A DNA stretch of 45,787 nt from Oscillospiraceae bacterium (GTDB taxonomy: Bacteria > Bacillota > Clostridia > Oscillospirales > UBA929), in assembly GCA_031546715.1 (NCBI GenBank), contig JAVBKA010000047.1:1-45787 (forward strand). The letters are read 5' to 3'. The notes beneath the pieces are model-generated. The model saw only the letters and a list, made by a program, of their open reading frames with translations. It was not told the DNA's origin and made no database searches. The first letter of the stretch is position 1, and every line of letters begins with the position of its first letter. Shown here piece by piece: positions 1 through 45,787 of this stretch. The translations under genes and the position numbers were made by a program.

Positions 1-346
1 GTGAACTTTTCAAGTAAGATACATTCAAAACTAATCTCACACGCAGCGAAGCTCATGAGGGTGCAGCGTCACGCTGCAAAAGTTCACCGAGTGAACTTTT
101 CAAGTAAGATACAACAAAATTAATCTCACACGCAGCGAAGCTCACGAGGGTGCAGCGTCACGCTGCAAAAGTTCACCGAGTGAACTTTTCAAGTAAGATA
201 CATTCAAAACTAATCTCACACGCAGCGAAGCTCATGAGGGTGCAGCGTCACGCTGCAAAAGTTCGCCGAGTGAACTTTTCAAGTAAGATACAACAAAATT
301 AATCTCACACGCAGCGAAGCTCACGAGGGTGCAGCGTCACTCTGCA
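1..346. repeat. Tandem array of ~90-bp units (A-B-A-B; 90, 89, 90 and a partial 77 bp), putative parS/centromere region
   Basis: Units start at 1, 91, 180 and 270 with GTGAACTTTTCAAGTAAGATAC. Each contains the palindrome TGCAGCGT-C-ACGCTGCA (one mismatch in unit 4). Unit junctions form AAAAGTTCAC-CGA-GTGAACTTTT (one mismatch at the third junction). Lies between parA and parB on the circle. Confidence 0.9.
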
Positions 347-373
347 TTAAACAAAATAGTTATTTTGTTTAAT
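346..373. promoter_or_regulatory. AT-rich perfect inverted repeat just upstream of the parB RBS (possible operator)
   Basis: ATTAAACAAAATA-GT-TATTTTGTTTAAT, 13-bp arms; GGAGG at 379-383 follows. Confidence 0.5.
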
Positions 374-391
374 ATATTGGAGGGTGTCATT

Positions 392-1252
392 ATGTCGTTA
401 AAGAAAAAAGATTTGTCTAGCCAGTCCCCGTCATCCGCTGCTGCTTTGTTGCCATCTTTGATGGCATCTATGGCAGTACCGCATATAGAATTGCCTGTTG
501 CGTCTCTTACGCCTGCTCCAGCTGATTGGAATTTCTTTTCGCCACTGCCTGACGGGAAATTTTTAGAACTGTGCGACTCTATTTCTCAGCATGGGCTAAT
601 TCATCCGCTTTTTATATGGGAAGCTCCAAACGGTGAAAAAATCATTTTATCCGGTCATAACCGTGTTCGTGCACTACAATCCCTATATGATGCCACAGGT
701 GACGCAAAATTCAACATCGCTCCCTGTGTCATCCGCCGCGACATATCAGAAGCCGAAGCACGCTCTTTGATAATAGACGCTAACTGGGTTGGACGTGTAC
801 TATCACCCTCCGAAAAAGCTCGCTGCGTTGCAAGACGATATGCCGAAACTGGCAGACTTGAGCGTGGCACGGGAATCCGTGCATACGACAAGGTAGCCAT
901 ACATTTTGGAATAAAAGCTACGCAAGTTTATAATTATATTAAAATTGCCTCCCTGCCTGACGAAGTTCTCAAAAAAGTTGACAGTGGTGCAATTTCACTT
1001 AAAGCCGCAGCAATGCTGACAAAGCTTACAGAACCACGGCTTGAAGGACTTCTTGAGACATTAGGCGAAAATCTCAGCACAGAAAGCATTAAAAATACAT
1101 TAAATGAAGACAATGTTGAAACTCTAAAATTTACTGTTCCGTATTATTTAGTCGAAAGTGTTAAAGCTGCTGTGGACGTCGTTTTAAATCAACCCCATCT
1201 TGCCCCGCAGCGTGACGCTGCGCCCAACAGGGCTTCGCCATGTTCTCGATAA
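392..1252 (+). CDS. parB: ParB/RepB/Spo0J-family partition protein
   Basis: ParB N-domain motifs (L..SI..HGLIHPL; ILSGHNRVRAL CTP-binding box), then LSPSEKA and an HTH-like region. GGAGG RBS supports ATG 392 rather than GTG 329. Confidence 0.88.
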   Translation: MSLKKKDLSSQSPSSAAALLPSLMASMAVPHIELPVASLTPAPADWNFFSPLPDGKFLELCDSISQHGLIHPLFIWEAPNGEKIILSGHNRVRALQSLYDATGDAKFNIAPCVIRRDISEAEARSLIIDANWVGRVLSPSEKARCVARRYAETGRLERGTGIRAYDKVAIHFGIKATQVYNYIKIASLPDEVLKKVDSGAISLKAAAMLTKLTEPRLEGLLETLGENLSTESIKNTLNEDNVETLKFTVPYYLVESVKAAVDVVLNQPHLAPQRDAAPNRASPCSR

Positions 1253-1361
1253 AACTTGCGGCTAACCTCTGAAAAGTTCACCGAGTGAACTTTTCAGCCA
1301 ACCCACCTACAAACTAATCTAAATATGCAGCGAAGCTCTAGAGGGTGCAGCGTCACGCTGC
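1207..1361. repeat. ~155-bp mirror-symmetric element, copy 2 (parB-rep junction)
   Basis: GCAGCGTGACGCTGC...GGGCTTCGC...GAAAAGTTCAC-CGA-GTGAACTTTTC...GCGAAGCTC...GCAGCGTCACGCTGC. Homologous to 45565-45719. Confidence 0.9.
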
Positions 1362-1372
1362 CGGAGGGTGTT

Positions 1373-3031
1373 ATGAAAAAAACGTTGTTACGGGCAGTTA
1401 ATGATATGAATCATATTTTAATGTCCTTTAATGAAAAACTGATTAACGAAGTGGTTTTGCGTACATTTGTAAACCTTTGTGCAAGGATTGCAAAAAATTC
1501 TCCTCCCACTATAGTTGCGCATATTACAAAACTTATTGAGCTTGAGTATATGCCTGAACAGCAAGAGGAAAACTCACTTTGGGAAGAGGCAAGCCTATTT
1601 AATTTTTATTTAGTAAGATATAGCTTTGAACAAGCAGGAATAAATTTTCACCCAGAACTTTTTAAGAAAATATACACATTAAGCGTAGCAATGTTACCAG
1701 AAAACGAAGCTAATCCATTGCTAATTTCAATACCAAGTCATATACTTTATGAAAAATTAGCCATGGCCGTTGCCACTGGAAAAAAAGGCTCATTTACAAG
1801 CGAAAATTCCGACAAATGGCCTACACATCATGTTATAGAAAAATCTTTATCCGCAAATTTTCTCATGCGCCCATCCTTTGACAGACCGCTAAGCCTTATT
1901 GAAAGCTCCCCTGGATATACTTCACTTTTACAGCTGATGCAAACTAGGCTAACTCATCTTGATGAGCTGACAATGGATGTAATGCACATAATTTGCGCAC
2001 GCTGGCTAGAAGCAAATCCAAGCACATCAACAGAACAAATACGCTTAACAGCAGACGATATTTTAGAAGCCAGAGGACTAAAACGTCACTTAAATGCAGA
2101 CGGCAGACGAGGGGGCTTCACACGAGAGCAAAGAGACAGTATCCACCTGCGAATGGCGGCACTTTCTTCCCTATGGGTAAGCGTAAATGATATGCGTATT
2201 ACAGTGTTAGAGAGTGGAAAACGTGTGCGAAAATCCACCAGATATGAATCCCCTGCCTTGGTAATTACTGGTCGTTTTGGTGAAATTAGCGAAGATGGTG
2301 ACGTAGATTTATGGACATGGAATGTACGCCCAGGAGACGTATTTTCTGCTTTTTTGCTAGATCCAGCCAGCAGAGAAATTGGACTTTTTCCAGAAAAATC
2401 TTTAACCTATGACCCAATACGCCAGAGCTGGGAAAAAAAGTTATCCTTTTATTTATCATGGCAATGGAGAATTCAACGGTCAAAAGGCTACTTTAAGCCA
2501 TACAAAGTACAAACGTTGCTGAACGCCATTCACGAAGAAATAGATACCGCACATCCAGTACGAACCAGAGAGCGACTAGAAAAAGCTCTTGACACACTAG
2601 AAGAAGATAAGCTAATTCAAAAATGGCAATACGGAAGAAGCTGTCATGAAGAAGAGCTTCCCTTAAAGGGCTGGCACTCTGCTTGGTTAAATTGGAACAT
2701 AAACATTAAGCCCACAAAACAAATAATAACCCCCATACTTCAAAATGAAGACCCCAAAGAAAACCAACTGTCACTTTTTAATATATCCGATGAAATACCA
2801 ACAAAAGATGACCCAAATGCAGATAACTGTGAACAAAAATCTATTGCTTCTTGTCCACCAGATTATGCAGAAACGTTAAAATCACTAAGAGCAACTGCAG
2901 GTCTTTCTCAGGGGCAAGCAGCCGCAAAATTAGGGGTTGCAAGAACCCTAATTAATCAGGTTGAATCAGGCAAAAAAACAGCCTCTGCAGCACTGATTTT
3001 GAAGATAGAAAAATGGGCAAAAAACCCCTAG
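1373..3031 (+). CDS. Putative plasmid replication initiator with C-terminal XRE/cro-type HTH
   Basis: Follows parAB and directly precedes iterons. C-terminal LKSLRATAGLSQGQAAAKLGVARTLINQVESGKK is an XRE HTH. GGAGG RBS supports ATG 1373. The Rep role is inferred from context. Confidence 0.62.
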   Translation: MKKTLLRAVNDMNHILMSFNEKLINEVVLRTFVNLCARIAKNSPPTIVAHITKLIELEYMPEQQEENSLWEEASLFNFYLVRYSFEQAGINFHPELFKKIYTLSVAMLPENEANPLLISIPSHILYEKLAMAVATGKKGSFTSENSDKWPTHHVIEKSLSANFLMRPSFDRPLSLIESSPGYTSLLQLMQTRLTHLDELTMDVMHIICARWLEANPSTSTEQIRLTADDILEARGLKRHLNADGRRGGFTREQRDSIHLRMAALSSLWVSVNDMRITVLESGKRVRKSTRYESPALVITGRFGEISEDGDVDLWTWNVRPGDVFSAFLLDPASREIGLFPEKSLTYDPIRQSWEKKLSFYLSWQWRIQRSKGYFKPYKVQTLLNAIHEEIDTAHPVRTRERLEKALDTLEEDKLIQKWQYGRSCHEEELPLKGWHSAWLNWNINIKPTKQIITPILQNEDPKENQLSLFNISDEIPTKDDPNADNCEQKSIASCPPDYAETLKSLRATAGLSQGQAAAKLGVARTLINQVESGKKTASAALILKIEKWAKNP

Positions 3032-3052
3032 GTGTCACGAAAAAAAGGGCAA

Positions 3053-3118
3053 ATGTCGCCACCATCCTGTCGCAATGTCGCCATTACCCTGTCGCAATGT
3101 CGCCATTACCCTGTCGCA
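3053..3118 (+). repeat. Three 22-bp direct repeats (iterons) of the putative origin
   Basis: ATGTCGCCACCATCCTGTCGCA at 3053, ATGTCGCCATTACCCTGTCGCA at 3075 and 3097. Each unit holds two TGTCGC cores. Confidence 0.85.
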
Positions 3119-3169
3119 AGCACTTTTTATAAGCCTTGCAGCGCAACGGTTTCAGCGAGGTGTCACAGC

Positions 3170-3194
3170 TTAACTATATTTAACTATATTTAAC
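3170..3194 (+). repeat. AT-rich 10-bp repeats, putative DNA-unwinding element
   Basis: TTAACTATAT x2.5, about 50 bp downstream of the iterons, flanked by inverted GGTGTCAC/GTGACACC boxes. Confidence 0.65.
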
Positions 3195-3274
3195 CGAACG
3201 TGACAGGCGTGACACCCTGTTCACACGTGCTATAATAAAATAAAATTTTATGATTTTCTTGCACGGAGGGCTGT

Positions 3275-4996
3275 ATGGAAATAAGAGAATTTACCTCACT
3301 TTTGAAAAAAATAAAACGTCAAAAAGATGGGTATATCGCCTGCTGTCCTGCCCATGATGATAAAACACCTTCACTTTCCATTAAATCTGCTGAAGACGGT
3401 AAAATTTTGCTTCATTGTTTTGCTGGTTGTGATACTTCATCTATTTTGTCAACAATGAAACTTACGGAATCCGATTTATTTCCACAAGAAAAACAAAAAA
3501 TTATTAAAAAAAATTCACCAACTCTAAAAAAAATATATACATATTGCGATATTAATAACAACCCCATTTTTGAAGTATGCCGCTACGAGCCCAAGGACTT
3601 TCGCATACGCCATTTTGGGAATGGGGGGTACATCTATGGGCTAGGGGACATCCAGCCCGTCTTGTACAACCTCCCAGAGGCATCACAAGCGGATACGGTG
3701 TATATATGCGAAGGTGAAAAGGACGCAGACTTACTAATTGCCCATGGACTTGCGGCAACGACTGCTCCAATGGGAGCGGGAAAATGGCGAGAGAGCTATA
3801 CTGAGCAGCTTTTGCATGTAAAAAAAGTTGTAATCATCCCGGACTGTGACAGCGCAGGGAAAAAACATGCGTATCAAATTATAAAAGCCATGAACAAAAT
3901 ACCCTGCGAAATTATTGACCTTAAATCAATTGACCCAAGCTTACCTGATAAATCTGATGTATCAGATTTATTAAAAAACCATACACTTGATGAACTACTA
4001 TCAGCTCCTCGAATAGCAGGTGAAAACTATTTAACTGATAATGTAAATGTTTCAGACCAAACAGCAACCATTATTCTTCAAAACTATGTTAAAAATAATT
4101 TTTGGGCAGATATTAATAAAAATAAAGATTCTTTTTTTATGCGTACTGGGTTTCCCTCGCTAGATAAAATTTTAGGTAACACATTGTCCCCAGGATTATA
4201 CATACTTGGCGCAGTATCATCTCTTGGTAAAAGTGCTTTTTGTTCTCAATTATGCGATACATGGGCATTACAACACCATCATGTATTGTTTTTTTCCTTA
4301 GAAATGTCTGTGCATGAAATGACAGCAAGAACACTCGCAAGACTATTATTTCAGCATAAACCAGAGCAAGAAACATCCATTACTACTGGAGATATTTTAC
4401 GAGGAAACGTAGATAAGCTAAAACTTACAGAAATAATTGAAAATCAATTATCAAATTTTGACAAGTATATTACATACGCAGAAGGTAATTTTAATATAGG
4501 AGTTTCTCAAGTGCGTAGCATTTGCGAGGAATACAAAGAAACATATAGCGTAAAACCAATTGTTTTTATTGATTATTTACAAGTTTTGACGCCTTCATCA
4601 GCACGGTTGACAGATAAGCAATCTGTAGATTATAATGTAGTCGAATTAAAACGAATTTCTAGAGATTTAGACATACCAATTATTGCGGTTTCTTCACTAA
4701 ACAGGCAAAATTATAACGAAGAATTGAACTTTTCAGCGTTCAAAGAGTCAGGGGCAATTGAGTACTCTGCAGATTTTGTAATGGGCCTGCAAGCATCAGG
4801 AGTTTCAGCAGCAGCGTCAAATATGGCGGTTGACGAAAAAAAACTAACAAGACAGATTGCACAGTGCGTTAAAACTGTAAAAATGCAGATACCTAGACAG
4901 TTGGAAGCAGTGGTGCTGAAGAATCGGCGGGGTGAGGCTATGGGCAAGTTTGAGCTTAGGTATTGGCCGGGGCAGAATTGGTTTGAGGAAGGGTAG
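3275..4996 (+). CDS. Fused primase-helicase (Zn-binding + TOPRIM + DnaB-like SF4 helicase)
   Basis: CPAHDD...LLHCFAGC zinc motif; VYICEGEKDA and IIPDCD TOPRIM motifs; GAVSSLGKS Walker A, FSLEM, IDYLQ, SSLNR, ESGAIEYSAD and KNRRG helicase motifs. Confidence 0.9.
   Translation: MEIREFTSLLKKIKRQKDGYIACCPAHDDKTPSLSIKSAEDGKILLHCFAGCDTSSILSTMKLTESDLFPQEKQKIIKKNSPTLKKIYTYCDINNNPIFEVCRYEPKDFRIRHFGNGGYIYGLGDIQPVLYNLPEASQADTVYICEGEKDADLLIAHGLAATTAPMGAGKWRESYTEQLLHVKKVVIIPDCDSAGKKHAYQIIKAMNKIPCEIIDLKSIDPSLPDKSDVSDLLKNHTLDELLSAPRIAGENYLTDNVNVSDQTATIILQNYVKNNFWADINKNKDSFFMRTGFPSLDKILGNTLSPGLYILGAVSSLGKSAFCSQLCDTWALQHHHVLFFSLEMSVHEMTARTLARLLFQHKPEQETSITTGDILRGNVDKLKLTEIIENQLSNFDKYITYAEGNFNIGVSQVRSICEEYKETYSVKPIVFIDYLQVLTPSSARLTDKQSVDYNVVELKRISRDLDIPIIAVSSLNRQNYNEELNFSAFKESGAIEYSADFVMGLQASGVSAAASNMAVDEKKLTRQIAQCVKTVKMQIPRQLEAVVLKNRRGEAMGKFELRYWPGQNWFEEG
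4607..4636 (+). promoter_or_regulatory. Consensus sigma-A promoter inside the helicase CDS, facing glycan operon A
   Basis: TTGACA (4607-4612), 18 nt, TATAAT (4631-4636). The palindrome ACAGAT-N5-ATCTGT overlaps the -35 box and spacer. Confidence 0.6.
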
Positions 4997-5207
4997 GTCG
5001 TGAGGATACGCGAATTAAGGGAACGATATAATTCGGTATAGTTAATCACATAAAATGGCATATAAATGCGTTTTTACTAGTTTCTTACAACTTTTATATT
5101 TAAACCACTTAACAAATTAACACCAAGTGCACAACTATCTTGTAATCAGCCGATACTACTGTGTTTTACACATAGTAATATATTTGTTTTAAGGATGTGA
5201 ATTCTGG

Positions 5208-6077
5208 GTGAGCAATGTAAAAAATAATTGTACGTTAGTTGTTTGCAGTTGCGATAGATATGAGGATTTATGGTTTCCCTTCTTTGAAATGTTTTCTATT
5301 AATTGGGCAAATTGTCCTTATCCTGTTGTTTTAAATACAGAGTCGAAGAGCTTTTCTCACCCTAAGGTATCAGTAAAGACTCAGCAGCTATATATTAACA
5401 CTGCAACACCTCCATGGGCTCGACGACTTATCGAGACGCTTAAAAAGATTGACACTGAATACGTTTTTTTGACACTGGATGATTTTTTTATTGTTGAGCC
5501 TGTAAATCAGAGTAAAATTGATGAATGCATAGGCTATATGGAAAAAGATCGTAACATCGGCGCATTTCAGTTTGAAAGCGCTGGATATTCGCCAGCCCGT
5601 ACGAGAAAAAGTGGTACGCCTGGCGATGATCATAATCCATCTAAAATAACCGGGTTTTTTATTAAAAATCATAAACGTCACTGGAAGTGTCAAGTTGTCC
5701 CTTCTATTTGGCGAAGAAAAACCTTAATCAAGTATTTACGACCACACGAAAGTGCATGGGGATGGGAAGCTTGGGGCAGCATGCGTGCGCGTAGATATAA
5801 AGAAGATATTTATGGCGAAATTAACACCGACGACATGGTTTATAAGTTTGCATTTGAGCCAAGGATGGGTGGTGCATCAGCTGTTGTAAATGGTAAGTGG
5901 GTAGTTAGTGCAGTTGATTCTGTATTTAAAACGTATGGAATAGAAGTTGATTATTTAGGACTTGGCACAACGACAATTGAGGCTTATTCAAGCGCCACTT
6001 TAAACGGAACTATATTAAAAATGCCAATTCCTATGATTATTAAAAAAACTATTGGAGTAATAAAATCCTTAATATAA
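5208..6077 (+). CDS. Putative GT-A-fold glycosyltransferase / glycan-cluster protein
   Basis: CDRYEDLW, YVFLTLDDFF (DXD-like) and PSIWRR motifs; first gene of the glycan cluster. Confidence 0.55.
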   Translation: MSNVKNNCTLVVCSCDRYEDLWFPFFEMFSINWANCPYPVVLNTESKSFSHPKVSVKTQQLYINTATPPWARRLIETLKKIDTEYVFLTLDDFFIVEPVNQSKIDECIGYMEKDRNIGAFQFESAGYSPARTRKSGTPGDDHNPSKITGFFIKNHKRHWKCQVVPSIWRRKTLIKYLRPHESAWGWEAWGSMRARRYKEDIYGEINTDDMVYKFAFEPRMGGASAVVNGKWVVSAVDSVFKTYGIEVDYLGLGTTTIEAYSSATLNGTILKMPIPMIIKKTIGVIKSLI

Positions 6078-6093
6078 AATTTTATTACTCCAG

Positions 6094-6136
6094 AGTGATA
6101 TTCCAGAACAACCAAGAGTTGTTCTGGAATATCACT
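6094..6136. repeat. Perfect 19-bp inverted repeat next to the RBS of the sialyltransferase-like gene
   Basis: AGTGATATTCCAGAACAAC-CAAGA-GTTGTTCTGGAATATCACT; no U-tract on the + strand. Confidence 0.8.
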
Positions 6137-6153
6137 TGTGGAGGTATGTTACA

Positions 6154-7287
6154 TTGGATTTTTATTTTGCAGGCGGTCCATATTATATTTTTCACCAAAT
6201 AAATCTAGCTTTACATGAAAACAAAGGTCACCCCGGCGACCTAATTATTGCCGACATCTTTGACGGGGCAGTAGAAATTGCCCAGAAGATTAGAACGGCA
6301 AAAATTTTTGAAAATGTATATCTTCTAGATAAACGCCAAAGCGTTTTAGTCAGCGGGATTCCAAATCGAACATTGCTACGTAAGGTCGTTGGAAGGTTAG
6401 GTCGGGAATTTTTAAATCTCCCGTTTATATTATCTCAGCATAAATATAAGGGCTTTCCTTTCTATGGGAAACAATATAGATATATTTACACAGGGCTTCA
6501 AGATGGCTTTTTAAATACTTTTTATGTAAAACAAATAAAAAATGGAGGGAAATTTTTTTTGGTCGATGATGGGCTAGGCGATAGAACTCGGCATATGTTT
6601 GATATGCCGTTATTTTATAAAATATTTTCCTATTTTGGCTCACAATCTTACTATCAATATATTTCAGGCGCATATTTTTATTCATTGGATTGCATTACTG
6701 GAAAAGCGTATTATCCTTTCTTAGAACAGATCAAGCCCCAGCCTTCGGACAAAGAGATTTTTGCTAAAATCTTTGATTACCATACTGAAGATGACCAAAT
6801 GTTGCGCTATCCATTTATATATTATACGCTTGGTCGAACAAAAGAAGATTATCTACAAAACGAAATTAGCCTAATACGAAATGCAATAGGAAAATCATTA
6901 CAAACCGGATTTGCTCTGAAAATGCACCCTTGGGACGGTCCTTCTATTAGCGGGTTTCCTCTATTAGAATCAACACTCCCTTTTGAAGTTGCTTGTCTTT
7001 TCCATGATATGGACAACAAAGTTTTAATTGCATCACACTCTGCGGTTTTGTTTAATTCTAAATTTATTTACGATAAAGAACCTTATCTTATATTTATGTG
7101 GAAACTTATTGGCATACCAACAAGTGAAATTATTTTTTCCGATTTAACTCTTGATCAAATAGTTCAACACATGCTAATTGACAGGTATCGTAATCCTAAA
7201 AAAATATTTATACCCGAATCTGTAGAAGAGCTTGTTGAAATACTGGATAAACTTTCAAAGATTTTACAAGGAGGAAGCGATGTCTAA
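6154..7287 (+). CDS. Putative CMP-nonulosonate (sialyl/legionaminyl) transferase
   Basis: Bacterial sialyltransferase motifs D/E-D/E-G (LVDDG) and HP (KMHP), plus PFEV and HSAV. Same cargo carries neuABC. GGAGG at 6140 supports TTG 6154. Confidence 0.65.
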   Translation: MDFYFAGGPYYIFHQINLALHENKGHPGDLIIADIFDGAVEIAQKIRTAKIFENVYLLDKRQSVLVSGIPNRTLLRKVVGRLGREFLNLPFILSQHKYKGFPFYGKQYRYIYTGLQDGFLNTFYVKQIKNGGKFFLVDDGLGDRTRHMFDMPLFYKIFSYFGSQSYYQYISGAYFYSLDCITGKAYYPFLEQIKPQPSDKEIFAKIFDYHTEDDQMLRYPFIYYTLGRTKEDYLQNEISLIRNAIGKSLQTGFALKMHPWDGPSISGFPLLESTLPFEVACLFHDMDNKVLIASHSAVLFNSKFIYDKEPYLIFMWKLIGIPTSEIIFSDLTLDQIVQHMLIDRYRNPKKIFIPESVEELVEILDKLSKILQGGSDV

Positions 7288-8257
7288 TATTGCGATAATT
7301 GGAGCAGGCGGACTAGGGTCGAGGCATTTACAGTCTGTTGCACAAATGAAAAGAGATATATGTATTCAAGTTGTGGATGTATCTCGCGATTCACTGGAAA
7401 AATCAGCTGTTCTATATAACCAAGTCACGCATGATTTTGTTAGCAAGGTCGAATTTTTCGAGGATATTGCATCGCTTAGCACTAATCTGGATGCGGTCAT
7501 TATTGCAACAACGTCAAAACCAAGACTACACATACTAGAGACCCTTTTGTCACAAAAGAAAGTTAAAAATATAGTGCTCGAGAAATTTTTGTTTCCAAGT
7601 ATTGCTGATTATGATGAGGCGGAAAAATTACTATCAGCACACGGGTGTAACGTGTGGGTCAATTGCCCACGCCGAGAATGGACATCATATGATAAAATCA
7701 GGCAACTATTCATTAACGAAAAACTACTGCAAGTCTCTGTTTGCGGGTCAAATTGGGGCCTTGGGTGTAATTCCATACATTTTTTAGATCTGATTTCGTT
7801 TCTTACTGGCAAAACTAATGATGTAACGTGGGATATTAGTCGTCTTGACTGTGGAACTACTGCTAGCAAGCGATCAGGGTATATTGAATTTTCAGGAACT
7901 CTGTTAGGGCAGTTTAATAATGGCAGTAATTTTACCTTAACTAGTCATTCAACGGGACAACTTCCTGTTGTAATCGAACTTTTAAGTGATCAAGCTAGAT
8001 GTATTGTTTTCGAATATTGTCAGAGAGTTTTTATTTCTACCGCATCAAATAACTGGACGATAGATGAATGTACATTTGATACGCCATACCAAAGTCAGAT
8101 TACAGGAAGAATTATTAATGATATTTTAGATACAGGGGCATGCAAGTTACCGACATATATTGAATCTTCGGCTATGCACAAGCCACTACTCACTGCATTT
8201 TTAAAGCACGTAAATATTAATAAAAATGACGAGGTGACGGAATGTTTAATAACTTAG
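7280..8257 (+). CDS. Gfo/Idh/MocA-family oxidoreductase
   Basis: IIGAGGLG Rossmann motif, LEKF, VNCPRR, NSIHFLD. GGAGG RBS supports ATG 7280. Confidence 0.85.
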   Translation: MSNIAIIGAGGLGSRHLQSVAQMKRDICIQVVDVSRDSLEKSAVLYNQVTHDFVSKVEFFEDIASLSTNLDAVIIATTSKPRLHILETLLSQKKVKNIVLEKFLFPSIADYDEAEKLLSAHGCNVWVNCPRREWTSYDKIRQLFINEKLLQVSVCGSNWGLGCNSIHFLDLISFLTGKTNDVTWDISRLDCGTTASKRSGYIEFSGTLLGQFNNGSNFTLTSHSTGQLPVVIELLSDQARCIVFEYCQRVFISTASNNWTIDECTFDTPYQSQITGRIINDILDTGACKLPTYIESSAMHKPLLTAFLKHVNINKNDEVTECLIT

Positions 8258-9198
8258 GAAGTATTTGGCTTGTTGGCTCAGGGCTAATGGCTGTTGATTA
8301 TGCAAAAGTGTTATCATCGCTTAATCCTAATTTTTCTGTTATTGGTCGAAGCGAACAGGGTGCTTCGAATTTTTATCAAAAAACTGGGATTGCAGCTACC
8401 CCTGGGGGGGTAGCTGCCTTTGCAAAGAACAACGAACTCCCTAATTACGCAATTGTATCTGTAAATGTTGAAGAGCTTTCGTCGGTAGCTCTTTTTTTAA
8501 TAAAAAATGGAGTTAAAAATATTTTATTAGAGAAGCCAGGCGGAACAAATATTGATGAAATTTCAAAAATAGCTATTTTTGCAAAAAAAATTGGAGCAAA
8601 CGTTCAAGTAGCATATAACCGCAGATTTTATAGTTCTACTCTGGAGGCCAACCGTATTATCGATGCTGACGGTGGTGTAACCTCTTTCAATTTCGAGTTT
8701 ACAGAATGGTCACATCAAATTGAAAAATTAAATTTCCCAAAAGCCAAAAGCGAAATATGGTTTTTAGCAAATTCCACACATGTAGTTGATCTTGCATTCT
8801 ATTTAGGAGGTAACCCTAAAAAAATGAGCTGTTACACGGCCGGTTCCCTTGACTGGTACAAGACTGCTAGTATTTTCTCGGGCTCAGGAATATCTGAAAA
8901 AGGCGCACTCTTTTCATATCAAGCAAACTGGAAAAGTCCCGGACGATGGAGCGTTGAGATGCTTACACTAAAGCATCGTTTAATATTCAAACCGATGGAG
9001 CAATTGCACATACAAAATATTGGATCAGTTTCCGTCGAGCAGGTTCAACTCGATGATTCATTGGACAAAAAATATAAGCCCGGTCTCTATCTACAAACCA
9101 AGGCATTTCTTGAAAACAATACTATGCCAAATATCATAAATATACATCAACACTTGCAAAACATGGCGTTTTACGAGCAAATTGAGCATGGTAATTAA
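8242..9198 (+). CDS. Gfo/Idh/MocA-family oxidoreductase
   Basis: LVGSGLMA, LLEKPG, AYNRRF, NSTHVVD. Confidence 0.85.
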   Translation: MFNNLGSIWLVGSGLMAVDYAKVLSSLNPNFSVIGRSEQGASNFYQKTGIAATPGGVAAFAKNNELPNYAIVSVNVEELSSVALFLIKNGVKNILLEKPGGTNIDEISKIAIFAKKIGANVQVAYNRRFYSSTLEANRIIDADGGVTSFNFEFTEWSHQIEKLNFPKAKSEIWFLANSTHVVDLAFYLGGNPKKMSCYTAGSLDWYKTASIFSGSGISEKGALFSYQANWKSPGRWSVEMLTLKHRLIFKPMEQLHIQNIGSVSVEQVQLDDSLDKKYKPGLYLQTKAFLENNTMPNIINIHQHLQNMAFYEQIEHGN

Positions 9199-9218
9199 CA
9201 TAAAGAATTTTACATGTT

Positions 9219-9911
9219 TTAATCTATACAAGGAACTAGCAGCATTTCTGCTAGTTTAAAATCAGTGCCACTGTCAATATCAACAGAACGCTCTTGGGGC
9301 ATTATGTAGGCATAACACTTTTCTGAAAAGAGATTGAATGTTTTATCCAGAAAGTTTGTGTCCACTATATACAATGCTCCATTTATTCTATAATATTTTT
9401 CAAGCTGTTGTCTGCCCTTATTTATTAATTCCTTTGGAATAAAGTTATCCAGGGAAAGACTATCGTCAAGCTTATTGCACCAAAGCGGCGAATGTTCCAT
9501 TTCCGACACTGATACCACAGCATTAGCATTCTTCTCTTCATAAAGAGCATATCCATCTTGAATATCTTTAGCTATTCTTAACGGAGATGTGGGTTGAAGC
9601 ACTGAAACCGTGTCAAACTTATGCCCCATGGTTTTAAATTCGGCTAAAGAACTTATTACAACATCCCAAGTGGAAGCCGTGTCTGTAGATAATTCTGGTT
9701 TGCGTAGAAACAGCACACTAGCTCCATAGTCTTTTGCAATTTCGGCATAATTTTCCGAATCTGTAGAAACGTGAATAACATCAAAAATACCGGATTTCTG
9801 CGCACAAATAATTGAATGCGCAATAAGTGGCAAACCGGCTAAGAGTTTTATGTTTTTATCTTTTAGTCCCTTTGAACCGCTACGAGCAGGAATTATGGCA
9901 AGATTCTTCAT
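9219..9911 (-). CDS. neuA: CMP-nonulosonic acid synthetase (acylneuraminate cytidylyltransferase, LegF-like)
   Basis: IIPARSGSKGLKDKN, LQPTSPLR, INGALY, SVDID. Confidence 0.95.
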   Translation of the reverse strand: MKNLAIIPARSGSKGLKDKNIKLLAGLPLIAHSIICAQKSGIFDVIHVSTDSENYAEIAKDYGASVLFLRKPELSTDTASTWDVVISSLAEFKTMGHKFDTVSVLQPTSPLRIAKDIQDGYALYEEKNANAVVSVSEMEHSPLWCNKLDDSLSLDNFIPKELINKGRQQLEKYYRINGALYIVDTNFLDKTFNLFSEKCYAYIMPQERSVDIDSGTDFKLAEMLLVPCID

Positions 9912-11083
9912 AAAGTCTCCTCAAACTTGATATCATAAAATTGTTTTTTAAGTTCTATTTTACTATTAAACAAAAACTCCTTAATCGTACAAACAATGCG
10001 TTCGGATGTATTCCCTCGTTGATACGGACTGACTGTATTTATTGATTTTTTAATAAATTCATCGGACAGCGCCGTATTCATTGCCGAAACAATATTGTTA
10101 CAATAAGGAATGCAATTTATAATACTGTTCGCCTGTAGTCTTCCTTTTTGGCGATCTCCAATATTAACTGTCGGAATCCCCAAGATTGGGGCTTCAATAA
10201 TGCCACTTGACGAATTACCAATAACCATGCATGAATGTTTCACAAGGCTTAAATATCTTGTTAGTCCTAATGACTGAAAGGCAACGCAGTTATCTCGAGT
10301 AGCTACAAACTCATCAATTTTTGTGTTAATAATCCTGCTGTTGGTATCTGAATTGCTTTTTGTAAAAACAAATTTTAATTGTGGAAACAAATCCAGCGCC
10401 GTCAATAGTTCTGTTATTTGTTCTTCTGCAGAATTATTTTCCATCGTGACAGGATGAAATGTGACGCTTGCATAATGTTCACCTAAGTCAAAATGGAGCG
10501 ATGTTTCGAGGTCAATTTTGTTTAACAGGTTTGCATTTTCGATAGCTTCTACGCCAACATCACCAAAGTTAAAAACTCTGTCTGGAGACTCACCCAGTTG
10601 AATAACTCTTTTCCTATATTGCTCGCAACCTACAAAATGAAGTTGGCTCATTTTAGTTATACTATGGCGAAAGCACTCATCAATTGCGCCCTCGGTAGTT
10701 TCTCCACCCGATATATGAGCAATTGGTATCCGCAAATTTAGTGCACAACAACAAATTGGAATTAACTCGTAACGGTCACCTAATACTAGTATCATATCTG
10801 GTGCATGACGATATAACACGTCTGCAAAGCTTATAAAGGCAACGCCCATTGTTTTTGAAACAGACGAGGGGTTGTCTCCATTCATAAGTATATCTACTTT
10901 TTCAGCAATTGGAATATTATCATTTACAATTTCGTCCACAGTAAAACCAAAGTCATGAGATAAATGAGTTCCTGTCGCAATAAGGCAGAGTTCGAGCTCT
11001 GCATGAGAATGGATTTTTTGTATTACCCCTTTTAATAAACCATACTCCGCTCTTGTAGCGGTCACAACGCATATTTTCATCAA
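9908..11083 (-). CDS. neuC: Hydrolysing NDP-sugar 2-epimerase (NeuC/LegG)
   Basis: TATRAEYG, LGDRYE, HISGGE, GNSSSG, GDRQKGR. Confidence 0.95.
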   Translation of the reverse strand: MMKICVVTATRAEYGLLKGVIQKIHSHAELELCLIATGTHLSHDFGFTVDEIVNDNIPIAEKVDILMNGDNPSSVSKTMGVAFISFADVLYRHAPDMILVLGDRYELIPICCCALNLRIPIAHISGGETTEGAIDECFRHSITKMSQLHFVGCEQYRKRVIQLGESPDRVFNFGDVGVEAIENANLLNKIDLETSLHFDLGEHYASVTFHPVTMENNSAEEQITELLTALDLFPQLKFVFTKSNSDTNSRIINTKIDEFVATRDNCVAFQSLGLTRYLSLVKHSCMVIGNSSSGIIEAPILGIPTVNIGDRQKGRLQANSIINCIPYCNNIVSAMNTALSDEFIKKSINTVSPYQRGNTSERIVCTIKEFLFNSKIELKKQFYDIKFEETL

Positions 11084-12075
11084 AGTTCTATCAACTCATC
11101 TTCTACAAAATCTCTTGTAGCGGCAGTTCCAATAACTTCATACCACGTCATTGGCGAAATACCGTTTCCGGGACGCTTTGCTGCAATATTTTCTTCGGTA
11201 AGGACTTCGCCTTTAGCAATATCTTTTTTAGCTACAATGCTCTTTCTTGCAATATCAATATTTTTCTTTTCGGAACTACTCGGAGCTTTTACACCGTTTC
11301 CCATTGCCTGTTCGATGTTGCGAATAGCGCGTACCATGCTTGTCAACTCGTACGGCTCAAGGCTTGCTCGATGGTCAGGACCTTCCATGTTTTTATCTAG
11401 AGTAAAATGTTTTTCAATAACGGTCGCACCCATAGCGACAGCTGCAATTGGGATTTCAATGCCAACAGTATGGTCGGAGTAGCCCACCTGTAAATTAAAC
11501 TCGTTTTTTAATGTCATCATAGCACGAAGATTTACATCACACATAGGCGTCGGGTATTCAGTATTGCAGTGAAGAAGTGTAATCTCTCCTGCTCCGCCCG
11601 TCTTGAGTATTTTCACAGCCTCTCGAATTTCGTGAAGCTCACACATGCCCGTGGACAGAATAATATCCTTGCCAGTGTTTGCAATTTTCAACAAATACGG
11701 AAGGTTTGTAATTTCCCCTGATGGTATTTTCCAAAAAGGGATATCTATACTTTGTAAGAAGTCAATGCTGTCTAAATCAAATGGAGTTGATAGAAAGAGT
11801 ATATCTTTTGAGTGGCAGTATTCCTTGATCACTCGAAAGTCTTGAAATGAGAGTTCAAGTTTCTTAACCATATCAAACTGGCTTTCGTTTTCTCCTGCAA
11901 TTTTCTGATATTCTGCCTTGGGAGCAATTTTTGAAATAATGTTTTCAGTAATAAACGTTTGAAATTTTACACAATCTGCATTAGCTGATTGTGCAGCGTC
12001 AACAAGCCGAAATGCAAGTTCCACGTCGCCGTTATGGTTGTCTCCTGCTTCAGCTATTATAAAAATTTTTTTCAC
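11080..12075 (-). CDS. neuB: Nonulosonic acid synthase (NeuB/LegI)
   Basis: IIAEAGDNHNG, VKFQTF, KIPSGE, GYSDHT, IEKHFT, C-terminal SAF domain. Confidence 0.95.
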   Translation of the reverse strand: MKKIFIIAEAGDNHNGDVELAFRLVDAAQSANADCVKFQTFITENIISKIAPKAEYQKIAGENESQFDMVKKLELSFQDFRVIKEYCHSKDILFLSTPFDLDSIDFLQSIDIPFWKIPSGEITNLPYLLKIANTGKDIILSTGMCELHEIREAVKILKTGGAGEITLLHCNTEYPTPMCDVNLRAMMTLKNEFNLQVGYSDHTVGIEIPIAAVAMGATVIEKHFTLDKNMEGPDHRASLEPYELTSMVRAIRNIEQAMGNGVKAPSSSEKKNIDIARKSIVAKKDIAKGEVLTEENIAAKRPGNGISPMTWYEVIGTAATRDFVEDELIEL

Positions 12076-12077
12076 AG

Positions 12078-13142
12078 CTACCCCCTATATGCTATCATCA
12101 GTTTATCTTCGCAAAATGATTCGTCTGTTTGCCTTCGTATTTCGACTAAATAATCAAATTCTTTTCTCATAAAAATATTAGCTCCAATGTAAAAACTTTT
12201 TGCACCAAGCTTATTGAATTGTTTCTTAAATTCAAGCAAACTGTCAACAGCCTTAACTCCACCGCCAAGATGCAATTTATTTGCTCCTAGACTGCATGCT
12301 AAAGTAGCGGCTTCGTGTAGCAATAGATTGCTTGGCGCAAGGTGACGAAACTCTGTGAGTGTACCTGAGAGATGATAGTGCATACTTTTTGGGCTAATAA
12401 AAAAAAGTGCTGACGCTACCGGGTCTTCTTTATATATGGCATATAAAAAAACCAAATCCACCGACATTTTTTCTATCAAATGTCGATAATATTTATCCGA
12501 AAAGTAGTAATAGTCGCTAGCGTGGTTCTTTTTCATTGAGCTTTCATAAATTCTTATAAAATCATCAAGTCGCTCGCCCTTGTCTAATATTATTTTTACT
12601 CCATTATTTATTGCTTTTCTAATCATGTTACGGTTTTTGCCCTCGATATTCTTGTGTATAGTTTCAATCGAAGATGTATCAATATACACAGTTTGCTTGT
12701 GATAGTGTACATCGCAAAAACCGTCAAAAACCGCATAATTATCAAGTAGGGGATGAAATCTAATAAACTGCGATACTATTGCGTTTTGTACGCAATACTC
12801 GTTCAATTCGCTAATAAAAACGGATATGTCATCTTTTGAGTAGCTTCCCTCTGTCAAGGGTCCCCCATAGCCATATGGCGTAGAACAATCAAAATATTGT
12901 CCTTTCTTGAGAATCGAAGTAAATTGTGATGAATCTGCAATATCGCTGACCATAAGAACGTAGCACATCCGAAAGGCATTCCTTTGAAAGTACATAAGAA
13001 CCGCACGCCCATCGCCATGTATTTCCAAAGACTGCGCATATTCTATGGTGTAGTATACATCCCAACTGCTAAACGATTTAACAATGGAATTCCATTTTTC
13101 AGTATTGAGTGCCGATATTACTTCCAACAAATTCACTCCCAA
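12078..13142 (-). CDS. FemAB-like / double-GNAT acyltransferase
   Basis: TPYGYGGP, FIRFHP, YHLSG, LHLGGG, LLEFKKQF. Confidence 0.75.
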   Translation of the reverse strand: MGVNLLEVISALNTEKWNSIVKSFSSWDVYYTIEYAQSLEIHGDGRAVLMYFQRNAFRMCYVLMVSDIADSSQFTSILKKGQYFDCSTPYGYGGPLTEGSYSKDDISVFISELNEYCVQNAIVSQFIRFHPLLDNYAVFDGFCDVHYHKQTVYIDTSSIETIHKNIEGKNRNMIRKAINNGVKIILDKGERLDDFIRIYESSMKKNHASDYYYFSDKYYRHLIEKMSVDLVFLYAIYKEDPVASALFFISPKSMHYHLSGTLTEFRHLAPSNLLLHEAATLACSLGANKLHLGGGVKAVDSLLEFKKQFNKLGAKSFYIGANIFMRKEFDYLVEIRRQTDESFCEDKLMIAYRG

Positions 13143-14173
13143 AATTTACCAACAATCTCTGCCAAGTACTCCATTTCGTATTCCGAATATCGTTGGTCTA
13201 TTGGTAGAGATAGTATATGTGATGAAATTTCAACTGCGTTAAAATTGATCTCAAGAACAGTGCCTATTACCGGCCAATGAACAGCGCAGTATATCTGATT
13301 ATCTATTAGATGTTTTCTAAAATCGTCACGCTTTTCAACAAAAACCGGCAGCGAAAAAGGACAAAAACCAGTTATATCTTTGAGTATAATTGGAGTAAGC
13401 TGTCGAGGTAGTCGCGCGTATAGGGTTTGAAAGTTTTTTTTCCTTTTCCTTTTAATATCCGAAATGTCATAACAAGAGAGTAGAAATCTTGAAAAGTCAG
13501 AAATCAATTTAGGGCATTGCATTTCGTCCAATATATGTTCTGAGGCAACAAAAAGCTTTCTATAAACCTCATTACAGTCAAGTATGTTCCGCAATTTCAA
13601 ATTTTTGAGCACCATAGCGGACGTTTTATCTGCAATATTAGTATTTTGTACATATGACATTTGCACAATGTCGATTTTTTTTTTGCTGTATAATACTCCA
13701 CCGTCTGGAACACGAAACCACTTTCTTAAGCTTGCAATACAAAAATCTCCCACAGAATGAATTTGCGTAAATATACTGTGGGTTGTATCTTCAATGACAA
13801 CAATCCCCATAGTCCTTAATCTTTCAAGTTCAATGATAGTTTCTTCGCGTTGCAAAATACCAAAATAATTAACCAGAAAAACAGCCTTTGTTTGACTAGT
13901 TATTTTGCCAATCAAACTTTGAATTGAGAGTCTAAAATCTGCATCAATTGTATAAAAATTGACAGAATGAATCGAAAACCCATTTATTACTGACGCACAA
14001 ATATAGTCGGGTAACAAAATTTCTCCTGGAGGAAGCATTCTATCCAAAAGCATAATTGCACTGCGTCCGCTGTCAGTAAAAACACAATTATACCCATTCA
14101 GAAATTTGAATATATTGTCCTCACTCTCTTGAAGAGTATCAAGATTTAAGTCAAATTCACTGCCAATTTCCAT
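13133..14173 (-). CDS. Divergent DegT/DnrJ-like PLP-dependent enzyme
   Basis: SGRSAI, VNYFG, IEDTTH, SLRKWF..PDGG, LSLPIDQRY. GGAGG RBS supports ATG 14173. Confidence 0.75.
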   Translation of the reverse strand: MEIGSEFDLNLDTLQESEDNIFKFLNGYNCVFTDSGRSAIMLLDRMLPPGEILLPDYICASVINGFSIHSVNFYTIDADFRLSIQSLIGKITSQTKAVFLVNYFGILQREETIIELERLRTMGIVVIEDTTHSIFTQIHSVGDFCIASLRKWFRVPDGGVLYSKKKIDIVQMSYVQNTNIADKTSAMVLKNLKLRNILDCNEVYRKLFVASEHILDEMQCPKLISDFSRFLLSCYDISDIKRKRKKNFQTLYARLPRQLTPIILKDITGFCPFSLPVFVEKRDDFRKHLIDNQIYCAVHWPVIGTVLEINFNAVEISSHILSLPIDQRYSEYEMEYLAEIVGKFWE

Positions 14174-14177
14174 TTGA

Positions 14178-14702
14178 TTAACCTCCATTAAATTTTTCTT
14201 CACAAACTAGACATAAAGAATATCGAAACTGTCTAATTTCCCGATTTAATGACTGAATGAAAGCTGTTCTATAATTGAGTTCTTTTACAAAACCATTGGC
14301 AAGCAAAATTTTTTCAGCCCTATGGTTATCTTCCCTAACATATGCGAAAGCGCACCTAGCCCCTTGCTTCCTTAAAATATTAATTGCTTCTGCGTACGCA
14401 TTTTGACCGATTTGTCGACCAGCAAATTCAGACAAAACAGCTATAGATAGTTCAACCTCGTCTTGCTGGCATGGATCCATATATAAATATCCAACTCGTT
14501 CTTTCCCAAAAAGAACAATGTACACTTTTCGTGATTCTGCCCTGTTAGAGTTAGCAATCCAATTAATGAATGTCACCTTTAGTTTTTCGTAGACTGGCTT
14601 ATTCAAATATCCCGTCCAATAAATGTTAACATCCTCTGATTTGATTTTGTAAAACAAATCAAAATCGTTATCATGTGCCAAACGTAGACTAACCATAAAC
14701 AC
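14178..14702 (-). CDS. GNAT-family N-acetyltransferase
   Basis: AGRQIG acetyl-CoA motif, N..AEK....NGF; about 172-174 aa. Confidence 0.8.
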   Translation of the reverse strand: MFMVSLRLAHDNDFDLFYKIKSEDVNIYWTGYLNKPVYEKLKVTFINWIANSNRAESRKVYIVLFGKERVGYLYMDPCQQDEVELSIAVLSEFAGRQIGQNAYAEAINILRKQGARCAFAYVREDNHRAEKILLANGFVKELNYRTAFIQSLNREIRQFRYSLCLVCEEKFNGG

Positions 14703-15741
14703 CCAACACCTTCATACGCATTCTTTCTAACTCCTCTGGTTGTCCCATGTCGTACCATTTGTCTTCGGATACTGGATAAATCCCCACATTTTCACCCAAG
14801 TCAATACACTTCTGAATAATATCTGTTATGTGAATAAATGTATCTTTCGGAATAAAGTCAAAAAAACGAGGCTCAATTACATAGAATCCGGCGTTTGTTA
14901 AAAATGAAAAAGTTGGTTTTTCTTTAAGCGCAATAATTTTACCTTGTTCGTTAATGTCAACCGTTCCATATGGAAACACCGATTGTTTTGTTACACAAAC
15001 CATGGTTAAAATATTATTTTCTTGTTTATGATGATTGTAAATATCTTCATAATCATTATAAACCATAATGTCACAATTAGTCATAAAAAAAGTTGAGAAA
15101 ATCTTTTGGTCTAAAAGTTTAAGTCCGCCTCCAGTTCCGAGAGGCTTGTCCTCGTCAAGAAAGTCGACTTTGCACCGTTGGCTTTCTTCCGAAAAGTATG
15201 CCTTAATCATATTCTTTTTATAGTTGACAATCAGAGTAAAAACATCACAGCCACATTTGATAAATTCGTTCATAATATGCTCTGTAATTGTATCATCTCC
15301 AATGGGAATTAGCGGTTTGGGTAACACTTTTGTGTATGGGTATAAGCGTGTACCCATGCCGCCTGCCATGATGACAACAGGGAGGTTTAAGTTTTTTATT
15401 GCAGACTTTACAGTTTTATTTGGGAAAAGAATCTCAACAAGCTGCATTTTATCATCCACAACTGGAAATGCTCGAAGTGTCGTATCGCTAAAGGCGGTTT
15501 TATTGCTATATTTGTCACTGGGTTTTTTAATATATTTAACGTCAAAATTAGCGGCAAGTATGGCAGGCGCAGTAAGACTTTGGTTTTTTAAAATGTAACG
15601 TCTTATATCGCCATCAGTAAGAGAGGCTAATAGCACATTCCCCCGACAGACAAATACGATACCTTCTGCGTTTCGGTTTATAATCCCCATGGCGTCAATA
15701 ATCGTCGTGTTTTCGGTAATTTGATATGGCGTTACGTCCAT
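14689..15741 (-). CDS. CBS-domain nucleotidyltransferase (PtmE/LegX-like)
   Basis: N-terminal CBS pair (LTDGDIRR), MAGGMGTRL.P.T...PKPL, PLGTGG, TNCD. Confidence 0.85.
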   Translation of the reverse strand: MDVTPYQITENTTIIDAMGIINRNAEGIVFVCRGNVLLASLTDGDIRRYILKNQSLTAPAILAANFDVKYIKKPSDKYSNKTAFSDTTLRAFPVVDDKMQLVEILFPNKTVKSAIKNLNLPVVIMAGGMGTRLYPYTKVLPKPLIPIGDDTITEHIMNEFIKCGCDVFTLIVNYKKNMIKAYFSEESQRCKVDFLDEDKPLGTGGGLKLLDQKIFSTFFMTNCDIMVYNDYEDIYNHHKQENNILTMVCVTKQSVFPYGTVDINEQGKIIALKEKPTFSFLTNAGFYVIEPRFFDFIPKDTFIHITDIIQKCIDLGENVGIYPVSEDKWYDMGQPEELERMRMKVLGVYG

Positions 15742-15776
15742 GGCTAGCCTACCTTTTTAAAAAGTTTTTAATTGTG

Positions 15777-16757
15777 CTAAATATTGTAAATATCGCTTTT
15801 ATATTTATCTAAATTGTCTTTTAACCACTCAATTGTCTGAGAAATACCGTCTTCGAATGAGACTTTAGGTTTCCAGTTTGTCAGTGCCATAATCTTCTTA
15901 TTGCACCCAAGAAGGCGTTCAACCTCACTCTTTTCAGGTCTAAGGCGCTGTTCATCGCAAATAATTCTTGCGTTTGGGTTAATCTGTCTAATAAGTTCCA
16001 AAGCAAGCTTCTCAATTGAAATTTCTTGCCCAGTGGCAATATTTATTTCTTCCCCAATAGTTTTGTGCGACTTGGCAATTGCCATAAACCCTGAAACAGT
16101 GTCCTTGACATAATTAAAATCTCGTGTTGGAGTAAGTGAGCCTAGTTTTAGTTCAGCTTTTCCTGCAAGTAGTTGCATAATTATTGTGGGAATAACCGCC
16201 CTTGCCGACTGTCTTGGCCCATAGGTATTAAACGGACGAACTATAGAAACAGGTAGCATAAAGCTTCGGTAGAAACTTTCCGCAAGCCTGTCCGCACCAA
16301 TTTTTGTTGCAGAATATGGCGATTGCCCTTGAAAAGGATGCTTCTCGTCAATCGGAATATACTGTGCTGTTCCGTAAACCTCAGAAGTAGATGTAACAAG
16401 CACTCGGATAGTGTCTAAATCTCTTGCCGCTTGTAAAACATTTAAAGTACCTTTAATATTCGTGTCCACATACGAATCTGGCGAGTGATAACTAAACGGA
16501 ATTGCAATCAAAGCTGCTAGGTGATAAACAACACTAGTATCGTGCATTGCCTTTCGAACACCATTCGGGTCACGAATGTCGCCAGAAAAGACTTCAATTT
16601 CATTTTTTATTTCTGGCTTAAGTGTGTCAAGCCAACCCCAAGAATTAAATGAGTTGTAATGCACAAATGCTTTTACTTTTTCTCCACTTCTTACAAGTTC
16701 TTCGGTTAAGTGACTGCCGATAAACCCATCTGCGCCAGTTACTAGAATTTTGTCCAT
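15777..16757 (-). CDS. legB: NDP-GlcNAc 4,6-dehydratase LegB
   Basis: TGADGFIGSH, YNSFNSWGWLD, LAALIAIPFSY, QGQSPYSATK, RLRPEKSEVERL. Confidence 0.9.
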   Translation of the reverse strand: MDKILVTGADGFIGSHLTEELVRSGEKVKAFVHYNSFNSWGWLDTLKPEIKNEIEVFSGDIRDPNGVRKAMHDTSVVYHLAALIAIPFSYHSPDSYVDTNIKGTLNVLQAARDLDTIRVLVTSTSEVYGTAQYIPIDEKHPFQGQSPYSATKIGADRLAESFYRSFMLPVSIVRPFNTYGPRQSARAVIPTIIMQLLAGKAELKLGSLTPTRDFNYVKDTVSGFMAIAKSHKTIGEEINIATGQEISIEKLALELIRQINPNARIICDEQRLRPEKSEVERLLGCNKKIMALTNWKPKVSFEDGISQTIEWLKDNLDKYKSDIYNI

Positions 16758-16823
16758 TTGTGCTTCTCCTTTTTGATTTTCTACAATCCCGTAAATACAC
16801 GTATAAGTTTGTTCCTACCGACA

Positions 16824-16852
16824 ACTATAACAGCATTTTTGATATTTTACAA
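16824..16852 (-). promoter_or_regulatory. Sigma-A-like promoter for the leg operon
   Basis: Minus strand TTGTAA-N17-TATAGT with extended TG. Confidence 0.5.
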
Positions 16853-17120
16853 GTCGTTTGTATGGCTTGTTATTTATTTCCTGTGGAATGACTATCCTTA
16901 AGCAAAACCCCTGTATTTTCTTTGCATCGTTTTAAATATAAAATCTACAGTAATAATAATTTATTTACTATTTACACACTCAAATCTTTATATAGTATGT
17001 CTGCTTTTCTGAGATTAATGTCAATGTTAAAATATGTGGGAATGTGTACTCTAAGGCAGAGTGGGTGCGAGATTTTTTTATGACAATTTTATATATTTTT
17101 AGAGATTAGCAAGATATGTA

Positions 17121-17149
17121 TTGTCTTTTCTCTCCGAATGGAGTATATT
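17121..17149 (+). promoter_or_regulatory. Sigma-A-like promoter for operon C
   Basis: TTGTCT-N17-TATATT, 55 nt upstream of ATG 17205. Confidence 0.45.
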
Positions 17150-17204
17150 AATAGGAAAATGTAATGAAAATTAGTACTATAACGTTGTGTACTACTGAGA
17201 GGTT

Positions 17205-17930
17205 ATGTGGAAAACAATGAATAATTTATACCGCATACCATTTTCTATAAAACAGCGTCTATTAGAGTTTTTTTGGAGTAGTAGCCCAACAAGAACAAGG
17301 GTATATACCTTGCATAAACTACACGGCGGAGGGGTTACTAATGCCGATCCTTTAAATTCAGTTGATGTTACTCTATTTAAGGCATTTATTGAGAAACATG
17401 CTATTAGCTCGATTCTTAGTATTCTGGACAATCTTAAAGACAAGAGTTTTTCGGATAATTCGGCAATAACATTTGATGATTGTTTTGATTCCGTGTATAC
17501 CCTTGCGTGGCCTTTGTTGTTGGAGAAGCAAATTCCCTTTACAATATTTGTATGCGTTGAGTTTTTAGGTAAAGAGGGATATTTATCAGAAACTCAAATT
17601 AGAGAAATGCTTAGTAGTGGGTTGTGTACTTTAGGATCTCACGGTATGCAACATAAAATTTACCGTAAGATGCACAAATCAGAGGTCATAGCGCAATACA
17701 AGGACTCAAAAAAAACGCTCGAGGCAATGTTCGGAGTAAATATAGGTTTGTTCGCCTACCCGTATGGATCCGTATACGCCGTGTCTGAATGCAATCAAAG
17801 AACAATAAAAAATTCAGGTTATATTGCCGCATTTGGCACCTTGCGGGCAGGACTTAGCGCAATATCTGCCAAAAATGCTTTTTATCTACCTAGATTCCAT
17901 GTAAATGATAATACAATAGTTATGTTCTGA
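17205..17930 (+). CDS. Polysaccharide deacetylase (CE4/NodB)
   Basis: ITFDD, GSHGMQH, FAYPYG, LPRF. Confidence 0.88.
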   Translation: MWKTMNNLYRIPFSIKQRLLEFFWSSSPTRTRVYTLHKLHGGGVTNADPLNSVDVTLFKAFIEKHAISSILSILDNLKDKSFSDNSAITFDDCFDSVYTLAWPLLLEKQIPFTIFVCVEFLGKEGYLSETQIREMLSSGLCTLGSHGMQHKIYRKMHKSEVIAQYKDSKKTLEAMFGVNIGLFAYPYGSVYAVSECNQRTIKNSGYIAAFGTLRAGLSAISAKNAFYLPRFHVNDNTIVMF

Positions 17931-17942
17931 GGTGATTTAACC

Positions 17943-18905
17943 ATGGCTTACACAGTAAGTGTTGTTATACCAATTTACAACGCAGAAAAGTATATAGAAA
18001 ACTGTATTCTTTCAGTAGCGCGTCAAACATATAAAAACTTTGAAGTTATCATTGTAAATGATGGCAGCCCCGACAGAGCCGCAGATATTGCCGAGCATAT
18101 CTTGAAAGAAACATCAATTAATTATAAGCGAATTGATAAACCAAATGGAGGTCAAGCTTCTGCAAGAAATGCTGGAATTAGAATTGCGACCGGCGAATTC
18201 TTGGTCTCAATTGATGCTGATGACTGCATATGGGAAACGTTTCTGTTTGAAATGGTAGAAGTTATGTCAAAATTTCCCACAGAAATAGCATTTGCAGATT
18301 TTCAAAATACAAGCCCTAGTAAACCGTTAGAAAACCCGTTATATGATAAAGGCGTTTTTGCACTGGACAGAGAACAGGCTATCAGGCAATTTTTAACCCG
18401 CTCTCTTCTTCCTGTTGCAGCTGGATTGTTTATTAAGCGCTCGTTTTTGCACAAGTATAACCTATATTTTCGAGACGACGCTTTGTTTGGGGAAGATACA
18501 TTGTGGGTTTGGGATGTTATGCTTGCAGCAAGCGGTGTGGTACATGTCCGCAAGCCATTATACAATTATGTACATCATGGCGAGTCTATAATGACTTCGT
18601 CCAATTACGATAGGGTGAAGCAGGGGTACTTTGCATTTGCTCGTCAAAAAGAAAAATGGGTTGAGGCATACCCTAGCGATCAACAATTCATTTCGTTGAT
18701 TTTGCCTCGTTTTGCTCTGGGAATAATACATGCCGCATGTAAATTGCTTAACGAGAAAGATTTCTTAACACTGTGCGAGGACATAGCATATCGCAAGCAC
18801 TGCCATTCCCTATTAATGTTTCCCAAAATAAAAATAAAAATTGCCTCTATTGCTCTACTCTTTAGCAAAAAGTTGTTTTATATTTTTATCAGAAAAGGTG
18901 CATAA
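17943..18905 (+). CDS. Glycosyltransferase family 2
   Basis: SVVIPIYN, VNDGSPD, ARNAG, DADD, GED. Confidence 0.92.
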   Translation: MAYTVSVVIPIYNAEKYIENCILSVARQTYKNFEVIIVNDGSPDRAADIAEHILKETSINYKRIDKPNGGQASARNAGIRIATGEFLVSIDADDCIWETFLFEMVEVMSKFPTEIAFADFQNTSPSKPLENPLYDKGVFALDREQAIRQFLTRSLLPVAAGLFIKRSFLHKYNLYFRDDALFGEDTLWVWDVMLAASGVVHVRKPLYNYVHHGESIMTSSNYDRVKQGYFAFARQKEKWVEAYPSDQQFISLILPRFALGIIHAACKLLNEKDFLTLCEDIAYRKHCHSLLMFPKIKIKIASIALLFSKKLFYIFIRKGA

Positions 18906-20038
18906 TGAGAATAGTTAAATTATCAATGAGCTACATGCAGAGTATGATATATCAGGAAAATTTACTTTGCAAAGCGTTGGCAGAAGACGGACATGAGGTT
19001 ATAGTAATTGCGCCAAATACTCTGCACAGAATATACAAAAAAATAGAATTCGATAAAGCATTATTGGAAACTCCAGATACTATGGATGGACGTGTTCGAA
19101 TTATTAGGCGACCTATAAAGATGTACACACGATATTTTTATACAATTCCTGCGTTGTATAAATTGCTGGAAGACATAAAGCCGGACATTCTTTTTGTTCA
19201 TAGCAATCAACAGGTGCCACTCCTTGTTGCAACTAGGTACGCAAAAAAACACAAAAATATGACTTTTTATGTTGATAATCATGCAGAATTTTGTAACACA
19301 GCGCAAAATTATTTATCTAAAGAGATCCTTCACAAAGTTATATATAAAGCAATTATACATCACGCATATTCACGTTTGGATAGAATTTTTTATGTATCAG
19401 AAGAAGCAAAAGAATTACTCATAGACCTATACAAACTCCCCGCGACCAAAATGGAGTTTTATCCAGTGGGCGGAAACATAATTGATGGTGAAGCCCGTGC
19501 GAAAAACCGCTTGGAGAAACGCAGAGAACTAAATCTTGCTGACGATGACATTTTAATTTGCATTACCGGTAAGCTGGACGCAGGCAAGAAAACGCTGCTA
19601 GCGTTGACTGCATTTTCAAAAGTAAAATCTGACAAGCTAAAGCTTGTTATAATTGGTACGTTCTCAGACGATATAAAAGAAGCCGCGCTTGACGCAATCG
19701 GAAACGACAACCGAATCCAGTTTATAGGCTGGAAAAAGGGCGATGAACTCTTGAAATATCTCTGTGCCGCCGATTTATACGTCCAGCCTGGCAATGAATC
19801 GGCAACTTTGGAAAATGCAATCTGTTGCGGAGTTCCCGTTATGGTGCGCCGTTCCAAAAATTACGAAATGTTGTTGAATGGAAATCACTGGTTTATTGAT
19901 ACGATGGAGGATATGATAGCAGTCCTGCATGAAATCTGTGCGGATGCATCTGTTCTTGAGGCAAAAAGCGAAGCTAGTTATAAGCTTGCGTATGAAATTC
20001 TTGACTACAGGATTCTGGCAAGGCGACTTTACCATTAG
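18905..20038 (+). CDS. Glycosyltransferase family 4
   Basis: GT-B layout; GKLDAGK, ADLYVQPG, ENAICCGVP. Confidence 0.85.
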   Translation: MRIVKLSMSYMQSMIYQENLLCKALAEDGHEVIVIAPNTLHRIYKKIEFDKALLETPDTMDGRVRIIRRPIKMYTRYFYTIPALYKLLEDIKPDILFVHSNQQVPLLVATRYAKKHKNMTFYVDNHAEFCNTAQNYLSKEILHKVIYKAIIHHAYSRLDRIFYVSEEAKELLIDLYKLPATKMEFYPVGGNIIDGEARAKNRLEKRRELNLADDDILICITGKLDAGKKTLLALTAFSKVKSDKLKLVIIGTFSDDIKEAALDAIGNDNRIQFIGWKKGDELLKYLCAADLYVQPGNESATLENAICCGVPVMVRRSKNYEMLLNGNHWFIDTMEDMIAVLHEICADASVLEAKSEASYKLAYEILDYRILARRLYH

Positions 20039-20053
20039 AAAGCAGGTTGTTTT

Positions 20054-21184
20054 ATGGAATTTATTGACTTAAATGCGCAATATGTCGCATTGAAGAACGA
20101 TATTGATGAAGGCATTCGCAACGTTTTGACACATGGTCAATTTATTCTGGGACCAGAAGTGGAGCGATTAGAGGCTGAAATTTCTGCTTTTATTGGCGTA
20201 AAACACACTATAACCTGTGCCAACGGAACCGACGCATTACAGCTACTTTATATGGAGTACGGTGTCGGTTCTGGTGATGCGGTGTTTGCTCCTGATGTTA
20301 CATTTATAGCAACAGTTGAACCTGCTGCCATGCTAGGCGCAACACCTGTGTTCTGTGATATCTCCATCGAAACCTTTAATATATGCCCGAAAAGCCTTGA
20401 AAGACAAATTAGTGCGGTGTTACAAGAGGGGAAACTAAAGCCAAGGGCCGTGGTTACAGTTGATTTCATTGGTAATCCTGCTCAATATGATGAAATTGCA
20501 GAAATATGCAAAAAATACGGTCTTTTGTTGATTGAAGATGCTGCACAAAGTTTTGGTGCAATGTATGGCAATAAACGCTGTGGTGCACTCGGAGATGCGG
20601 CAACTACATCATTTTTTCCCGCAAAGCCACTAGGCTGCTATGGTGACGGCGGTGCTATTTTTACAAATGATGATGATGTCGCATACAGGCTTCGCTCCAT
20701 GCGTGCGCATGGCAAGGGCAAAAGCAAATACGACAATGTTCGTGTAGGCGTAAACTCACGGTTGGACACACTGCAAGCTGCTATTTTGCTTCCTAAGCTT
20801 GCGGCTCTTAGAAATTATGAAATTGATGCAAGGCAAGAAATTGCAGCCCGTTATAACAACGCTTTTAAAGGAAAATTTCAACTTCAACGTGTTTTACAAG
20901 GAAATGTTAGTACATGGGCGCAATACGCTCTTTTGGCAAAGAGTACAGAAAATCGTGATTTCATTTTATCAAAACTCGCCAACCATGGCATACCGTCGCT
21001 TGTGTATTATCCAACGCCGCAGCACGCTCTCCCTGTTTTTAGGGATACATGCGCCTATGGTGAAACTTTTAAACATTCTTCCGATTACTGTGCAAGGACA
21101 TTTTCACTGCCAATGCACCCATATTTGAGTGAAGTAGAGCAGGACAAAGTTATTTCCGCAGTTTTGGCTTGCGCCAATGGTTGA
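20054..21184 (+). CDS. DegT/DnrJ aminotransferase, WbpE/WlbC-like
   Basis: MEFIDL, ANGTDAL, EDAAQSFG, SFFPAKPLGCYGDGG, NSRLDTLQAA. Confidence 0.9.
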   Translation: MEFIDLNAQYVALKNDIDEGIRNVLTHGQFILGPEVERLEAEISAFIGVKHTITCANGTDALQLLYMEYGVGSGDAVFAPDVTFIATVEPAAMLGATPVFCDISIETFNICPKSLERQISAVLQEGKLKPRAVVTVDFIGNPAQYDEIAEICKKYGLLLIEDAAQSFGAMYGNKRCGALGDAATTSFFPAKPLGCYGDGGAIFTNDDDVAYRLRSMRAHGKGKSKYDNVRVGVNSRLDTLQAAILLPKLAALRNYEIDARQEIAARYNNAFKGKFQLQRVLQGNVSTWAQYALLAKSTENRDFILSKLANHGIPSLVYYPTPQHALPVFRDTCAYGETFKHSSDYCARTFSLPMHPYLSEVEQDKVISAVLACANG

Positions 21185-22139
21185 GTATGGGGGATACCTT
21201 CCTCTTGAATTACCTCGAGGAGAAGAGTTTTACAGTGGTCAATCTGGTGTTTTGCGCGTAAATTCGGGAAGAACGGCGTTGTACTGTGCTTTAAGACAAG
21301 CACGACCTGCGAAAATTTACTTTCCATACTATATGTGTAAGAGTGTGCAACCTGTTGTTGAATGCTTGGGCATAGAAACCTCATATTATTGCTTGGACAA
21401 TGATTTATCTCCTCTAAATATTTCAGCTAGAGGCAATGAAATGGTGTATTGGTGCAACTATTTTGGTACATCAAGCATTAAATCAATTGACAAAGTTGTG
21501 AAAACTTACGAATCTCTTATAATTGATAATGCACACGCTTTCTTTTCTTCACCAGTGCCGAGTGCTTATAATATATATTCGTGCAGAAAATTTTTTGGAG
21601 TGGCAGATGGTGCGTATTTAATTGGCGACTGTGTTAAAGATGAGCCAATTCCTGAAGGGTTTTCTTTCAATAGAATGCAGCATCTTACCAAAAGTCTTGA
21701 ATGCGGGACAAACGTGGCGTATCCTGAGTATCAAGAAAGCGAAGCCTCTCTGGATGGATGCTTTACAAAAATGTCAAAAATTACGCAACTACTCTTGCAG
21801 GCTGTACCTTACTCAAGTATAGTAAGTATAAGGAACGCAAATTTTGATGTTTTGCATAAAAAACTTAGAGAATACAACGAGATATGCTTTGAAACTCAAC
21901 CTAATGCGCCAATTTGTTACCCTTTACTTGTTACAGATAAAGGACTACGAGAGCATTTACTACAAAATCATGTATATGTGTCAACGTGGTGGAGACATGT
22001 CTCCACCGCCACGGGCAACAACTCAATAGAAGCAATACTTTCTGACTTTTTGATTCCCTTGCCGATTGATCAAAGGTACGATGGGAACGACATGCAAATA
22101 ATTGCCAATTTTGTTTTGGACTATTTAAATAAGCTGTAG
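21177..22139 (+). CDS. Divergent DegT/DnrJ-like PLP-dependent enzyme
   Basis: SGRTAL, NYFG, IDNAHAF, SCRKFFGVADG, LPIDQRY; same family as 13133-14173. Confidence 0.75.
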   Translation: MVEYGGYLPLELPRGEEFYSGQSGVLRVNSGRTALYCALRQARPAKIYFPYYMCKSVQPVVECLGIETSYYCLDNDLSPLNISARGNEMVYWCNYFGTSSIKSIDKVVKTYESLIIDNAHAFFSSPVPSAYNIYSCRKFFGVADGAYLIGDCVKDEPIPEGFSFNRMQHLTKSLECGTNVAYPEYQESEASLDGCFTKMSKITQLLLQAVPYSSIVSIRNANFDVLHKKLREYNEICFETQPNAPICYPLLVTDKGLREHLLQNHVYVSTWWRHVSTATGNNSIEAILSDFLIPLPIDQRYDGNDMQIIANFVLDYLNKL

Positions 22140-22171
22140 ATTTATCTAAAATTGGTTTACAGGAGGACAAA

Positions 22172-22888
22172 ATGTTAAAGAAACTTGTTATAGCCGTTAC
22201 GCCTCTACGAGATAGGATTCGTTTAAACAAACTTATAGCTTTTGAAAAAAGAAACGGAATCGATATCAGTACACCTATTTATCAAGATCAACTGGAGCCA
22301 AGCTCGCAGAGAAGCCACCCATATGAAATCTCTCCTTGTGACAGACGCTTTGTTGGCCTTTTAAAGTGTTTGCCAATAACTAAACATGATGGAGTTTTAG
22401 ATTACGGATGTGGAAAAGGCGGTCCTTTAATTGAGTTTTCAAAATTTCCTTTTGGCAAAGTAGGTGGTTTAGACCTTAGTCCAAAACTCTGTGCAATTGC
22501 GACAGCTAATATGAACAAAATGGGTATACCTGCACAAATAATTTGTAAAGATGCCGCAGAATTTACTGATTTAGATGATTTTAATTATTTTTATTTTTTT
22601 AATCCTTTTCCTGCTGTTGTTATGGATCAGGTAGTTGAAAATATACTTGAAAGTGCTAACCGAACAAAACGGCAAGTTGTTTTAATTTATTTTACCCCTC
22701 GGCAAACAGAAGCGGCAAAAAAACATCTTCATCTCGTAATGTCAATGATGTCAGGGAGGACAGGACACAATATTTACGAAGTATATTCTTCTAATCCGAA
22801 AATTTCGCTTAACAAAGACTTATATTTATCTTTGTTAGAGAAGTTGCGGTTGATTTCAATGAATATGGGCGGTAACTATGACAAATAA
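22172..22888 (+). CDS. Class I SAM-dependent methyltransferase
   Basis: LDYGCGKG motif I, DAAEF, YFFNPF. Confidence 0.85.
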   Translation: MLKKLVIAVTPLRDRIRLNKLIAFEKRNGIDISTPIYQDQLEPSSQRSHPYEISPCDRRFVGLLKCLPITKHDGVLDYGCGKGGPLIEFSKFPFGKVGGLDLSPKLCAIATANMNKMGIPAQIICKDAAEFTDLDDFNYFYFFNPFPAVVMDQVVENILESANRTKRQVVLIYFTPRQTEAAKKHLHLVMSMMSGRTGHNIYEVYSSNPKISLNKDLYLSLLEKLRLISMNMGGNYDK

Positions 22889-23846
22889 AGAAAAATTTAA
22901 TTTTTTTTGTAAAAAAACATATATTCCAATTTTTTCAAAGCCTTGGTGGCTTGATGCTGTTTGCGGTGCGGATAATTGGAATGTGTGGATCTATGAGGAT
23001 GGTGGTAACATGTATGCCGCCATGCCCTATTATATAGAAATGCGTGGTTCTCACAAATATATTACAAGGCCGCCACTGACTCAAAACAACGGTATAATTT
23101 TTTCCTATCCTTACGGTCAGAAATATCATAAAAAGCTAAGCATGGAGGACAAAATAATATCAGCGTCTTGTGAATTTATAGAAAGTCTTAATGTCGATGT
23201 GTACGAGCAGCAATTTCACTTTAGCTTTACAAATTGGCTCCCATTCTTTTGGCAGCGATATACATCAAGTACCAGGTACACATTTATAATTGACGACACC
23301 TCAAATTTAGAAAAGATTTTGGAAAATGTATCTGCAAACTACAGAAATGTAATTAAAAAAGCTCAAACTTCCTGCCAAATTCATATGGATATGCCCCCCC
23401 AAGACTACTACAAATATTATAATCTCGTTTTTAAGAAACAAAACTTAACCGCCCCCATTACACTTGAGTTTTTCCTAAAACTTTTTTCTGCATGCACACA
23501 GAACAATTCAGGCAAAACTTTCTTTTGCACAGATAGTAGCGGAGAGATTAGCAGTTCCTGCTTCCTCGTATGGGACGAGCAATCCGTATATCTGATGATG
23601 GGAGGCGCAAATCCTGAAATACAGAACACCGTTAGTTATGACTACTTGATATATGAAACCATTAAATTTGCTTCTGATAAAAATTTGCGTTATGATTTTG
23701 AGGGAAGTGTCATTCGTAGAATAAACAGGTCTTTTAGAGAATTTGGCGGAGAACAAAAGCCCTACTTTCGTATTCGCAAGGTTTTTAATCGTGATATAAT
23801 CTTAAAAGAAGCAAACGAATACGCCGACCAAATAGGAGCAAAATAA
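22878..23846 (+). CDS. FemAB-like / GNAT acyltransferase
   Basis: IFSKPWWLD, PPLTQ, YLMMG, YDFEGS, FREFGG. Confidence 0.78.
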   Translation: MTNKEKFNFFCKKTYIPIFSKPWWLDAVCGADNWNVWIYEDGGNMYAAMPYYIEMRGSHKYITRPPLTQNNGIIFSYPYGQKYHKKLSMEDKIISASCEFIESLNVDVYEQQFHFSFTNWLPFFWQRYTSSTRYTFIIDDTSNLEKILENVSANYRNVIKKAQTSCQIHMDMPPQDYYKYYNLVFKKQNLTAPITLEFFLKLFSACTQNNSGKTFFCTDSSGEISSSCFLVWDEQSVYLMMGGANPEIQNTVSYDYLIYETIKFASDKNLRYDFEGSVIRRINRSFREFGGEQKPYFRIRKVFNRDIILKEANEYADQIGAK

Positions 23847-23863
23847 CAAATAAGGAGAGCGCT

Positions 23864-25177
23864 ATGAGAATTTGCGTTATCGGGACCGGCTATGTGGGAC
23901 TAGTCACAGGGGCGTGTCTTGCAAATGTAGGACACACCGTATCTTGCGTTGATACTGATGAAAAAAAAGTGAACACCCTTCGTGCCGGTGAAGTGCCATT
24001 TTATGAACCAGGTCTTGCTGAGATTATTTCTCACAGTCTCAAAGAAAACAATATTTCTTTTTATACAAGTGTTGAATCACCTATCAAAACTGCTGAAATC
24101 TGCTTTATTGCTGTAGGTACACCGTCTGACGAAAACGGTCGTGCTGATATGAGCTATGTTAGACATGCGGCTCTTGATATCGGCAAGTATATGTGCAGTG
24201 ACTTGATTGTTATTAATAAATCAACCGTGCCTGTCGGCTCTCAGAAAATAGTAACTGAATGGATTTCTGAAGCTTTGCGCCAACGCTCTGTTAGCTATAA
24301 ATTAACAGTAGTTTCAAATCCTGAATTTTTAAAGGAAGGCTGTGCGGTTGACGATTTTAATCGTCCTGACCGTATAGTTATAGGCACTAATGATACTGAA
24401 GCTACGGAAAAAATCCGTGAAATGTATGCGCCTTTTAATCAAAAAAGAGACCGTATTATAGTTATGGACCCTGCCAGTGCAGAGCTTACAAAGTATGCTA
24501 GCAATGCAATGCTTGCAACTAGAATTTCTTTTATGAACGAAATTGCATTGTTATGCGAGCATGTGGGCGCAAATGTGAATTATGTACGGCAAGGCATGGG
24601 CGCTGATGAGCGTATTGGAAGTAGCTTTTTGTATGCAGGCTGTGGTTATGGCGGAAGCTGCTTTCCAAAGGACGTCTCGGCGCTGATTTCAATTAATGAG
24701 GATTTTGGACTATCTGCTCAAATTCTGTCAGCAGTTAAGAACGTTAACGATACTCAAAAACATGTTGTTGTATCAAAGGTAAAAAAACATTTTGGCAGCT
24801 TAGGCGGACTAAAATTTGCCGTTTGGGGGCTGTCCTTTAAGCCAAATACTGACGATATACGAGAAGCTCCTGCACTGACATTTATTGACGAAGTGACAAG
24901 TCAAGGCGCATCAGTTTGCGTTTTCTGTCCCAAGGGTACTGAAAATGCTGTTGATTATTTTCAAAAAAACAAAAGTGTCACCTTTGCGAAGCATAAATAT
25001 GATGCGCTAATTGGTGCTGACGCACTTGTGCTAATGACTGAATGGCCGGAGTTTCGCAATCCTGATTTTGATGAAATTGGCACACTTCTCAAACAAAAAG
25101 TTGTATTTGACGGAAGAAACATATATAATCGAAAAAGCCTAGAAAAATTAGGGTTTACAGTTTATCAGATAGGGTGA
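23864..25177 (+). CDS. ugd: UDP-glucose 6-dehydrogenase
   Basis: GTGYVGL, KSTVPVG, NPEFLKEG, GYGGSCFPKD, FKPNTDDIRE. Confidence 0.93.
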   Translation: MRICVIGTGYVGLVTGACLANVGHTVSCVDTDEKKVNTLRAGEVPFYEPGLAEIISHSLKENNISFYTSVESPIKTAEICFIAVGTPSDENGRADMSYVRHAALDIGKYMCSDLIVINKSTVPVGSQKIVTEWISEALRQRSVSYKLTVVSNPEFLKEGCAVDDFNRPDRIVIGTNDTEATEKIREMYAPFNQKRDRIIVMDPASAELTKYASNAMLATRISFMNEIALLCEHVGANVNYVRQGMGADERIGSSFLYAGCGYGGSCFPKDVSALISINEDFGLSAQILSAVKNVNDTQKHVVVSKVKKHFGSLGGLKFAVWGLSFKPNTDDIREAPALTFIDEVTSQGASVCVFCPKGTENAVDYFQKNKSVTFAKHKYDALIGADALVLMTEWPEFRNPDFDEIGTLLKQKVVFDGRNIYNRKSLEKLGFTVYQIG

Positions 25178-25181
25178 TTGC

Positions 25182-26249
25182 TTGAAGTATGCATTAATAG
25201 GTACAGGCAGAATTGCAATAAATCATATAACCGCAGCTGCCCAAAACGGCTTAGAGCTTGTTGCACTATGCGACATAGTCCCCGAAAATATGACTGCGCT
25301 GCTAAGCAAGGCAAAATATCAGGGTAACCCGTCACTTTTTTCTGACTACAAGGCTCTTATTGACGAAATACATCCAGAATTTGTGGCGATTGCAACAGAT
25401 TCTGGCATTCATGCTGAAATAGGTCTTTATGCGCTGTCCCATGGTTGTCATGTTTTGATTGAGAAACCTATTGCCATGAGCATGGCAGATGCACAATCAC
25501 TTGTTGATGTGGCAGACAAGCACGGGAAAGTACTTGCCGCCTGTCATCAAAATAGATTTAATCCCTCTGTTCAAAGAATACGCAAAGCCATTGACGATGG
25601 GCGTTTTGGCAAGCTTTCACATATTGCCGCCCATGTCCGATGGAATCGTGGAGCGCAGTACTATGAGCAAGCGAGTTGGCGTGGAAAGTGGGCGTCTGAT
25701 GGCGGCTGCCTTATGAATCAGTGTATTCACAATGCTGACCTTATGCGCTGGTTCATGGGTGATATAGAAGAAGTGTTTGCCTATACAGCAAACACACAGC
25801 ATGATTACATTGAAGGCGAAGACATAGGTTTGGCACTGGTTAAGGGCGCAAACGGTGCGTATGGGCTATTTGAAGGCACCGTGAATGTGTTTCCCAAAAA
25901 CCTAGAAGAGACATTGTATGTCTTTGGCGACAAAGGCACAGTTAAAGCAGGCGGAACATCGGTGAATCTGATTGATGAATGGCTTTTTGCGGACGAGTTG
26001 GACACCGCAGACGCAGTCAAGACCGAATGTAACGAGCTGCCGCCCAATGTATACGGCTTTGGTCACACCAGACTGTATGCAGACGTGCTAGACGCCATTA
26101 AGACAGGCAGAAAGCCTCTGGTGGACGGTGTCGAGGGGATGAAGGCTCTGGAACTTATTTTGGCGATGTACAAGAGCAAAAAAACAGGGCAGCCGGTGCG
26201 GCTACCACTGGGAGATTTTGCTAGTGTGGATATGGTTGGGGTGTTGTAG
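25182..26249 (+). CDS. Gfo/Idh/MocA oxidoreductase, WbpB/WlbA-like NDP-uronate 3-dehydrogenase
   Basis: LIEKP, HQNRFN, WNR...YY...WRG.W..DGG.LMNQ.IH. Confidence 0.85.
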   Translation: MKYALIGTGRIAINHITAAAQNGLELVALCDIVPENMTALLSKAKYQGNPSLFSDYKALIDEIHPEFVAIATDSGIHAEIGLYALSHGCHVLIEKPIAMSMADAQSLVDVADKHGKVLAACHQNRFNPSVQRIRKAIDDGRFGKLSHIAAHVRWNRGAQYYEQASWRGKWASDGGCLMNQCIHNADLMRWFMGDIEEVFAYTANTQHDYIEGEDIGLALVKGANGAYGLFEGTVNVFPKNLEETLYVFGDKGTVKAGGTSVNLIDEWLFADELDTADAVKTECNELPPNVYGFGHTRLYADVLDAIKTGRKPLVDGVEGMKALELILAMYKSKKTGQPVRLPLGDFASVDMVGVL

Positions 26250-26278
26250 GTGTCAAAAAAGCTAATTAGGGAGCCACT

Positions 26279-28015
26279 ATGCAGATATTTAAAAAGCTAA
26301 ACACAATATTTACAAGGCGTCAAAAATCGAGAATTGCAATAATAATTGTTGCAATTCTTATTGGTGCTACTTTGGAAACTATTAGTATTTCTTTGATTTC
26401 ACCGCTTGTATCCCTAATTACAAGCTCAGGAAATATTACAGATAACTCTATCTTTTCGATAATAAATGAAGTTTTTAGCTTTCAACGTACAGAGTCTTTG
26501 CTGATTTTTATATGTAGTAGCATAGCGTTTATTTATATTTTTAAAAGTTTTTACACCTATAATCTTTATAAAATTCAATACGGCTATATGTACAATTTAG
26601 AAGCGGAACTTAGAAAATCTTTGTTTATTGGTTATTTGGAAATGCCCTACACTTTCCATGCCAAAAAAAACCCTGCAACTATTTTTCAAACAATTACTCA
26701 AGATACTGCCAAGTTTAATCAATTTATACAAGCCATTATGTTTTTAGTTTCAGAGGGGATAACCTCGCTGTTTATTTTAGGTCTTTTATTCTTTATTTCA
26801 CCGTTTATTACATTAGGTATGGCCGGTATTTTTGCGGTATGTATACTGCTCTTTTTCTTTGTTCTTAAAAAAAAGAGCGTAAAAGCCGGTGCAGAATGTC
26901 GTGAGTCATCAGAAATGATGTTTAAAGATATCAACCAGTCTCTTGGCGGCATTAAAGAGTTGAAGGCATTTAATCGCGAGGGGTATTTCGTCGAGGAATT
27001 TAAAAAACATAATTCATCTTTTCGGAGCGCCTCTGTTCAGTCAACACTTTGGGGGCAAGTTCCAAGACTAATGATTGAAGGATTAAGTTTTGGCGGCATT
27101 ATGATTATTATGGCTCTCGCAATTGCCTTTGGCGCAGATATTAACCAAATACTTCCGCAGTTAGCCGCATTTGCGCTAGCTGCATTTAGATTGTTGCCGT
27201 CTATAAACCGTGGAATTAGTACTCTTAATAATATTTTTTATGCGAAATCATCTGTCGACGCAATCGCTAATGATTTAAACGAGATTTCATCAGCGGATAG
27301 AAAGCTGTTTCTCGAACCTCCATTAATGGAAACAGTTAACCTTGACGGCGATATCTTATTCGACAACTTGACATTTACTTACCCTGGAACAGAAACTCCT
27401 GTGTTACAAAATGTTTCTTTTTTAATCCCAAAGTCGAAAGCTATCGCTTTTATTGGCTCATCAGGCGCAGGAAAAACCACTATTGCGGACCTTTTACTGG
27501 GAGTTTTGGTTCCAAACTCAGGAACAGTGACTTCTTGTGGTGTTTCCGTACATCAAAACCTGCGAGGTTGGTCAAAACATGTCGGATATATTCCCCAACA
27601 AATCCACTTACTTGACACCACAATTACTAGTAATGTAGCCTTTGGTATTCCTAAAGACCAAATAGATATATCAAGGGTTTGGGATGCGCTAAAAAAGGCA
27701 CAAGTAGACGAATTTATTTGCACTCTTGAACATGGGCTTGATACAACCATCGGTGACAGAGGAATACGACTTTCAGGTGGTCAACGACAAAGGCTTGGTA
27801 TCGCTCGTGCGCTATACCATAACCCCGATGTACTAATTCTCGATGAAGCTACCTCCGCATTAGATAACGAAACTGAGCAGGCTGTAATGGATGCAATACA
27901 GAGTTTGCACGGAGAGAAAACTCTGGTGATTATCGCTCATAGATTAAGCACTATAGAGTATTGTGATATAGTGTACACTGTGGGTAACGGCAATGTTGTG
28001 AAGAGTAAGGAGTAG
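26279..28015 (+). CDS. ABC transporter (TMD+NBD), PglK-like glycan flippase
   Basis: N-terminal transmembrane helices, GSSGAGKTT, LSGGQRQR, LILDEATSALD. Confidence 0.88.
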   Translation: MQIFKKLNTIFTRRQKSRIAIIIVAILIGATLETISISLISPLVSLITSSGNITDNSIFSIINEVFSFQRTESLLIFICSSIAFIYIFKSFYTYNLYKIQYGYMYNLEAELRKSLFIGYLEMPYTFHAKKNPATIFQTITQDTAKFNQFIQAIMFLVSEGITSLFILGLLFFISPFITLGMAGIFAVCILLFFFVLKKKSVKAGAECRESSEMMFKDINQSLGGIKELKAFNREGYFVEEFKKHNSSFRSASVQSTLWGQVPRLMIEGLSFGGIMIIMALAIAFGADINQILPQLAAFALAAFRLLPSINRGISTLNNIFYAKSSVDAIANDLNEISSADRKLFLEPPLMETVNLDGDILFDNLTFTYPGTETPVLQNVSFLIPKSKAIAFIGSSGAGKTTIADLLLGVLVPNSGTVTSCGVSVHQNLRGWSKHVGYIPQQIHLLDTTITSNVAFGIPKDQIDISRVWDALKKAQVDEFICTLEHGLDTTIGDRGIRLSGGQRQRLGIARALYHNPDVLILDEATSALDNETEQAVMDAIQSLHGEKTLVIIAHRLSTIEYCDIVYTVGNGNVVKSKE

Positions 28016-28094
28016 TTGGTTCTTCAATCGCTTCATTTTAATTTGGTACAATTAGTAAAATAAAAACAACTTTTCAAACATTATGGAGGTCGGT

Positions 28095-29195
28095 ATGATA
28101 ATACGTGCTAAAACTGACAGTTTAATTCAAACGCGAGAGCTTACAGAAGAACGTAAGAATAACACTAAACAAAACAAATCGGAAATCCAACAAGGTTCAA
28201 TTGTGTTAAAATCCAAGCCACAGCGTTTGGTTTTTGAGATGACCAACGCCTGCAACTTAAATTGTGTTATGTGTGGTAGAAATGCCGCCGAATTTAAGGC
28301 AACTTCATTTGATGTGAATTGGTTGCCTTACTTTGATAATATCGCAGAGCATGTTGAAGAAGTTACCCTCATGGGGTGGGGCGAGCCAACTATTCACCCT
28401 CAGTTTGTAGACTTTTTAAAGTGGGCAAATAAGCACGGGCTACGTAAGTATTTTTGCACCAATGGCATGAAACTAGACAAGCTTATTGACGTTATTTTTG
28501 AGCAGGAGGTCGATGTCATCGCCATAAGCCTTGACGGTGCAACTCCTGAAAGTAATGCCGCTATAAGACGTGGCGCAGATTTTGATAAAATTATGAATAG
28601 TCTGCGTGCAATTGTAGCAGAAAAAAAGAGAAGGGGCACACCCTTCCCTTATATGAACTTTGTTACAACTTTAATGAAAAGCAACTTGCACGAGTTTCCA
28701 AAAATTGTCGAGCTTGCCGCCGATATCGGACTTGACGAAGCAAAAGGCGTTTACTTGACTGTTTTTAATGACGACATGATAGGAAACTCTCTGTTTGAAT
28801 CAATGGATGAGGTTAAATCTGTTTTTAACGAAGCTGAAGAAATTGCAACAAAACACGGTCTAAAGCTAAAAATCCCTCATCTTGTGGGCGAGGATTCCGC
28901 TGGCGAGGGTTATCATAAGCCTTGCCATACGGCGTGGAGAGATTTCTTCCTTGGTTCTGATGGGCTTGTTAGATCGTGCATGTCGACCGCAAAGACGTTG
29001 TTTCCATTTGAGAAATACAAAACCTTTGAGGACGCTTGGAACTCTGACGAGTTTACAGCCTTTAGAAAAAAAGTAAACGAGGATAGCCTGATGGAAAACT
29101 CTTGCAAGAACTGCTATCAGTCATCATTCGCCAATTGGAACAGAAAAAGCGCATTTAATCAGGTTGGGCTTGAGTTTTCTCCAGATTGGAAGTAG
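28095..29195 (+). CDS. Radical SAM / SPASM-domain protein
   Basis: CNLNCVMC, GWGEP, C-terminal C...G...SC...CKNC. GGAGG RBS supports ATG 28095. Confidence 0.9.
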   Translation: MIIRAKTDSLIQTRELTEERKNNTKQNKSEIQQGSIVLKSKPQRLVFEMTNACNLNCVMCGRNAAEFKATSFDVNWLPYFDNIAEHVEEVTLMGWGEPTIHPQFVDFLKWANKHGLRKYFCTNGMKLDKLIDVIFEQEVDVIAISLDGATPESNAAIRRGADFDKIMNSLRAIVAEKKRRGTPFPYMNFVTTLMKSNLHEFPKIVELAADIGLDEAKGVYLTVFNDDMIGNSLFESMDEVKSVFNEAEEIATKHGLKLKIPHLVGEDSAGEGYHKPCHTAWRDFFLGSDGLVRSCMSTAKTLFPFEKYKTFEDAWNSDEFTAFRKKVNEDSLMENSCKNCYQSSFANWNRKSAFNQVGLEFSPDWK

Positions 29196-29223
29196 ATGTT
29201 CCGATTTAGAAGTCAAAATTACA

Positions 29224-30282
29224 TTACTGTGCAACATCCTCGATATATTCGCGAATCCCACTAATTTTTAAAGCTTTTCTGATCAAAAACTTTAAAACAA
29301 ATGCCACTCCAAACAAAAAAGTAAGTATCAAAAGCATGACTGCCTCAAAAAAACGAATTACTGCACTAGCTGTTCCAATTGTCCTTTGTCTTGATTTAAG
29401 CATTTTGTGTGTTGAATCAAATAATTTGAATTTCCCTAAAGGTTTTTTCCTTCCCCATTTCTGAAACACTTCATCTGTAAGAAAATAGGCCGCTCTAACA
29501 GAACATAAGTAATTAAAAAACATTTTTGCTTCAAAGTAACGTGTTTGAATCCAGCTAAGTCGTAAATGCAGTAAGTTCCTTAATGATCCAGGATATGTGG
29601 CATTAATCCTGTCATGTGGTTCAAAGTAAGCGAACCCTTCGCTTGATAAGGTATCTGTGACACTTTCGGGTCCGCTTACAACATGAAGTTTCAGCAAGAC
29701 TTCGTTTATTGCTATAAAATCTCCCACCATAGTTCTGCTATCCTGTATCCACTGATGGGTATCGCGAATATCTTCGAGCCATTCAAAGTCCAGGTTTTTC
29801 TTATTTATAATAAATCCAATTTGATATCCATTGTAAGTGAATGCAAATTTATTTACTGTATCGAAACCTCTTTTATAGAGCCTTTCTTTATTTGCTTCAC
29901 CATAATACCTGCCCTCTAATACTCGATTAAAAGCCAACCCTCCAAGATTAGGGTTGGCTTTTAATATTTCAATAATTTTGGGCAATACATCAATTAGCAC
30001 TAGGTCCTCATCACTTATTGGCAAAACATATGTTGCACTAGCAACCTCAATCACTTTTTGCAAATTTTTAAACATTCCAATATTAGTATCATTTGTATAA
30101 TACTTTAGTCGCTCATCGACAATCGTTCTCATTAGCTCATCTGTATTGTCAGTTGATGCATTGTTTACAACAATTAGCTCTATATCGTCACCTTTGTATT
30201 TAAGAACTGCCGTAGCGCAATTATATGCCAACTCTGCACGGCAATAAGTCGGAATACATATGCTTAAAATAGGTTTTTTCAA
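29224..30282 (-). CDS. Glycosyltransferase family 2
   Basis: LSICIPTY, NNASTD, SDED; C-terminal hydrophobic segment. Confidence 0.85.
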   Translation of the reverse strand: MKKPILSICIPTYCRAELAYNCATAVLKYKGDDIELIVVNNASTDNTDELMRTIVDERLKYYTNDTNIGMFKNLQKVIEVASATYVLPISDEDLVLIDVLPKIIEILKANPNLGGLAFNRVLEGRYYGEANKERLYKRGFDTVNKFAFTYNGYQIGFIINKKNLDFEWLEDIRDTHQWIQDSRTMVGDFIAINEVLLKLHVVSGPESVTDTLSSEGFAYFEPHDRINATYPGSLRNLLHLRLSWIQTRYFEAKMFFNYLCSVRAAYFLTDEVFQKWGRKKPLGKFKLFDSTHKMLKSRQRTIGTASAVIRFFEAVMLLILTFLFGVAFVLKFLIRKALKISGIREYIEDVAQ

Positions 30283-30335
30283 TTAAACCAGTCCTCTCAA
30301 TATAATACATTGCGCTCAACTGCGCATAGCAAAAC

Positions 30336-31112
30336 TTACTCCCAAACTTTCCATGGGGCATTTCCATTTTCCCACATTTCATCTAAAATAACCTTATCTC
30401 TCTGTGTATCCATACAATGCCAAAAACCGTGGTGTCTGTAGGCTGTTAACTGTCCACATTTTGCAACTTTATCAAGAGTATTATTCTCAAAAACAGTTGC
30501 ATCATTATCAATCATTTCAAAAATTCGCGGCGAAAGTACCATAAATCCACCATTTATCCGACTGCTGTCTTCTATTGACTTCTCTCTAAATGAAGTAATT
30601 AGATTATCATTATTTATGTCTAATACACCAAATTTTTGACCGGCATTTACTGCAGAAATAGTGGCGATTCTATCGTAAGATTTGTGAAATTCAAGCAATT
30701 CTAAGATATTAATATTAGAAACGCCATCACCATAGGTCATCATAAACGGCTCATTTCCAATATATTTTTGAACCCGCCTTATTCGCCCTCCCGTCATTGT
30801 TGAGAGCCCTGTATCCACCAGTGTAATTTTCCAAGGCTCGGATATATTGCTATGAATTGTCATTTTGTTATCTTCGCAGAAATCAAAGGTTACATCGCTT
30901 TTATGTAGATAGTAGTTAGCAAAATATTCTTTAATTACATGAGATTTATATCCGCAACAAATAACAAATTCATTAAATCCATAAAATGAGTATATTTTCA
31001 TAATATGCCAAAGAATAGGCATCCCACCTATTTCTACCATTGGTTTAGGCTTTAAATAACTCTCCTCACTAATTCTAGTTCCAAAACCACCGGCAAGAAT
31101 AACAACTTTCAT
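30336..31112 (-). CDS. rfbF: Glucose-1-phosphate cytidylyltransferase
   Basis: MKVVILAGGFGTRISEES..KPKPMVEIG, TYGDG, FWHCMDT. Start placed at the family-typical MKVV (31112). Confidence 0.95.
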   Translation of the reverse strand: MKVVILAGGFGTRISEESYLKPKPMVEIGGMPILWHIMKIYSFYGFNEFVICCGYKSHVIKEYFANYYLHKSDVTFDFCEDNKMTIHSNISEPWKITLVDTGLSTMTGGRIRRVQKYIGNEPFMMTYGDGVSNINILELLEFHKSYDRIATISAVNAGQKFGVLDINNDNLITSFREKSIEDSSRINGGFMVLSPRIFEMIDNDATVFENNTLDKVAKCGQLTAYRHHGFWHCMDTQRDKVILDEMWENGNAPWKVWE

Positions 31113-31152
31113 GTCATCAGCTACTTTCATTAGAACATTTAGATACAAACCA

Positions 31153-32088
31153 CTAGCAATCACTTTTTGCTTGTGTATTTGCATTAATGGTTGCTTTTAA
31201 CCCATCTATGAGTTGGACTTTGTTAATATGACCTAATTCTCTAGTCATCCGTGTCGTATCTGCAAGAATAACTGGGTCATTAGACGGTTGATAAAGTGTG
31301 TTAGCTGTCTCACAATCAAAGAAATTTACATTATTCAACGTCAATAAATGCTCACAATTTAAAATCTTTGATATTTCTGAAAAAATAGTTCCAACTAATA
31401 ACGGTTTCCCACTTGCTATATTGACCGGTCCAACAACATTTGAATCTAGCAATGACGCAAATGCTTGCGCACAATCATCTATATGCATATAATCTCTTAC
31501 TGCATTTGACATATTGCAAACAACGTTTTCTTTATTTAAAAAGCTCCTAATCGCATTTGGTATCGCCTTTTGCTCTTTATCTCCCGGACCATATAAAAAG
31601 AAAATTCTACCACACGCATAAGATAGTCCGTATGCTTTACTAAAAGCTGACGCTATTTCAAAAAAACTTCGTTTCGTCGAAGCATATGGAGAGTCCAAAT
31701 GCACAGGGGTCTGTTCATTTAAAACACCAAAACTACTGTCGTATTCCGAGCAGGTGCCAGACGACACAAACCGTTCCCCTCCGTTTTTTAAAAACGCTTT
31801 GAGCATATGGCAACCAGACGCAAGCCAGTCCAAATTTTCTTGAGATGAATATGCAATTCTATGTCCTGTTACCCAAGCATAATGTAGTAAGTGCGTTGGC
31901 TTAATTTTAGCAAAGAGATCCTCGGTTTCACTTGCATTCAGAAGGTCGGCATTGTGATGGGTTACTTTTGAGAGATTCAGCGTTGAGCCTTTAGAAACAG
32001 TATGAACTTCATACCCAGCTTGAATTAAAAATGAAATACTAGCTTTACCTAAAAAACCTCCAGCACCAGTTAATAGTACTCTTTTCAC
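31153..32088 (-). CDS. NAD-dependent epimerase / NDP-sugar ketoreductase
   Basis: TGAGGFLG, GTCSEY, YASTK, RDYMHI. Confidence 0.85.
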   Translation of the reverse strand: MKRVLLTGAGGFLGKASISFLIQAGYEVHTVSKGSTLNLSKVTHHNADLLNASETEDLFAKIKPTHLLHYAWVTGHRIAYSSQENLDWLASGCHMLKAFLKNGGERFVSSGTCSEYDSSFGVLNEQTPVHLDSPYASTKRSFFEIASAFSKAYGLSYACGRIFFLYGPGDKEQKAIPNAIRSFLNKENVVCNMSNAVRDYMHIDDCAQAFASLLDSNVVGPVNIASGKPLLVGTIFSEISKILNCEHLLTLNNVNFFDCETANTLYQPSNDPVILADTTRMTRELGHINKVQLIDGLKATINANTQAKSDC

Positions 32089-32118
32089 TGCTGCATCTTT
32101 CCTTTCACATTGCCTAAT

Positions 32119-33150
32119 TTACACACGATAGCAGTCAATCATTCGTCTTATAGCAGTCCTTATTGTTGTAGAAGGTTCCCAACCTGCATTTTTTAATCTA
32201 TTAGCGTCAATGGTCGCATCCTGAACACCTGTCATAGATTTATGTGACGGGTTAATTATGTGCGTTATTCTCGCATCAGAATTCATATTATGAGTCAAGA
32301 AAAGTTCAGCAATATTTTGAATCGTCAGGTTTTCACTAGAAACATTGTACACATTGCCATGCTGTCCTCGAATAAGCATTGTAAACAGAGCTATCGTAAG
32401 ATCATTTGTTGAAATATAACTTCTTACCGGCGTTCCATCGCTGTAGACGACAATGTTTTTCTGTTCTAAAACATTTGATAAAAAATCACTAATATGGTGG
32501 TTTCCTCCAATAGTTATACCCGGTCCAATTACTGTTCCAATTCGAGCAACAAAAATTTTTGCCTTATTTGAACTAAAATATGCCTGACATAAAGCCTCTC
32601 CAATTCTTTTTGATTCAGTATAACATGTTCCACTTTTAAAACAATCAGAAGAGCCAAACGAATTTTCATCAGTGCCAGGTCTATTTTCACCATACACTGC
32701 ATAGCTACTTAAATACACCATGCTTGCATTTTTTTCAGATGCGAAGGAAAGAACGTTATCTGTGCCAAGATAGCTAGTGCGCAATGTGCCAATTGGATTA
32801 CTGTGTGTAGTTGCAGGCGTGGCATTGGCGGCTGAATGAAATATAAAATCAACATTGCTTTTATAAATAATTGGTTCACATACATCCTGAACTATAATTT
32901 CAAAATCATCTCTGTTAATAACATCAAAAAAGCGTTCCCTTGCACGGCATATGTCACGAACCATCCCTACGATATGCACATTCGTGTTGTAGATATCATT
33001 TAACGAAAGCAGCGTATATACTAAATATGTTGAAATAAACCCATTTGCTCCTGTTATAAGCACAGTCTTGTCTTGTAATGTTTCCCAGGGCAAAGATGCG
33101 TTAATTATTTCATGAGTGTCTTCCCATACAACTCTGTGATAATTATCCAT
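32119..33150 (-). CDS. NAD-dependent epimerase/dehydratase (extended SDR)
   Basis: TGANGFI, YTESKR, SDG...RSY. GGGGAG RBS supports ATG 33150. Confidence 0.85.
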   Translation of the reverse strand: MDNYHRVVWEDTHEIINASLPWETLQDKTVLITGANGFISTYLVYTLLSLNDIYNTNVHIVGMVRDICRARERFFDVINRDDFEIIVQDVCEPIIYKSNVDFIFHSAANATPATTHSNPIGTLRTSYLGTDNVLSFASEKNASMVYLSSYAVYGENRPGTDENSFGSSDCFKSGTCYTESKRIGEALCQAYFSSNKAKIFVARIGTVIGPGITIGGNHHISDFLSNVLEQKNIVVYSDGTPVRSYISTNDLTIALFTMLIRGQHGNVYNVSSENLTIQNIAELFLTHNMNSDARITHIINPSHKSMTGVQDATIDANRLKNAGWEPSTTIRTAIRRMIDCYRV

Positions 33151-33151
33151 C

Positions 33152-34483
33152 TTACTCCCCTTTAACAAAATCCCTAATACACTTCACAACATGTCTCAGT
33201 CTATCCTCATCCAACCCTGGATACACGCCAAACCAAAATGAGTTGTTCATAATGGCATCAGTATTCTTCATATCGCCGACAACTCTGTACTCGACGTCAT
33301 CATCTACAAAACATGGGTGCTTCAACAAGTTTCCTGCAAACAACATTCTAGTCTGAATGTTGTTTTTTTCAAGATGCTGCACTATTTCATTTCTGGTAAA
33401 AGGTGCATTATCTTTGACAGTAAGAATAAAGCCAAACCAGCATGGCTCAGAATGTTCAGTTGGTTTAGGCAAAATAAAGTATTCACTTAAATTACTCAAA
33501 GAATCACGCAAGTACTTCCAATTTTTTCGTCGAGCTTTAATAAAAGAAGGTAATTTCTCAAGCTGAGCGCAGCCGACAGCCGCTTGCATATCCGTTATTT
33601 TTAGATTATACCCAAGATGAGAATATACGAATTTATGGTCATATCCCTGCGGTAGTTGTCCGTATTGTCCATCATATCTATGCCCGCAAAAATTATCAAC
33701 ACCAGAAGGACACTGACAGTCTCTTCCCCAATCTCTAAGCGACAGTGCGATGCGATGTAGTAGACTATTATTTGTATACACCGCTCCTCCCTCACCCATT
33801 GTCATCTGATGCGGCGGATAAAAGCTCGATGTACCAATATCTCCCACCGTACCTGTATAACATAGATTTCCGTTTATTTCAACTTGTGAGCCAAGCGCAT
33901 CGCAGTTGTCTTCGATTAGCCAAAGGTCATGCTTTTTACAAAAATCTGCTACGGCAGAAAGCTCAAAAGGATTCCCAAGTGTATGTGCAACCATAACAGC
34001 TTTTGTTTTTTCCGTAAGAGCTTCCTCCAAGCCAGAAACATCAATATTATATGAGGGTATGGTAACGTCTACAAATACTGGAACAGCACCAAACTGAACT
34101 ATTGGAGAAATTGTAGTAGGGAAGGCACATGCAACGGTAATGACCTCGTCACCTCGGGAAATTCTACGTTTTCCAAGAAGATGAGAGGTCAGCGCCATAA
34201 ACGCCAATAAATTCGCAGAGGAGCCTGACGTCGTTGCCAAGCAATGCTTAACACCTAGAAACCGTGCAAAGTCCCGTTCAAATTTTTCTGCATACCTTCC
34301 AGAGGTAAGCCAAAAATCTAGCGACGAATCCACTAAATTAGTTATTTCATTTTCATCAAATACTCTGCCAGCATATGCTATGCGCTCACCAGCCACAAAG
34401 GTCTTTTTGCTGCCAAATTCTTCTTTGTAATACTCTTTTGTTAGTTCAATTATTCTATCCCTTAATCCCTTGCTCATGTTCAT
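33152..34483 (-). CDS. rfbH: CDP-4-keto-6-deoxyglucose 3-dehydrase (E1, DdhC)
   Basis: SGSSANL, EDNCDALG, SFYPPH (His in place of the PLP Lys), RDWGRDCQC...NFC Fe-S cysteines, YDHK. Confidence 0.95.
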   Translation of the reverse strand: MNMSKGLRDRIIELTKEYYKEEFGSKKTFVAGERIAYAGRVFDENEITNLVDSSLDFWLTSGRYAEKFERDFARFLGVKHCLATTSGSSANLLAFMALTSHLLGKRRISRGDEVITVACAFPTTISPIVQFGAVPVFVDVTIPSYNIDVSGLEEALTEKTKAVMVAHTLGNPFELSAVADFCKKHDLWLIEDNCDALGSQVEINGNLCYTGTVGDIGTSSFYPPHQMTMGEGGAVYTNNSLLHRIALSLRDWGRDCQCPSGVDNFCGHRYDGQYGQLPQGYDHKFVYSHLGYNLKITDMQAAVGCAQLEKLPSFIKARRKNWKYLRDSLSNLSEYFILPKPTEHSEPCWFGFILTVKDNAPFTRNEIVQHLEKNNIQTRMLFAGNLLKHPCFVDDDVEYRVVGDMKNTDAIMNNSFWFGVYPGLDEDRLRHVVKCIRDFVKGE

Positions 34484-35531
34484 CCACCTTACTCATGTGT
34501 GCTTCTGTTAATGTTCTAAAAGTTTCTTGAAGGGGTTGTCCTAAGTTTTTGCTCTTATAAAAGCATACAATCTGCTCTAATGTTTGTTCAAGCGACCACA
34601 ATGGGCTAAAGTTTAATTCCCTCTTTGCCTTGTCAATGTTTAAACGTAAAATATCTTTTTCTGGAATTGTTGTTCCTTTTGATGTAATTTCATATTTGGC
34701 AGTACATCCCCAAAGTCTGCACAAGCTTTTTGTGATCTCCTCAACGGTCATAGTAATTCCAGGGTCTGGGCCTATGTTCCATGCTCCAGAATAGTTAATG
34801 CCGTCTTCATATAGGCACTGTGCTAGTTTCAAGTACCCAGTCAAACAATCAAGAATGTTCTGCCATGGTCTGACAAACAATGGATTTCTAATCTCAACGC
34901 ATTCTTCATTACAAATGGCCTTAATAATCGAAGGAATAAGCCGACTAGCAACAGGATCACCGCCGCCTAAAACGTTTGATGCTCGTGCTGTGGCAAGGCC
35001 GCATTTATGCAAAAACACGTTACGATAGGTTTCAACCACTAATTCTTGACATGTTTTACTACTTGAATACGGGTCTATTGCTCCAAATATAGCAGATGCT
35101 TCCTTAAAGCCGCCTTGAGGACAATCACCAGAATAAACTTTATCACTAGTGACAACTAACGTCGCCTTTACACTACTTATTGCACGCACAGATTCTAGTA
35201 TGTTGACTAAGCCAATTACATTTACATTATAAGTTTTTAACGGCTCAAGTATTGATTCTGGAACAAAAGTGGGCGTTGCCAAGAAAAAGAGTATCTCTGG
35301 TTGTGCCTGTACAACGGCTTGTTCTAACGCTGCAACATCAAGTACATCCCCTCGAATGTCAACAAGTCCATTAAATTGTAAATCATCAAAGCACGAGCCT
35401 TCCACTGGGTCTAGGGAATAGCCCGTTACTTCGGCGCCGAGCATACAAAGCCAATAGGTAAGCCATGTGCCTTTAAACCCAGTATGTCCAACTATTAAAA
35501 CTTTTTTACCACGCCAAAAATCTGCTAACAC
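34455..35531 (-). CDS. rfbG: CDP-glucose 4,6-dehydratase (DdhB)
   Basis: FWRGKKV...GHTGFKG.W, TSDKVY, DPYSSSK, RPWQ. Confidence 0.92.
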   Translation of the reverse strand: MLADFWRGKKVLIVGHTGFKGTWLTYWLCMLGAEVTGYSLDPVEGSCFDDLQFNGLVDIRGDVLDVAALEQAVVQAQPEILFFLATPTFVPESILEPLKTYNVNVIGLVNILESVRAISSVKATLVVTSDKVYSGDCPQGGFKEASAIFGAIDPYSSSKTCQELVVETYRNVFLHKCGLATARASNVLGGGDPVASRLIPSIIKAICNEECVEIRNPLFVRPWQNILDCLTGYLKLAQCLYEDGINYSGAWNIGPDPGITMTVEEITKSLCRLWGCTAKYEITSKGTTIPEKDILRLNIDKAKRELNFSPLWSLEQTLEQIVCFYKSKNLGQPLQETFRTLTEAHMSKVDEHEQGIKG

Positions 35532-35643
35532 TAGTAAGACCTCTTATTTCTTCGGTATTTTTTACAATTTTACTATTTAATACATCTTTGCGCATAGCCA
35601 GTGCAAACTCAGCGTGCGTCATTAGCGTTCTCCTTTATGATAC

Positions 35644-36561
35644 TTATTTCTTTTTCAGAAGTACAGATTTTACCGTTTTCACTACGCCATTTACATCAAT
35701 GCCATAGTTTTTTTGTAGACTTTCACGTGACGCCGCAGTGTCAGCAAAAACATCTGGAATGCCTAACACGTGGATATCCCCATTGCCAGACGCGACAGCA
35801 ACTCTTGTAACGGCATCACAAAATCCACCCATCGTCGTATGCTCATCCAAAATAAATATTGCCTTCTTTTCAAGAACTATCTTGCTAATATCTAACGGTT
35901 TTACCGTTGGGCTATGAACTAAGCCTACGGAAAATCCTTCTTCTTTTAATATTTCAATAGCCTGCCTTGCAACAATAGCCATAATTCCTGTCGTGAATAT
36001 AATTGCGTCTGAGCCTAATGATGAGAAAGACGCTTGTCCTACTAAAAAATCTTGCAGTTTATTTTCGTGAAATTTTGGCTCACCGTTTCTACCTATTGCC
36101 AGATATGAAGGTCCATCTAATTCAAGTGCAGCAACGGTGACTGCGCTAACCTCATGAGCATCACATGGACAAAAAACTGTCATGTTTGGAATAGCAGAAG
36201 CTATGGCTAAATCTTCGATAGCGTGGTGGGTTGGTCCATGACCTCCGTAAGTCAACCCCGTGCCTGCGCCAACTAAAACTACAGGGAGCTTCTGAATCCC
36301 AATCAGCACTTTTACCTGTTCAAAAGCTCTTCCTGGTAAAAAACTAGCCATTGACAAAGCAACAGGTCGTAGTCCTCGCAGTGCAAGTCCAGCAGAAACT
36401 CCGACCAAATTTTGCTCTGCAATACCTACATTATAGTATCTATCAGGGAACTCGTCTTGAAATGGCTCAATTAAGGAAAAGCCGACTTCAGCTGTACACA
36501 AAACTATACGTGAATCAACTCTTGCACTTTCAATTATTGTTTTAATAAAAGAGGCTCTCAT
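35644..36561 (-). CDS. Transketolase, C-terminal (pyrimidine-binding) subunit
   Basis: NVGIAEQN, GPTHHAIED, TVKPLD. Confidence 0.9.
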   Translation of the reverse strand: MRASFIKTIIESARVDSRIVLCTAEVGFSLIEPFQDEFPDRYYNVGIAEQNLVGVSAGLALRGLRPVALSMASFLPGRAFEQVKVLIGIQKLPVVLVGAGTGLTYGGHGPTHHAIEDLAIASAIPNMTVFCPCDAHEVSAVTVAALELDGPSYLAIGRNGEPKFHENKLQDFLVGQASFSSLGSDAIIFTTGIMAIVARQAIEILKEEGFSVGLVHSPTVKPLDISKIVLEKKAIFILDEHTTMGGFCDAVTRVAVASGNGDIHVLGIPDVFADTAASRESLQKNYGIDVNGVVKTVKSVLLKKK

Positions 36562-37361
36562 ATCCCTAGCTCCTCTAGACCTAAATTAAATTGCTCAGCA
36601 TCTGGCCACTTATAATGCCAGACGACCTTATTCTCAACAAAAGACACGCCTTTGCCTTTTATGGTATTGGCAATAATCATTGTTGGTTTTCCAGACGGTT
36701 CATTAGCTTCTTTAAGAACTTTTTCAATAGCCTCATAATTATGACCATTAATATTTGCAGTATTCCACCCAAAAGCTCTAAATTTTTCAGACAAGTCTCC
36801 CATATTTAATACTTTTAAATCATCAGCGCAGGATTGCAACATATTCCTGTCAACAATAGCTATAAGGCTATCTAGATTATGTCTAGGCGCAAACATTGCA
36901 GCTTCCCAAATAACGCCTTCATTGCATTCACCATCACCAAGCAAGACATACGTTTTTGCTGTGCTATTAATAATTCTGTTAGCCAAAGCCATGCCACAGC
37001 CAACTGACAAACCATTGCCAAGTGAGCCTGTCGAGCAATCTATACCAGGAACTCCTCCTCTTGAAGGATGAACACCCATAGCATATTTTTCATTACAAAA
37101 ATCCTTAAGTTTTTCCTTAGAGAAAAAGCCCCTTTCTGCGAGCACTGCATATAATGCAGATGCTGCATGGCCTTTACTAAGAATAAAGCTATCTCTATCC
37201 CTTTCGTTGAATGAGGAAGGGCTTACATTCATAATGCCGTTATAAAGTACCGTTAATATATCCACACATGAAAAAGAAGACCCTACAAAAGAGGCTTTTT
37301 TTTCTGTTACCATACCCCAAATAGATTTTCTTGCATTGTTTGCTATTTTAGCGTAATTCAC
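36558..37361 (-). CDS. Transketolase, N-terminal (TPP-binding) subunit
   Basis: LSKGHA, STGSLG, GDGECNEG..WE, DRN, TIKGKG. Confidence 0.9.
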   Translation of the reverse strand: MNYAKIANNARKSIWGMVTEKKASFVGSSFSCVDILTVLYNGIMNVSPSSFNERDRDSFILSKGHAASALYAVLAERGFFSKEKLKDFCNEKYAMGVHPSRGGVPGIDCSTGSLGNGLSVGCGMALANRIINSTAKTYVLLGDGECNEGVIWEAAMFAPRHNLDSLIAIVDRNMLQSCADDLKVLNMGDLSEKFRAFGWNTANINGHNYEAIEKVLKEANEPSGKPTMIIANTIKGKGVSFVENKVVWHYKWPDAEQFNLGLEELGI

Positions 37362-37525
37362 TTATACACATCCAATCATAACCCCAAAGTTTTACATAGT
37401 TGCAAAACTGATAAGCCCCTATAAATCCCGCACTTCAAGGTTTTCGTTATTAAAAATGAAAAATATATGCCGCCAGTTTCACAATGCACGCTGCTTTATT
37501 TGTTTGATTGCTTTATATGCCAACA

Positions 37526-38536
37526 TTACTTCACAATAGGTTCACGCAATTTCAAGCCTCTAAAAACAACTCGCATAATCTTTTGCATCCATGGAAAATA
37601 ACATAGTATATATCTGATAAACAAGTTTAGGTTAAAGGGTAGTACTTTGCGCATTTCTTTATAATACTTTTTTGCATCAGCCTGACGCGCATATCCAGCG
37701 GCGGTTGTGAAATTAGACTTTAAATAAGTTTCTTCAATAATTTGAAGATTTTTTGCAGTATCTACACCTAATACTTGACAATATTTTTTTTGGAATTGTC
37801 GTAGCCCTTCAGAGTACTCAATCGCTTTTTCATAAGAACCTATAATAGGTGAGGCGTGATAAGCACTATCAGGCCTCAAAACATACTTGCATAATACGTC
37901 ATCAACAAACCCAACGCCCTTTTTAGTTGCAGGAAAAAAAGTCATTTGGTAATCAAGTGCAATCGGAGGGGCTATAACAATCAATTGCCCATTAGGCACT
38001 GTTGACAAAAAATCCTCTCTTCTATGCATAAAGCAAACAGGAGGGGCAAAGTAAAAAGAACTTGACAATATTAAGTCGAGTATATTTCCTTCTCTTTTAC
38101 TAATAGTCGGCACTACTTTTTCAGTTATATCACTATCTAACTTATTAATGTGGACAGTGCTGCAGTTGCAATGCACATAACAAAAGTCTTGATTTTCATC
38201 CAATTTTTTAGCTAAGACTTTAACATATTCTGGCTCTATTAGGTCATCGCAATCGTAAAAGAAGAAGTAACTTCCTGTAAACAGCTTAAGACCTCTATTA
38301 TAACCGCCGCCATTTGAATTAATCGGCAATTTATCGTATATTATGCGAATGCCCCGTTCTAGTAGCTTTGATTGCCATTGATAAAACTTGGATTCTGTTT
38401 CATCAGTAGACGCATGATTAACAAAAACAAGCTCTATGTTATCATACGTTTGGGATAAAATGCATTTAAAATATGTGTCAAGATATGGTGCCCCATTATA
38501 ACAGGTTGTAATTATGCTTACTAGCGCTTTTGCCAT
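37526..38536 (-). CDS. Glycosyltransferase family 2
   Basis: LVSIITTCYN, NHASTD, DCDD. Confidence 0.87.
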   Translation of the reverse strand: MAKALVSIITTCYNGAPYLDTYFKCILSQTYDNIELVFVNHASTDETESKFYQWQSKLLERGIRIIYDKLPINSNGGGYNRGLKLFTGSYFFFYDCDDLIEPEYVKVLAKKLDENQDFCYVHCNCSTVHINKLDSDITEKVVPTISKREGNILDLILSSSFYFAPPVCFMHRREDFLSTVPNGQLIVIAPPIALDYQMTFFPATKKGVGFVDDVLCKYVLRPDSAYHASPIIGSYEKAIEYSEGLRQFQKKYCQVLGVDTAKNLQIIEETYLKSNFTTAAGYARQADAKKYYKEMRKVLPFNLNLFIRYILCYFPWMQKIMRVVFRGLKLREPIVK

Positions 38537-38541
38537 TCCCT

Positions 38542-38944
38542 CTACCCTTCCTCAAACCAATTCTGCCCCGGCCGATACCTAAGCTCAAGCTTGCCCATAG
38601 CCTCGCCTCGTCGATTCTTCAGCACCACTGCTTCCAACTGTCTAGGCACCTGCATTTTTACCGTCTTAACACACTGTGCAATGTATCTTGTTAGCATTTT
38701 TTCTCAAAAGTCATATTTGCAAACTCCTGACAATTGCAGTCTCATGATAAACCCTGCCGAGTACTCAATTGCGCCTGATTTTTTTAAATGCTGAAAAATT
38801 AAGTTCTTCGTTGTAATTTTGCCCGTTTAGTGACGAAACTGCAATAATTGGTATGCCTAAATCTCTAAAAATCCACTTTAATCCGACTACATTATAATCC
38901 ACAGATTGCTTATCTGTCAACCGTGCTGATGAAGGCATTAAAAA
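38542..38944 (-). pseudogene. Degenerate inverted copy of the primase-helicase 3' end (homologous to ~4584-4996)
   Basis: Encodes PSSARLTDKQSVDYNVV...EELNFSAFK and QCVKTVKMQ...GQNWFEEG-stop with frameshifts and a deletion. Its TAG lies 5 nt before the GT2 ATG. Confidence 0.92.
38891..38920 (-). promoter_or_regulatory. Consensus sigma-A promoter in the helicase pseudo-copy, facing glycan operon D
   Basis: Minus strand TTGACA-GATAAGCAATCTGTGGAT-TATAAT (18-nt spacer). Confidence 0.65.
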
Positions 38945-38945
38945 G

Positions 38946-38972
38946 TAGCCCCGTGTCAAGACATGGGGGCTA
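38946..38972. terminator. GC-rich hairpin, probable terminator for minus-strand transcription from the mob side
   Basis: TAGCCCCGTGTC-AA-GACATGGGGGCTA, followed by CTTTTT on the minus strand. Confidence 0.5.
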
Positions 38973-39059
38973 AAAAACCATGACACATGCGCTCTGTTCT
39001 TGAAAATTTTGGAACTGTATAAAGCATATCGGAATAGATGTTCCAAAATTTTTCTACAG

Positions 39060-39235
39060 CTCGCACGATTTCAAATCACGAGAGAAGGTCACGTCGCTTG
39101 CCGCAAGGCAGGGGTTGCCGCACACGGCAACCCGCACTAAAAGCGTAAGCACTCACTACCAAAACAGTCAAGAGGCTTTTGCGGCATAAAACCAGTGTGC
39201 GCACTGAATTTATTCCACAGCCCTCTTGACTGTTT
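39060..39235. other. Hairpin-rich region, putative single-strand origin / ssi
   Basis: CTTGCC-GCAA-GGCAGG, GGGTTGCCG-CACA-CGGCAACCC, and a 14-bp IR AAACAGTCAAGAGG...CCTCTTGACTGTTT enclosing CAGTGTGCGCACTG. Confidence 0.45.
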
Positions 39236-39248
39236 CTAATTTTCTGCT

Positions 39249-40352
39249 TTATCTGCCTATCCCTTTGTCATAGGAACGAGTTTTATTTAGCGATTCTTCC
39301 GCATTCAAAAATTGTTCTTCGATGTCAGGTCTATTTTCAAAAACATTTTCAACTCGTTCTAATTCCCTGTCTTGTTGTGTAATGATATTTTTTAATTTCG
39401 AATTGTCTCCGAGAAGTTCTTTGTTTTGTTCCCTAAGTCGTTGATTTTCTTTTGCTCCTGCTGAGTCATAAATTTCTTTAACTTTTGTCTCTGCAGATGT
39501 CGCTCGTTGCTTCCATGCGTCTGCTTTAGCTTTTTCGCCCCAATATGCTTCTGCTGTTTTGATTAGGTCAGATGCTTCCTGCTTAGTAAAGCTAATGTTA
39601 CCTAAAATACTAGATTTTCCCTTTGGTATATCATTTATGTTATGAAATGCACCCTGTAAGGTCGATATTTGACCGTAGAGGTCATTTGCCTTTTTTCCTT
39701 GAGCTTCTAGATAGCTCGCTTGCTTTGCTGCCTCCTGCGCAAGCCTAGAGGTCTCCCTTGAAGCCTCCTGTGCTTTGTAGCGAGAAGTAATGATATGCTC
39801 TGCCTCACTACCCTCTTTCCCTCGTTCCAAGCCGTATTGGGAACCAACAGCCTTTACAAAATCTGTTTGGATAGAATGTAGTTCCTTACGACCAAACAAA
39901 GATTTTGCCGACAATCGACCATCTGAGGTGATTGGAACAAGTCCGAGATGCATGTGAGGTGTTTTTTCGTCAACATGTACTGTAGCATTAACTATATTTT
40001 CTTTTCCGTACCTCTGTGAAAAAAAATCCAGACTATCTTGAAAAAATTGCTTCTGCTGATTTGGGGAGAGCTTCTCAAAAAACGAGCTGTCAGAGGTGAC
40101 TATAAAACCACACATTACAACGGCATCTTTGCGGATTGCCTTATTCAGATTTAGACAGTCAATGCGTTTTTTTATTACTTGATGAAAATTGATATTACGT
40201 TTATGAAGAAGGTCATAATTTCCCTTGCTTTTCTCGTTGTCTATGTCTGGGTTAGTCCGTGATTCTTTTTCTCGTTGGTTGTGAGATTGGATTCCTCGGA
40301 TGTCTCCTTTACCAAATTTTTGCATATGTACAACAGCAAAACTCACACTCAA
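39249..40352 (-). CDS. mob: MOBV (Mob/Pre) relaxase / plasmid recombination protein
   Basis: HMQK, HNQRE, RKDAV, HVDEKTPHMH (3H motif), LSAK, coiled-coil C-terminus. Confidence 0.93.
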   Translation of the reverse strand: MSVSFAVVHMQKFGKGDIRGIQSHNQREKESRTNPDIDNEKSKGNYDLLHKRNINFHQVIKKRIDCLNLNKAIRKDAVVMCGFIVTSDSSFFEKLSPNQQKQFFQDSLDFFSQRYGKENIVNATVHVDEKTPHMHLGLVPITSDGRLSAKSLFGRKELHSIQTDFVKAVGSQYGLERGKEGSEAEHIITSRYKAQEASRETSRLAQEAAKQASYLEAQGKKANDLYGQISTLQGAFHNINDIPKGKSSILGNISFTKQEASDLIKTAEAYWGEKAKADAWKQRATSAETKVKEIYDSAGAKENQRLREQNKELLGDNSKLKNIITQQDRELERVENVFENRPDIEEQFLNAEESLNKTRSYDKGIGR

Positions 40353-40497
40353 AATCCTTTCTCAGTCTGCTTAAGCGGAGACGAGAGGCACACGAAGAAC
40401 GAACGGGGATAAGACGAAGGAAACGAATACTTTACTCAAAGGTTGGCAACACTCAAAAATTCAAAGCTGCGCTTTTCAATTTTTCGTTTTGCCTTAC

Positions 40498-40558
40498 ATT
40501 TTTAATATTTCATACCCATCATTCACTGTCTGAATGATGGGTATGAAATATTAAAAAT
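40498..40558. repeat. Perfect 28-bp-arm inverted repeat upstream of mob
   Basis: ATTTTTAATATTTCATACCCATCATTCA-CTGTC-TGAATGATGGGTATGAAATATTAAAAAT. Confidence 0.9.
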
Positions 40559-40567
40559 CCTTTAAGT

Positions 40568-40589
40568 AAAGTATAGCTTATTATACTTT
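40568..40589. other. Putative MOBV oriT / RSA-like site
   Basis: AAAGTATAG-CTTA-TTATACTTT resembles the pMV158 oriT AAAGTATAG-TGTG-TTATACTTT; upstream of mob. Confidence 0.6.
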
Positions 40590-40705
40590 GCAAGCAAAGT
40601 CAATAAGCTTTTTGCAAAGCAAAAAGACGGACAGAGGCAAGGGGCAATGCCACGGCTCTGATGAGGTTTCCCTAGTCGCTTCGGCGGACTAGGGCGTTGC
40701 CATAC

Positions 40706-40757
40706 GACAAGCAGCCAGACACCAGCTCATCGATGAGCTGGTGTCTGGCTGCTTGTC
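40706..40757. repeat. Perfect 52-bp palindrome with no spacer
   Basis: GACAAGCAGCCAGACACCAGCTCATC|GATGAGCTGGTGTCTGGCTGCTTGTC. Confidence 0.95.
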
Positions 40758-40905
40758 AACATAAGAGGGAGTGCTGGGATGCAATGACAGATGACACCGA
40801 TTATTGCAATAATCTGAAGTTACGAAAACAAGCAATTGCAACAAAGACTTTTGAATTAATAATTCAGTAAGAAAGTTCTTTATAATTGCCAAATCATATA
40901 CCAGA

Positions 40906-41406
40906 TTAATTTTCCGATAAATAAGGACCTTGAAGGTGGTATGGAAGATATAAGTCAGAATCAATATAAATTATAAAAAAATCATTATTTTCTGTAAAAA
41001 GCTTTACGACTACTGAATGTCTATTACTCAACAATGGATCTTTTTCGATACGTACAATTTGACGTCTATCGCCAAAGGAAGAATGTTCATAGAAATATTT
41101 TGCGGCGCTTTCATAATTAATAATACCATCTGGAAATGTAAATTTCGTTATATCGATAGCAGTTTCACTGGATAACTCAAATCTCATGTCTATTGTTCGA
41201 CCTGTCACAGTATCAACATCAGCGGTGTAGAAGACCGTATTATTATCTCGCTTAAAAGTAAAACTCATCTTGTTTTCTGTTGTGTAGGTTATATAAGCAT
41301 CGCAAGCAAGTAATTGATATCCAGTTAGGTCATAAAGTGATTGTAGAGCTCTCTCTGCCATAAATCGAGGCGTCAGTTGTGGCATACCTCGAGTTGTATC
41401 AAACAT
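40906..41406 (-). CDS. Hypothetical protein (possibly the C-terminal part of the upstream lipoprotein)
   Basis: 166-aa ORF with no close RBS; its frame stays open upstream across the stop of 41436-42218. Confidence 0.55.
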   Translation of the reverse strand: MFDTTRGMPQLTPRFMAERALQSLYDLTGYQLLACDAYITYTTENKMSFTFKRDNNTVFYTADVDTVTGRTIDMRFELSSETAIDITKFTFPDGIINYESAAKYFYEHSSFGDRRQIVRIEKDPLLSNRHSVVVKLFTENNDFFIIYIDSDLYLPYHLQGPYLSEN

Positions 41407-41435
41407 ATAAGAGTCATCAGGATTTATATCCTTTT

Positions 41436-42218
41436 CTAAAAAACAACTGCAGTATTGACATATCCGGATCGAGAGTAAGATGACAACATATTAGTGTATT
41501 TGGGTAAATCGGGAGTAACATATTCAACACCACTAAATGAATTACCATACCCACCAGAAAAAATACGCCAGGTACTACCATCAAAACGCATTGTTAAATA
41601 TCTGGATGGCCCATTATGAATATATTCATAAAGTTTTAATGACCCATTATTGATTATTAAAATACCATTATTTAGGTCTTTATTGATCATAGTAAAATTG
41701 AATCCATTTTCATTTGTAGCATAATATGGAGAGGGTAATTCTAGAATTTCAGTTCCCTTTATTTTTAATATTAAAGAGATGCCACCACCGTAATTGCTAC
41801 CAAAATTTTCAAGGAATACAGCGATTTCATCATTAATTTCATCATCAATATTTCCAACTGAAATCCTTGGATAGTATATACCATCAAAACGTTTGGTGAT
41901 CTCAGTACCATCAGACAAAGTAACTGTCAGTTGCGAAAACGGCGAATCTTCGTTATTGTATGATTTTATTTTCGCTGTGCCTTTTTCTTTTGAGTCAAAA
42001 TTAAAGATCAACCCCGATATAATTTTATCATCTCCAATAGAGACATATCTGAGATTAGGGTTTAGCAATGACAATGAATTATCGGGCGATATAACTGCGG
42101 CAGGCAGAATTGACGACGCATCAGGATATTGGTTGCTAATATTTAATTGTGCACAGCTCGCTAATAGTATTAGAGAAATAGTACAAAGGAAAGTAGCCAC
42201 CATTTTTTTTAAATTCAA
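41436..42218 (-). CDS. Putative lipoprotein
   Basis: Basic N-terminus, hydrophobic stretch and LASC lipobox; AAGGAAAGGA RBS. Confidence 0.7.
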   Translation of the reverse strand: MNLKKMVATFLCTISLILLASCAQLNISNQYPDASSILPAAVISPDNSLSLLNPNLRYVSIGDDKIISGLIFNFDSKEKGTAKIKSYNNEDSPFSQLTVTLSDGTEITKRFDGIYYPRISVGNIDDEINDEIAVFLENFGSNYGGGISLILKIKGTEILELPSPYYATNENGFNFTMINKDLNNGILIINNGSLKLYEYIHNGPSRYLTMRFDGSTWRIFSGGYGNSFSGVEYVTPDLPKYTNMLSSYSRSGYVNTAVVF

Positions 42219-42256
42219 GATAATTTTCCTTTCCTTTTAAAAACATGATTAAATAA

Positions 42257-42358
42257 ACTATATCTTTACTGAGCCTATTCTGTCAATATTTAATTTTTGG
42301 ATATTTAGAACAAATGCTCTAAATATCTATTGACAAATAGAAGAAGAACAAGTATATT
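42257..42358. promoter_or_regulatory. Back-to-back sigma-A promoters with an intervening palindromic operator
   Basis: Minus: TTGACA (42286-42281)-N18-TATAGT. Plus: TTGACA (42330)-N17-TATATT. Between them: GATATTTAGA-N8-TCTAAATATC (42300-42327). Confidence 0.65.
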
Positions 42359-42534
42359 AAATTCATGCATAGCAAATGGTACAAACGTACGTTAAAAGCC
42401 GCACTACGCAGACGCAGTATTATAACTTATTATTTTACATTTCCAGATGGACGCATCTGACAAGATGTATTATACCCAAAAGTTATTTGATTTGCGTAAA
42501 AGTATTTAAAAATTACGAAAGAGGATGAAAAACT

Positions 42535-43395
42535 ATGGCAAATTGTGATTACACATATGATCAAGTAAAAGGCGGAACAGGCGCATTCAAGAAGGAAACC
42601 GCTCCAGTCTATTCTGAAGGTGTGGCAACTTTACAAGCACGATTAAATAGTTGTGGATATTCATTGGACGCCGATGGAAAATTTGGTCCAGGAACAGACG
42701 ATGCAGTAAGGAAATTTCAAAAAGAGTGCCAAATGACTGATGATGGTAGTGCAGGACCTGCTACACTGAAGCAAGTAGATAAGGTGTATACGAACAAGTA
42801 TTTTACGAGTAATAATACTAAAATTAGCAACACAGCATGGGGGTATTCAGAAATTTTGTCGGGAAGAATACCTGACATTGAACTTCTTGCAATAATGATT
42901 TATTATGAAGAAACAGTTGAGGCTGAAGCTCAATACGGCGTTGCCCAAGTTATTAAAAATCGAAGTAACAATAATGCATACATGGAATCAATAAGTACGG
43001 CACCAAATGCTTCAAAATGGGGCAGGGTTCTAGGAAAGAGTTCACAGTATAGTGGCGCGAACAAAACATCAACGCCAGTACCGATTAGAGGTAAATCCTC
43101 TGAAATTGATGGTATTAATCCTTTATGGAAAAATGCAGTTGATATTGCGACAAACCTTGTAAACGGGTCGGCAATAACAATACCAAAAGGGTATGTTGTT
43201 ACATATTCCGTGAATAAGGGTGTTGTCAGCTTTTCAATAGCGTCGAGCAAGACTACGGCAGTTGCATCCCAGTTATGCCAAGCTTCATATACACACTTAT
43301 CAAATCAAATTGGTGCAGGCAAAACGGGCTCATCAATAATTACGTATGAACCGTCATTTGTAGGAGCCGTAAACGTATTCTACAACCTTACTTAA
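42535..43395 (+). CDS. Peptidoglycan-binding protein with SleB/Hydrolase_2-like cell-wall hydrolase domain
   Basis: VATLQARLN..GY...DGKFGPGT..AVRKFQ...DG.AGP.T (PG_binding_1); LLAIMIYYE...VAQVIKNR...QYS (SleB-like catalytic Glu region). Confidence 0.78.
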   Translation: MANCDYTYDQVKGGTGAFKKETAPVYSEGVATLQARLNSCGYSLDADGKFGPGTDDAVRKFQKECQMTDDGSAGPATLKQVDKVYTNKYFTSNNTKISNTAWGYSEILSGRIPDIELLAIMIYYEETVEAEAQYGVAQVIKNRSNNNAYMESISTAPNASKWGRVLGKSSQYSGANKTSTPVPIRGKSSEIDGINPLWKNAVDIATNLVNGSAITIPKGYVVTYSVNKGVVSFSIASSKTTAVASQLCQASYTHLSNQIGAGKTGSSIITYEPSFVGAVNVFYNLT

Positions 43396-43534
43396 AACAA
43401 GCTTTAAAAGGTCTCTTCTAAATATGTACCATATATACATTTTTATGCATAAATTACAAATAAAAAAACCATTTTGCAATTAAATGGCATAAATTTGCAA
43501 AATAATAAAGTATATAAAAGTATAATAAGTTAAA

Positions 43535-43573
43535 AATGGACTTTGCTACCTCAAAAATGTAGCAAAGTCCATT
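43535..43573. terminator. Hairpin terminator between the convergent hydrolase and relE genes
   Basis: AATGGACTTTGCTAC-N9-GTAGCAAAGTCCATT; T-run on the minus strand. Confidence 0.7.
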
Positions 43574-43650
43574 AAACTACAATCACAACTACAACGAGTA
43601 AAAATTTTCATAATAAAGTAAATCCAAACGCATATCTGTCGTATGTAAGT

Positions 43651-43917
43651 TTACTTGTCATAGACATTGCGCCGATGACCAATATTGATAACATTTATTC
43701 TTATTTGTCCATCATCAATTTCAGCTAATAACCTGTAAGAACCAATACGATAACGCCAATAACCTTTTTTATCACCCACGAGAGCCTTTCCGTGCAAACG
43801 TGGGTTAATGCACCCTACAAGATTTTTTTCTATCCAGCCGTAAACTATGGCAGCGGTAGCTTTGTCTAATTTTTGCAATGACTTAATAGCTTTGGCTGAA
43901 TACTTGACAGAATACAT
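43651..43917 (-). CDS. relE: RelE/ParE-family type II toxin
   Basis: MYSVKYS..A.K.L.KLD, NPR.HGK.L.G...GYWRYRIGSYRL, IGHRRNVY. Confidence 0.92.
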   Translation of the reverse strand: MYSVKYSAKAIKSLQKLDKATAAIVYGWIEKNLVGCINPRLHGKALVGDKKGYWRYRIGSYRLLAEIDDGQIRINVINIGHRRNVYDK

Positions 43918-43918
43918 A

Positions 43919-44137
43919 CTACTTTAACCCCAATATCTTTCCTACTTCATCATGGGAAAACATTTCTTTATTGAGATCACTTTCATAATCGTAAATAGTT
44001 TTCAAGTCATATTCATCCTCTAGTTTTTCAAAAAAAGCTAATTTTATAGCGTCGGAAAGTTTTACTCCATGCACTTTTGCATAACCTTCCATCAAGTTTT
44101 TTTCATTTTCCGTAACACGCAAAGAAACATGTGGCAT
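43919..44137 (-). CDS. Cognate antitoxin (RHH, DUF6290/RelB-like)
   Basis: VSLRV..EK.L...YA...G..LS; EKLEDEYDL; directly upstream of relE. GAGGTG RBS; start could also be 44143. Confidence 0.82.
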   Translation of the reverse strand: MPHVSLRVTENEKNLMEGYAKVHGVKLSDAIKLAFFEKLEDEYDLKTIYDYESDLNKEMFSHDEVGKILGLK

Positions 44138-44149
44138 GATCATCACCTC

Positions 44150-44168
44150 TGTAACACATTGTAACACA
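44150..44168. promoter_or_regulatory. Putative toxin-antitoxin operator
   Basis: Direct repeat TGTAACACA-T-TGTAACACA just upstream of the antitoxin RBS. Confidence 0.5.
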
Positions 44169-44261
44169 ACTTTTAAACTTTATCAATAACAAGTTTTCGG
44201 AATAGAAAAATAGGTACAAAGCATAAGTTAAAAGAGAATTCTAAAGATAACCAAAATTCAA

Positions 44262-44456
44262 TTATAGCAAGTTCATTGAATTAAATGCGTATGTACTCCG
44301 TATCTTTTTCCAAAATTGCCACCATTTTTTCTTTACTATCGTTATTGCGGAAGTTGATGTGCTATCTGCAATGAGTTGTTTTTGAATAGTTCCAGCATGG
44401 AGCGCTTGAGCTGTAGAGTCACTTTGTTGGGCTTCGTGTAATGCGGATGTCAACAT
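44262..44456 (-). pseudogene. Remnant C-terminus of a plasmid coiled-coil protein (DUF536-like)
   Basis: ALHAGTIQKQL and a KKKWWQFWK amphipathic tail; no N-terminal domain or RBS visible. Confidence 0.45.
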
Positions 44457-44600
44457 CTGTACACTTTGGGACTGTTCTCCGTATTATTACTTCAAAATCT
44501 CCCCACACACCGCAAAAAGTTATATCTTTTTCACTCCACATATGGTATACTGTTATCAATCAGTATACCATATTGTCTTACCCCCAGAACGGAGAATGCA

Positions 44601-45564
44601 TATGAAAATTTTTGTGGACAAGCTAAAATCCGCACGTCTTGAGCGTGAACTCACTCAAAAAGAGCTTTCTGACCTCTCAGGGGTTCATCTTTCCACCATA
44701 AAAGCCATTGAATCCGATAGAGGTGCTGACGCTGAGCATTTGGACAAGCTGTCCGAATTTTTTGGCATACCTAAAAATGAGGTATATCTTCAAGACTGGC
44801 GGGAAACTCAAATTATTTGCATTCTCAACAACAAGGGCGGATGCGGCAAAACCTCCATATGCGGTTCCCTTGCTTACTCTCTAGCTGAACTTGGTAAAAA
44901 AGTTTTGCTTGTTGACGGCGATGCTCAACGCAATCTCACTAGCTCTTTTGGTCTGCGAAAAAGTGAAAAGCATTTTGGCATGGCAGTTGCAGGCGAGGAA
45001 AGTCTCCTAAAGGGCTACATACAAAAAACCGAATATGAAAATATTGACTTCGTTGTGGCCGATGCCACAATGGGTACTCTTGACATGCTACTTTTTACAA
45101 AACTGCACCGAGAAAACGTAGTTTCTGGAATAGTTTCACCTGTCCGTGACGCTGGAATATACGATTTTATTTTAATTGACACTAATCCAAATTTATCATT
45201 ACTTAATTTTAATATAGTCAACGCTTGTAACCATGTTTTAATCCCTGTGCAAATGGCGTCCTTTGATGTTGAAGGCATTGGCACGGTGGTAGACTTCGTG
45301 GAAGGCATTCGCAAGTTTAACCCCACGGTATCTATTTTGGGCATTATCATCAACAAATACGATTTGCGTGCAAAGTCTATTACCGAAGCTGCCGAAGAAG
45401 AATTGCGTCGCCTGTACGGTCCGCTATTATTTGAAACTATTTTACGTGTAGACGTGAAAATTCAAAACGCCCAATGGGAAAACCGCCCCGTATTCTTACT
45501 CGGCTCTAGCCGTATCGCAGGCGAATACCGCGCTCTAACCCGCGAACTCCTTAAACGCTTATAG
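44601..45564 (+). CDS. parA: ParA/Soj ATPase with N-terminal XRE HTH
   Basis: LKSARLERELTQKELSDLSGV...IKAIE HTH; NKGGCGKTS deviant Walker A, LVDGDAQ, ILIDTNP. GGAG RBS supports ATG 44601. Confidence 0.9.
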
Positions 45565-45720
45565 GCAGCGTGACGCTGCACCCGACAGGGCTTCGCCATG
45601 TTCTACATAACATTTGCTGCTTTCATCTGAAAAGTTCACTCGGTGAACTTTTCAAGTAAGATACATTCAAAACTAATCTCACACGCAGCGAAGCTCATGA
45701 GGGTGCAGCGTCACTCTGCA
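45565..45720. repeat. ~155-bp mirror-symmetric element, copy 1 (parA-parB junction)
   Basis: Starts right after the parA TAG: GCAGCGTGACGCTGCACCC...GGGCTTCGC...GAAAAGTTCAC-TCG-GTGAACTTTTC...GCGAAGCTC...GGGTGCAGCGTCACTCTGC. Confidence 0.9.
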
Positions 45721-45787
45721 TTAAACACAATAGTGATATTGTGTATTATCTTGGAGGGTGTCATTATGTCGTTAAAGAAAAAATATT
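45643..45787 (+). other. Terminal overlap indicating a circular molecule
   Basis: 45643-45714 is identical to 1-72. The rest matches 341-413 (parB leader and first codons) with 7 substitutions. Confidence 0.8.

What the first reader, a model, noticed from the sequence alone, without database searches (positions are those of the whole stretch)
1..45787. Small mobilisable plasmid devoting about three quarters of its length to rare-sugar surface glycan synthesis
Seen: terminal overlap, par/rep/mob/TA backbone, no transposase, integrase or resolvase, and 33 kb encoding nonulosonate, aminouronate and CDP-dideoxy sugar pathways. Such loci are usually chromosomal. Inference: a transferable glycotype-conversion plasmid that could change phage-receptor or immune recognition of its host.
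Basis: partly seen in the sequence, partly recalled or inferred. Interest (0 to 1): 0.72.

Follow-up and report, generated by a model that had tools for sequence, protein, structure and literature searches.

The report
Glycan-coat plasmid of gut-type Clostridia
This 46-kb contig carries plasmid replication, partition and transfer genes and devotes 73% of its length to rare-sugar and sugar-transfer genes, so it is most likely a plasmid that would change the sugar coat of an uncultured Clostridia host; sugar-coat plasmids are known in other bacteria, but this replicon type was not found in the papers searched.

Summary
Observation largely confirmed. The window is a whole contig with ParA/ParB, a RepE/RctB-fold initiator plus iterons, primase-helicase, MobV, RelBE, no integrase or resolvase, and 33.3 kb (72.8%) of glycan genes.

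Corrections: the terminal overlap is inexact (111/120) and runs through a REP-like repeat. Circularity therefore rests on the parA end continuing into the parB start, with no reads available. The oriT nick motif is non-canonical, and no canonical LegC is present.

The cargo has a sialyltransferase-fold enzyme and a PglK-like flippase but no initiating transferase or ligase. Other contigs of the genome encode both, so the plasmid likely supplies the variable part of a shared glycosylation pathway.

Glycan plasmids are a known kind (Brachyspira pBHWA1, Roseobacter biofilm plasmids). What is new: the same Rep plus primase-helicase sits beside different glycan clusters in two other MAG contigs (2 of 6 loci with that pair). 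Three more primase-helicase contigs from Clostridia and one closed plasmid look alike. Most relatives carry no glycan genes. Phage or immune effects are untested.

The parts
1..345 (+). Tandem array of about four 89-90 bp units, each with a REP-like palindrome (GGGTGCAGCGTCACGCTGC) and a second palindrome (AAAAGTTCAC-N3-GTGAACTTTT); candidate parS or BIME-like array; the contig breaks here
392..1252 (+). ParB-like partition protein
   Evidence: phrog_4715 E 2e-26
1207..1361 (.). 155-bp REPIN-like inverted doublet between parB and rep, 81% identical to 45565-45719
1373..3031 (+). Replication initiator: pXO1-14-like sequence family, predicted RctB/RepE/Pi winged-helix fold, C-terminal XRE HTH
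3052..3124 (+). Three 22-bp iteron-like direct repeats plus a partial fourth (likely oriV)
3275..4996 (+). Zn-ribbon/Toprim primase fused to a DnaB-like helicase; contains a perfect sigma-70 consensus at 4607-4636 facing the cargo
5208..6077 (+). ORF with no family hit; position suggests a glycosyltransferase (inferred only)
   Evidence: no significant hit
6136..7287 (+). Predicted nonulosonate (sialyl-type) transferase, GT-B fold, with D/E-D-G and HP motifs
   Evidence: 35 of 100 homologues hit PF07388; best folds: polysialyltransferase E 3e-9, Neisseria LOS sialyltransferase
7232..9198 (+). Two Gfo/Idh/MocA oxidoreductases, possibly nonulosonate tailoring (inferred)
9219..16757 (-). Legionaminic-acid-type module, in reading order: LegB, CBS-nucleotidyltransferase, GNAT, divergent DegT-like enzyme, FemAB-like acyltransferase, NeuB, hydrolysing NeuC, CMP-synthetase
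17205..26249 (+). 3-aminouronate module with transferases: deacetylase, GT2, GT4, WbpE-like aminotransferase, divergent DegT-like ORF, methyltransferase, GNAT, Ugd-type dehydrogenase, WlbA/WbpB-like 3-dehydrogenase
26279..28015 (+). PglK-like single-chain ABC flippase (best NCBIfam hit, 350 bits, below the 1000-bit cut-off)
28083..29195 (+). Radical SAM/SPASM enzyme, 53% identical to the radical SAM next to rfbF on Brachyspira pBHWA1
29224..38536 (-). CDP-3,6-dideoxyhexose module, in reading order: GT2, split transketolase, RfbG, RfbH, two NAD epimerase/reductases, RfbF, GT2; a C4-branched sugar is likely (inferred)
38542..38943 (-). Decayed inverted copy of the helicase 3' end (353 of 414 nt identical to 4584-4996, frameshifted), keeping the perfect promoter consensus at 38891-38920 that faces the cargo
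38972..39052 (.). 82-nt hairpin element shared at 84% with the ends of contigs C46 and C33 of the same genome
39249..40352 (-). MobV relaxase, full length, HNQR and HxDExTPHxH motifs present
40566..40600 (-). MOBV-type oriT-like hairpins (IR1, IR2) with ATAAG/C where pMV158 has GTGTG/T
40906..43395 (.). Accessory ORFs: an unknown ORF, a lipoprotein-like ORF (60% aa identity to an ORF on contig C7) and a peptidoglycan-binding/SleB-like protein
43651..44167 (-). RelB/RelE type II toxin-antitoxin pair
44542..45564 (+). ParA with N-terminal HTH (type Ia layout)
45565..45787 (+). REPIN-like doublet, then a variant copy of the parB leader and first seven codons (111 of 120 nt identical to 294-413)

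Best explanation
The contig is most likely a nearly complete low-copy plasmid of about 45.5 kb from an uncultured Clostridia host, and its cargo is predicted to supply the variable sugars, transferases and flippase of a lipid-linked surface glycan that host-encoded enzymes would start and attach. Shown: the gene content; the Rep fold; the iterons; the absence of integrase, resolvase, initiating transferase, polymerase and ligase on the contig; and the presence of an initiating transferase, a PglF-like dehydratase and two O-antigen-ligase-like proteins on other contigs of the genome. Inferred: Rep binds the iterons and the fused primase-helicase drives theta replication; ParAB and RelBE keep the plasmid; MobV allows transfer in trans by a resident conjugative element. 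Also inferred: the three modules make an N-acylated legionaminic-type acid, a 3-amino-hexuronate and a C4-branched 3,6-dideoxyhexose. At least five transferases add them to an undecaprenyl-PP acceptor, the PglK-like ABC flips the short oligosaccharide, and a host ligase attaches it to surface proteins or a wall polymer.
For: Backbone. The parA end continues into the parB leader and start codons, which occur only at the contig start. No integrase or resolvase on the contig. Closed plasmids with a related primase-helicase plus ParA exist (A. colihominis 52 kb; Smac51 65 kb with glycan-modifying genes), and 29 of 237 distantly related loci have exact terminal overlaps. Host link: tetranucleotide correlation 0.856 against 0.13-0.50 for six of seven foreign contigs; an 82-nt element and a 60%-identical ORF are shared with other contigs; the REP-like motif occurs in 10 of 29 family genomes. 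Cargo. Host partners: Bac_transf on C8, PglF-like next to Wzy_C on C165, Wzy_C on C102, WecA/TagO-like on C218; 17 SLH-domain matches; a T4SS coupling protein on C171.
Against: The overlap is inexact and passes through a repeat, and no reads could be laid on it. The contig is third lowest of 66 large contigs in tetranucleotide fit, and one foreign contig (G407) fits as well, 0.862. The oriT nick motif is non-canonical. The Rep fold match is modest (E 4e-4, TM 0.30 over the query). The flippase is below the PglK cut-off and no LegC passes its cut-off. The glycan acceptor and all sugar structures are inferred from homology only.
Confidence: 0.68

Rival explanations
1. The contig is a real plasmid, but the assembly mixes two co-occurring variants, or is an incomplete piece of a larger replicon with a second par-leader copy, so the true size and content differ from a simple 45.5-kb circle.
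For: The end copy of the parB leader differs from the start copy at 9 of 120 positions, including a paired change that keeps the leader hairpin; random error would rarely do that. The start has about four repeat units where the end has one. The inverted helicase-tail copy suggests an earlier fusion or duplication.
Against: No other contig of the genome matches the par region. All backbone genes are present once and intact.
Confidence: 0.15
2. It is a chromosomal glycan island with a captured or integrated plasmid backbone, not a free replicon.
For: A 23-of-24-nt match to the terminal repeat abuts the 3' end of tRNA-Val on contig C29, which begins with dnaN/recF/gyrB-like ORFs recognised by eye. 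In a genome of the same family, rfbF/rfbH homologues (60-63%) lie beside housekeeping-like genes. None of the five related glycan-bearing contigs shows a terminal overlap, and G405 also carries sugar-catabolism genes.
Against: No integrase or resolvase on the contig and no housekeeping gene among 46 ORFs. Both ends point into the same parA-parB junction. The tRNA-adjacent motif is a widespread REP-like sequence.
Confidence: 0.08
3. It is a plasmid whose sugars go directly onto flagellin or other proteins in the cytoplasm, as in clostridial flagellar glycosylation islands (recalled), rather than through a lipid carrier.
For: The genome has three flagellin genes. Nonulosonates and diacetamido-uronates are known flagellin glycans in Clostridium (recalled, not read here). 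There is no initiating transferase on the plasmid.
Against: A PglK-like flippase is present. The nonulosonate transferase folds like LOS and capsule sialyltransferases. No Maf-type or TPR-GT2 family hit among the 46 ORFs.
Confidence: 0.06
4. It is a plasmid of another organism that was binned with this genome, so the host partners named here are not its partners.
For: GC is 38.2% against 43.8% for the genome. NeuB was not found in 29 other genomes of the family, and no full-length Rep match was found in them.
Against: Shared 82-nt element, shared ORF, family-typical REP motif and good tetranucleotide fit.
Confidence: 0.03

Closest known systems
Brachyspira hyodysenteriae WA1 plasmid pBHWA1 (36 kb; NC_012226; PMC4267127, passages read)
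   Same: Small plasmid mostly made of surface-glycan genes, with ParA, primase and helicase. Its radical SAM (53%) and RfbF (52%) are homologous to this cargo.
   Different: Spirochaete host; separate primase and helicase genes with no tblastn hit to this fusion at E 1e-5; has an integrase and no Mob; rhamnose-centred, with no NeuB, RfbH or flippase.
Deltaproteobacterium Smac51 plasmid p_unnamed1 (65 kb, closed; CP026658)
   Same: ParA, primase-helicase (39% over the helicase domain), a TA pair and many glycan-modifying genes.
   Different: No hit to this Rep family; non-mobilisable by MOB-suite; different sugars. I saw 49 of its 65 kb.
Roseobacter RepA-I 'biofilm plasmids' (PMC5030684, abstract and outline read)
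   Same: A replicon family dedicated to polysaccharide genes plus an export ABC transporter, horizontally transferred; curing changes surface behaviour.
   Different: Alphaproteobacteria, RepA-I replicon, conserved rhamnose core. Here the cargo differs between relatives and depends on host initiation and ligation.
pXO1-14/pXO1-16 minireplicon of Bacillus cereus group megaplasmids (PMC4219350, passages read)
   Same: The Rep is a distant pXO1-14-like protein (24-27% identity over 70-80% of its length).
   Different: Here it sits with iterons and a primase-helicase on a 46-kb element. No second large replication ORF is present, and pXO1-16 was not used as a query.
Small O-antigen-converting plasmids such as Salmonella Borreze pWQ799, and Lactococcus EPS plasmids (recalled; one search found no paper)
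   Same: Mobilisable plasmids that change a surface glycan; pWQ799 relies on chromosomal WecA and ligase (recalled).
   Different: Different replicons, simple sugars, far fewer genes in pWQ799.

Membership tests
Autonomous iteron-type theta plasmid | Rep initiator with winged-helix fold | tested here: met
   AlphaFold pLDDT 84; best PDB folds RctB (E 4e-4), then RepE and Pi; modest TM-scores
Autonomous iteron-type theta plasmid | Iterons beside rep | tested here: met
   Three 22-bp repeats at 3052-3117; binding not tested
Autonomous iteron-type theta plasmid | Closed circular molecule | tested here: inconclusive
Autonomous iteron-type theta plasmid | Partition and stability genes, no integrase | tested here: met
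MOBV1 mobilisable plasmid (pMV158 type) | Full-length MobV relaxase | tested here: met
   NF041497 209 bits against cut-off 100; 367 aa
MOBV1 mobilisable plasmid (pMV158 type) | oriT with overlapping inverted repeats | tested here: met
   IR2 arms match; IR1 is identical to that of S. mutans pMut2
MOBV1 mobilisable plasmid (pMV158 type) | GTGTG/T nick sequence | tested here: not met
   ATAAG/C at that position
GDP-linked legionaminic acid pathway | LegB, nucleotidyltransferase, hydrolysing epimerase, synthase, CMP-synthetase | tested here: met
   LegB, NeuC and NeuB above cut-off; the other two by Pfam
GDP-linked legionaminic acid pathway | LegC aminotransferase | tested here: not met
   Best TIGR04181 score 204 against cut-off 420, on the WbpE-like gene; only a divergent DegT-like ORF sits in the module
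WbpA/B/E 2,3-diacetamido-uronate pathway | WbpB and WbpE homologues | tested here: met
WbpA/B/E 2,3-diacetamido-uronate pathway | UDP-GlcNAc 6-dehydrogenase (WbpA type) | tested here: not met
   The dehydrogenase scores as TuaD/Ugd (460 bits) far above the UDP-ManNAc/GlcNAc dehydrogenase models (173 and 48 bits)
CDP-3,6-dideoxyhexose pathway | RfbF, RfbG, RfbH | tested here: met
   All above NCBIfam cut-offs
Self-sufficient Wzy- or ABC-dependent polysaccharide locus | Initiating phosphoglycosyltransferase plus polymerase or ligase in the locus | tested here: not met
   None among the 46 ORFs, and only one polytopic membrane protein; found on other contigs
Serotype- or glycotype-converting plasmid | Surface glycan changes with plasmid presence | not testable with these tools
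   Needs cured and carrying strains

The most novel reading that the evidence does not exclude
An undescribed family of primase-helicase replicons in gut Clostridia acts as an exchangeable store of whole surface-glycan cassettes. Each plasmid plugs a different rare-sugar set into host initiation and ligation enzymes, so glycotype, and with it phage range and immune visibility, is set by plasmid content. In this member a duplicated helicase tail supplies the promoters for both outer arms of the cargo.
Probability: 0.3. Interest if true: 0.75.

Novelty: new variant of a known kind. Interest (0 to 1): 0.5.

Why it matters
If surface-glycan type in uncultured gut Clostridia travels on plasmids, then phage host range, antibody binding and strain identity could change without chromosomal change. 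Genome bins that drop plasmids would also miss these loci altogether. The cargo offers several uncharacterised enzymes for carbohydrate biochemistry: a family-less sialyltransferase-fold protein, a split transketolase beside RfbH, divergent DegT-like proteins and a radical SAM shared with the Brachyspira plasmid. The Rep family gives a marker for finding further such plasmids.

Tried and rejected
Searches that returned nothing usable. Sequencing runs: none was listed, so no read mapping was done; this is no evidence either way. Scans with the four-sequence Rep alignment found no confirmed locus in viral, metagenome or genome collections, and the wider Rep profile found none in 398 other genomes of the class. 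Rfam: no match. No tRNA on the contig. The protein Atlas gave no result for the two orphan ORFs; 5208-6077 remains unassigned. A helicase tree to ask whether glycan-bearing replicons form one clade was not obtained, so shared ancestry of the cargo habit is open.

Phage or satellite reading rejected: no structural phage genes among the 12 ORFs scanned in PHROGs or the 46 scanned in Pfam.

Terminal repeat as a plasmid-specific parS: not supported for the GC-rich palindrome, which is widespread. The AAAAGTTCAC palindrome was not seen in any other fetched locus and remains a candidate.

Selection on the duplicated promoter: not shown, because the far end of the copy is as conserved (46-47 of 50) as the promoter end (47 of 50).

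General glycan enrichment of primase-helicase elements: rejected as a rule. 0 of 80 viral and 0 of 79 metagenome loci carry glycan genes; most are short.

Literature: one search returned one unrelated paper, and searches returned none. The library lacks most subscription journals, and no supplements were read.
Full report
**Setting.** The window is the whole of contig C85 of genome G000 (2.81 Mb, 248 contigs, 91.6% complete). Its GC is 38.2% against 43.8% for the genome. The host RecA is closest to Vescimonas fastidiosa (72%) among plasmid-collection records, which points to Clostridia of the Oscillospirales type; that collection is a poor taxonomic reference. Of 99 ORFs of 60 aa or more I annotated 46 non-nested ones.

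**Backbone.** ParA with an N-terminal HTH ends the contig and a ParB-like gene starts it. ORF 1373-3031 has only an HTH hit in Pfam. It matches 522 plasmid records at E 1e-5, the listed ones at 24-31% identity and one annotated as pXO1-14-like; that family is an essential part of a Bacillus minireplicon (PMC4219350, passages). Its model (pLDDT 84) best matches RctB (E 4e-4), then RepE and Pi, so it is most likely an iteron-binding initiator. Three 22-bp repeats follow it, and then a primase-helicase fusion. MobV is full length, and RelBE is present. No integrase (0 of 14 genome matches) or resolvase (0 of 16) lies on the contig.

**Transfer origin.** Upstream of mobV are oriT-type hairpins. 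IR2 matches pMV158 and IR1 is identical to that of a Streptococcus plasmid, but the nick pentamer reads ATAAG/C, not GTGTG/T. A coupling protein exists on C171. Mobilisation is therefore plausible, not shown.

**Circularity.** There is no exact end overlap. Bases 1-72 equal 45643-45714, and the last 120 nt match 294-413 at 111 positions, running through the parB leader into its first seven codons. Closing the circle gives 45,374 or 45,642 bp and restores a parA-parB operon. Two cautions apply. First, the shared DNA includes a REP-like palindrome found in 10 of 29 family genomes, in 35 viral-collection stretches and once beside tRNA-Val on C29. Second, the end copy of the leader carries a paired change that keeps its hairpin, which suggests a real second variant. 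As context, 29 of 237 loci with distantly related primase-helicases have exact terminal overlaps, and two closed plasmids carry ParA plus a related fusion.

**Cargo.** 5208-38536 is 72.8% of the contig, 32 ORFs, in four arms.
(i) A nonulosonate module with LegB, NeuC and NeuB above cut-off, a nucleotidyltransferase, a CMP-synthetase, GNAT and FemAB-like acyltransferases, and only a divergent DegT-like ORF where LegC would be.
(ii) ORF 6136-7287 has no family hit itself, but 35 of 100 aligned homologues hit the polysialyltransferase family. Its model (pLDDT 91) best matches bacterial sialyltransferases, so the transferase for the nonulosonate is likely on board.
(iii) WbpE-like and WlbA-like enzymes with a Ugd-type dehydrogenase predict a 3-amino-hexuronate rather than the classic 2,3-diacetamido sugar.
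(iv) RfbF, RfbG and RfbH occur with a split transketolase. ThDP enzymes branch CDP-4-keto-3,6-dideoxyglucose (YerE, ErwE), and split transketolases are proposed to branch keto sugars (PMC12247030, passages), so a C4-branched sugar is likely.
A PglK-like ABC is the only polytopic membrane protein; no initiating transferase, polymerase or ligase is present. Other contigs encode a phosphoglycosyltransferase (C8), a PglF-like dehydratase next to an O-antigen-ligase-like protein (C165), a second ligase-like protein (C102) and a WecA/TagO-like enzyme (C218), plus SLH proteins and three flagellins. I infer a split pathway: the host starts and attaches the glycan, and the plasmid diversifies and flips it.

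**Cargo brackets.** A frameshifted inverted copy of the helicase 3' end (353 of 414 nt) closes the far side of the cargo. The only two perfect sigma-70 consensus sites in the window lie in the two copies and face inward (expected 0.08); being duplicates, they are not independent. I took this lead from note e1-7070566 and confirmed the sequence, but not selection or activity. An 82-nt element shared with two contig ends lies next to the copy.

**Host link.** The tetranucleotide correlation with the genome is 0.856, third lowest of 66 large contigs but above six of seven foreign contigs (0.13-0.50; G407 0.862). A 60%-identical ORF on C7 and the 82-nt element are shared with the genome. NeuB was not found in 29 relatives. 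RfbH was found in 1 of 29, beside housekeeping-like genes recognised by eye.

**Relatives.** The closest Rep and primase-helicase proteins (46-56%) come from short Logan contigs; equal contig lengths suggest that they sit together. The Rep profile found the same family next to the primase-helicase in six other loci. Two carry glycan clusters immediately beside it: G404:C1 (79 kb, labelled Oscillospiraceae; 27 of 55 scanned ORFs glycan-related by my count, with its own initiating transferase) and G408:C12 (22 kb). Three show none in the DNA held (L112, L228, L229), and one is too short (L127). G405, G406 and G407 have ParA, a more distant primase-helicase without this Rep, and other glycan clusters. 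I chose these five contigs because glycan genes were visible beside the helicase, so they are not a random sample. Unselected counts: 6 of 78 genome loci (5 with window-only queries), 0 of 80 viral and 0 of 79 metagenome loci have a glycan ORF within the flanks. Among genome loci of 12 kb or more, 5 of 28 have one, against 2 of 65 host contigs (Fisher p 0.024, a rough and non-independent comparison). None of the five contigs has a terminal overlap or MobV, so their plasmid status is inferred.

**Known kinds.** Close NeuB and RfbH homologues are on 24 and 38 of 72,556 plasmid records, including small glycan-dominated ones. pBHWA1 is a 36-kb glycan plasmid with ParA, primase and helicase that shares the radical SAM and RfbF but not the backbone. 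Roseobacter biofilm plasmids are a characterised family (abstract and outline). The kind is therefore known. The replicon, the host group and the dependence on host initiation were not found in five searches of a library that lacks most subscription journals.

**Verdict.** A real, probably circular glycan plasmid; a new variant of a known kind, with early evidence for a wider family in gut Clostridia. Interest 0.5.

Noticed in passing
window 1373-3031; L205:3623-5290: The pXO1-14-like family is described as the DNA-binding partner rather than the initiator in the paper read, yet this member folds like RctB/RepE/Pi. It may itself be a winged-helix initiator.
   Followed up: partly
G404:C1 (L188-L191), G405:C1 (L192-L196), G406:C20 (L197-L198), G407:C1 (L199-L202), G408:C12 (L203-L204): Five further contigs where a primase-helicase replication gene sits among large, different glycan clusters; G404 and G405 pair RfbF/G/H with a YerE-like TPP enzyme where the window has a split transketolase.
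   Followed up: partly
window 4584-4996 and 38542-38943: Inverted 400-bp repeats bracket the whole cargo; homologous recombination between them could invert 33.5 kb.
   Followed up: partly
G000:C29:30279-30293 (L344): A REP-like palindrome directly abuts the 3' end of tRNA-Val; 23 of 24 nt match the window's 45565-45588.
   Followed up: partly
G016 (L348) and family genomes: GGGTGCAGCGTCACGCTGC looks like a REP family of these Clostridia (13 copies of the core in G016); the associated transposase was not identified (one weak Y1 hit on C22).
   Followed up: partly
window 40498-40558 and 40706-40757: Two perfect long palindromes (28-bp arms with a 5-nt loop; 26-bp arms with no loop) flank the oriT-like region; function unknown.
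   Followed up: no
window 13133-14203 and 21177-22139: Two divergent DegT-like ORFs with an S-x-R-K-W/F motif; both match one ORF in G407's glycan cluster. A seemingly uncharacterised aminotransferase-like family.
   Followed up: partly
window 42535-43395: Peptidoglycan-binding/SleB-like hydrolase; G404 and G408 carry GH25 lysozymes at their contig ends, so wall hydrolases may accompany these replicons.
   Followed up: no
L207 (CP026658): A closed 65-kb plasmid of a cockroach-gut deltaproteobacterium is dominated by glycan-modification genes, mostly annotated as hypothetical.
   Followed up: partly
L206 (NZ_CP094683): A closed 52-kb Anaerotruncus plasmid with ParA and primase-helicase carries chromosomal-type metabolic genes (pantothenate kinase, adenine deaminase, RmuC).
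   Followed up: no

Follow-up and report, generated by a model that had tools for sequence, protein, structure and literature searches.

Organization of the plasmid

The window analyzed here, a stretch of 45,787 nt, is the whole of contig JAVBKA010000047.1 in a MAG of 248 contigs (GCA_031546715.1), and is a mobilizable plasmid of ~45 kb from a Clostridia-type Firmicute, with replication of the primase-helicase type. Its features are as follows.

3052..3194, no strand: 22-nt iterons (3.1 copies, 3052-3119) and an AT-rich 10-nt repeat (3170-3194), by Tandem Repeats Finder
3209..3236, plus: promoter-like site of the helicase gene itself, GTGACA-N16-TATAAT (11/12) with TG before the -10, 39 nt 5' of the ATG
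3275..4996, plus: intact primase-helicase gene (573 aa) with CHC2 zinc ribbon, Toprim, and DnaB_C (Pfam, NCBIfam)
4584..4996, plus: repeat arm 1, the final 137 codons and stop of the helicase gene (repeat search, BLAST, alignment)
4607..4636, plus: perfect TTGACA-N18-TATAAT (12/12) in the helicase frame, codons L445-T446 ... Y453-N454
4997..5207, plus: spacer from the helicase stop to operon A (motif scan)
5208..9198, plus: cargo block A, 4 ORFs, two GFO/IDH/MocA oxidoreductases and two without a family (Pfam, NCBIfam)
9219..16757, minus: cargo block B, 8 ORFs, NeuB, UDP-GlcNAc 2-epimerase, cytidylyltransferase, aminotransferase, FemAB-like, GNAT, nucleotidyltransferase, and dehydratase (Pfam)
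17205..29195, plus: cargo block C, 11 ORFs, deacetylase, GT2, GT4, aminotransferase, methyltransferase, UDP-sugar dehydrogenase, PglK/MsbA-like ABC transporter, and radical SAM/SPASM (Pfam, NCBIfam)
29224..38536, minus: cargo block D, 9 ORFs, GT2, split transketolase, epimerases/dehydratases, aminotransferase, nucleotidyltransferase, and GT2 (Pfam)
38534..38560, minus: junction, helicase-derived GAG GAA GGG TAG (a Shine-Dalgarno-like purine run), 5 nt, and the GT2 ATG (sequence inspection)
38542..38944, minus: repeat arm 2, a decayed, frameshifted copy of the helicase tail (repeat search, BLAST, tblastn, alignment)
38891..38920, minus: perfect TTGACA-N18-TATAAT (12/12) in the remnant, 355 nt 5' of the operon D start, the proposed operon D promoter
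38940..38972, minus: terminator-like hairpin 38972-38946 (-14.1 kcal/mol) and TTTTT at 38944-38940, abutting the start of homology
39249..40352, minus: Mob_Pre (MobV) relaxase gene, part of the backbone, flanking the remnant on its outer side (Pfam, blastn)

The assignment of the plasmid to its host rests on binning, and its composition departs from that of the genome: GC content was 38.2% vs 43.8%, and the tetranucleotide correlation with the genome was 0.896 vs a median of 0.976. Spo0A was present in the host genome, and SusD was not found there. The contig ends within a repeat array, and its final 120 nt matched 294-413 at only 93%, which hints at strain variation.

The primase-helicase is the replication protein of the plasmid, and the repeats just 5' of its gene are likely the replication origin. 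Its relatives found by tblastn were primase-helicase proteins of small Firmicute plasmids. Those in PLSDB (Streptococcus thermophilus, Lactobacillus delbrueckii, and Anaerotruncus colihominis) shared the zinc ribbon/Toprim and DnaB_C domains, with 29-41% identity to this helicase, and likewise had iterons upstream of the gene. Unlike the present plasmid, they were mostly 6-15 kb and without large cargo; their DNA similarity to it was one 157-nt patch at most, and a duplicated tail is on record in none. The best protein relative in all collections searched showed 66% identity; searches of PLSDB, GTDB genomes, JGI metagenomes, and IMG/VR yielded no close relative, and two draws of 400 genomes each from the order contained no DNA relative.

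Glycan genes fill the 33,545 nt between the inner ends of the arms, block B representing a pathway of the nonulosonic-acid type. Surface-glycan synthesis takes up three quarters of the length of this plasmid, which is mobilizable and derives from an uncultured Firmicute of the gut type, and this load, the nonulosonic-acid pathway included, bears on cell-surface diversity moving between strains. Among ORFs of at least 80 aa, no integrase, recombinase, invertase, or transposase family was matched (Pfam, NCBIfam).

Decay of the inverted helicase-tail copy

The two arms aligned in three gapless inverted blocks: 4584-4744/38783-38943 (161 nt, 89%), 4739-4805/38721-38787 (67 nt, 79%), and 4835-4996/38542-38703 (162 nt, 91%). 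By BLAST, identity over the whole arms was 85% (E = 1e-131), and a third arm copy was absent from the 248-contig genome. The copy represents 413 of the 1722 nt of the helicase gene; over these 413 nt the arms differed by 52 events in a pairwise alignment, the longest identical runs being 36, 35, and 32 nt. The initial annotation, which had proposed an inverted repeat of ~400 bp of the helicase tail bracketing a 33.5-kb cargo, was therefore correct on this point, as it was on the frameshifts and deletion in the middle of the copy: the frame is shifted because of three indels, a 1-nt insertion after 4741 and deletions of 11 nt (4806-4816) and 1 nt (4834).

When read by tblastn, the copy fell into two frames with one internal TGA, and invariant or near-invariant helicase residues were altered (R460W, S462F, R477G, E491K, and D500G). 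Positions conserved at 90% or more made up 5 of the 19 changed codons and 30 of the 112 unchanged codons (Mann-Whitney, P = 0.86), and the 131 codons compared contained 24.5 synonymous and 24.5 non-synonymous changes. This substitution pattern rejected neutral decay of both copies (P = 0.002) and two functional genes at an omega of 0.15 (P = 0.0003). A model with one decaying and one constrained lineage fitted (P = 0.18-0.27), suggesting that the copy turned into a pseudogene at about the time when the two sequences split. Judging from these comparisons, the copy is a decayed pseudogene, a remnant of the helicase 3' end that no longer codes for protein.

Promoter motif and junction with operon D

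Both arms contained a perfect TTGACA-N18-TATAAT (12/12), at 4607-4636 on the plus strand and 38920-38891 on the minus strand, and the copy was truncated 23 nt upstream of the -35; both hexamer pairs, and homology starting ~20 bp before the motif, had been described previously. The 18-nt spacer lies within the 16-18 nt of sigma-A/sigma-70 promoters. From base composition, ~0.08 perfect consensus sites are expected by chance per 45.8-kb window; the motif in the remnant is a copy of that in the helicase gene, and the two sites count as a single event. In the host genome, 57 perfect TTGACA-N16-18-TATAAT sites were found vs 2.5 expected from composition, and in sixty controls with permuted hexamers the count averaged 2.05 and never exceeded 7, i.e., the perfect consensus was ~28-fold over-represented. 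Forty-six of these sites were located outside ORFs of at least 100 aa (about 11 inside), and 13 had an 18-nt spacer. Because of this ~28-fold, mostly intergenic excess, a perfect consensus should be a good predictor of a real promoter in the host, which appears to use the sigma-A/sigma-70 consensus, the plasmid being linked to it by binning only. Backbone genes had 11/12 sites at sensible distances (3209-3236, 42330-42358, 42286-42257, and 40998-40970). The weak points of the motif are its 18-nt spacer, vs the commoner 17, the absence of an extended -10 TG, and the long leaders downstream (355 and 572 nt). Promoter activity of the motif in the remnant is plausible.

Block D starts at 38536 with a GT2 gene, the ATG of which (38536-38534) is separated from the TAG of the copy (38544-38542) by 5 nt, in agreement with the spacing originally given. 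Shine-Dalgarno motifs were present ahead of many plasmid genes. The terminator-like hairpin reported directly 5' of the copy was also found, the final four T's of its T-run already lying within the helicase homology; its stability was ordinary in comparison with shuffled sequences (z = -1.3; 22 of 200 folded equally well). Two terminator-like sites were located between mob and the remnant, and none in the 355-nt leader of operon D. On the minus strand of 38890-38536, the sole other promoter-like site matched at 9/12, and no comparable operon D promoter was detected. No strong consensus of the sigma-A type lies 5' of operon D other than that in the remnant, which is most likely the promoter of this operon because the hairpin closes off mob and there is no other good promoter. 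On the intact side, the spacer 4997-5207 contained no terminator-like site, and its best promoter-like site matched at just 9/12.

Conservation of the motif between the arms was less distinctive than had been proposed. The 53 bp of 4591-4643 contained a single difference (at 4627), as counted in the initial annotation, but with 52 events over 413 nt such a stretch is unremarkable: 23% of random placements contained a window of 53 bp with no more than one event (scan statistic, P = 0.23). The twelve hexamer bases would remain unchanged by chance with P ~0.2 (arithmetic from the same 52 events). In a post hoc test, for which the boundaries were set by us and the hypothesis was drawn from the same sequence, the predicted promoter (-35 to +1) and the last 20 nt (57 nt together) contained 1 event vs 7.2 expected (hypergeometric, P = 0.003), with P = 0.011 when the hexamers were left out and 0.01-0.04 under narrower definitions. 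Neither the promoter (P = 0.14) nor the Shine-Dalgarno/stop region (P = 0.06) was significant when taken singly. Selective retention of the remnant is weakly indicated by these values.

Among distant homologues, 0 of 109 and 0 of 51 loci exceeded 6/12 and 7/12, respectively, in the same register. Leu-Thr plus Tyr-Asn was kept in two of the 19 aligned protein relatives, and the other 17 cannot encode both hexamers in register; P0003 (61% identity) and P0020 are the closest relatives with Leu-Thr and Tyr-Asn, and could encode the motif. These comparisons indicate that the motif is lineage-specific. Given the amino acids and the codon usage of the plasmid, the four hexamer codons had P = 0.034. 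In the five relatives inspected 3' of the helicase gene, the next gene was on the opposite strand in two, a plus-strand ORF followed 13 nt on in one, and plus-strand ORFs lay past a gap in another.

Origin and role of the remnant

We consider it somewhat better than an even chance that the remnant was left by an old recombination, decayed, and now serves as the promoter and leader of operon D, for which role it was kept. The recombination, between two copies of this plasmid or with a very close sibling, would have joined 413 bp from the helicase 3' end, inverted, to the first gene of operon D; possible routes include an inversion whose breakpoints were staggered, or fusion head to head and a subsequent deletion. 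The piece would then have decayed as a pseudogene, keeping a sigma-A consensus that happened to lie in the helicase frame, while its purine-rich final codons may act as the ribosome-binding site of the GT2 gene. The motif in the intact gene may add transcription into operon A, besides read-through from the helicase promoter. The initial annotation had suggested that a coding fragment was kept as a promoter/RBS cassette; the non-coding state of the remnant, its being the site of the only strong consensus 5' of operon D, its Shine-Dalgarno region, and the terminator-like hairpin between it and mob conform to this, whereas local conservation (P = 0.23) does not. Operon D has probably co-opted the remnant as its promoter and RBS. 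A working operon D promoter in this position would be a clean case of a rearrangement turning part of an essential gene into regulatory DNA, and would show that promoters hidden in coding sequence become usable after loss of the frame. As one instance without relatives, it is a lead rather than a new principle.

The remnant may instead be a neutral leftover of rearrangement, the motif being an accident of the Leu-Thr...Tyr-Asn codons and operon D being transcribed from weak internal promoters or by read-through. The scan statistic, the chance survival of the hexamers, the lack of the motif in 160 of 160 aligned distant homologues, and the ~11 of 57 perfect host sites inside ORFs are all consistent with this explanation; according to one report (PMC10135026), truncated rep genes next to accessory genes are a usual mark of fusion in Firmicute plasmids. 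We regard it as unlikely, since RNA polymerase should bind a consensus over-represented 28-fold wherever the site lies, operon D has no better candidate promoter and terminator-like hairpins upstream, and the remnant is near full length in spite of ~12% divergence, with its predicted functional ends best kept. The initial annotation had gone further, regarding the helicase tail as a general built-in expression platform. A selected, reusable promoter and RBS at the helicase 3' end, expressing any downstream cargo and duplicated to drive both ends inward, would account for the identical motif pointing into the cargo from both ends, the lack of a strong operon A promoter within 4997-5207, the choice of hexamer codons (P = 0.034), and the capacity of P0003 and P0020 to encode the motif. 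This idea rests on one plasmid because the motif is absent from relatives (0 of 160 distant loci) and downstream layouts vary among the five relatives; furthermore, the two sites are one event, both hexamers are unencodable in register in 17 of the 19 aligned relatives, and operon A, on the intact side, already receives transcription from the helicase promoter. The general platform was not supported in this form, and we judge it improbable. A broader version, in which a dual-use helicase 3' end with a strong promoter in its codons, duplicated inverted and selected through ~12% divergence, drives both outer operons inward, while occasional crossovers in the indel-free 3' block flip the 33.5-kb locus with replication unharmed, likewise appears improbable.

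Recombination between the arms as such, which would flip the 33.5-kb cargo and, by a crossover in the 3' block, spare the helicase and swap the coupled operon, is suggested by their inverted orientation, the identical runs of up to 36 nt, and the indel-free 162-nt 3' block (91%). This role is very improbable: there is no recombinase or invertase among the scanned ORFs of at least 80 aa, recombination between 400-bp arms that are 85% identical should be rare, the helicase would be lost in a crossover within the 5' block, the long divergence of the arms, which were not homogenised, speaks against frequent exchange, and a single orientation is on record. The 248-contig MAG and the ends in a repeat array with a 93% match might raise the suspicion that two related metagenome plasmids were joined into one chimeric contig. 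We give this almost no credence, because a diverged (85%), truncated, and frameshifted copy altered at invariant residues points to a real pseudogene, not a mis-joined functional gene; hairpin-type artefacts yield identical arms, and a shared word able to mislead an assembler was absent at both junctions.

Insertion-sequence ends carry outward-reading promoters that activate neighbouring genes, likewise a piece of a mobile element giving an adjacent gene its promoter; here, the piece is a helicase gene tail, and no transposase or IS ends were found. A composite transposon was dismissed, as the arms consist of helicase sequence and the ORFs of at least 80 aa matched no transposase family, and so was a site-specific invertible segment (fimS, shufflon, or the capsule promoter switches of Bacteroides), the arms being diverged 413-nt gene fragments and no invertase being found among those ORFs.

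According to a report on class 1 integrons (PMC2791841), the Pc promoter lies inside the intI1 coding sequence, and is also a promoter in the reading frame of a backbone gene for neighbouring promoterless cargo, its bases doubling as codons. In contrast to Pc, the promoter candidate here is co-directional with its host gene, at the 3' end, with a second instance in a dead fragment. An expression platform of the integron type was discarded: no integrase or recombinase was matched (Pfam, ORFs of at least 80 aa), and the cargo consists of four multi-gene operons, not cassettes.

The remnant may plausibly be classed with a known type of plasmid scar. In the report on staphylococcal multiresistance plasmids cited above (PMC10135026), delta rep genes beside accessory genes are read as traces of past fusion, likewise a partial replication gene directly before accessory genes on a mobilizable Firmicute plasmid with mob/pre. 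The fragment here also shows partial homology to an intact backbone gene with its frame destroyed, and relaxed selection, as seen in conservation-blind changes and the substitution pattern. It differs in being inverted and of the plasmid's own helicase type (85% to the resident gene), in edging a 33.5-kb glycan region, and in its proposed promoter role.

An inverted, decayed copy of the helicase tail

The 3' end of the primase-helicase gene (arm 1; 4584-4996, plus strand) recurred inverted at 38542-38944 (arm 2, the remnant; minus strand) with 85% identity (E 1e-131), the gapless blocks between the arms being 91%, 89%, and 79% identical. No third copy was found in the 248-contig genome. The reading frame of the copy was destroyed: 52 difference events separated it from arm 1, including three indels in the copy (+1, -11, and -1). 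Both arms contained a perfect TTGACA-N18-TATAAT motif (4607-4636 and 38920-38891), each facing the cargo. At the inner edge, homology stopped at the stop codon, and in the copy only 5 nt separated this TAG from the start codon (ATG) of the GT2 gene opening block D (the last of the four glycan gene blocks), in contrast to the 211-nt spacer after the intact helicase stop. At the outer edge, homology began within the T-run of a hairpin (38972-38946; -14.1 kcal/mol), which was ordinary when compared with shuffled sequences; the truncation point was 23 nt upstream of the -35. This architecture was as described in the initial annotation. No Rfam family matched anywhere in the window at gathering thresholds, or at E <=1 in 38500-39300. 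The structured 300-nt non-coding stretch from mob (the relaxase gene) to the remnant also held an inverted repeat of 13-14 nt (GAAAA(A)TTTTGGAAC / GTTCCAAAATTTTC; arms ~24 nt apart) at 39002-39054.

The remnant, as observed, is almost certainly real and decayed, and the copy is a long-dead pseudogene. Amino-acid differences from the intact gene affected 19 of 131 comparable codons. Strongly conserved positions (>=90% among 19 relatives) accounted for 5 of the 19 changed and 30 of the 112 unchanged codons (Mann-Whitney P 0.86), and R460W, S462F, R477G, E491K, and D500G replaced invariant or near-invariant helicase residues; therefore, the replacements arose in the copy, without constraint. Synonymous and non-synonymous changes were equal (24.5 each), while the observed transition bias (35:14) makes 29% of random changes synonymous. 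Decay of both copies was rejected with this bias allowed for (P 0.002), as were two working genes diverging at omega 0.15 (P 0.0003). A model with one lineage decaying and the other constrained fitted (P 0.18-0.27), indicating that the copy lost function about when the two sequences parted. The raw dN/dS of 0.24 is no proof of a foreign or diverged functional donor allele: with transition bias allowed for, simple duplication with one decaying lineage was no longer rejected. We take the donor to be the plasmid in the window or a very close sibling; the arrangement is old (~12% divergence between the arms).

To reach this arrangement by any route, one junction must fall precisely on the stop codon of the helicase gene and another mid-gene. 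The cargo may have been inverted with staggered breaks, duplicating the helicase tail, or two near-identical plasmids with different cargo may have fused head to head, one backbone then being deleted; the data do not distinguish between these routes. The gap of 5 nt from stop to ATG suggests that block D formerly stood behind a complete helicase gene in one operon. Truncated rep genes directly before accessory genes are described as fusion scars in staphylococcal plasmids, also with mob/pre (PMC10135026). The remnant is a further case of this kind, with a better argument than usual for promoter use.

The remnant as a proposed promoter and ribosome-binding site

The reading of the remnant as a retained promoter/RBS cassette was supported in part: it supplied the only strong consensus and the only Shine-Dalgarno candidate ahead of block D, but the signature of selection was weak. 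Perfect TTGACA-N16-18-TATAAT occurred at 57 distinct sites in the source MAG, versus about 2-2.5 expected (2.5 from composition); in 60 controls with permuted hexamers, the number of sites averaged 2.05 and never exceeded 7. Most of these perfect sites (46 of 57) lay outside ORFs of at least 100 aa, and the spacer was 17 nt in 37 and 18 nt in 13 of them. The plasmid backbone genes had promoter-like sites scoring 11/12 at plausible distances; one of these sites lay 39 nt ahead of the helicase ATG. A perfect consensus in this genome is a strong predictor of a promoter. The consensus promoter set was unusually clean for an uncultured Clostridia-type genome.

Ahead of block D, other promoter-like sites scored 9/12 at most, and its 355-nt leader contained no terminator-like site; two such sites lay in the stretch from mob to the remnant. 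The sole Shine-Dalgarno candidate for the GT2 gene was the purine run GAGGAAGGG within the final helicase codons. From these sequence features, we lean toward the remnant serving block D as its working promoter and RBS. On the intact side, there was no terminator-like site between the helicase and block A, and the best promoter-like site in this spacer scored only 9/12, so that both the helicase promoter and the internal motif could drive transcription into block A.

The local conservation emphasized in the initial annotation (53 bp with one mismatch) was not special: 23% of random event placements gave a stretch at least as well conserved. The twelve hexamer bases would remain unchanged by chance with P ~0.2 (arithmetic from 52 events/413 nt), and the P value for the four hexamer codons from codon usage was 0.034. 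In post hoc tests on the elements that the motif and start codon predict, the span from -35 to +1 together with the final 20 nt carried 1 event in 57 nt versus 7.2 expected (P 0.003); P was 0.011 without the hexamers and 0.01-0.04 with narrower definitions. Taken singly, the promoter gave P 0.14 and the SD/stop region P 0.06. Overall, the selection signature on the remnant appears weak.

The logic proposed for the remnant promoter resembles that of the integron Pc promoter, which is embedded in the intI1 reading frame and expresses cassettes that lack promoters of their own (PMC2791841). Unlike integrons, the plasmid in the window has no cassette structure and no integrase among the Pfam-scanned ORFs of at least 80 aa.

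Relatives of the helicase tail

It is very unlikely that, more broadly, the tail of the helicase gene serves as a selected platform for expressing cargo in general. The same-register motif score was at most 6/12 in 109 distant homologue loci (rows gapped in the ten codons dropped) and at most 7/12 in 51 further loci (32 gapped rows dropped), which indicated that the motif is specific to the lineage of the window's plasmid. Moreover, gene order downstream of the helicase varied among the five distant homologues inspected, with no common architecture:

Anaerotruncus plasmid: convergent gene
G058:C14: opposite-strand ORF
Streptococcus plasmid p29887: plus-strand ORF 13 nt after the helicase
G046:C25: plus-strand ORFs after a gap
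G021:C57: same-strand ORFs past an opposite-strand ORF

The homologue on G046:C25 (L166; 8772 nt) was 50% identical over the tail segment, and nearly all long ORFs there lay on one strand. Since this homologue leaves the contig end and resumes at the start, the contig is probably a complete small circular plasmid.

None of the searches recovered a relative close enough for a comparison of synonymous sites. Among 5.8 billion proteins, the nearest (66%, 61%, and 52% identity) occurred in Logan assemblies alone. In the protein alignment (20 of 120 listed proteins used, query included), Leu-Thr was present in 3 of 19 aligned relatives, Tyr-Asn in 3, and both in 2. In PLSDB, blastn matched the helicase region over a single 157-nt patch and the remnant region nowhere. 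Tail peptide patterns retrieved only distant DnaB-type matches (27-51% identity, short segments) from GTDB contigs, JGI metagenomes, and IMG/VR; the best identity was 41% both in IMG/VR scanned with the family alignment and in 60 relatives' genomes. In two DNA searches, each of 400 genomes drawn from the order, the backbone query gave one 32-nt match, in the repeat array, and the second query matched only a 64-nt hairpin element and the transketolase genes.

The plasmid, its host and its glycan cargo

The window is all of contig C85 of a MAG with 248 contigs (2.8 Mb, 91.6% complete) and, by its Pfam matches, carries parts of a plasmid:

1-346, 1207-1313, 45565-45787: repeat units of 89 nt containing a GCAGCGTCACGCTGC palindrome, with termini GTGAACTTTT/AAAAGTTCAC, flanking the parB-like gene
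392: ATG, the real start of the ParB-like gene, with GGAGGG ahead of it
568-aa protein with a C-terminal HTH (Pfam)
3052-3194: 22-nt iterons (3.1 copies) and an AT-rich 10-nt repeat, directly upstream of the helicase promoter
3275-4996: primase-helicase, 573 aa, with zinc ribbon, Toprim, and DnaB_C (Pfam)
39249-40352, minus strand: Mob_Pre/MobV relaxase (Pfam)
44542-45564: ParA (Pfam)
ParE/antitoxin pair in the plasmid backbone (Pfam)

The iterons and AT-rich repeat are likely the replication origin. The 89-nt array looks centromere-like, and its 3.9 copies at the contig start and one at the end (with a partial copy after parB) indicated that the contig is probably a circle broken within it. 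The final 120 nt match the region around the parB start with no more than 93% identity, so the circle is not formally closed; a strain variant or second parB copy at the contig end is possible. Two palindromes upstream of mob, each matching its own reverse complement (40498-40558, 61 nt, 92%; 40706-40757, 52 nt, 100%), are oriT candidates.

The genome contained Spo0A and lacked SusD, which excluded a Bacteroidota host, for which the sigma-70 consensus and SD would be irrelevant. Together with the helicase's plasmid relatives (primase-helicase proteins of small Firmicute plasmids, 29-41% identity) and the likeness of the relaxase to staphylococcal and Bacillus MobV genes, this indicated a Firmicute-type plasmid. 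Its assignment to the MAG was by binning only; GC was 38.2% versus 43.8% for the genome, and the tetranucleotide correlation was 0.896 versus a median of 0.976 for 26 other large contigs.

The 32 ORFs within 4997-38541 formed four blocks (A+, B-, C+, D-), nearly all having sugar-nucleotide, glycosyltransferase, or export functions; glycan biosynthesis (5208-38536) occupied ~73% of the plasmid. The families were NeuB, 2-epimerase, cytidylyltransferase, several DegT aminotransferases and epimerases, four GT2/GT4, and a PglK/MsbA-like ABC transporter, adjoined by a radical SAM/SPASM enzyme. Pfam detected no priming phosphoglycosyltransferase, Wzx, or Wzy family in ORFs of at least 80 aa, so the pathway may need chromosomal genes or may glycosylate a protein.

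A ~75-nt long hairpin was located just past the mob stop codon (39167-39240, minus strand). It had no Rfam match, recurred at 85-88% identity over 57-66 nt in four other genomes of the order (G002, G299, G029, and G028), and showed compensatory changes in 6 of 27 predicted pairs. None of the four had a Mob_Pre gene on the hairpin contig, and only G002 had any, on other contigs. By sequence, this hairpin may be a new structured RNA or single-strand DNA element.

What the first reader, a model, noticed from the sequence alone, without database searches (positions are those of the whole stretch)
12078..23846. A divergent DegT-like plus FemAB-like module occurs twice, once per amino-sugar pathway
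Seen: 13133-14173 with 12078-13142 in the leg operon, and 21177-22139 with 22878-23846 in the WbpE operon (a methyltransferase lies between the latter two). Both PLP-fold proteins share SGR.A, NYFG, S.RK(W/F)F...DG and LPIDQRY, unlike the canonical SF...K motif of sugar aminotransferases. The second sits directly behind a canonical aminotransferase, so it is probably not doing the same job. Established: FemABX enzymes use aminoacyl-tRNA. Inference: a two-gene tailoring system that N-aminoacylates an NDP-amino sugar and then modifies the residue by PLP chemistry (epimerisation, decarboxylation or transamination), replacing ordinary N-acetylation.
Basis: inference. Interest (0 to 1): 0.72.

Follow-up and report, generated by a model that had tools for sequence, protein, structure and literature searches.

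The report
D-amino-acid tailoring module for surface sugars
Two odd vitamin-B6 enzyme genes in this sugar-building locus belong to a large unnamed family that sits beside predicted amino-acid-attaching genes and likely flips the attached amino acid from L to D form, which would explain where D-amino acids on bacterial surface sugars come from.

Summary
X1 (13133-14173) and X2 (21177-22139) are 26% identical members of a large DegT-fold family with no curated name in NCBIfam (3,833 clusters). They keep the PLP Lys and Asp but have G-R for G-T, S-x-x-K, and Cys in place of the PLP-stacking aromatic.

In a 399-genome sample, all 16 family genes lie beside a candidate amino-acid transferase: FemAB-like, ATP-grasp or WbqC. 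Legionaminate operons have either X1 plus FemAB-like (4 of 25) or the usual NeuD/LegH acetyltransferase (21 of 25), never both.

Two E. coli pairs point to the reaction. O123 (D-Ala) and O63 (D-allo-Thr) carry an X-type gene; O121 (Gly) and O114 (L-Ser) have homologous transferases and none.

Best reading (about 0.6): X is a PLP C-alpha epimerase acting on an N-aminoacyl NDP-amino sugar, with a small GNAT (14178-14702) capping the amine.

No biochemistry was done.

The parts
13133..14173 (-). X1: divergent DegT-fold PLP protein, predicted aminoacyl C-alpha epimerase (R42, C64, D134, K156 in P0121 numbering)
   Evidence: Pfam DegT 32 bits; AF2 model pLDDT 94.9; sugar-aminotransferase fold, Z 27.7, rmsd 2.9 over 298 residues, 18% identity; invariant residues; mapping onto canonical active site
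12078..13142 (-). F1: FemAB-like double-GNAT protein, predicted aminoacyl transferase to the C4 amine (future N7 of legionaminate)
   Evidence: Pfam FemAB 60.6 bits, cut-off 24; S. aureus FemA 1LRZ, E 1.4e-6; a FemAB-like gene lies beside X1 in 75 of 80 loci
14178..14702 (-). small GNAT acetyltransferase, predicted to cap the amino acid's amine; third part of module 1
   Evidence: Pfam Acetyltransf_1/3; 33-36% identical to the N-terminal domain fused to X1 in 6 relatives; a small GNAT lies near X1 in 22 of 80 loci
9219..16757 (-). legionaminate-type operon: legB, ptmE, [GNAT, X1, F1], legI, legG, legF; no legC or legH in the operon
   Evidence: LegB, NeuB_NnaB and NeuC_NnaA over their NCBIfam cut-offs; CMP-synthetase by Pfam; no NeuD-like gene in the window
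21177..22139 (+). X2: second member of the family, no Pfam match; 33% identical to the E. coli O123 gene at the wfbB position
   Evidence: (pLDDT 95.8)
22172..22888 (+). class I methyltransferase; possible N-methyl cap for module 2 (weak inference)
   Evidence: Pfam Methyltransf_25; no homologue among the neighbours fetched
22878..23846 (+). F2: Acetyltransf_6/BioF2-like GNAT, a different subfamily from F1; candidate acyl or aminoacyl transferase for the C3-amino sugar
   Evidence: Atlas clusters of a relative; found with X2, a WbpB-like gene and the GT of 18905 in 3 other loci
20054..21184 (+). canonical WbpE-like sugar aminotransferase, directly upstream of X2
   Evidence: Pfam DegT 338 bits; inside the canonical clade
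23864..26249 (+). TuaD/Ugd-type NDP-sugar dehydrogenase and WbpB-like Gfo/Idh/MocA oxidoreductase; predicted source of the C3-keto sugar

Best explanation
X1 and X2 are DegT-fold proteins that keep the PLP lysine but have a rebuilt active site, and they likely act as epimerases that turn an L-amino acid already attached to an NDP-amino sugar into its D form. Predicted order for module 1: LegB and a LegC-like enzyme encoded elsewhere make the 4-amino sugar; F1, standing in for LegH, transfers an L-amino acid to that amine, probably from aminoacyl-tRNA; X1 forms a PLP aldimine with the residue's free alpha-amine and inverts C-alpha, with Lys156 on one face and Cys64 as second acid/base on the other; the small GNAT then acetylates the amine; LegG, LegI and LegF give a CMP-Leg5Ac7(N-acetyl-D-aminoacyl) sugar of the Leg5Ac7AcAla type. 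Module 2 would do the same on a C3-amino sugar, with F2 as transferase and perhaps a methyl cap; this half is less certain. Shown: genes, motifs, fold, neighbourhoods, exclusion with LegH, and the D/L correlation. Inferred: every chemical step, the donor, and which amino acid.
For: (1) Two matched E. coli pairs. O121 (vioA, WbqC, GNAT; N-acetylglycyl) has no X gene; O123/O186 (vioA, WbqC at 38% identity, X2-type gene E 3e-87, GNAT, MaoC) carries D-alanyl. O114 (small GNAT, FemAB-like, qdtB; N-acetyl-L-seryl) has none; O63 (FemAB-like at 30% identity to O114's, plus a second DegT-like gene) carries N-acetyl-D-allo-threonyl, the C-alpha epimer of L-Thr. None of the other 9 of 13 E. coli loci scanned has an X gene.
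(2) The O63 gene's family (X3) has S-x-x-K in 100 of 100 members, aligns to X1 at 99.75%, E 2.6e-27, and falls outside the 27 canonical DegT rows, SH-aLRT 98; 4 of 6 X3 loci have a FemAB-like neighbour.
(3) 16 of 16 X genes in an even class sample lie within 3.5 kb of a FemAB-like, ATP-grasp or WbqC gene, one of them weakly.
(4) X1+F1 and NeuD/LegH exclude each other: 0 of 4 against 21 of 21, and 0 of 80 X1 metagenome loci have the acetyltransferase.
(5) Active site: Lys and Asp kept; the PLP-stacking F/Y (68 of 68 canonical) is Cys in 114 of 114 X1 and 116 of 120 X2. A second base at that position is how fold-type-I racemases are thought to work (recalled).
(6) Canonical aminotransferases lie beside X in many loci, so X is usually not needed for that job.
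(7) The A. wodanis cluster, similar to the Leg5Ac7AcAla cluster of V. vulnificus CMCP6, has a 'second aminotransferase' ahead of ptmE (PMC7371886; sequence not examined).
Against: No biochemistry. The D/L contrast rests on four serogroups that I picked, typed by RefSeq wzx/wzy names rather than by analysis of those strains. The O63 gene is a distant subfamily on a long branch: X1 and X2 profiles score it no better than, or only slightly above, canonical enzymes; its profile scores X2 proteins lower than canonical ones; hhalign gives it as strong a match to the canonical family (99.94%) as to X1; and its Cys sits two residues from the X1 position. 11 of 65 fully flanked X2 loci show no recognised transferase within 6 kb. 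An NAD-dependent epimerase/reductase found only beside X genes (12 loci) is not explained. Two Pseudobutyrivibrio genomes have WbpB-like plus X2 and no close WbpE orthologue. 16 of 30 fully flanked X1 loci have no canonical aminotransferase within 10 kb. The window's genome has a NeuD-like gene on another contig (C169, 171 bits) that could acetylate in trans. No glycan structure is known for this organism.
Confidence: 0.6

Rival explanations
1. X racemises the free amino acid, and the neighbouring ligase or transferase then attaches the D form.
For: Fits the same D/L correlation. ATP-grasp partners (21 of 80 X2 loci) use free amino acids. The two conserved Arg residues could bind an alpha-carboxylate.
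Against: FemABX-type enzymes take aminoacyl-tRNA (PMC12945691), which carries L residues, so inversion would have to follow transfer in F1 loci. Free D-Ala is already made by housekeeping racemases (own knowledge). The closest folds are NDP-sugar-binding aminotransferases.
Confidence: 0.14
2. X deaminates or transaminates the attached amino acid to a 2-oxoacyl group, which a neighbouring reductase turns into lactoyl- or glyceroyl-type groups.
For: An NAD-dependent epimerase/reductase cluster occurs only beside X genes, with three different transferase types (12 loci).
Against: O123 and O63 keep the amino group, in D form. The window and its genome have no such reductase. Amine-capping GNATs accompany X1 and are fused to it.
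Confidence: 0.1
3. X is just a divergent sugar aminotransferase that replaces or backs up LegC or WbpE.
For: Same fold, with Lys and Asp kept. The window's leg operon and G301's lack legC. Pseudobutyrivibrio loci lack a close WbpE. Databases and the E. coli review label members DegT or fdtB.
Against: Canonical enzymes sit beside X in O123, O63, Priestia and 14 of 30 X1 loci. G301 has a true legC about 50 kb away and G000 a LegC-like gene on C78. Some X-free leg operons also lack an adjacent legC. This reading does not explain the link to amino-acid transferases or to D configuration.
Confidence: 0.07
4. X is an acyl-relay or accessory subunit: the conserved Cys carries the aminoacyl group or helps the transferase, with little PLP chemistry.
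For: Invariant Cys; tight gene coupling and fusion with a GNAT.
Against: O121 and O114 attach amino acids without X. The PLP Lys, Asp and Ser are invariant.
Confidence: 0.05

Closest known systems
DegT/DnrJ/EryC1/StrS sugar aminotransferases (WecE, PseC, WbpE, LegC)
   Same: Fold (Z 27, rmsd about 3 A); PLP Asp, Ser and Lys; glycan-locus setting; predicted homodimer.
   Different: 14-18% identity; G-R for G-T; Cys for the stacking aromatic; S-x-x-K with a two-residue deletion; LPIDQRY tail; helical insert; separate side of the tree; usually an extra gene beside a canonical one.
E. coli O123/O186 wfbA-wfbD and O63 clusters (D-Ala and D-allo-Thr on amino sugars)
   Same: Same logic: transferase, X-type gene, N-acyl cap. 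The gene at the wfbB position is 33% identical to X2.
   Different: The transferase is WbqC-type or another FemAB-like subfamily; the sugars are Qui4N and a 3-amino-3,6-dideoxyhexose. The review supplement gives wfbB only a name and calls the O63 gene a second fdtB.
Leg5Ac7Ala (E. coli O161, Lea3 'alanyltransferase', unassigned weiE) and Leg5Ac7AcAla (V. vulnificus CMCP6)
   Same: Legionaminate with an alanyl group on N7 (D-alanyl in O161); an extra gene ahead of the nucleotidyltransferase.
   Different: Their sequences could not be fetched, so homology to X1 and F1 is a prediction. The amino acid used in the window is unknown.
FemABX-like tRNA-dependent transferases, e.g. Orf11 of BD-12 (Gly-tRNA to an amino sugar)
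   Same: F1 passes Pfam FemAB and matches FemA; Orf11 is the precedent for tRNA-dependent N-aminoacylation of an amino sugar.
   Different: The acceptor here would be an NDP-sugar in surface-glycan synthesis; tRNA use untested; F2 fails the Pfam FemAB test.
Fold-type-I PLP racemases and epimerases (isopenicillin N epimerase CefD, amino-caprolactam racemase, MetC/MalY side activity; all recalled)
   Same: PLP C-alpha inversion by a Lys and a second residue on the opposite face, on an amino acid whose carboxyl may be amidated.
   Different: Different subfamily: class I and V-type folds score Z about 20-21 against 25-28 for sugar aminotransferases. I found no DegT-fold epimerase in the searches run.

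Membership tests
DegT/DnrJ/EryC1/StrS sugar aminotransferase | fold type I, sugar-aminotransferase subtype | tested here: met
   X1 model: top 24 VIA-align rows are all DegT-family folds, Z 23-28; Foldseek agrees. The X2 model was not searched.
DegT/DnrJ/EryC1/StrS sugar aminotransferase | PLP Lys and pyridine-binding Asp | tested here: met
   K156/D134 (X1) and K138/D117 (X2) are invariant and align to K191/D162 of the canonical neighbour
DegT/DnrJ/EryC1/StrS sugar aminotransferase | S-F-x-x-x-K loop, G-T phosphate motif, aromatic stacking on PLP | tested here: not met
   S-x-x-K, G-R and Cys instead
DegT/DnrJ/EryC1/StrS sugar aminotransferase | Pfam PF01041 over cut-off | tested here: inconclusive
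   X1 32.2 bits (cut-off 19.8; canonical 338); X2 no match
DegT/DnrJ/EryC1/StrS sugar aminotransferase | transaminates an NDP-keto sugar | not testable with these tools
   needs an assay
FemABX aminoacyl-tRNA transferases (F1) | Pfam FemAB over cut-off; C-terminal Lys motif | tested here: met
   60.6 bits against 24; FemA hit; F-K-x-x-F in 48 of 58 F1 relatives. That this Lys equals FemX K305 is recalled, not aligned.
FemABX aminoacyl-tRNA transferases (F2) | Pfam FemAB over cut-off; C-terminal Lys motif | tested here: not met
   only Acetyltransf_6; no PDB hit; motif in 0 of 4; a relative's Atlas clusters are 10-21% FemAB
FemABX aminoacyl-tRNA transferases (F1, F2) | aminoacyl-tRNA as donor; double-GNAT fold with tRNA-binding helix | not tested
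Legionaminic acid pathway | LegB, PtmE, LegG, LegI, LegF | tested here: met
Legionaminic acid pathway | LegC and LegH in the operon | tested here: not met
   absent from the operon; LegC-like gene on C78, 361 bits against cut-off 420; NeuD-like gene on C169
Wbp (2,3-diacetamido-uronic acid) pathway | WbpA-type dehydrogenase and WbpD acetyltransferase with WbpB and WbpE | tested here: not met
   dehydrogenase scores TuaD 460 bits against TviB 48; no hexapeptide gene in the window
Fold-type-I PLP racemases/epimerases | Lys plus a second acid/base on the opposite PLP face | tested here: inconclusive
Fold-type-I PLP racemases/epimerases | C-alpha inversion in vitro | not testable with these tools
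   needs an assay; only the D/L correlation was tested

The most novel reading that the evidence does not exclude
A family of thousands of bacterial and archaeal DegT-fold proteins, now labelled 'aminotransferase' or 'hypothetical', are NDP-sugar-bound aminoacyl epimerases with a Lys/Cys two-base site. They form a plug-in cassette (any of three unrelated amino-acid transferases, plus X, plus an optional cap) that is the general source of D-Ala, D-allo-Thr and similar residues on N-acyl groups of O-antigens, capsules and flagellar nonulosonic acids. Presence of X would then predict the residue's chirality from sequence alone.
Probability: 0.5. Interest if true: 0.82.

Novelty: new variant of a known kind. 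Interest (0 to 1): 0.7.

Why it matters
D-amino acids on the amino sugars of surface glycans are well known chemically, yet the E. coli O-antigen review passages and supplement I read name a transferase (Lea3) and no enzyme for the D configuration. If FemAB-like enzymes deliver L residues from tRNA, something must invert them. This family supplies a specific, cheap-to-test candidate and a new reaction for the sugar-aminotransferase fold. It also gives a rule for reading glycan loci: X1+F1 instead of legH predicts an N7-aminoacyl legionaminate, and X predicts D. It would re-annotate a family present in 12 of 399 sampled genomes of this class and in Bacteroidota, Proteobacteria and archaea.

Tried and rejected
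A mixed X1+X2 alignment was too diverse for a locus scan, so the two families were scanned apart.

E. coli O161, O108 and O61 leg clusters were not found by DNA similarity to legB from the window or from Campylobacter; the Proteus X2 gene found no E. coli match. The weiE prediction is therefore untested. The primary V. vulnificus CMCP6 paper is not held; I used passages of PMC7371886. The serogroup of the Proteus H63 locus (vioA-like, GT, WbqC, X2, NAD epimerase) could not be tied to a structure.

F2 had no PDB hit. No NCBIfam model matched the four X, X1 and X3 relatives tested at 1e-10. PF27889, precomputed on many X3 proteins, was not returned by the Pfam copy here for the O63 protein, so its name is unknown to me.

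Decarboxylation was rejected because the O123 and O63 residues are linked through the carboxyl. X1 as the operon's missing LegC was made unlikely.

Literature searches that found no assignment of epimerase function to this family. Most subscription carbohydrate journals are not in the library, so an earlier proposal in the O123, O58, O63 or O161 primary papers cannot be excluded. PMC9309667 passages gave no precedent. Earlier findings by sequence and by words: none.

Full report
OBSERVATION. The window holds a glycan cargo of about 33 kb between mobile-element genes. On the minus strand run legB (15777-16757), ptmE, a small GNAT (14178-14702), X1 (13133-14173), F1 (12078-13142), legI, legG and legF. 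On the plus strand run a canonical WbpE-like aminotransferase (20054-21184), X2 (21177-22139), a methyltransferase, F2 (22878-23846), a TuaD/Ugd-type dehydrogenase and a WbpB-like oxidoreductase. X1 and X2 are 26% identical over 323 aa and share the motifs named. F1 and F2 share only a 55-aa match at E 4e-4; F1 passes Pfam FemAB and hits FemA, F2 does neither. The leg operon has no legC and no legH.

THE FAMILY. X2 has 1,021 and X1 634 relatives at E up to 0.001. A joint profile finds 3,833 clusters at 50% identity with E up to 1e-30. The X1 model (pLDDT 94.9) has the sugar-aminotransferase fold: best Z 27.7, rmsd 2.9 A over 298 residues, 18% identity, against Z about 20-21 for other fold-type-I classes. 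A homodimer is supported (0.63 against best control 0.00; runs agree in at least 96% of contacts, pLDDT at least 89; the mark was reached by 20 of 30 solved homodimers and 1 of 23 monomers; likeness to solved DegT dimers may explain it). Profile alignment to 68 canonical enzymes from the same loci shows the PLP Asp, Ser and Lys kept. G-T becomes G-R, two residues are deleted before the Lys, and the stacking aromatic (F or Y in 68 of 68) becomes Cys (114 of 114 X1, 116 of 120 X2). In a quick tree of 57 rows the 27 canonical rows form one side of a branch (SH-aLRT 98) and all X-type rows the other; the careful search did not finish and several X rows are on long branches.

NEIGHBOURS. In 80 X1 metagenome loci (the closest relatives, partly redundant), a FemAB-like gene lies within 6 kb in 75, in 35 of 35 fully flanked loci, and in 20 of 20 after dereplication at 70%. 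legI or legG is seen in 59; a NeuD/LegH-like gene in 0. In 80 X2 genome loci the candidate transferase is FemAB-like in 40, ATP-grasp in 21 and WbqC in 19; 66 have at least one, and 11 of 65 fully flanked loci have none. The partner profiles were built from these neighbourhoods, so these counts describe them and do not test against chance. As a less biased test I searched 401 genomes drawn evenly from the class (399 scored): 12 have X genes and 25 have legB. All 16 X genes lie within 3.5 kb of a FemAB-like (7), ATP-grasp (8, one weak at a contig edge; one FemAB-like locus has both) or WbqC (1) gene. Of the 25 legB loci, 4 have X1+F1 and no NeuD/LegH; the other 21 have NeuD/LegH and no X (Fisher p 8e-5, overstated because kin are not independent; the profile was trained on 18 of the 21, but 8 of 8 proteins tested pass TIGR03570). 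One genus has both states (G301 and G123). A Priestia plasmid shows the same swap in a bacillosamine-type locus: GNAT, X, FemAB-like, and no PglD-type gene annotated. Six X1 relatives carry the small GNAT as an N-terminal fusion.

WHAT X DOES. E. coli O-antigens give two matched pairs; serogroups come from the records' wzx/wzy names and structures from review passages (PMC7685785; PMC10609480). O121 (N-acetylglycine) has vioA, WbqC and a GNAT, and no X. O123/O186 (3-hydroxybutanoyl-D-alanyl on Qui4N) has vioA, a WbqC 38% identical to O121's, an X2-type gene (E 3.5e-87; 33% identical to the window's X2), a GNAT and MaoC. O114 (N-acetyl-L-serine) has a small GNAT, a FemAB-like gene and qdtB, and no X. 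O63 (N-acetyl-D-allo-threonine) has a FemAB-like gene 30% identical to O114's, an acyltransferase, fdtB and an extra 315-aa DegT-like gene. That gene has SGR and S-x-x-K; its family aligns to X1 at E 2.6e-27 and to X2 at 3e-10, and 4 of 6 of its loci in a Bacteroidota-centred sample have a FemAB-like neighbour. It is, however, a distant subfamily (see evidence against). The other 9 of the 13 E. coli loci scanned have no X. D-allo-Thr differs from L-Thr only at C-alpha. Gly needs no inversion and L-Ser has had none, so X tracks D configuration across two unrelated transferase types. The review's supplement lists the O123 gene only as wfbB and the O63 gene as a second fdtB. O161 (D-alanyl on Leg N7) has lea3 'alanyltransferase' and an unassigned weiE before lea6, and the A. 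wodanis cluster has a 'second aminotransferase' ahead of ptmE; I could not fetch either.

MECHANISM (inferred). FemABX-like enzymes transfer residues from aminoacyl-tRNA, in one case to an amino sugar (Orf11; PMC12945691 passages). tRNA carries L residues, so a D residue must be made after transfer and before the amine is capped, since PLP needs a free amine. A DegT fold binds NDP-sugars, and Cys opposite the Lys would give a two-base site; that fold-type-I racemases use the stacking position this way is recalled, not from a call. For module 1 this predicts a Leg5Ac7(N-acetyl-D-aminoacyl) sugar, with the amination done in trans: the genome has a LegC-like gene on C78 (361 bits, cut-off 420), and G301, whose operon also lacks legC, has a true one about 50 kb away. 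For module 2 the substrate would be a C3-amino sugar. X2, F2, the WbpB-like gene and the GT at 18905 recur together in 3 Pseudobutyrivibrio loci, but F2 lacks the F-K-x-x-F motif and its donor is open.

AGAINST. No assay; four hand-picked serogroups; the O63 gene's kinship is moderate (its family matches the canonical profile as well as it matches X1; X2 proteins score low with its profile); an unexplained NAD-dependent enzyme occurs only beside X genes (12 loci); some X2 loci lack a transferase or a WbpE orthologue; a NeuD-like gene exists elsewhere in this 91.6%-complete genome.

NOVELTY. Aminoacylated legionaminate and FemAB-like transfer to amino sugars are known. Assigning C-alpha epimerisation to this DegT-fold family, and the transferase-X-cap cassette as a swap for LegH or PglD, was not found in ten literature searches; the primary structure papers are outside the library. 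Papers seen: PMC7371886 (passages, section 8), PMC7685785 (passages, supplement passages), PMC10609480, PMC12945691, PMC5207246, PMC13317340 and PMC9309667 (passages only). Verdict: a real, new variant of a known kind, directly testable; interest 0.70.

Noticed in passing
window 4584-4996 and 38542-38943: An inverted repeat of about 413 bp, 85% identical, brackets the whole glycan cargo; the left copy is the tail of the primase-helicase gene.
   Followed up: partly
window 329-4996 and 39249-45564: ParB-like, DnaG-DnaB fusion, MobV relaxase and ParA genes flank the cargo, suggesting a plasmid or integrated element carries the glycan locus.
   Followed up: no
window 7232-9198: Two Gfo/Idh/MocA oxidoreductases converge on the leg operon; homologues lie next to GNAT-X1-F1 in L119 and L128. 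They may epimerise the nonulosonate.
   Followed up: partly
window 30336-37361: CDP-3,6-dideoxyhexose genes (G1P cytidylyltransferase, CDP-glucose 4,6-dehydratase, RfbH/E1) with a split transketolase-like pair: possibly a branched-chain sugar.
   Followed up: no
L001:12968-13963, L071, L104, L105, L110, L120, L121, L130, L141, L150, L151, L209: One NAD-dependent epimerase/reductase subfamily occurs only beside X genes, with WbqC, ATP-grasp or F1 partners; its role is unexplained.
   Followed up: partly
L017, L025, L030 and about 17 more Mucilaginibacter/Pedobacter loci: A conserved block of PhyH-type dioxygenase, X2, small GNAT and FemAB-like gene ahead of a PglF-like dehydratase; may hydroxylate the attached amino acid.
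   Followed up: no
L048 and L165: Archaeal members: an Asgard MAG with X2, GNAT and F1-type genes among leg genes, and a Natronorubrum plasmid gene.
   Followed up: no
L015, L019, L024 (Pseudobutyrivibrio): WbpB-like gene directly followed by X2; the two genomes searched (L015, L019) have no close WbpE orthologue.
   Followed up: partly
L051, L055, L070, L076 (Sporolactobacillus): X2 stands without an operon partner; in L051 and L070 it lies in the flagellar region.
   Followed up: no
window 40498-40558 and 40706-40757: Two near-perfect palindromes of 61 and 52 bp downstream of the MobV region.
   Followed up: no
window 5208-7287: Two ORFs (289 and 383 aa) with no Pfam match; the first has a weak glycosyltransferase-like NCBIfam hit.
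   Followed up: no
G046:C34 (L213), L162, L131: X1 genes read in two pieces or cut short, apparently by frameshifts; real breaks or assembly errors.
   Followed up: no
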